Shown here piece by piece: positions 1-33,603 of a stretch of DNA of 33,603 nucleotides. The translations under genes and the position numbers were made by a program. The stretch is from contig MQRL01596018.1 in the NCBI GenBank assembly GCA_001938525.1, positions 1-33,603 on the forward strand, given 5' to 3'. Origin of the DNA: Dugesia japonica. Taxonomy: Eukaryota. The notes under the pieces are model-generated. The model was not told the origin of the DNA. It searched no databases and saw only the letters and a list, made by a program, of their open reading frames with translations. How positions within the stretch are numbered: position 1 is the stretch's first letter; each line of letters opens with the position of its first letter.

Positions 1-466
1 CACTATAAATATACTAATTATTTTTATTTGAAAATTAATAATAAAATAAGATAAAGTTTGTATACGAATAAAATATCAGAATAATAAATGTTTTTTCACA
101 TGGGTTTGATATTTTTTGGTCTGCTCTCATTGATTTATAATTACTCATACTGAATAACATAATTGGATAAAAATAAAGTTTGAATGATTAATTGTTGGAT
201 TTGAGTAGATTGTTTATGGTTGAGATTTTGTTGGACCAGTTGGGGATTTGATGAGGCTAATTGTTAAGCCAGGTTGCTAGTTGGATTAGCTACGAATCCT
301 ATTTGGTTGTTATATTGTGTTGTGCGTTTTTTGTTATGCGTGCGTGTGATTTGTCGGTTGTTGTTTTCCAAACAGTAATATCAATCAAATTATAAATAAT
401 ATTAACAATGAAAATGTGGCAGGATTTCTCCACAATGACATAAACACATGTTCTTTACCTTTTTGC

Positions 467-3382
467 AATTATTGGAACGATATACATCCCGGATGATGAA
501 ATAACAGTTGAAACATCAATTCTATCAATAAACGAAGAGCGAGATCCGGATATTGAATATTATGATGCACCATGCTGTAATAGCAAAATATTGTTGCGTA
601 TTGTTGTTGTGAATATATTATTAAGGAATTATGATCACATATTCGCCAAGCACGAATATGATCTGGGTATTACTAATGTATTAGAGCACGAAGTTGAGCT
701 AACTACAGATTAATCCATAAAACAGAGACCTTATCCAATTCCAGAGAAATTGGAAGATGGTGTGAATAAACAAATAAAGTTAATTCAAAAATATAAAATC
801 ATTAGTGATAGTAAATCACTGTATCAATCGCCACTTATTGTTGTAGCAAAGAAAGATGGTTGAGTTAGATTGTGTAACGATTTTAGAAAATTTAATGAAA
901 TCACTGTCAAGGATAGTCATCCTTTGCCACCATTAGGTGGATATTCGACAAGTTAAAGAAAGTTTTGTATTATTTCGTCGGAGATGCACAAAAAGGATTT
1001 TATCAAGTTGGATGTGGAAAGGAAACTAAAGGTATGACAGCATTCTCCACTAAATCGGGACATTATGAATATAATGTCATGCTGTTTGGACTCACTGAAG
1101 CACCAGCAACATTTCAAAGACTAATGAATAAAGTTTTGGAAGATGTACCATTTGCGATGGTATACATAGATGATANNNNNNNNNNNNNNNNNNNNNNNNN
1201 NNNNNNNCTCAGCAATTTGGAGGAAGTATTTAAAAGATTAGAAAAGGCTAATATTAAATTAAAACCAACTAAATGCAAATGGGGAGAAGATGAAGTAATT
1301 TATGTTGGTCATGTGATATTTCATAAAGGGATAATCCTGATCCTGCTAATATCACCAAAGTTCAAAACTTCCCAGCACCAAAGAACCCAAAACAAATCAA
1401 AGAATTTTTAGGTATTGCAGGATATTATCGCAAGTTTATTCGAGATTTTTCGGCATTGGCTTTTCCATTAACTCAATTAGAAAAGCAAGGAGTAAAATTT
1501 ATTTGGGGCCCAGAACAACAGGAAGCTTTTGAGGAGCTTAAGAGGCTGTTGACAACTGTACCAGTTTTGAGATATCCCGATTTCGAAAAACAGTTTATAG
1601 TGATGACCGATGCTAGCAATAAAGGCATTGGTGCTTTACTAGAACAGTTAGATGAGAATAAAAACGAATATGCTATTAGCATACGCAAGTAGAGGATTGA
1701 AACCTCACGAGTAAAACTACGCAGTAGTTGAATTGGAAACTTTAACAGTAATATTTGCTATCTATAAGTTTCGGCATAACCTTTGGGGTAGAAAAATTGT
1801 TATATTTACTGATCACAAACCATTACAATGGTTAATGAAACACAAAAACGACTCATCAATATTAATTAGATGGGCCTTTAAACTACAACCATACGATATC
1901 AAGATAATCTACCGAAAGGGTAAAGAGAATTCAAACGCAGATGCATTGTCTCGTGTGTAACAAGATGATGAACCCGGAGATTTAAAAGAAGAGAGACTCG
2001 AAGGAACTATATTCACTATTTTAAAACAGGTTAACGATCAATCAGAAGCAATTCAAGCACAATTAGAGGATGAGGAGATCAACCAGACTAAACTAGTATT
2101 ACAGACTGGAATCATACCAGCTGAATTTTAAAAGTTTTGGTCAAAAAATGAAGGAAAGTTCATAATGGAGGATGAACTTGTCAAATACCAGGAAACTATG
2201 GACAAAGTCGTCATGGTTCCAAAGATGCTTGTAGAAGCAGTAATGTTGCAGTATCACGATGGTCAACTAGGAGGACATATATCTGCAAAGAAAACTATAT
2301 CAAGAATTAGACAGAAATAATTTTGGCCAGGTCTTAGAAAAGATGTAAAAGAATGGTGTCAAACGTGTAAAGTTTGTGCTACTAGGAGAAATACTGGGGT
2401 TTAGCCTCGTGTACCACTAAAACCTATGCCAGTTCCAACCTCGCCAATGGAAATCTTAGCCATGGATGTGTTGGGACCGTTTAAGCAAACAAAAGATGGA
2501 AATAAATTTATTTTGGTATCTTGTGACTACCTAATCAAATGGCCATAAGCATTTCCTATGCCAGATCATAAAGAGGGATACTATGGCAAGGATATTTGTA
2601 GAGCAAATTGTATTTAGGTATGCCGTGCATAAGAAATTATTGACGATAAAGATACAGACTTCATGCGTAACTTATTAAAAGGTATAAATGAATATTTTGG
2701 AATATTAAAGTTGAATACATATCCATATCATCCACAGACTGGTGGATTAGTCTAAAGATTTAACGGAACATTAGTACAAATGTTGGTATTGTATGTCAAC
2801 GCAGATCAAATTGATTGGGATGTTCATATTCCAACTTGCTTGTTTGCATATCGAAATGCAGTGCACTCAGGTACAGGTTATTCACCATTTTATTTAATGT
2901 ACCTACGAAATAGTAATATCCCAATAGATCTTTTTTTCCAAACTCCATTGTCTCAATATCTTAATGAAAAGGATTATTTGTTGGAGTTGAAAGATTGAAT
3001 GCAAGTAGCATGGCCTAAGNNNNNNNNNNNNNNNNNNNNNNNNNNNNNNNNNNNNNNNGAGAATTATGATAAGAAAACCAAACCTCATGAATTAAAGGTT
3101 CAAGACTTGGTTATGTTGGAAGGTCACAACACAAAAAAGGGGTTGTCACCTAAATTGATAAGAAATTTTAAAAGACCTTATGAAATTATCAAAGCAACAG
3201 AAACAAATTTGGTATTAAAATTATGCTCAAATAAAAAGGCAGAATCTATATTAGTTCATGCTAATAGAGGTAAAAAATATTATCCAAATGAAAAAGAAAA
3301 GAAAGAGATGCAAAAACTAGATAAAAGACCAGACCAAACCAAACCAGATTTACAAGGAAATAGATATTCAATTCGAAATAGG
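467..3382 (+). pseudogene. pol: Gypsy pol (RT, RNase H, integrase) with stops and frameshifts
   Basis: RT motifs [38 protein letters not shown]; RNase H TDASNKGIGALL, FTDHKPL, NADALSR; integrase HHCC zinc finger (~2255-2380), YHPQTGGL, and a GPY/F-like RPYEI. Confidence 0.95.
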
Positions 3383-4270
3383 ATGTTGATGAACTCGGTC
3401 ATGTTTATAACTCTACTCAGTTGTCTAACAAGCATAGAAGCCCAAGAGATATTTGAGCCAAAAGCAGTGCCTATGGAGATAATGATACTACGAAGATGGT
3501 ATCACATGTTTTCTATTCAAACAACAGTCAATTCAAAATTTCAATATTACGTAACATTTATTTCCGAAGGAAAAGGAACTAATTATATCATGGGATATAG
3601 GAACAAGGAGATTAATATCACAAATTTAAGAGCTAATCATACCTATTCTATGCAGTGTGGGTATATTGGTATATTGGGAGAATGTACAAACTACAGGATG
3701 GTATCTTACGACTTTACCAATAATCAAAGTTGTAATAACTTATTAAAGCCCATGTCTAATCTTCACGAAAATGCATACAGAGTCGGAGGAAACGTTAATC
3801 GAACTTTGCTACCACACACTTGATGTAAACGTACGCTTGGACCACAAAGCTAGCGTAGGGAGATGGGGCTCCGAACTCAATTATAATATAACAATCAAGT
3901 ATTATCAACAGAAAGAAGGATCAACAACTACCTACTTGGTATTGTCAGATGAAATAAAACCAGTTAAGGTTATTAAGAAACCTGTCTACAGGAAATTAAA
4001 CGCAAAACTCTGGAGTAAAATTAAATGTGTCAAATGAATATTAATTTAGAAAAAGCAGCACTTAAAATGGCCTCAACGATGTGTAATTGTTCCACAGCGA
4101 CACCTTTAAATTTCAAAGAAAATGACAAAATGCAAAAGCGTATTCAGATAATAATAGCATTGCTGATAGCAGCAATAGGCGTAATATCAGTGTAGTTGTG
4201 GGCACAGTATAAGTTAAAGAAACTGCGATTGAGTTTTGTGCCTGAGAATTTATGCGAGATGGACAGCTGA
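3383..4270 (+). pseudogene. Integrase-fused type-I membrane glycoprotein (signal peptide, FN3-like ectodomain, TM, short tail)
   Basis: In frame with IN after RYSIRNR: hydrophobic MLMNSVMFITLLSCLTSIEA; FN3-like YYVTF...INITNLRANHTYSMQC; N-glycosylation sequons NIT, NHT, NQS, NRT, NCS; TM IQIIIALLIAAIGVISV*LW (~4142-4202). The C-terminal half is conserved in copy B. Confidence 0.75.
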
Positions 4271-4353
4271 CTAAGCCGCCCTAAAGTGAAGATTATATGT
4301 ATTATATTTATATTTATCATATCCTTATTTATATTAACTAAAATAAATATTCT

Positions 4354-4380
4354 TATATATATATATATATATATATATAT
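4354..4380. repeat. (TA)n microsatellite
   Basis: Read directly from the sequence. Confidence 0.95.
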
Positions 4381-4441
4381 GCTTAAAAAAGAAAGCAGTT
4401 TTTGCATAAATATTCCCGTTAGTGGAAATATGCTTTTTAAG

Positions 4442-4499
4442 AACTGCCAGTTTTGGCGTATCACTAGATGTGATAAGTTTATTAATTTTTTATTTTTAG
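4442..4499 (+). promoter_or_regulatory. Conserved hairpin(s) plus polypyrimidine/AG 3' splice acceptor in front of the accessory ORF
   Basis: aactgccagttttggcgtatcactagatgtgata...ttttttatttttAG is closely matched by copy B at 19394->19337. Confidence 0.6.
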
Positions 4500-6369
4500 A
4501 TAAAACAGTGGCAAGTTCCAGCAATCCAAACAATCAATATGGAGATCAAAGGAGCAGTACAACTGTTCAAACTATCTTCAAAGAGAAATACATATACCGG
4601 CAAATTGAAAGCACTTTCTTCAAGGAGAAGCATAAATATCAAAATTACGCAATATATAAGACAGAAGATCTCCCCAACAACTACAATTTCTACCAAGCAC
4701 CAAAAGGGACAATGTATATGTCTATCATGTCGGCTAGAAAAATCGCGAATCTATTCGACGTATTTCCGGATATGTAAAAAAGAGATTAAAACGTCTAATA
4801 CGTGGATTCATTGTATCCATAAGCCCTATGCAGTTTATATTGCAGTTACTGAAGATATAATATACTTGGATAAGTGTACTATTCTTGAAATATCTCATGG
4901 GGATGGGAGAGCGAAACGCTTATCCTTTCAAAGTGATAAAAATGGTACTATGATAGTAGTTGAAATACTAAGCATAGTGAAACCTCGCGTTATCTTCTCA
5001 GCTAATGAGCCTTTGTGAACATATAATGTGAATATGAACGATATGAAAATTTTATAGTCATTCGTTCGATTATCGCTAATGCAGCTTCAAGAAGACAAGC
5101 TAACTCGCTGCACATTATTGTACAATCAGAGAAAACTTAGCTCCAGCATTAGTAGCTGTGACAATCTTAAATTTCGATGGGTAATTATTAGTTAATTCAA
5201 TAATCACTCCCAGACAACCAGTTAAACACTATCGGTCTCACGCTCACGGTCTTCAAGAAGAACAAGTACGAGGAAACTGGGACGGAGAAGATGCGAAGAT
5301 CGAAATCAGACGATTTGTCGACGGACGAATCATAATTGGAATTGTCGTCTCCGATCTCTTGGAAGCAATTGGATTTCCTTACCCAAGAGTATTAGGAATC
5401 AGAGATCTGGGAGGAGCAAAATGTTTCGAAAAACTTGGTTTCCAGAAATGCAAGGGAGCAAACAGAATAGCATACCTACAGAAGCAAATACTCCCAGACG
5501 AAAACATAACATCAACTAGTGACTTCCGATCCGAAAAGGATACTCAAGTCATCAGAAAAATTTATCTAAAAGTACGAGATCAATGGGAAGATTATATTAC
5601 GAGTGACAACAAATCTAATACCCTCAAGTCTACTGCGAAGGCTATAAGCCAGAATAAAACAGCGTGGAATTTGATTCCATTATCCCCAAACAGCAACCAT
5701 GAAGACGAATTGGGACCTACACCAAATATTTCACTCCAAGAATCCGAAGTCAAAGAGATAGACATCCACGAGACGGCGGAAGATTTGTAACAACCAGAAT
5801 CAGAAGAAATCACAAAGAATATAGAGAAAAGATACCCAGGTGTTTAAATCACCGGTATAACAGAAGCTTCACCACCAGAAGAAGGTGACTAAGCTCTTCC
5901 TCCCATCAAAAATGAAATAGGAACTGAAGAAACTATGTGTAAAATAAGAGGATTGTCCCCATCCAACGATCGTGAAACGATAAAACTCAATACATTTTTA
6001 GATTTGGACTCCTCACAAGCACTTTACTTCCAGAAGCCTGGAGGAAGTTGGAAAAACCGTATCGAGGTTTATGACGGAAAAAAGGTAAATCGTACTGATA
6101 TGGTAGATAGCAGTCGAAATTCAGGATCATTCATGGTTGGTGAACGAGAGTACATATGGTCATCAGTGATATATATGGACAAACAAACTGGAGAACTTTT
6201 AGTTATATCTTACAACTTTGATGCGAAACGCGTATCCAAGAAACGTCCACGCATAATTTTTAACCCAAAAAAGTTGTCGCACGTTCCACCATATAGGCCG
6301 AAGAAAAAGAAACCTTCACATTCGGGTCCAAGCCCTAGTCAATCTGTTCCGAGTACCAGTAAGAAATAA
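4500..6369 (+). pseudogene. Retroelement accessory ORF (~620 codons) with a REX4/ISG20-like DEDDh exonuclease fold (~5104-5590)
   Basis: One frame runs from 5104 to 6369 with only point stops. VAVTILNFDG*LLVNSIITPRQPVKHYRSHAHGL...FVDGRIIIG...IRDL...SEKDT aligns by eye to the REX4/ISG20 core. The N-terminal part is homologous to copy B 19336->18950. Confidence 0.72.
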
Positions 6370-6391
6370 AAGATCTAAATAGGGGAAGCCA

Positions 6392-6502
6392 TAGCGTTTC
6401 TAGCTACTACCGCTCTACTCTATCCGCAATCCAAGCACAATGATAACTCTAGCGTTTCTAGCTACTCCCATTCTTCATTGTTGCCAATCCAATCCACAAT
6501 TA
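6392..6502. repeat. Imperfect 58-bp tandem duplication in the 3' UTR of copy A
   Basis: tagcgtttctagctact at 6392-6408 and 6450-6466, each followed by caatccaa..cacaat. Confidence 0.85.
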
Positions 6503-6608
6503 GTCCACGTATCAAGCAGAGTCTCAAATCACATATAAAACAGTCAAATATACATATAATAATGAAACTAACATTTTATAGGAATAAAATGCGGGTGCAT
6601 CTTCTTCC

Positions 6609-6618
6609 GAAGGGGGAA
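6609..6618 (+). promoter_or_regulatory. Polypurine tract (PPT)
   Basis: gaagggggaa lies 4 nt before TGTTGGGG, the typical Gypsy 3' end geometry. Confidence 0.6.
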
Positions 6619-6622
6619 CATT

Positions 6623-7363
6623 TGTTGGGGAAAACCAACCTTGACTACACTTACATGCGGCCACAAAATATACAACATTACACATACATGCATGTATTCA
6701 CAAGATATACAGCAAATTAAAGCAACAAAATCACAATCAATCAAACCGAACCAATCCAAGAGTGATCCTATTTTATACATCAGTGATCATATTCAATTTA
6801 GTTAATATTCAATTCAGTTATCATTTTGATTATCCTGATTTTGACAATTAATTATTCTGAATTATTTTGATTTTGACAATTAATTCTTAATTTTCATATA
6901 ATATTGGACAATTAATTATCCTTTCTAACTATGTAAATAAATTTTAATATTTTGTAGTAAAATCCAAATTTTATGTTTTTATCTTGATACTGTAATTTTT
7001 ATGGTTGTCGTAGAATCCAAATTTTATAATGAATCAATATTGTTTATGAATTAATTGAAATCATGGAATATTGTTTAATATATATTAAAGTTGAAATCAT
7101 GGATCATATTTTAATTATATTTTAAAGTTGAAATCACGGAATATTGTTTATCATATTTTAATTATATTTTTAAGTTGAAATCACGGAATATTGTTTATCA
7201 TATTTTAAAGTCTATGGAATTATACAAAAAAACTAGTAAATGTTATTGATAATCATGTAAATTTTATATAATTGCATGAATATTTATGGAAAATTTTTTG
7301 TATATTATGATATAAAAAATAGTATATTGTTATTGAAAAGAGACATAGTTTTCATTCTAAACA
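6623..7363 (+). repeat. Putative 3' LTR of copy A (TGTT...AACA) with internal tandem repeats
   Basis: Starts TGTTGGGG after the PPT. Contains repeated gacaattaatt (6840-6920) and gttgaaatcaYggaatattgttta units (~7055-7220). The end at ctaAACA (7363) is a guess because no partner LTR is in the window. Confidence 0.5.
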
Positions 7364-7532
7364 CCCTCTTAAAAAACTGAAAAAGTGTTTGGATCTTTTG
7401 AGATCCACAACCAAAAGGTTTAAAATATTTAAAAGATAATTTTTTTGTTAGTTATTACTTAATGTTAATTGTGATTCAATTATAATTCTTAAAAAGTAAT
7501 TTCTTAATTTTCAAATAAGAACGACTATATAG

Positions 7533-7558
7533 TATATATATATATATATATATATATA
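7533..7558. repeat. (TA)n microsatellite
   Basis: Read directly from the sequence. Confidence 0.95.
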
Positions 7559-7659
7559 AGGCATATAGAAAATAACGATACTATAAAATTGGGAGTATCA
7601 TAATTTTCTTTTTAAAATCAATTATATAAACTCACGCATTGTTGATTTATTTTGGCAAA

Positions 7660-7895
7660 TTAATCCCCCAAAGTATCTCAACAAAATGAAAGAAAGAATT
7701 TGTAAGATATTGCAAACATAGTTATTTGCTACGCATACTAACAGCAAGTTGGAATAAGGGAACCCAAATCAAATGGAGGTTGTCATGCACTTTTTGGATT
7801 GACAGGCACCAACCTTTTCCCAAAAATAGCGAACCAAGACGTTCTTTCCAATTCTTATTGGATGTAGTTCCCATAAAAGCGTGGATAAATGAATA
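7660..7895 (+). mobile_element. Possible heavily deleted hAT transposase remnant
   Basis: Fragments KYLNKMKERICKIL, LFAT and PILIGCSSHK (resembles the hAT CxxH motif); broken frames. Confidence 0.3.
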
Positions 7896-8640
7896 AGATT
7901 TATAGTAATTTATATTCAATAAGATCACCCTACAGTACCACAATATATGTAACAATAAATTTTTAAATAAGTCATTTTTGTTTTTTTATTTAAAAAATGG
8001 CAGAGCATAAGAGATTTTCAATTCGGGTTCATGTTTTCCTTCAGCAGAACAAAAATTGGAGTAAAAGAATGAAGAAACTCAGGAAAGATCCAAATATTAA
8101 AAGAGCAGATCAGTACAATTGAAGATAAGCATATTATATCAAAGGGTCGAGAACACGTTCTATTGCATAGCAACCGGCTACTCGTTGATATTAAAACACT
8201 CTAATTAAAGGCAGTATTATAACACATATATTTCACTGAAAACAATAAAATTTATAAAGAAAATTAATCGGTATAATCAAAAAATTTCAAAAGTTTATGA
8301 TCCACGAGACTGTAATTATTGGTAGATTAAAAGTTTTAATCTTTTGCCAAAATTCATACTTATTATCAATCAATTTTACATTTAATTTTTTAAAAATTAA
8401 ATGTCAAAAAATATATTACTTTTCAATAGTAAATATTAGATTTTTTGAAATTTGATTTGAAATGTGATTTCTTCGTTTAATAATTTTTATAAAAGTAAAA
8501 TGTTTTTTTAAAACACATTAATAGAAAAATTAAAATACTGTACCATCGTAATTTAACTTTAAATTTATTATATTTTTCTATCTAAAATTTGTTTAAATTT
8601 GTAAAGTAAAAAGAACAGTTTATATTCAAAAATAATTAAT

Positions 8641-8686
8641 GTAAGTGTTCATTTTTATAAAGTATAGTCATTTTTTTAAAAAATAG
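8641..8686 (+). other. 46-nt 5'-UTR intron of RPS21
   Basis: GTAAGT...aaatAG ends 1 nt before the ATG; length matches the PRP4K mini-introns. Confidence 0.8.
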
Positions 8687-8687
8687 C

Positions 8688-8954
8688 ATGCAAAACGACC
8701 TTGGAGATTTTGTGGATTCATACATCCCAAGAAAATGCAGCGCATCCAACAGAATTATTGGTGCCAAAGATCATGCTTCAATTCAAATTATTTTAGCTGA
8801 ATTGGATGCTGAAAAGGGTACAGTTACCGGTAAGAAAGCTGTTTATGACATCTCTGGTAATGTACGAAAAATGGGTGAATCCGATGATTGTATCAACAGA
8901 TTAGCTTATAAAGATAAAATGTTAACTGATACCTTTTTCAGGAAACAACAATAA
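8688..8954 (+). CDS. RPS21: 40S ribosomal protein S21 (eS21)
   Basis: [31 protein letters not shown]...[14 protein letters not shown]; intact 88 aa; AATAAA at ~8950 and 8961. Confidence 0.98.
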
Positions 8955-9271
8955 ATTAAAAATAAAAGTTGGAATACTTTAGTTTTTATTTTAGTTTTAT
9001 TATTTTATTTCGATTGGTTATAATAAATTCGACTGTCGTATTAAAATTTTATTCAAAAAAAAACATTGATCCTTGGTTAAATTATTATCGATTAATTTAA
9101 ATTACTTTAGCTTTGCTTATATTTTGTCTAAAAGCTAAATATTGATATTTATAGAAATATGCGTATTAATTTTAGAACTAAATTTTCATTAAATTTACAC
9201 TCGTTATTTTGATGAGCAATGTGTGATATAATAATTAATCATAACATTTCAGTTTGTTAAATTCACTAAAT

Positions 9272-9710
9272 TTTTTAAACTCCGTCAACGGATCCGTTAT
9301 CGCTTGAGACAAGTTTACTACGTCATAGCAATTTAAATGGGTATTAAAGTTATCAAACTCAAAAACCCATGTTATAATAATTTGAGTACAAACATTTTAT
9401 GTAATTACACCAAACAAATGTGTCTAAATACATTTTAAAACGAACTTCTTTAACAAGTAACGAGATTCCAACAAGTGGGGAAAAATTTTTTTTTATTAAC
9501 AACCATGGAAGAAAACCCCAAATAAGATAAAAATTAATTAATTTTAAGGAAAAAATAGAATGGATCACGTGACTCGTAGTTTGGTTTGTGCATATTTTCT
9601 TTCCTTAGTTATTGGCGATATATTCACTAAATCAAGTAATTTTTGAAGTGTGTTTTCAAAAAAGAAATAACCAAATTTGTGAAATCGGATCCGTTGACGG
9701 AGTTTGAAAA
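9272..9710. mobile_element. MITE / non-autonomous DNA transposon (~430 bp)
   Basis: Perfect 20-bp TIR aaactccgtcaacggatccg (9277-9296) / cggatccgttgacggagttt (9686-9705); non-coding interior. Confidence 0.85.
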
Positions 9711-10588
9711 TTATTGAAGCCTTCTGTGAAAATGTTAAATTAATNTTTGAGAAATTCGAAGATAAATGATTAATGAAAGAATTTAATGAGAAAAATTAGG
9801 GGTGCGGAATTTTTTGTATTTTCTCCCAGTATTTTATTGTGCCTAATTACAAGAGCCCGAGCAATTAAAGTAAATTTTAAAAAATAGCAGAAATACAAAG
9901 GGTATTCACTTAAATATAGCAAATAGAAAGTAAGCTCGGTGCTGACCGGGAAAATATACATAAAGGCGCATGACTGTGTGACATAAGTCATGGATTTTTC
10001 ACTCACACAAACGACAGTCTCATGAGCACTAACGTAACGGCAGTTAAGAAAATTGGTAATTTAAGCAGCTGATTTCCGTCTGAACAAACTGCAATGTTTG
10101 CAAAGTCGTCGACTTTAAAATTGTACTTTTAAATGCACTTGATGGCTGACAAAAATGTTGATATGCACGTTGTACTTCAGCAAGAAATAAGGGATGTATG
10201 GGACGACAAAACGACTGTCCATCCATACACCTCAGACTAAAGTTCGTTCACTTCGGCGAGGTCCATACACTGGATGCCCGCTGACATTTAGGATCTTCAC
10301 ATCGTTGAATTTCAGGAATTTCTATTTGCAAACACCATTCTCTATGCGTGAAGAGTGAGGATTTTTTTGCGCCGGGTTGTTCGAAGGTCTCATTTTAAAT
10401 TATTTTCTTTCATAAATTTTCTTTTTTAATATATTTTCCATTGAAAGTTCTAAAATTTTCATTGAAACTTTGAAAATGATCATCATTGAAGCTGCACATT
10501 TTTGAATACTTTTCTTGATCATTTTCTGAATTATTTTTAATCTTTTTAATAAATTTTCAATAAAATAAATATAAATGGTCATTAGTGT

Positions 10589-12375
10589 TGTTGGGGTGAA
10601 ACACCCGGTTGGTAAAGAAAAGTGAGAGCCAGGGGTTCAAATCATAGAATAAAAAAAGAATGGGGGTTTGGAAAAGAAAATCGATTGAGAATACTTATCA
10701 ATTGGCTAACATTATAACAATCATACTAATAAAAGAAGAAAATCAGAAAGAAAAATAAAACTGCAGAAAGGAAACACCAGATAAATGAATTCAATCATAA
10801 TCAATGTTTACAATTAAAGAAAATATAATTATTAATAAAAAAATAAGTAAATGATGGGCAAAATAATAATTAATTAACAAAGAAAAAATTATTTAATTTA
10901 TTGTAAAAAAAAGTGAAATTGGTCAAAAATCGATTTTTTGAAGGATATCTTTTCCCCAGAAAATCGCATGAGGCCCTAGTAAAAATTTTTTAAAGGAAAT
11001 GATACGGAGCAATAGGATTTTGGAAAACTTTATCATCACCAGGAGGGCCTTGAGAAGGTTTCAAAGATTCAACCAATTGCAGTCCAGAAAAGAAAAATAA
11101 AACAAAGGTATAAAAATCACCAGGTGCTCCAAAAATAGGCACTAATGTTGTAGCAGAAAATTGTCAAAATTTTTAAAATTGTAGATAAAACACCAATGGG
11201 AATCAAGAAATTCAAAACAAAAATAGCCGACCAATGTGGTAAGAATCGGGTTGTTCGTGAAAGGGTATAAAACCCCCCCGAAACTTAGAAGAAAAATCAT
11301 CATTTTCTCAATTTAGTCAATACAACAATACTATACTACTGTATAACTCATTTTGATAGAAAACTTACAAGATTGATTAACTTGTGACTATTTCGGAATT
11401 AAGGAAAGGAAGTAATCTGAATAGTGGAAAATAGAATCAAACAAGAAAGAATTCTCCGTCAACATAATCAATACTATTATCGAAATTAACCCGTTGCAGA
11501 ATCAAATATAAATTGCGAGTAAGTTAGAATTCCGTTTTCAATTATGATTGTTATTGAATATTATTTAATAAAAAATTAAATCAATAAAAGAATTATTTTC
11601 TATGTAGAAAATGAGGTATGAACAATGTTCTTTTTCTTGTAAAAAACCATGTCAATTACTGTATTACTCAGTGATGATTAGTGAAAAAAATAATAATTCG
11701 GGCCTGATCAAGATGATGTAAGCCAGTAAATGAATAATAGTTTCAATTATCTATCAATGCATATAAAAAGAATTAATTTTACTCATATCTATGTGCAACC
11801 GGTAACCGACATGCTAACTTTGCTTAAGGAATCTACAAACCAACTTATTAAACACAATTCGATATATGTATTGCAAAAATTCACTCAGACAGACAAAGAA
11901 GAACATAGTCGGGTTGCACCGAAAAAGCCATATAAGGCTTTCAAAATTCAGAAGAAAAGCAACAAAATTTTACAACAGTGTTACTGAGTGATTTACGTGT
12001 AATAACTTGGCGAAAATCACATAAGAAAACTTTTCAAGCAGGATCGAATACTCAATTGATAAATTTAAATTGGTAAGATCGTGACAACTGATAATTTAAT
12101 TAATCGGAATCGTATTAGAATTAAAGAAGAAATTATTTCAACAGCTCAAAAAGATAAATTCCCAACAGAAATCATTAGTCAGTTTGCCTAAAATCTACTC
12201 TCGTGTCGAAAAATTAACCCATTGCAGAACCAATCTAATTAATAAGTGAGTAAGAATTTTGTTGTTCATCATGCTTGTTATTTAATGAAAAGTTTAAAAG
12301 TAATTTAATAAATAAAAATTGATTATGTTTACCAAAAGTTTTAAATTAATTTTATAAAAATGAAGTATGGGAAAA
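10589..12375 (+). mobile_element. LTR-like sequence with an internally duplicated segment
   Basis: Starts TGTTGGGGTGAAACACC; A-rich strand; TATA-like gggtataaaa at ~11263; ~11345-11625 and ~12050-12375 share anchors (aaattaaccc.ttgcagaa at 11483 and 12211). Confidence 0.5.
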
Positions 12376-12384
12376 TGCACCAGA

Positions 12385-13219
12385 TGTTGCTATGAATACT
12401 GATAATTCTGCTGCTGAGTTGTGACATTAACAATTTTTTGTGACTCAAACAATTTTTTTCTGTCTGGTTTCAGTCGTAGCTAGTAAGCAATTAATTCCAC
12501 GTTGTAAGCCACGAGTAGATGAAGAAGTAGTTCTTCTTATTGGTTGATATTTTATTATTCCAAAATTATTGGTGAATCTTCAAACCCATGTATTTTCTTT
12601 CTTAGCCTTGCTATGACTTTTTAACTTGGATTTTTGAAATCTCCGATTTTTTCTCGACCATAGTGTTCTTAATTGCTAATTTTACCCCTAACTTTTGTAA
12701 AAATATTTAAATTTGTTGTTTAAAACAAACCATTTTAATTCTTATGATTTATTTTATTTAAATAAATAAATTATCTATTCTATTTTCTTAAATATTAATT
12801 AGATGTTCATTTTTCGTTTTTTTCTGATCTTAAATTAATTTAATTTAGCCGTATTCTTCTACTAATTAATTTATTTTCTCTTTCTTCAATTATTAATTCA
12901 ATGTGGTTTTCTTAGATTTGCCTAATGAAATAATTGTTATTAATTATTTTTCTTTGTCCTGCTAATAGCTTATATTACTTCTTTTCTTCATTGGCTTTCT
13001 TATTTCTGAGTTGTTTTTTGCTGTAATTTTAGATTTTGCTGGTTATTACATTGGTTTTAACTACCAATCTTGGGTTTTCCTTTAATTATTTCTTTCTGTC
13101 ACTGTACTGCGGCTTTCCTTTGTCTGGATTCTTTGTTTCCTTAGTTGGTGACCTTTTTTTTCCCTTTCGGAGTTACCTACCGTCATTTTTATTCTCTAAT
13201 CAGGTGTTTCACCCTAACA
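12385..13219 (-). mobile_element. LTR (~835 bp, TGTTAGGG...AGCAACA) followed by a PBS-like TGGTGCATT
   Basis: On the minus strand it starts TGTTAGGGTGAAACACC and ends AACA, followed by 2 nt and TGGTGCATT (12382->12374), complementary to a tRNA-Gly-type 3' end. Confidence 0.55.
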
Positions 13220-13635
13220 ATATATTGACTAATAAAACACAATTTATTTAATAAAACTTTAATTAATTTATGAACAAATAATTACAATTAAATAAAATAT
13301 CAAAATATTCAATTATTAATTTGATTTTTGGGGACGCACTGACATGTAAGTCACTCTTATCTAATTTTAAAATTGAAAGTTAATATAAGTATTACTTACT
13401 GACCTTTAAGTATTTCATGCGGTAGCTTCTACTGCGAGGCACACCTGTCGAAATAATTTTACAATTATTTATGGTCACGTTGATCTTTTGCAGTAAAGTC
13501 ACAGTGTAAACAATAATTTTATAATTTTAACCAAAATTTATTTATAAATTAAACAATTAATTGTCTGCAGTAGGTAGATAGTAGCACTCAACCTCTGCAC
13601 ACATTCAGTACCCCCAGACCCGTTGACGTAATCGG

Positions 13636-13757
13636 ATTATTGCGTAAGTGAGGCTATATTTTTCCAATGTAAATATGCGGTGGCACACATTTATGTGCAT
13701 TACATAATTTAATTAATTTCGTCGCGACATTATTACGTAAGTGAGGCTATTTTTTCC
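13636..13757. repeat. 22-bp direct repeat
   Basis: attattRcgtaagtgaggctat at 13636 and 13729 (21/22 identical). Confidence 0.85.
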
Positions 13758-13859
13758 TGTGTATTTAGTTGAGAAAGTTTTCTTACCTTTTTAAGTAGTA
13801 GAATTTATCAGGCTTTTTAAGCGGCATAATTTTTCATGTGTATTTAGTTGGGAATTTAT

Positions 13860-14275
13860 TTGGTAAGGTCGAATGAGGTCGATTTTTGATTGGTTCAGGT
13901 AAATTTGGTTACTTATTTCCTCGGGATTGGTAATTTTAGATGGTTTTTGTCCAAATTTTCTTCAGTGAGGTCGAAAAAGGTCAAATTTTGTTTGGTTCAG
14001 GTGAATTTAGTCGAATATTTCCTCGGGAATGGTTAATTTGGTTCATTTTTGGACGATTTGGTCAATTATTTCCTCATGGTTGGTCAGTTTGGGCAAACTT
14101 GGTCGGTTTTAGGTAATTTTTGAACGATTTGATTAGGAATTTACTCAGTGAGGTCAAAAAAGGTGGATTTTTGATTGATCCCGGGGAATTTGGTTACTTA
14201 TTTCCTCGGGATTGGTCAGTTTAGATAATTTTTGGGCGTTTTGGTGAATTATTTCCTTGGGTTGGTCAGTTTAGG
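13860..14275. repeat. Degenerate minisatellite: ~10-11-bp subunits, 51-bp units, 183-bp higher-order repeat
   Basis: tatttcct at 13914, 14016, 14067, 14199, 14250; cagtgaggtc at 13963 and 14146. Confidence 0.85.
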
Positions 14276-14582
14276 ATGAAGTTTTACGGAAAATAATGGA
14301 AAAAGTCGAATTTGTTAAAATTTTCAAGTTTTTTATAATTATTTTAACTTTTGTGGTAAATTGGTGAAATTCGGTCATTTTTGTTTAAATTTTCAGATTT
14401 TTAAAATTTTTAAATCAAATTTTTATGGGAATCCGAGAGAACATCTGAAATTTCGAAAATTTTTCAAAATTTTTTTTCTCGAGATTTTTAAATCCACCGC
14501 TGCAGAATTCGATGGAGATTATTATTCACAAATAAAAATTTTTCGAAAAAATTATTTCTCATCTTTACGTGAAATATTCATG

Positions 14583-14948
14583 TCTATTAGATAAAGAATG
14601 TTTTTCTGATTCCAAATATATAAACCTAAAAACACCAAAGTTTATCCGGAATGAAATATTTAGGGTTTTGCGGTGAAAATTCTCAAAGTTGGAATATCGG
14701 TGCTCAATTTTCTCTTAGTGCATAATTCGTATGGTTTCAAATTTGATATTATTTTACTCAGGAGGAAATAAGTGACTGTACAAAGTTAAAATATCGTCTC
14801 GGGAAAAATTCTTCCTAACGAAGATATTTAGCTGCCCTCTCGGATTTGATAACTTTTTTCGAAAATTGAAAANGTATCTCAAAATTCGCCAAAAAGATAT
14901 CTATTCGATAAAGAATCTTTCACTGATTCCAAATATGTAAACATAAAA
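14583..14948. repeat. Dispersed ~50-bp direct repeat, probably internal to a non-autonomous TE
   Basis: tctatt.gataaagaat.ttt..ctgattccaaatat.taaac.taaaa at 14583 and 14900. Confidence 0.75.
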
Positions 14949-15699
14949 TCATCAAAGCTTATAAATAAAAAGCTATATAGAAAAAACAAGTACTTCATTT
15001 CGGGAGTCCGAGAGGAAATTACGAATTTAGGAAAGAGCAGCTCGAATTTGAAAATCAGAGTATTTATTCGATAGAGAATTTTATTTTTAGTAAGAAAAAC
15101 ATGATTACAAATCCTCAAACTTTATAGATAAAAAGTTATAAAGAAAAAATCAAGTGTAAAATAAGTCGACAATCATAGGAATCGAACCACCACTGATGAA
15201 CAGTAAAAGAATGCTATTAAAAACTTATATTTAAATATAACAATGATACAGAAGAGTCAATAAATAATATCATGTTAATAATATCATTGGTCCAGCATAG
15301 GACTATAAATCTGTCAGATTTTCATCGAAAAGGGAATTGTTCCTTTCGGATTTTTCTTTGAATATTGCTCTCGTTTGTATTGCTTATTTCATCTGCATAT
15401 TTTTACTTTAATTTGCCAGTAATTTCATAAAGGCTTTTATTAGTGTCCTCATTCATTTGCAGCCTGATTTCGTTTACTCTTACTGCTCCTCCTGAATTAC
15501 CATCTGCAATACAAAATAGCATTTTTACCGTAGTAGAATATTAACTGAGAGTCTTTATTCAAATCAAATTTTCTGGCAATAAAATCAAGCTTATTATCCT
15601 TTTTCCATTTCAATTAATTTAATTATATAATATTTACAGATTTTTTTAAAATTTAAAACAGTTAAATTGATTTATCTCATTTTATATAAAATTTGTTTA

Positions 15700-18600
15700 T
15701 TTATATTTTTACATTTGTTAGAGTGTTTAACTAAGTTTCCTAGTCGAGTGATATATTCAAATCCGAGTAGAATGTTTGATGTTTGACAGAGCACATTGTT
15801 TCAAGATGGACTGGATTTTATCACTAGAAAGAACTATTTAAGAAAGAGCTGAATAAGTAGATTTATGAACACTTCCAAGAGAGCCAACAATTAAAGTTCT
15901 AAGTTCGACTTTGTAATCAGGTTTGGCAGTTCTGATTTTGTCTCTGAGACCAGTGTATTTTTCAATCTCAACAAAATTTCCATTTGAGTCTATATGGCAT
16001 TTAATGTCCAATAAATGAATTGATTTTGCCTCATCATTTGTAATTATTAAATCTACTCTTTGCTTGGAATCAGGGACAAATGGACATGTGTGATCACTCA
16101 CGACAATTCTTGATGGTGATTTAAGAGAGGAAACAAGTTTTTCAAGACAAGCATTGTTTCGTTCTGTTGTCAGTGATTTTGTTACTCTGCAATTTTGTAA
16201 CACGTGCGCCATCGTTTCTTCACATTCGTGGCATCGACGACANNNNNNNNNNNNNNNNNNNNNNNNNNNNNNNNNNNNNNNNNNNNNNNNNNAGCTTTAT
16301 TAATGAAGTTCCATGCAAATATTCCAAGGTCGCTTCGGAAGATTGATTTATTGATGCCAGGAGTTAATCTAACTGCATCAGCAATTAAATTGCTCTTCTT
16401 GCTATTATGCCATTTCAGTGCATANNNNNNNNNNNNNNNNNNNNNNNNNNNNNNNNNNNNNNNNNNNNNNNNNNNNNNNNNNNNNNNNNNNNNNNNNNNN
16501 NNNATATAGTTGTTATGCGCAATGCAACATCTTTATTAAAGATTTCAAATTTTATTTTGATATTATGAGTTTTATTGAAGAAATGTAACGGATTTTTAGG
16601 TCTTATCCATTGAGATTTTCTAGAGTTGAATTTATTTAAGATATCACCAGCGTTTAAAAATCCAAATGCTGATTCGAGGGATAGAATAGTCGTTTTCACA
16701 GATGGATTTGTGACAAAACACAAATGATCTCTATTGATTTTTTCTGTTGCTTTACAGTTTGTTGTTAACATTCGAAACGCTTGGACAATACTTTGTGTAT
16801 GATATTCATCCAATAGATCAACACAGTTTGCTCCACCATCTTCTGTTGAACAATAAAAGCAAGCGATTTCTGAATATCTTGGTAGGTTCATCATTTTCCG
16901 TAATTGATCCCTTAATTTACTAGTCATATTATAATTGTAATGAGGGTTACAATTAGGTGCAGTTAAAGCTTTTGTTTTAATTTCCCTAGTGTGGAACGGA
17001 AATATCAATATAGAATGAAGAATGATTTTAGTTTTTGCCAACCTAATAAATCAGAGTTTGTCAACTTTTCAGCATCACATGCAACAGTTGATAAAGTTTG
17101 ATAAGATGTTTGACCCGTAGACTCTCCAATTGGAAAACCAAAGTATTGATAAAATTCATTCGTTGTAAGCTTTTTTATTTTCCTTTTAAAAATTGGATTT
17201 CATCAATGATATTCATTCTTGATAGTTGGAGATAAGCTGAAATCTGGCTGAAAGTCCAGTCCGATTTTCATTGCAATAAATGTTGCTTGGTTGATTAACT
17301 TTTGTAGATCTTCAACGTTGTTTACTATCAGTGAAATATCATCAGCATATGCCAAGACTTGTATTCCAGAATCACCAAGCATAAATCTAGGGACATTTGG
17401 TGTGTATCTTATAGCTTATAATACTGGATTTATTGCTATGGCAAAGAGTGCCATTGAGAGTGTCATCAAACCCTGTTTGACACCTTTTTTGATGGGAATA
17501 CTTTGAGTTAATATGTTACCGCAGCTAAATATTGAGCTAGATTTTGTGTAAAGGCTTCTTATAATATTGATGAAGGCTTCATCTATTCCAACACAACGTA
17601 ACAATGACCACATGTATTCATGAGAAATGTTTCCGAAAGCGTCTTTTATATACAGTCAAGCTATAGCAATTGTACATGATTTATTGTATTTTTAATATTC
17701 TAGAGCCGCTCTTAAGATTGAGTTGTGTTCAACACATAATTCATGTTCAGAGCCACCTTTTTGAAATTGATGAAGAAGATTATTTTCTTTGATCCAAAAG
17801 TTCAGTCGTCTAGTAAGAATTGCTGCAAATATTTTGTATATCATTGACAATAGAGCAATTTGCCACCAAAATGAAATCCTATTATACAAATTCTTCTTAA
17901 CAGACTTTGGAATTAGAATAATTTTGAATGATTTCCAAGCATTTGGTATGATATCGTTAGATATAATTTCATTGTACAGNTGGTAAAGTAATTTTCCTTT
18001 AGGATCGAGATATTTAATGTCTTTAAGTGGTATTGTCCAGTCCTGAAGCGGTATTTTCTACTTTTTTCCATTCATTAAGCATATCGCAAGGATGAATTTG
18101 ATCAAGTGTTAATGGAGATAAAGATCTTCTGAAATATCTTTCGTTAAGATTTCACTTGAATTTATCTGGTTCATCATGATGAAAGTATTTCTCAATATCG
18201 TCTATTGTTGGTTTCGTATTTGTTGAATCTTTATCTGAAAGAAGGGAGTAGACTGTTTTATTCATGTTCTTATTAAAATCTGATATAAGTTTATATTTAT
18301 CAATATTTAATTTGAGTTTTGCTTTACCAAGGAAAGGTTTGTTAGCTATTTGAGGTTCATTGGACTTTAAGTATTGATTTTTATTATCTCAGTAATTGAG
18401 TCAGGATCCAGATTTTCGATCTCGACAAGTATTTTGTTAGCATTTGTTATGCGATTTTCTTTACTAAGCCTTACTGTCTGTATTTGAAGCTTTGAGCTTT
18501 CAAATATTTCAACTTGATTAGTTTCGTCACTTGGAAGACATAGCCCATCAATTATTGTACCCATTTCTTTGATATTTAGATTGCTAAGTGAACGGTCAAA

Positions 18601-18936
18601 TGCAAATTACTTAATAAAACAACAAATCAGAACTTTTGAGAACAGATCGGAACCTTGCACATCATATGGACAGTTGTTGAATACAGAAAAGTAATTCTCA
18701 CGACAAGCGATTTCATTAATTTTCAGAAGTAAATTGTTACTAATTTTCACGTGACTCTTATTTTCAATAAGAGTCATCGGATTTAGTAAGTAGTGCTCAG
18801 ACATTTCATAATCGATAATCAATAGCAGACAATGAGGTTTTGGTGGACAAAAGATTGCAAAAATCATTTTTTCATTACAAAAGTTATCGAAATTTAAATG
18901 ATCAAGCATATGTTCAGTGCAACCATCTAAAATATG
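15700..18936 (-). mobile_element. NeSL/R2-superfamily non-LTR retrotransposon (Ulp1-like protease, RT, CCHC, REL endonuclease); 5'-truncated and decayed
   Basis: Ulp1-like PHCLLLIID...LLNPM...VQGSD (18870-18610); RT ASGLD, IALLSMIYKIF, FQKG, KKGVKQG, YADD (17349-17338); CRRCHECEETMAHVLQNC; REL TERNN, RVDLI, LDIKC, KYTGL, IVGSLG. Confidence 0.9.
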
Positions 18937-18946
18937 TATATATATA

Positions 18947-19336
18947 AATATGTTGGATAATTGCAGAGGGGCATGTTTCTCTAGGAACACCGGGATCGCT
19001 GCTTCTAATAGGAAAATTATGAAGGGTCTATTGATTAAATAGATCCATAGATGAAACGTTTTGTGTTCCTTCTTCATATATGGGAAGACATCAAGTATGT
19101 TTGCCATTTCTCGGCAATGAAGGGTGTATACATATATAGTCCTCTTTGGGGCATTCGAAAATTTGAAATTATTTGGAGTTTAGAGTAGTTATTGTAATAC
19201 TTGATCTCCGAAAAGAAGTTGGCTTCTATTTGTATATAAACATATTTGTCTTTTTCTATAACCTGGGCATACGTATCCTCCCTGGATTGTCTTCCTCTTC
19301 ATTGATAATTGATGAGAAGATTATTCTGATGCATAT
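18947..19336 (-). pseudogene. Copy B accessory ORF N-terminus, truncated at the NeSL junction
   Basis: MANILDVFPYMKKEHKTFHLWIYLINRPF aligns to copy A IANLFDVFPDM/KEIKTSNTWIHCIHKPY; starts after a conserved AG at 19338-19337. Confidence 0.8.
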
Positions 19337-19513
19337 CTAAGAATAAAATAATTAACGGTGTATCACATATCGTTATATGCCAATCTAGGCAGTTTATATC
19401 ATGCATTAATCTATTTACAAGATTATTTATGCTATTTATTCTCAATATAAATAATAATATGATAAATATAAGTATACTACTTTTACAAGTGATTTAAGAT
19501 AGGGGCGGCTTAG

Positions 19514-20014
19514 TCATGCTTTCAACTCATACACATTTTCGGGGATGAAGCTGAGTCTCAACGTTTTCAATTTATTTTGCGTCCGTAACCATACAGTAAT
19601 TACGCATATGAAGCCAATTGCTGCTATCAGCAATGCTATAATTATTTGTATACGCTTTTGCATTTTGTCATTTAATTTGGTTTTCTGAGGAGTCATGACA
19701 GAAAAATGACACTGAGCTTAGGCCATTTTAAGTGCTGCCTTTTTCACGCTAAGGTTTGTTTGACAGGATTTAATTATGTTCCAAAATTCTGCGTTTAATC
19801 TTCTTGAAATAGGTTTCTTACTAGTTGGAGTTGTTAAACTAACCGTAAATTTGCTCGGCGTTGATAGTTTGATAACTGATTTCGGATCTAATTTTATTTC
19901 TTTTGAAAACACCAAATAAGAGGCTGTCGATCTCTCTTGTGGCCGATAATACAAAATATTTATATCGGATATTGATTCGTTACACTTTATCCCGACATTG
20001 ACTTTATGATGCAA
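19514..20014 (-). pseudogene. Copy B C-terminal half of the integrase-fused membrane protein
   Basis: KPISRRLNAEFW..KAALKMA..NDKMQKRIQIIIALLIAAIGFICVITVW..LRLSFIPEN matches copy A 3840-4270; the signal peptide and FN3 part are deleted. Confidence 0.85.
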
Positions 20015-20039
20015 ATGAATTGAATGCTTTATTTTCCCA

Positions 20040-23000
20040 TAGTGAAATTTAATTTCCGTTTTAATTCTTCATATGGTCCTTTATAATTTCCGATTAATTT
20101 TGGTGATAATCCTTTGGTATTATTATGCTCTTTGAGCATTACCAAGTCTCGCACTTTAAACTCATGCGGTTTAGTCTTTTTATCATAAACATCCTTCATT
20201 TCTTCTTGAGAATATTTGATACTCAGATTAGCTTTTGCCAAAGCTATCTGCATAATAAAGCTATTTGCATTCTACCTTTTAGTTAGAGAAATAGTTACTT
20301 TCATTGAGGTATTGAGATAGTGGTGTTTGAAATACTAATTCTACGGGCATGTTGCTATGTCTTAAATACATCAAATAGAATAGTGAATATCTAGTGCTTG
20401 AGTGTACAACGTTGCGATACTCAAATAAGCACGTAGAAATATGAATATCCCAGTCAGTTTGCTCGGAATTAACATATGATGATAGCATTTAGCTAATGTT
20501 CCATTGAATCGTTCAACTAACCCATCTGTCTGCGGATGATATTGAGATGTGTTTAATTTCAGAATTCCAAAGTATTAATTTATTCTTTTTAAGAAGTTAC
20601 TCAAAATTTTTGCCTCTGACAGTTAATAACTTCTTAAGCACTCCATATCGGAACACTATTTGTTCAAAAAATATTCTAGCCATTGTATTGGTTTTATGGT
20701 CTGGCATTGGAAAAGCTTCCGTCTATTTAATGAGATAATTGTATGCTACTAATATAAATTTATTTTCGTCATTTGTTGGTTTAAATGTTTCCGAACACAT
20801 CCATCGCAAGGATTTCCATCGCTGATGTTGGAACCAACATTGGTTTTTGTTCCCGTATTTCATTTAGTAGCACATACTTTACACGTTTGACACCATTGCT
20901 TCACATCTTGGTGAATTTTCGGCCAAAAATACTTTTGTCTGTTTTCTTTGTTGAGAGAACCGTCATGCTAGTTGACCGTCATGATATTTTAAAGCATCTC
21001 TAAGTACTTTCGGAGCCATTACAACATTATCAGTTGTTTTCTGGTATTTAACTAATCCATCTTCCAATAAAAATTTTCCTTGGTTCTTTGATCAAAACTT
21101 TTCTAATTCAACAGATACGATTCCAGTTTCTAAAACTTGTTTTATTTGATTGATTTCGTTGTCTTCAAGTTGAGCCTTTATTACTCCTGCTTGATTATTT
21201 ACCATTTTAAGAACTGCGAAGATTTTTCCCTCCAATCTTCCTTCTTTAATGTCATCAGGCTCATCATTCTGGTCTATAATAGTGCATTTGTATTTGAGTT
21301 CTCTTTCCCTTTTCGGTAAATTATTTCTATATCATAATTCAACTGGTACCAGCTGTAATTTCAAAACCCATTTAATTAGTCTCGATGAATCGTTTTTATG
21401 TTTCATTAACCATTTTAACAGTTTGTGATCAGTATAAATTATTATCTTTCTACCCCATAGGTAATGTCTAAATTTTTCAATCGCAAATATTAAGGCTAGA
21501 GTTTCTAAATCTATTACTGCATAATTATTTTCATTCATTGCCATTTTCATCTAACTAACCTAGCACCGTTTAAATACCTTTATTGCTGTCGTCTGTCATG
21601 ACCATAAATTGCTTTTCAAAGTTAGGATATTTGAGTATCGGTACTTATGTTAACAAATTCTTAAGCGTTTCAAATGCTTTTTCTTATTCTTTTCCCCATA
21701 AAAATTTAACTCCCAATTTCTCTAATTGAGTTAGAAGAAATGCTAATGCTGAAAAATCTCTGATGAATTTCCGATAATATCCAGCTTATCCCAAGAACTC
21801 TTTGATTTGTTTAGGGTTATTAGGTTGTGGAATTTTTGTACTTTGATGACATTTGTTGGATTTGTTCTTATCTCTTTCCAAGATAAGTAACCAACATAAA
21901 AGTTTGACCAAAGAAAGTTTGACCAACATAAGTAACTTTCTCCTCAGACCACTTGGATTTGGTAGGCTTCAATTTGATGTTAGCTTACTCTAATCTTGAA
22001 AACTCCTCTTCTAAATTCCCGAGATGCTCATTAAATGCTTCTGAGAAAACTAATAATCATTGCTACACACCATTGCAAATGACATGTCTTCTAGTATTTT
22101 ATTCATTGTTCTCTAAAATGTTGCCTGGGCTCCTGTAAGTTCGAATGGCATAAAATTTTACTCATAATGACCACTATTAGTTGAAATTGCGGCCATTTGT
22201 TTGGCTTCTTTTGAACAACCAATTTGATAAAACTTTTTTTGCATCTCCGACAAAATATTATAGTGTTTTTCTTAATTTATCAGAAATCCATTCCAACAAT
22301 GGTAATGGATGACTAGCTTTGACGGTTACTTCGTTCAGTTTACGATAGTCATTACAAAGTCGCACTGATCCATCTTTCTTAGCCACTACTATTAGTGTAG
22401 ATGGAAATGTTGATTTGTTATCACTAATTATTTTATACTTTAACATCAACTTAATTTGCTTTTCTACATTGGCCTCCAATTTTTTCAGGTATTGGATAAG
22501 GCCTTAATTTGATCGGTTTATTTATAGTGAGCACAATCTCATGCGCCAAAATATTTGTAATTCCGAGATTATATTCATATTTATCGAAAATATGATCAAA
22601 TTTGCTTATTAACATATTTAAGAGAATATTTTCCTTCTTGGATAAGATTGTACCATTGCTACACTGTGCGTCATAGTATTCAATATTCGAATCTCATTGC
22701 TCTGTGGTAGATAACGTTGTAGATTTCTCAGTTATTTCATCATCTGTTAAGTATATAACTACCATATTTTTATCTGGAAACAACCTCACTGATTTGATAT
22801 TCAGATTTCATATTTTAACAGCCGATTTACTCGCTTTAACCTGACTGACACTACAGATTCTGGGTTTGCAATACCTTTCCATTAATAATGAATTTGATTC
22901 AAACAGTACCTCTCGTTTATGTTTGAGAGAAGTATTGATAAGGCATACGGTTTCTACTATTGGTGGTATCATGATCTGCTGATCAATATATGTCAAATGT

Positions 23001-23380
23001 TCATAGTAATCCTTTTTTCGTTTCCTGGTTAGTTTTAGTGATTGTCCTGTAGCACTATCAAATACTACATCTTAAAGTTTCTTTAACATGTCCATATCTC
23101 GTATACATTCTACTGGACATCTCCTCATGACTTTTATTCCATATTTTATATCCTGATCACATATTTTTATATTACTATCTAGATATTATATTATATCTAA
23201 TCTTCCACCATTTGCTGCAGTGATGTCTGGTTGTTCTTTAACTACAAATTATGTCTCTGTTTTATTTAGTAGATCTACTATAGTAGTAGATCTACTATAG
23301 TTCTGTCTGATCATAAATTTATCATGGCATAAACAACATGTCTATTAATTCTTATTTTTATCGATGGTTTATGAGCATAA
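20040..23380 (-). pseudogene. pol: Copy B pol: aspartic protease, RT, RNase H, integrase
   Basis: Decayed protease YAMINL*SDRTIV (equivalent to D-S/T-G), ITAANGG; KKDGSVRLCNDYRKLN; YTDHK; HPQTDGLVERFNGT; KGPYE. Confidence 0.93.
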
Positions 23381-24154
23381 TCTGCATTTATCATGAAGGT
23401 TGACATATATGTTGTAATCCCTAACATATTTTATCTCTGTACATCAGAATTTGGTTCTGTCTCATTGTTCATAGCATTTCTCTCTTGTAACTGCTGGCTT
23501 TGATTTATAAAATCACATCTCACCTTCTCTGGTTTTGGATTTGGTAAGTTTCTTATTCTATTTTGTTCTTGTTCCCAATTTTGAAATTCTTTTGCCAAAT
23601 CCTCTTGAGTATAATTTATTGGCAATTGTTGACCAGTTTGTCTTTCAAATAGAATTCTTACTAAAATTCTTGATGCTGGTTTAGTTTCTACATATTCTAG
23701 AATTTTCGCCATATCATAATTATCTATGTACTCTCTTAGTTCATCCAGCTAACATGTTGGATATCTTGGTGGCGGTAATGTTGAACTCAAAGTTGGTGCA
23801 GTTNCAAATAATAAAGAATTTTACATGGTACTAATTGGAGAATTGTTAGGTCCACGACCTTCCCATTTCTTTTGAATTCTACGTTGTCTATTATATTTGA
23901 TATTCTTCTTTGTAATTCTATCCTTTCTGGCTTTACTCCGTTTCTTAGGAAGCCCATCTTTATCAATTCGACTATCCTAATTTGGATCCAAATTATAACT
24001 GATATCGCTGTTTTGACTTTTATAGTCATCATAATTATCACTGCCTTCGTTGATTTCATCTGATTGCAACCTTACNNNNNNNNNNNNNNNNNNNNNNNNN
24101 NNNNNNNNNNNNNNNNNNNNNNNNNNNNNNNNNNNNNNNNNNNNNNNNNNNNNN

Positions 24155-25866
24155 AAATTTGCTAAGAATGGGAACAAATCGATAATTAATTGCCAAGTAC
24201 ATCCACCTATCTTGAATATACTATAAGCGAATAATAACTGTGTAAAAATTAGCATCAATTCCTGCTAATTCAGAAACAAAGACTTCAAATGCGCTAGATT
24301 TTTACCAGATTTTTTGTGCTACATTCTTAGCAGCTTCTTTATAATGTTCTGGTACGAATATTAAATTGTAATTGGGTTGTATTTCATTTGATAATACACT
24401 GTTCGGCTTATATTTGAGATACCCCGTTCTCTTATATGTGGTAACCAAATCATTTTTCTAGCTTGCTCTATATATTCAGGAGTGGATACTTCAGTTTTTG
24501 CATAGTCATTAAGAGATTTAATTCCATTTTTGTCAGTTAATTTAGCAATATCTAGTGTTTGCACTGGTTTAGATGATGGTTTACGATTAGGTAACGAAAT
24601 TCAATGCTCATTCACCTTATATAAATGTGATATAGTAGGATTGCATACTGCTTCCTGAGGTTTAAACTTTTCTTTTAGTAACAAATGAGTTACTGGACTC
24701 ATAAATATCAATTTATTCTCATAGATTACTGATAGTTCTCCTGTGCATTGATTGAAATTAGAGAGTGGCACTTCTACAGGAGCACATTGATAACTACAAA
24801 TGGCTTAGCCCATAATTCGTCCGAAAACACCTTTTTCCAACAACATTGGAGTGACTAAATCGGAATTAACTACCGACATTGCTAATCGATTCTTAATTAT
24901 TTCTCGATTAAGCTTACAATCCTTCAGAATAACTTCCTCATACATATCTTGTAATTGTGACTGTAGATTAAGATACATGTAATCCACTTTGTTGTAAATA
25001 TAATTTGCTAGTTTTATATCTTGAGCACTTAATTGCTTGGCGGTTAGAATGCTCTTTTTTTTGCTAAATTTAGGTATTTTTAGTTGATCTCATACTCTCT
25101 ACGAGCACACTTTAATTTCGGCTCCTTTCTAACAAATATTATTGCATCGTTAGGATCGGTGGATACTTATACCACAGGAGTATCTTCCTGCTCGATTTCA
25201 CCAGTCTTTAACTGCTTCAATTTTTGTTTTAAACCAGCTGTTTAGTCATTGACTGTATTTTTTGATTATAGAAAAATGTAGGTTTAGTTACCTCAGTTTC
25301 AATCTATTCTCATTTACATTAGCAAATGATAATCCTTTTAACAACGATAACTCGCTGAAATCTTGTCTTTCCTCAAAATTAAGAGTTGCAAATCCGGTTT
25401 TACAACTGGAGAACTTTGAATTACGTTGAGGATTTCCCATCATCCTTCCTAATTCAACCGCAAATACACCTTTATACTTGAGTAATTCCACTGAATAATC
25501 CTCAATATCTACTACCCAATTTACAGTAACACCTTGTCATGTTTTGGTTTTTCGGACACAATCTCGATCAGGGTATAAGTTTTCCAGTACGACTATGTAC
25601 GTCACAATAGTATTCGAACACTGCTTTTTGCACTCGGCATTCTCTCACTTTAGTTTTGTAATATTCTGTTACTTGGTAAATATAGTACTTTACCGGTTCC
25701 TCTTTTTGCAGTTTAGTAGGGTACGCTTCACTACTTTCTATTGCATCAAATAGTGAGTATATAATCCTGCAGGACTAGAGTTGTTGCCATCATAAACAAT
25801 TTACCAGTTTTTTGCCTCAATATTCCCATCATCATTAGCATCATTAATATTGTAAGAATGATTCAT
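24155..25866 (-). pseudogene. env: Chuvirus-glycoprotein / herpes gB-like class III fusion envelope protein
   Basis: Signal peptide IILTILMMLMMMG; YD.....YSL; VRECRVQKAVFEYYCDVHS; YLNLQSQLQDMYEEVILKDCKLNREIIKNRL; G.AICSYQCAPVEV..CTGELSV..FMSPVTHLL..CNP; C-terminal hydrophobic LIFTQLLFAYSIFKIGGCTWQLIIDLFPFL. The Cys and motif order matches chuviral-type G proteins. Confidence 0.82.
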
Positions 25867-26079
25867 AGATTTTAAATATCGGGGAGATTTTTTAATTTTT
25901 ATATATATTATATTAAAAATTTTTTTTGAAACACAAATATTTTTTCTAAAAAAAGTAAATTATAAAAAATTTTTAAATATAAATTATATAAATAATTTCT
26001 ATATATTATATTAGGCAAAATAATAAAAGTATAGAGATTATTTGATGAAATTATGTGACCTCTGATAGTTACTNTGGAA

Positions 26080-27520
26080 AAGCCCTTGTCTAGCAAGAAA
26101 TGATTCAGCTGTTTTGATGATTATTTTCTATTTATTTTTCATCAGCTAGACAAGGAGAGATGACTGGACCTACATTAATTAAAATAATAATTAATATTAA
26201 ACGCTATTTAGCGTTATTTATTATAAATAAAACGGGTCGCAGAGACCCTTCTAATATATTATTATATTATCGTAGATTATTTTTATTATTTATCTTCCCA
26301 TTTACCCTTCATACATCTACTTTTTATTTCTGTATATTAAATTTAGAGTCTCTTACGCCCGATTTGCGATTTTCGACATTTCTCAAAAATTATACATAAA
26401 AATTATACTCAAAAATTATACAATTAAAGATATATGCAAAAAAGTCAAACAAATATTTAAAAAACTAAATTTAATAAGTAAAATTTATTTCCAGTTGCAA
26501 AGGTCAAAAGGATATTTTTCTATTTTCATAGAGAGTTCAATATTTCGGCCTTCTTCAGCAACTATGGCTCAATTCATTCAGAAATATTAGAACATGAACG
26601 CTCCATGTGTCCGAATTTTCCACATTCGGACACTTAATTTTTCCATTTGAATTAACTTCATCCCTAGCAACTCCTAACTTTTATTTCATGTATTAATTTT
26701 TTCATATGTCCAATATCGAACTTCGAAGTCATAAATATTTCACCAAAATTCAGGATTAACTAAACCATTTTTCTGTTATCAATTCTTTTAAACACCTACA
26801 ACGAGTTATTTTTTATATCTTCATCAGAATCTGTAATCTTTTGACTATCATTTTCGATGTTATTTATTTAAGCATTGTTTCAAGAAATACTTCACTGTTT
26901 ATAAAAATAACATCTTGTCAAATATTTCGGTTTTAGCCTCGTCGTCTGTGATCTATTTTCGGGCATCAGTGGTTGGGTGTTCCTCTCATACACTCTTTTT
27001 ACTGGCAAATTATTTATACATACTTTCTGTCTATGCTCTTCCACTTTATTTATGTATGGTTTCATTATATTTGAATAAATCATCTTTTTTGTATCACAAA
27101 ACGTTTCTTTCATTGTATTTTTCACTTTCTTTGAGAGTACATCATTAATTATTTTATCTTTACTTAATCCTGAATTGATAAGAATTCTTCGGATTTTGCA
27201 AATCTTTGTTCAGTCTTTTGTTTCCCATTGCTAATTCTAAAATCTACTCTTAAAACGATATTTTACCTTGTGTCTGTGAACCCTCTTTTGGGTTCTATTA
27301 CACTTTTTACTTCCTAAGTTCTTAATAGATTTATCAACTTCAAATTATATTAGGGCCTGTTGTCAATTTTACAATATTTATTATACTAAAGATCCAGATT
27401 TAACAAATCTCAATTTAAACTACTACATATCCATTGTATTTCGATTTATTAAATTCTGAGATAAAGTTAACAGATTTTACAAATCTGTTGTTTGACTATT
27501 AAGCCAAGTTAAAATAACAT
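26080..27520 (-). mobile_element. Decayed Penelope-like element (RT C-terminus, possible GIY-YIG tail, pLTR with hammerhead-like motif)
   Basis: LNSQ..SVNFISE, MDM..KSGSL, KSVI, KIRRILINSGL..II and KPYINKVEE resemble PLE thumb/linker motifs; CTGATGA...AAACAGCTG at 26146->26106. Confidence 0.45.
26592..26632 (-). other. Gag-type CCHC zinc knuckle remnant (C-x-E-C-G-K-F-G-H-M-E-R-S-C, with a 1-nt frameshift)
   Basis: Minus strand tgt ccgaa tgt gga aaa ttc gga cac atg gag cgt tca tgt. Confidence 0.7.
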
Positions 27521-27946
27521 TACTACATTTATTTCACTCATTATATTATATTAAAAATTGCATTTTATTTTCATTGTTTTATTAAATCGAAGAATAAATT
27601 TTCCACTTTAACTGAACATTTTTTATAAATAAGAGATTGTTTTTTTATATGAAATCTGAAGGAAAATTCAGAAGAGAATTGTTTCTTACATATTGTATAA
27701 TTAGCCTTAGAAAGTCAGTCTATAAAAAAAATTAAGAACCAACTGATCCACACCTTTATAACTAGAGCACCAGCATACAATTCTCCATCACAATTGCACC
27801 AACCGGAAACCATCTTCATTACTGTATGTAATGAAACATTTTCTTAGACAGAATAAAACAATTTTAATGGACAAATTTAAATATTATATAACTAGAAATT
27901 TCCGAAAATACAAAATCTATAATACATATATTTTACACAACAAATA

Positions 27947-32485
<4,539 letters not shown>

Positions 32486-32706
32486 TAATGTTTAGGAATA
32501 AATTTTATAAACAAAACGTTATACTTAAACAAATTTTTTTNAAAGCGATTTATCGAAATCCATTATTTTTAAGTTTTAGAATAAAGCATTGAGTAAGTTT
32601 CACACAAAAATGTCCTTTAAACATATTCTATGAAAAAATTATAAAAAATTTCAAAACATTAATTGCATTAATTAAAGGTTTTTCAAATATTTCATTAATA
32701 TACTTA

Positions 32707-33170
32707 CTCTTTCTCCCCGAAAATATGGTATACATTTTAAGGAATATCAAAGATTATCTAGAATTACGGAAGAAATTAACTATAATCATTAAATTAGTAT
32801 AATTCACATTGATAGCTAAAGGACAGTCATTTCTTCTTAGTTAAGTCAGATTTTGAATATCAGTAGTTTGTTTTATAATGAAAAAAATATTAACCATTGT
32901 ATTTACAAAATGGAAGACTTTAATCAAAATAATGTTGATTTTCAAAAAAGTGGTGTTCATTCAATTTAACTAATAGTGTCTTGGAACAGTTACTACAAAT
33001 GAAAAAACCATAAATTAGAACGAGGTACCATTCATAAAGTTGCAACTAAATTCCGTATAAGTCGTTTGTACAGAAGTAGAATATCGAAAACTGTACAATA
33101 CAGAAAGGTAAAATTTATGAGGATGTTCTTTCAAAGAATAAAATGCGGAAGAAAATTAAAGAATTATTTT
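32707..33170 (+). mobile_element. 5' remnant of a Tc1/mariner (DD39D/Stowaway-like) transposon
   Basis: TA|ctctttctccccgaaaata resembles a decayed CTCCCTCCGTCCC-type TIR; HTH-like KLERGTIHKVATKFRISR..SRI and CGRK at 33009-33155. Confidence 0.5.
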
Positions 33171-33314
33171 AAAACTTTTGTCATATTGTTGGGATTGAGC
33201 CCACCACAAATTGAACTTTTATCGAACTGATTTTGATTGTTATCTTGATGTAAATAACTCAATGATATTTTGTGATTAATTTTTAGTTGAAACATTTAAT
33301 TTTAAATCTGATTA

Positions 33315-33512
33315 TTTGATTAGTGTACCGGTTGAAACGAAACCGAAGAAATTGTTTGATTAGTGTACCGGTTGAAACGAAACCGAAGAAATTGTTNNNN
33401 NNNNNNNNCCGGTTGAAACGAAACCGAAGAAATTGTTTGATTAGTGTACCGGTTGAAACGAAACCGAAGAAATTGTTTGATTAGTGTACTGGTTGAAACG
33501 AAACCGAAGAAA
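33315..33512. repeat. 40-bp tandem repeat, ~5 near-identical copies
   Basis: tagtgtaccggttgaaacgaaaccgaagaaattgtttgat starting at 33321, 33361, ~33402, 33442 and 33482. Confidence 0.97.
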
Positions 33513-33603
33513 ATAATTATTAGTATCCCAGTTGAAAGCAACTGAAGGAATAATCATTAAAGAGAATACAGTATATAATTTGAGAAATAGAGAGATAAAA
33601 AAA

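Follow-up and report, generated by a model that had tools for sequence, protein, structure and literature searches.

Two dead Ty3/Gypsy-type copies in a Dugesia japonica contig, very probably from a family with a captured fusion glycoprotein upstream of protease

Gypsy-type elements that carry their envelope gene ahead of pol are already known: Chary and Hayashi (eLife 2026, PMC13524379) described GAG-ENV-POL elements with a gB/chuvirus-like envelope in Nematoda, Bryozoa and Platyhelminthes as well as ENV-GAG-POL elements in mites, and they cite Sacco et al. 2022 (J Gen Virol 103:1739) for endogenous retroviruses of nematodes. We analysed a stretch of 33,603 nt from Dugesia japonica (assembly GCA_001938525.1, contig MQRL01596018.1; hereafter the window), which holds two relics, copy A on the forward and copy B on the reverse strand. 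They resemble the 'ancient errantiviruses' of that study in their Gypsy-type pol, in an envelope, putatively of the class III/gB-like kind and akin to glycoproteins of negative-strand RNA viruses, located upstream of the protease (PR), and in an ectodomain flanked by hydrophobic segments; unlike those elements, the copies in the window are dead and truncated, and no gag or LTR is seen. The nematode retroviruses are reported to have gag, env, pro and pol in one continuous ORF. The original prediction had presented the layout in the window as a candidate new architecture; env-before-pol with a gB/chuvirus-like envelope had, however, been published, and a clade with such a layout is thus already described (PMC13524379). 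The same paper makes no mention of a membrane-anchored domain after integrase (IN) or of a single giant ORF, and the post-integrase membrane domain treated below may be undescribed.

Other systems share single traits with the window. Anakin, a group of BEL/Pao elements of mosquitoes whose glycoprotein derives from a chuvirus (Dezordi et al. 2020, PMC7642597), is likewise an LTR retroelement with a captured Jingchuvirales-type glycoprotein. Unlike its BEL/Pao pol, the pol domains in the window and their nearest relatives are Gypsy-type. The Anakin envelope is said to follow pol, whereas that in the window precedes PR. Insect errantiviruses (e.g. gypsy, ZAM and Idefix) are also Metaviridae with an envelope gene, but they are ordered gag-pol-env with an F-type (baculovirus/paramyxovirus-like) envelope, whereas the fusogen of copy B lies upstream of PR; the post-integrase ORF downstream of pol yielded neither a Pfam match nor a homologue. 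Insect errantiviruses have no GPY/F motif (PMC12440569), whereas a GPY-type motif is present in the IN C-terminus of copy B. Jingchuvirales glycoprotein EVEs beside Gypsy fragments occur in Hymenoptera and Coleoptera (Dezordi et al. 2023, PMC10084718), and gypsy elements with a chuvirus-like glycoprotein in Coleoptera, Hymenoptera, Polyneoptera and Hexanauplia (PMC13524379). These arthropod cases, like the window, associate a chuvirus-type glycoprotein with Gypsy pol, but the 2023 study had fragments only and capture was unproven, whereas our results provide independent support for glycoprotein and Gypsy pol as one unit. The glycoproteins of exogenous Chuviridae and Nyamiviridae belong to the same family (PF24664) by profile and transitive similarity; in contrast to these, the glycoprotein of the window is DNA-encoded within a retroelement polyprotein and decayed.

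We consider it very probable that the two copies in the window were inserted independently, are long dead and belong to one Ty3/Gypsy-type (Metaviridae-like) family, which captured a PF24664 fusion glycoprotein of negative-strand RNA virus type and carries it upstream of PR (Table 1). The window thereby adds two dead copies to the known class of fusogen-capturing invertebrate retroelements. The span 467-25866 that had been claimed for the architecture also takes in some 12 kb of unrelated sequence lying between them.

Table 1. Features of the two relics in the window (P0140 and P0150 are relatives described in the text).
Feature	Positions	Strand	Basis or remark
Copy A, Ty3/Gypsy-type relic	~480-4900, perhaps to 6369	+	One of two colinear relics
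Copy A pol relic	480..3295	+	PR-RT spacer to integrase; Pfam and tblastn
Copy A RT	~600-1400	+	Pfam RVT_1
Copy A RNase H	~1450-1950	+	Pfam RT_RNaseH_2, RT_RNaseH
Copy A integrase	~2150-3300	+	Pfam Integrase_H2C2
Copy A post-integrase membrane protein gene	3383..4270	+	Continues in the frame of the IN C-terminus
Copy A downstream stretch common with B	4271..4900	+	A/B alignment, tblastx
A-only ORF-rich stretch ('accessory ORF')	4901..6369	+	Candidate part of the element
Copy B, Ty3/Gypsy-type relic	~25866-18950	-	Colinear with copy A
Copy B fusion glycoprotein relic, Monjiviricetes/Jingchuvirales-type, with TM anchor	24160..25866	-	PF24664; tblastn
Copy B linker, glycoprotein anchor to PR	23246..24159	-	Holds N run 24076-24154
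Copy B pol relic (PR remnant, RT, RNase H, IN)	20059..23245	-	Pfam RT_RNaseH; tblastn P0150/P0140; colinear with A
Copy B post-integrase membrane protein remnant	19514..20058	-	Distal ectodomain, TM anchor, tail, stop
Copy B downstream stretch common with A	18950..19513	-	A homology stops at ~18950

The assignment to Ty3/Gypsy follows from the Pfam domains RVT_1, RT_RNaseH_2, RT_RNaseH and Integrase_H2C2, found in this order, and the best 150 RT relatives among 1.84 billion representatives are Gypsy-type pol proteins. Copy A is 5'-truncated, with glycoprotein, PR and gag all missing; its pol, which matches P0150 and P0140 by tblastn (outer bounds 618-3295), is interrupted by 10-13 in-frame stops and shifts frame 2-3 times. 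For glycoprotein and pol of copy B together we counted ~36 in-frame stops (non-redundant chain) and at least five frame changes. The N runs at 1176-1207 and 3020-3058 are each crossed in one frame by single tblastn alignments of relatives, and the spacing of A and B agrees across them, so the sequence runs on past both without a break or a loss of frame. Two further N runs, at 16243-16292 and 16425-16503, lie outside both copies.

Matching the original prediction, the two copies are colinear but diverged, with 67% DNA identity over 2.5 kb (blastn) and further homology blocks as far as ~4900 in A and ~18950 in B. Both are dead, carrying tens of stops, several frameshifts and truncations. The many stops and few frameshifts also raised the option of a variant genetic code, which we rejected: the relatives are read by the standard code, and the stops align with many different residue types, so they reflect decay. 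A and B diverged while pol was under purifying selection, the differences between their pol ORFs lying mainly at third codon positions (p 2e-4 to 4e-6), and both decayed afterwards; divergence under selection implies that one genome holds several lineages of the family.

As had been predicted, a 5' glycoprotein is found in copy B alone. Pfam detects two colinear pieces of PF24664 (Monjiviricetes_fusion) in the region before PR (E 6e-6 and 4e-5; 25.0 and 22.3 bits, each under the gathering score of 27), and in tblastn the same region matches the glycoprotein parts of relatives with 152-244 bits (outer bounds 24160-25759). It aligns to residues 405-983 of P0150, whose own PF24664 match reaches 320 bits, and also to the glycoprotein parts of P0140 and P0105; it is interrupted by 12-15 in-frame stops and changes frame once or twice. 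The literature describes envelopes of this type as class III, gB-like and chuvirus/nyamivirus-like, and we take the class III assignment, which for copy B would hold by sequence similarity, from PMC13524379. Nothing gag-like was found upstream of the glycoprotein in copy B.

P0105, P0140 and P0150 are the only ones among the best 150 RT relatives that also match the pre-PR region of copy B. All three encode PF24664 (E 1e-77 to 3e-95) followed by RVP, RVT_1 and RT_RNaseH in one predicted protein, so that an envelope gene upstream of PR and pol on the same strand is found in copy B and in each of them. P0140 and P0150 continue to integrase, while the sequence of P0105 breaks off after RNase H; P0150 is a single uninterrupted ORF of 2627 aa on a 9-kb contig (gene table). 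Hydrophobic segments lie on both sides of the glycoprotein domain in P0150 and P0140, and P0150 has one CCHC knuckle upstream of it. Over the whole of pol the copies in the window score highest against P0123, P0150 and P0140 (1081-1137 bits, against at most 880 for all others). P0105, P0140 and P0123 come from metagenome assemblies.

Integrase is followed in both copies by a membrane-anchored protein, a further part of the original prediction that held, and conservation between A and B covers its TM anchor, tail and stop codon. In copy A the protein begins with a signal-like hydrophobic stretch, continues with an ectodomain that bears Cys residues and sequons, and ends in a TM anchor and a short tail; its gene is broken by frame changes (at least two) and an in-frame stop. 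In copy B the gene contains at least one in-frame stop and, compared with A, has lost ~0.6 kb in one deletion that took the signal-like start and the proximal ectodomain. Twenty residues identical in A and B span the anchor, and the A/B differences in the anchor/tail part show a codon-position bias (p=0.008); the proximal part of the ORF, tested likewise, showed none. A strong hydrophobic segment after IN is present in all three of the closest relatives with post-IN sequence (P0123, P0150 and P0140), compared with 1 of 47 other Gypsy-type matches (Fisher p ~2e-4). The post-IN tails of these three have no significant sequence similarity to each other or to the pieces in the window, and the likeness is therefore one of topology, not of demonstrated homology. 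Searches of Pfam, PDB sequences and the database with the post-IN ORF and ectodomain gave no homologue, and AlphaFold2, run without an alignment on the longest intact piece, gave an unusable model (pLDDT 33); with neither a homologue nor a usable fold, the 'attachment-like' role proposed for this second protein finds no backing.

We tentatively propose, as a possibility that we would ourselves rate below even, that the clade has, after IN, a further membrane-anchored luminal domain that evolves fast and forms the C-terminal end of a giant polytopic polyprotein, the glycoprotein and this small domain lying outside and the enzymes inside. If true, the envelope would have a second component and the polyprotein would be threaded through the membrane in flavivirus-like fashion, a logic undescribed for LTR retroelements; a clade-specific post-integrase membrane segment of that kind would bear on element assembly. 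On the main reading, intact members of the family would produce a single long polyprotein. An internal hydrophobic signal would direct the ectodomain of the glycoprotein to the ER lumen, and the glycoprotein TM anchor would keep PR-RT-RH-IN cytosolic. A second hydrophobic pair after IN, predicted in at least one relative, would place a small Cys/sequon-bearing domain in the lumen, the element's own protease would separate the parts, and the class III fusogen would give particles entry to new cells. The copies in this window are capable of none of these steps.

The same segment might instead be a variable C-terminal tail of Pol, the stretch after its stop a 3' UTR, PPT or LTR, and the A-only ORFs an unrelated repeat or pseudogene; we regard this account as conceivable, if rather doubtful. 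The segment is indeed in frame with IN in copy A and in the relatives, the tails are unlike in sequence, G+C is higher at 5-6 kb, and homology between A and B stops ~0.6 kb past the stop, as it would at an LTR. Directly after the stop and outside the ORF lies a 14-nt block that is identical in A and B, with an AT-rich conserved stretch next to it. However, the rest of the window contains no LTR to match, nothing outside pol is better conserved than anchor and tail, and the A/B differences at 4540-4780 favour one codon position (p=0.001), so that this part is possibly the start of a further ORF.

The original prediction went further and took the family to resemble a complex invertebrate retrovirus of a previously unknown kind, in which a fusogen precedes pol, a separate attachment-like protein follows IN and an accessory gene is spliced. 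Its order of glycoprotein-PR-RT-RH-IN-TM protein is genuine, the sequence downstream of the TM protein has some coding-like signal, and copy A has a long decayed ORF at ~5185-6369. Within the A-only stretch of Table 1 we find ~400 codons in one frame with three in-frame stops, and pieces in other frames. This stretch nevertheless has no counterpart in copy B, elsewhere in the window or in relatives; the accessory pieces, searched exon by exon (Pfam; PDB sequences for two pieces of copy A; the database for one piece), gave no homologue, and a PDB sequence search with the downstream ORF of copy B (18607-19107) was empty. Splicing is predicted by no tool and the intron is common to no relative, which leaves the spliced accessory gene unsupported. 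As receptor binding is likewise unsupported for the post-IN protein, and env-before-pol with this envelope type is published, we judge the complex-retrovirus account improbable. Nor were the PPT and 'LTR start' assigned to copy A confirmed, as no LTR pair or repeat was found in the window: self-comparison at several sensitivities revealed no direct repeat flanking either copy, no PBS, PPT or target-site duplication could be demonstrated for either, and Rfam and tRNA scans gave no host or PBS clue and no tRNA-related feature. Since both copies are truncated, missing LTRs, PBS and PPT here say nothing about the family.

The contiguity of glycoprotein and PR in copy B is drawn from the relatives, because glycoprotein homology ends at the edge of the N run at 24076-24154 and homology to relatives returns only ~0.9 kb further on, the linker itself having no detectable similarity to them; its length varies among relatives, from 145 aa in P0150 to 426 aa in P0140. 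That the glycoprotein is an EVE or part of a neighbouring element beside a Gypsy fragment, or was scaffolded across the N run, is very improbable: Jingchuvirales glycoprotein EVEs are often Gypsy-flanked without clear proof of capture (PMC10084718), and N run and linker would suit such an artefact, but three independent relatives have glycoprotein and pol in the same order in one predicted protein (in one case an uninterrupted ORF), P0140 and P0150 are also among the closest pol relatives, and the gap between glycoprotein and PR is too small for an LTR plus gag. Our results thus support the order glycoprotein-PR-RT-RH-IN-membrane protein as a true property of the family instead of a chance composite; on this point, too, the original prediction stands, with the closest relatives repeating PF24664-PR-RT-RH-IN.

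Outside the two copies, a LINE-like element had been suspected by eye at ~15.8-17.9 kb on the reverse strand, for which Pfam gave no confirmation. The window also contains an eS21 gene, animal-like by PDB comparison, and a kinase exon whose best match has 94% identity.

Upstream of the protease (PR) remnant of copy B, the minus-strand one of two decayed Ty3/Gypsy-type relics of one family in the window, we found two colinear matches to the fusion glycoprotein PF24664 (Monjiviricetes_fusion; E 6e-6 and 4e-5, profile positions 317-374 and 393-439 of 653), each slightly below the Pfam gathering score; in pol, copy B matches RT_RNaseH. The plus-strand copy A shows the Pfam order RVT_1, RT_RNaseH_2/RT_RNaseH and Integrase_H2C2; it is cut at its 5' end inside the spacer between PR and reverse transcriptase (RT) and lacks everything 5' of it, including the glycoprotein part. 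In a search of 1.84 billion representative proteins with the RT piece of A, the best 150 matches were all Gypsy-type pol, and among these only three predicted proteins (P0105, P0140 and P0150) also match the pre-PR region of B (local tblastn, 152-244 bits). According to Pfam, each of the three carries PF24664 (E 1e-77 to 3e-95), with RVP, RVT_1 and RT_RNaseH behind it in the same predicted protein; integrase (IN) comes next in P0140 and P0150, P0105 being truncated. In whole-pol scores of the window copies, the predicted pol proteins P0123, P0150 and P0140 rank at the top (1081-1137 bits; every other match ≤880), which makes the glycoprotein-bearing proteins the nearest kin. P0150 is a single uninterrupted ORF of 2627 aa; its contig, 9 kb long, was assigned to a bacterial MAG by mis-binning. 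P0105, P0140 and P0123 stem from metagenome assemblies. The glycoprotein and pol of B might have been brought together by chance, by a neighbouring EVE or by a scaffolding artefact; however, both are joined in the same order within single predicted proteins of relatives that are also the nearest pol kin, and these readings are therefore unlikely. The env gene that the original prediction had placed before pol in this family is thus borne out, both by the PF24664 pieces in B and by the single-protein order in P0105, P0140 and P0150.

The N run at 24076-24154 in B lies just past the membrane anchor of the glycoprotein; the homology of the relatives ends at the edge of this run and returns ~0.9 kb further on, and continuity and frame between glycoprotein and PR across it cannot be shown from the window alone. 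The runs at 1176-1207 and 3020-3058 fall within RT and IN of A. Each is crossed in one frame by single tblastn alignments of intact relatives, and the spacing in A and B agrees around both, so that their flanks in A are continuous and in frame. Two further runs (16243-16292 and 16425-16503) are located outside both copies. Intact members of the family would produce one long polyprotein, in which an internal signal would send the ectodomain of the glycoprotein to the ER lumen and the anchor would keep the enzymes cytosolic; some members may use a further pair of hydrophobic segments to present a small luminal domain. The protease would then cut the parts of the polyprotein from each other, and entry would be mediated by the class III fusogen.

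Self-comparison of the window, whose DNA is AT-rich (~30% G+C) and animal-like, revealed a single long inverted similarity, with A running on the plus strand from ~480 and B on the minus strand from ~22756 downwards. The copies are 67% identical over 2.5 kb, with more colinear blocks reaching to ~4900 in A and 18950 in B, and are separated by 12 kb of DNA unrelated to either, within which the eS21 ribosomal protein ORF (see table) is located. In the pol ORFs, A and B differ mostly at third codon positions (p 2e-4 to 4e-6), indicating that much of their 33% divergence arose under selection; they are two lineages of one family and represent separate insertions, not a local duplication. Both copies are dead. 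Non-redundant alignment chains to relatives contain 10-13 in-frame stops and 2-3 frame changes over ~890 codons for the pol of A, and ~36 in-frame stops and at least five frame changes over ~1485 codons for the glycoprotein and pol of B, the glycoprotein accounting for 12-15 of these stops and 1-2 of the frame changes. A variant genetic code was ruled out as the source of the stops, since they align with many different residues, as expected from decay. Neither gag nor an LTR is present in copy B.

The C-terminal frame of IN in copy A continues into a short hydrophobic signal-like segment, followed by a stretch with Cys and N-glycosylation sequons. Further on, A and B have the same stop codon, preceded in both by a membrane anchor, in which 20 consecutive residues are identical, and a short basic tail; differences between the copies show codon-position bias in anchor and tail (p=0.008) and none in the more proximal shared part. 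This post-integrase (post-IN) gene is broken by at least two frame changes and one stop in A, and by one ~0.6 kb deletion and at least one stop in B. No homologue of its product was found by Pfam, among PDB sequences or in a search of 5.8 billion proteins, and a single-sequence structure model of one piece was unusable (pLDDT 33). Of 50 Gypsy-type matches that extend 200 residues or more past IN, only four contain a strong hydrophobic segment in this region, and P0123, P0150 and P0140, the closest relatives, account for three of these. In P0150, IN is followed by a weaker hydrophobic segment, a stretch of 259 residues (6 Cys, 4 sequons) and a strong anchor. Hence the topology, not the sequence, of the post-IN region does recur in the closest relatives; the tails of the relatives share no significant sequence similarity with each other or with the window protein, leaving homology of the domain unproven. 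Of the attachment-like second glycoprotein proposed after IN, the membrane-anchored ORF is thus present in both copies, and the role of an 'attachment protein' is a guess. Three aspartic-protease-like stretches occur in P0140, two between glycoprotein and RT and one after integrase, and P0115, another Gypsy-type relative, contains a protease-like domain after integrase and then ankyrin repeats; the post-IN region is accordingly highly variable among these relatives.

Similarity between A and B persists for ~0.6 kb past the post-IN stop, and the conserved elements at its beginning (see table) form a candidate cis-acting signal. Further on, the A/B differences at 4540-4780 are biased by codon position, in frame with an ORF of A (p=0.001), and past ~4900 one frame in copy A alone extends over ~400 codons, interrupted by three stops, where G+C is higher. 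A spliced accessory gene had been predicted here. Its pieces lack Pfam matches; no homologue was found for the one piece run against the 5.8-billion-protein database, nor for the three (two from A, one from B) compared with PDB sequences, and nothing similar to the A-only stretch was found in B or the relatives. No intron was predicted by any tool or found common to relatives, and the gene, whose pieces were searched one by one, is unsupported; the region may instead comprise a 3' UTR or LTR plus an unrelated decayed gene. The proposed polypurine tract and LTR start of A fare no better: a purine-rich run is present near 6380, but no sequence similar to a repeated LTR could be detected.

The env-before-pol arrangement was also predicted to be novel. 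In the elements of Sacco et al. 2022, env is reportedly nyami/chuvirus-like and part of a continuous gag-env-pro-pol ORF. Env-carrying Gypsy elements have been reported across animals (Chary and Hayashi, eLife 2026, PMC13524379), with the ORF order GAG-ENV-POL and a gB-type env in Nematoda, Bryozoa and Platyhelminthes, and the order ENV-GAG-POL in oribatid mites. According to the same paper, mosquito BEL/Pao elements carry a chuvirus-like, structurally gB-like glycoprotein that also adjoins gypsy POL in several arthropod groups, and some gB-type ectodomains have two flanking TM segments; where it cites Sacco et al. 2022, it calls env and pol of nematode elements 'flipped'. Anakin was described by Dezordi et al. 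(PMC7642597), and Jingchuvirales glycoprotein EVEs flanked by Gypsy fragments, with capture unproven, by Dezordi et al. 2023 (PMC10084718). Given the published GAG-ENV-POL elements with gB/chuvirus-like env (PMC13524379), the architecture is of an already known kind. The original observation is confirmed in part, and its interpretation is supported in part, for gene order and not for novelty. In the literature on such env-carrying elements we found no description of a membrane-anchored domain after integrase.

Features located in the window
Feature	Positions	Strand	Basis and remarks
14-nt identical block directly 3' of the post-IN stop, then well-conserved AT-rich stretch, copy A	4268-4345	+	A/B comparison
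Same, copy B	19440-19516	-	A/B comparison
eS21 ribosomal protein ORF	8688-8954	+	Complete, intronless, 88 aa; Pfam Ribosomal_S21e, E 1e-34
Protein kinase, two exons (host gene)	27947-28842	-	Pfam Pkinase; N run between exons; upstream of B

The eS21 ORF represents the gene of the host or else a processed copy of it. Among PDB chains it matches animal ribosomes best (95-99 bits), with yeasts at ~86 and the 88-aa chain 9bh5, which we take to be from C. elegans, at 88.5. The database protein closest to the kinase exons is 94% identical and comes from a Logan assembly; the 3' part of this gene would be expected immediately 5' of copy B. Directly past the end of B's likeness to A, the minus strand at 15838-17900 contains several ORFs of 65-208 aa and two N runs; two pieces, with no Pfam match, are reminiscent by eye of RT motifs of non-LTR elements. 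Local direct repeats occur at 13842-14275 and 14580-14962 (three ~108-nt copies of 73-81% identity and a 66-nt pair of 85% identity), and at the end of the window is a tandem array (33311-33552) of at least five copies of a 40-41-nt unit, up to 98% identical, with an N run inside.

Follow-up and report, generated by a model that had tools for sequence, protein, structure and literature searches.

The locus and the question it raises

In the window studied here, a 33,603-nucleotide stretch of Dugesia japonica DNA that is one whole contig of a very fragmented genome assembly (854 Mb in 648,594 contigs), an envelope-like sequence stands just ahead of a retroelement protease on the minus strand. 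The question is whether the two are accidental neighbours, separate genes, or parts of one long coding unit. The window (roughly 70% A+T) holds two copies of a single retroelement family, 67% identical and inverted relative to each other. Their features, with one unrelated insertion, are the following.

~26671-18950, minus strand: copy B, the retroelement copy carrying the Env-protease frame
26592..26671, minus strand: last CCHC zinc knuckle of Gag, a remnant (blastn to L012, L017 and L018)
26053..26432, no strand assigned: unrelated high-copy repeat (~380 bp) separating env from the gag remnant in copy B
25803..25862, minus strand: internal signal-peptide-like hydrophobic segment preceding the Env ectodomain
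24290..25802, minus strand: class III Env ectodomain, predicted gB/chuvirus-G type (PF24664, E 3.4e-29), broken by stops and frameshifts
24076..24289, minus strand: Env TM with its juxtamembrane stretch, interrupted by a frameshift and extending into the N gap (24076-24154, true length 73)
23371..24075, minus strand: coding linker including ORF 23712-23431, with an acidic variable part, ~100 conserved residues and a pre-protease part
23080..23370, minus strand: aspartic protease with a decayed catalytic motif (sister copies L014 and L019 match Pfam Asp_protease/RVP)
20050..22640, minus strand: decayed RT, RNase H and integrase (Pfam RVT_1, RT_RNaseH; tblastn with intact relatives)
19332..20030, minus strand: what is left in copy B of the membrane protein behind the integrase (TM near 19654; blastn to copy A and L013)
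18950..19283, minus strand: ORF2 remnant of copy B (tblastx to L091-L094)
466..4250, plus strand (family homology through ~6507): copy A, a second, diverged copy, 3' half only, RT-RH-IN onward
4450..6507, plus strand: ORF2 of copy A, ~600 residues (4450-6369), and the end of the family homology

Copy B is dead: its Env, its protease and its RT/RNase H/integrase are all decayed. No RNA dataset was listed as containing the sequence, and a quarter of one RNA run, a sample too small to bear on expression, gave 0 reads on 23000-25900.

The Env-to-protease frame in the window

The minus frame starting at 24258 leads from the Env membrane region, of which it contains the distal half, through the run of Ns and ORF 23712-23431 to the protease motif at 23328. 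Over ~299 called codons it meets five point stops (23979, 23823, 23751, 23433 and 23313) against 27 and 31 in the other two frames, which bears out the sequence-only reading that the frame of the Env TM reaches the protease through this ORF, with point stops and the N gap between. Upstream of 24258 Env is broken up, with its signal peptide, N-terminal strands, core and the TM's first half spread over different frames, and the Met at 25866 is not its start. The protease catalytic motif present in other copies is destroyed here, with a frameshift directly after it.

The N gap was bridged by one 723-nt Logan contig (run X1), which covers 23618-24075 and 24155-24346 with 73 letters between them and shows neither an LTR nor a misjoin within 24076-24154; run X1 may be the source of the assembly itself, so that the contig is possibly not independent for this locus. 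A length of 73 is likewise found at the gap site in five of the eight N-free genomic copies (the remaining three have 43, 65 and 16), where it codes for the last part of the hydrophobic region together with a basic segment. Gap sizes in the assembly had been taken as reliable; the bridging contig puts this one at 73 rather than 79, 6 nt off, but the conclusion about the frame survives because both lengths give the same frame. With its Env split over three frames, the window alone is weak evidence, and we therefore examined the family of copies.

The frame across the family

Our genome searches returned dozens of family copies, with 40 candidates scored per search out of 100-616, so that the counts given here are lower bounds. 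All of the copies seen are decayed and none is open from Gag to integrase. Pairwise comparison (275 pairs among 24 copies, twin contigs removed) gave a median identity of 83% and a maximum of 96%; the copies examined thus lack the intact sequences and multiple copies at >98% identity of the GAG-ENV-POL errantiviruses with a gB-type Env, but high-identity intact copies are a mark of activity, not of descent. In 13 distinct copies the TM is followed by the protease within 0.75-2.1 kb, so that the env-before-pol order suggested by the window holds in others and agrees with the gag-env-pol order of those errantiviruses. The sequence could still be an artefact or a pair of accidental neighbours, with an LTR or a misjoin in the gap or a chuvirus gene that happened to land before an ordinary gypsy pol, and the 79-N gap in so fragmented an assembly invites the suspicion. 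Against this stand the bridging contig (with the reservation about run X1), the recurrence of the order in these 13 copies and the same order in intact relatives, and we give an artefact practically no credence.

If Env and protease were coded together, the stops between them should be accidents of individual copies. We aligned the TM-to-protease region of 40 deduplicated loci, from which eight duplicate or near-identical twin loci had been left out, against copy L015 as reference. Between the TM and a point just short of the protease, 61 of 6597 codons in the Env frame are stops (0.9%), and the commonest of these stops occurs in 5 of 24 copies; the other two frames have 8.6% and 10.2% stops, with columns common to all copies. 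Third codon positions vary most (0.21 vs 0.11 and 0.13). This shared-stop test covers Gag to RT and integrase to the last TM, and in it the Env frame remains clean through the protease into RT. As a control, the same test recovers the end of the ORF as a stop common to all copies, just after the post-integrase TM. Three of the 13 copies that span TM to protease, N-containing copies included, are in frame as they stand; among the eight N-free ones, one is in frame and seven are shifted, each by an indel private to that copy. There are also natural open stretches: one of 246 codons in L022 that begins directly behind the TM and enters the protease, and one of 268 codons in L015 that extends from the TM almost to the protease.

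These results bear on the simplest alternative, that env and pol are separate genes which share a frame by chance and were expressed through a read-through stop or separate messages. The window linker does contain five stops, and the available text of PMC13524379 speaks of three ORFs and allowed ENV-POL gaps of up to 2000 nt. However, no linker stop is common to more than 5 of 24 copies whereas the true ORF end is common to all, and the open stretches of L022 and L015 run through all or most of the linker; separate genes therefore seem very improbable.

Identity of the Env

The claim that this Env resembles those of chuviruses and the herpesvirus gB was upheld on two lines, a Pfam match and a predicted fold. 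The window's read-through frame matches PF24664 (Monjiviricetes_fusion) with E 3.4e-29, although phmmer with the same frame found nothing in the PDB. For the structure we used a natural stop-free stretch of 587 residues from a sister copy, aligned with 68 relatives, and the predicted fold had a pLDDT of 85.7. In a Foldseek search of the PDB, the top 40 listed matches are all herpesvirus gB (best E 5.7e-15, VZV gB, at 9-14% identity). The best viral matches are chuvirus-type glycoproteins, led by a tick virus glycoprotein (E 6e-35, ~18% identity) with chu-like virus glycoproteins next; sequence identity to the top viral glycoproteins is 15-18%. An Env profile searched against the PDB found gB alone, and that weakly (33 matches, best E 0.0065). 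The class III fold, including its cysteines, is conserved across the 69 aligned proteins.

Judged by its predicted structure, then, the Env is a class III fusogen of the gB/chuvirus-G type, and it has the class III fold, signal peptide and TM of the gB-type errantiviruses. Its TM is a single strong hydropathy peak (2.0-2.4), followed by a weaker segment (1.3-1.5). The folded stretch has two N-glycosylation sequons and lacks a furin-type R-X-K/R-R site.

Gag and the extent of the ORF

The unit extends upstream of Env. A phase with almost no stops can be followed back over ~2.7 kb, as far as a capsid-like segment and four CCHC knuckles (36 loci, not deduplicated), and the spacer between the Gag zinc knuckles and Env amounts to ~700 residues in the Env frame. 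The Env signal sequence of L015 (Kyte-Doolittle peak 1.84) is in frame with the coding sequence upstream of it. In copy B itself only the last knuckle is left, the rest of gag and the gag-env spacer being missing; in L012 the matching knuckle comes after three others, ~2.1 kb upstream of env. Phase changes between Gag and Env coincide with indels of the reference copy's own, and the least clear Gag-Env junction is crossed by a natural open stretch in L021. Because no single copy is fully open, continuity from Gag to integrase had to be pieced together from many decayed copies. As in Burro/GYPSM1, one ORF has Env in frame with Gag before it and PR behind it. On the short contigs available, the sequence upstream of gag gave no match to that downstream of ORF2 that would reveal LTRs or a primer-binding site.

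The order is thus gag-env-pro-pol in one ORF, rather than Env-Pol alone. The Env-Pol polyprotein first proposed stands insofar as Env is in frame with the protease, but the unit is larger, having Gag upstream and a second membrane protein past the integrase.

Two peculiarities of the gag region were seen. L129 has it as tandem partial duplicates on one contig. L131 and L135 (~95% identical) share an internal deletion that joins the gag-side spacer to the integrase end; it removes env, PR, RT and RNase H and keeps the post-integrase membrane protein. These two loci are either a non-autonomous derivative that was copied or two alleles.

The predicted post-integrase membrane protein and ORF2

In copy A (3300-4250, plus strand) and in L067, L069, L070 and L079, the integrase frame goes on through a segment resembling a signal peptide, then ~245 residues of ectodomain and a TM, and the first stop common to the copies comes just after that TM. 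All five database relatives that extend this far have at least two hydrophobic segments after the integrase. Blastp found no real similarity between the ectodomain and the relatives' tails, which are alike in position, hydrophobic pattern and a short motif (judged by eye). A search among proteins of 144-461 residues (80 candidates) found no homologues of the ectodomain, Pfam had no informative match for either the ectodomain or the P0004 tail, and the AlphaFold model of the ectodomain, at a pLDDT of 34.7, did not establish a fold. Atlas pointed with fairly high confidence to fibronectin III, which we take as a lead only.

Pol might have a surface protein on either side within the polyprotein, a gB-type fusogen preceding it and a fibronectin-III-like attachment protein following it, and the two glycoproteins would form an entry system comparable to those of herpes- and paramyxoviruses; we put this forward as a tentative possibility, with the odds against it. 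If the post-integrase protein serves in attachment, entry by envelope-bearing retrotransposons would involve a machine of two parts, a kind of entry that is not described for retrotransposons in the published text of the compared elements, as far as that text is available. The available text of the Burro and errantivirus papers likewise has no post-integrase membrane protein, though the figures may show it.

A separate ORF2 follows in copy A and also in L075, L091 and L094. Its Pfam match to an SGNH-like domain (NXPE4_C, E 3e-4) is weak and below the cut-off, and Atlas, with high confidence, places it near RNase_T clusters, a lead towards an RNase_T-type exonuclease. Some of its motifs had suggested a Ulp1 protease or a Bro-N domain, and neither has Pfam support.

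Database relatives and the type of Pol

A protein search over 1.84 billion representatives returned 385 matches at E 0.001 or better, with long proteins leading. In 10 of the 14 relatives scanned (top or long matches), a protease follows Env in one chain; of the four exceptions, two (P0007 and P0008) lack a Pfam protease, in P0016 Env stands at the end and in P0088 it comes after the integrase. Six relatives (P0004, P0006, P0018, P0023, P0153 and P0155) have Env-PR-RT-RH-IN in a single chain. Their Env is at best 31-33% identical to that of the planarian family.

The Pol has the PR-RT-RH-IN order, the gypsy-type RNase H and the H2C2 integrase of Ty3/gypsy elements (Metaviridae). In BEL/Pao elements env is generally found after pol; here Env precedes the protease and Pol matches the gypsy type, so that neither a BEL/Pao-type Pol nor an env after the integrase was found in the family.

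Two observations on the relatives may be recorded. P0004 (HBK71150.1), an Env-Pol polyprotein of 2627 residues, is labelled as a protein of a Flavobacteriaceae MAG and is probably a mis-binned animal contig. Many relatives (P0002, P0003, P0005, P0006, P0009, P0153 and P0155) carry from 2 to 7 aspartic-protease motifs in one polyprotein, some of them after the integrase; in the D. japonica family one such motif was seen.

Comparison with known elements

The env-before-pol layout has a precedent in planarians. In the available text of PMC6431247, the 4873-residue ORF1 of Burro1/GYPSM1 has Env homology between BCL2 and the protease, the Burro Env matches glycoproteins of mononegaviruses (negative-strand RNA viruses), and Burro is called (2019) the first case of an in-frame env between gag and pol. 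As far as that text goes, Burro1/GYPSM1 and the Burro-like giant gypsy elements of dugesiid planarians resemble our family in having one ORF with a Gag of several CCHC knuckles, then Env, then PR-RT-RH-IN. They differ in that ORF1 of the D. japonica family has 3000-3500 residues (a rough sum from pieces) vs 4873-5140, in its one protease motif, and in that the Burro text available names no membrane protein after the integrase. The spacer pieces scanned have no Pfam match to BCL2, BIR, MATH or ankyrin. The family is Burro-like in layout and is not filed as Burro proper.

GAG-ENV-POL elements with a gB-type Env are also reported, in the accessible part of PMC13524379, from nematodes, bryozoans and flatworms (nine from Platyhelminthes), and they are not one clade. 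Those of Platyhelminthes have, on that text, the same order and Env type as the planarian family, but the published elements are intact and recent whereas the copies of our family are all decayed. Compared by eye, 22 of 37 residues in the first Env segment of the window match Smed_errantivirus_4, vs 15 of 37 for Smed_errantivirus_1, and Smed_errantivirus_4 thus appears to be the closest named element. Nematode NERV elements (Sacco et al. 2022, J Gen Virol) are cited in the text available as having env before pol, as does the planarian family, in a different host group. A continuous gag-env-pro-pol ORF is also reported for NERV.

Other elements share parts of this arrangement. Chuvirus G and the chuvirus-like glycoprotein of Anakin-type BEL/Pao elements (PMC7642597) belong to the same family (PF24664) as the planarian Env, but the planarian Pol, unlike that of the Anakin type, has gypsy-type domains. 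The bdelloid Vesta and Juno, in the part of PMC5408684 available, resemble our family in a separate 3' ORF with SGNH-like and exonuclease hints (candidate domains in our ORF2), but are without a true env; in the rotifer Adineta sp. 11 the same text places GDSL and DEDDy both in one ORF3. Cer1 has no stop between gag and pol and its post-pol ORF is not an Env (PMC10309623, available text).

The env-between-gag-and-pol layout is therefore already published for flatworms, and the D. japonica family is one more, decayed case. What the present analysis adds is codon-level evidence that Env and Pol are in one ORF, on which the available text of the 2026 survey (PMC13524379) is silent; the word 'fibronectin' is likewise absent from that text.

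A likely membrane-threaded polyprotein

Taken together, copy B is very probably the defunct remains of a Ty3/gypsy-type element present in many copies, in which one frame ran Gag-spacer-gB-type Env-protease-RT-RNase H-integrase-second predicted membrane protein and was likely translated as one membrane-threaded polyprotein. The layout raises the question of how a 1:1:1 Gag-Env-Pol polyprotein threads the membrane and gets cut, and for the topology and cleavage steps that follow we infer from hydropathy and from general knowledge of viral polyproteins. Entry of the Env ectodomain into the ER lumen would be started by the internal signal sequence, which host signal peptidase would cut. Transfer would halt at the Env TM, so that protease and Pol would stay on the cytosolic side, still joined to Env, up to the point where the protease of the element releases Pol. 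The weaker hydrophobic segment behind the TM would run parallel to the membrane, because crossing it again would bring Pol into the lumen. After the integrase, a second signal sequence would insert the last protein as a type I membrane protein.

Such a chain would yield equal amounts of Gag, Env and Pol (1:1:1). In the copies we saw neither a conserved stop nor a frameshift by which the share of Pol and Env could fall below that of Gag, so that any surplus of Gag would have to come from splicing or from deleted derivatives such as L131/L135. By analogy with insect errantiviruses, the Env likely allowed passage of particles between cells.

The same single ORF is also compatible with an Env that worked within the cell and held Pol and capsids at ER membranes, with inward budding and no spread between cells. 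Infectious retroviruses do not have a fixed 1:1 Gag-Env-Pol ratio, and this general consideration, together with a folded stretch that lacks a furin-type site and has two sequons alone, speaks for such a role. Conservation of the whole class III fold and its cysteines across the 69 aligned proteins argues against it, as does the observation that gB-type Env proteins have not all retained the furin site (PMC13524379, available text). We consider an intracellular Env unlikely, though far from negligible, and prefer an Env that served passage between cells.

Other features of the window

The repeat at 26053-26432 is independent of the family: all 39 other matches (from 40 scored of 5417 candidates) cover that stretch alone. 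Just upstream of copy B and on its strand lie exons of a host protein kinase at 27950-28860 and 32027-32425 (minus; Pfam Pkinase), which by their motifs may be PRP4-like. On the other side, 15841-18057 (minus) has stretches free of stops in the window; it gave no Pfam match, and its RT-like and CCHC-like motifs resemble those of non-LTR retrotransposons. A tandem array with a 40-41 bp period occupies the end of the window (33311-33552), and a repeat family of 102-108 bp is present at 13842-14275, the same family that interrupts the protease in copy L015.
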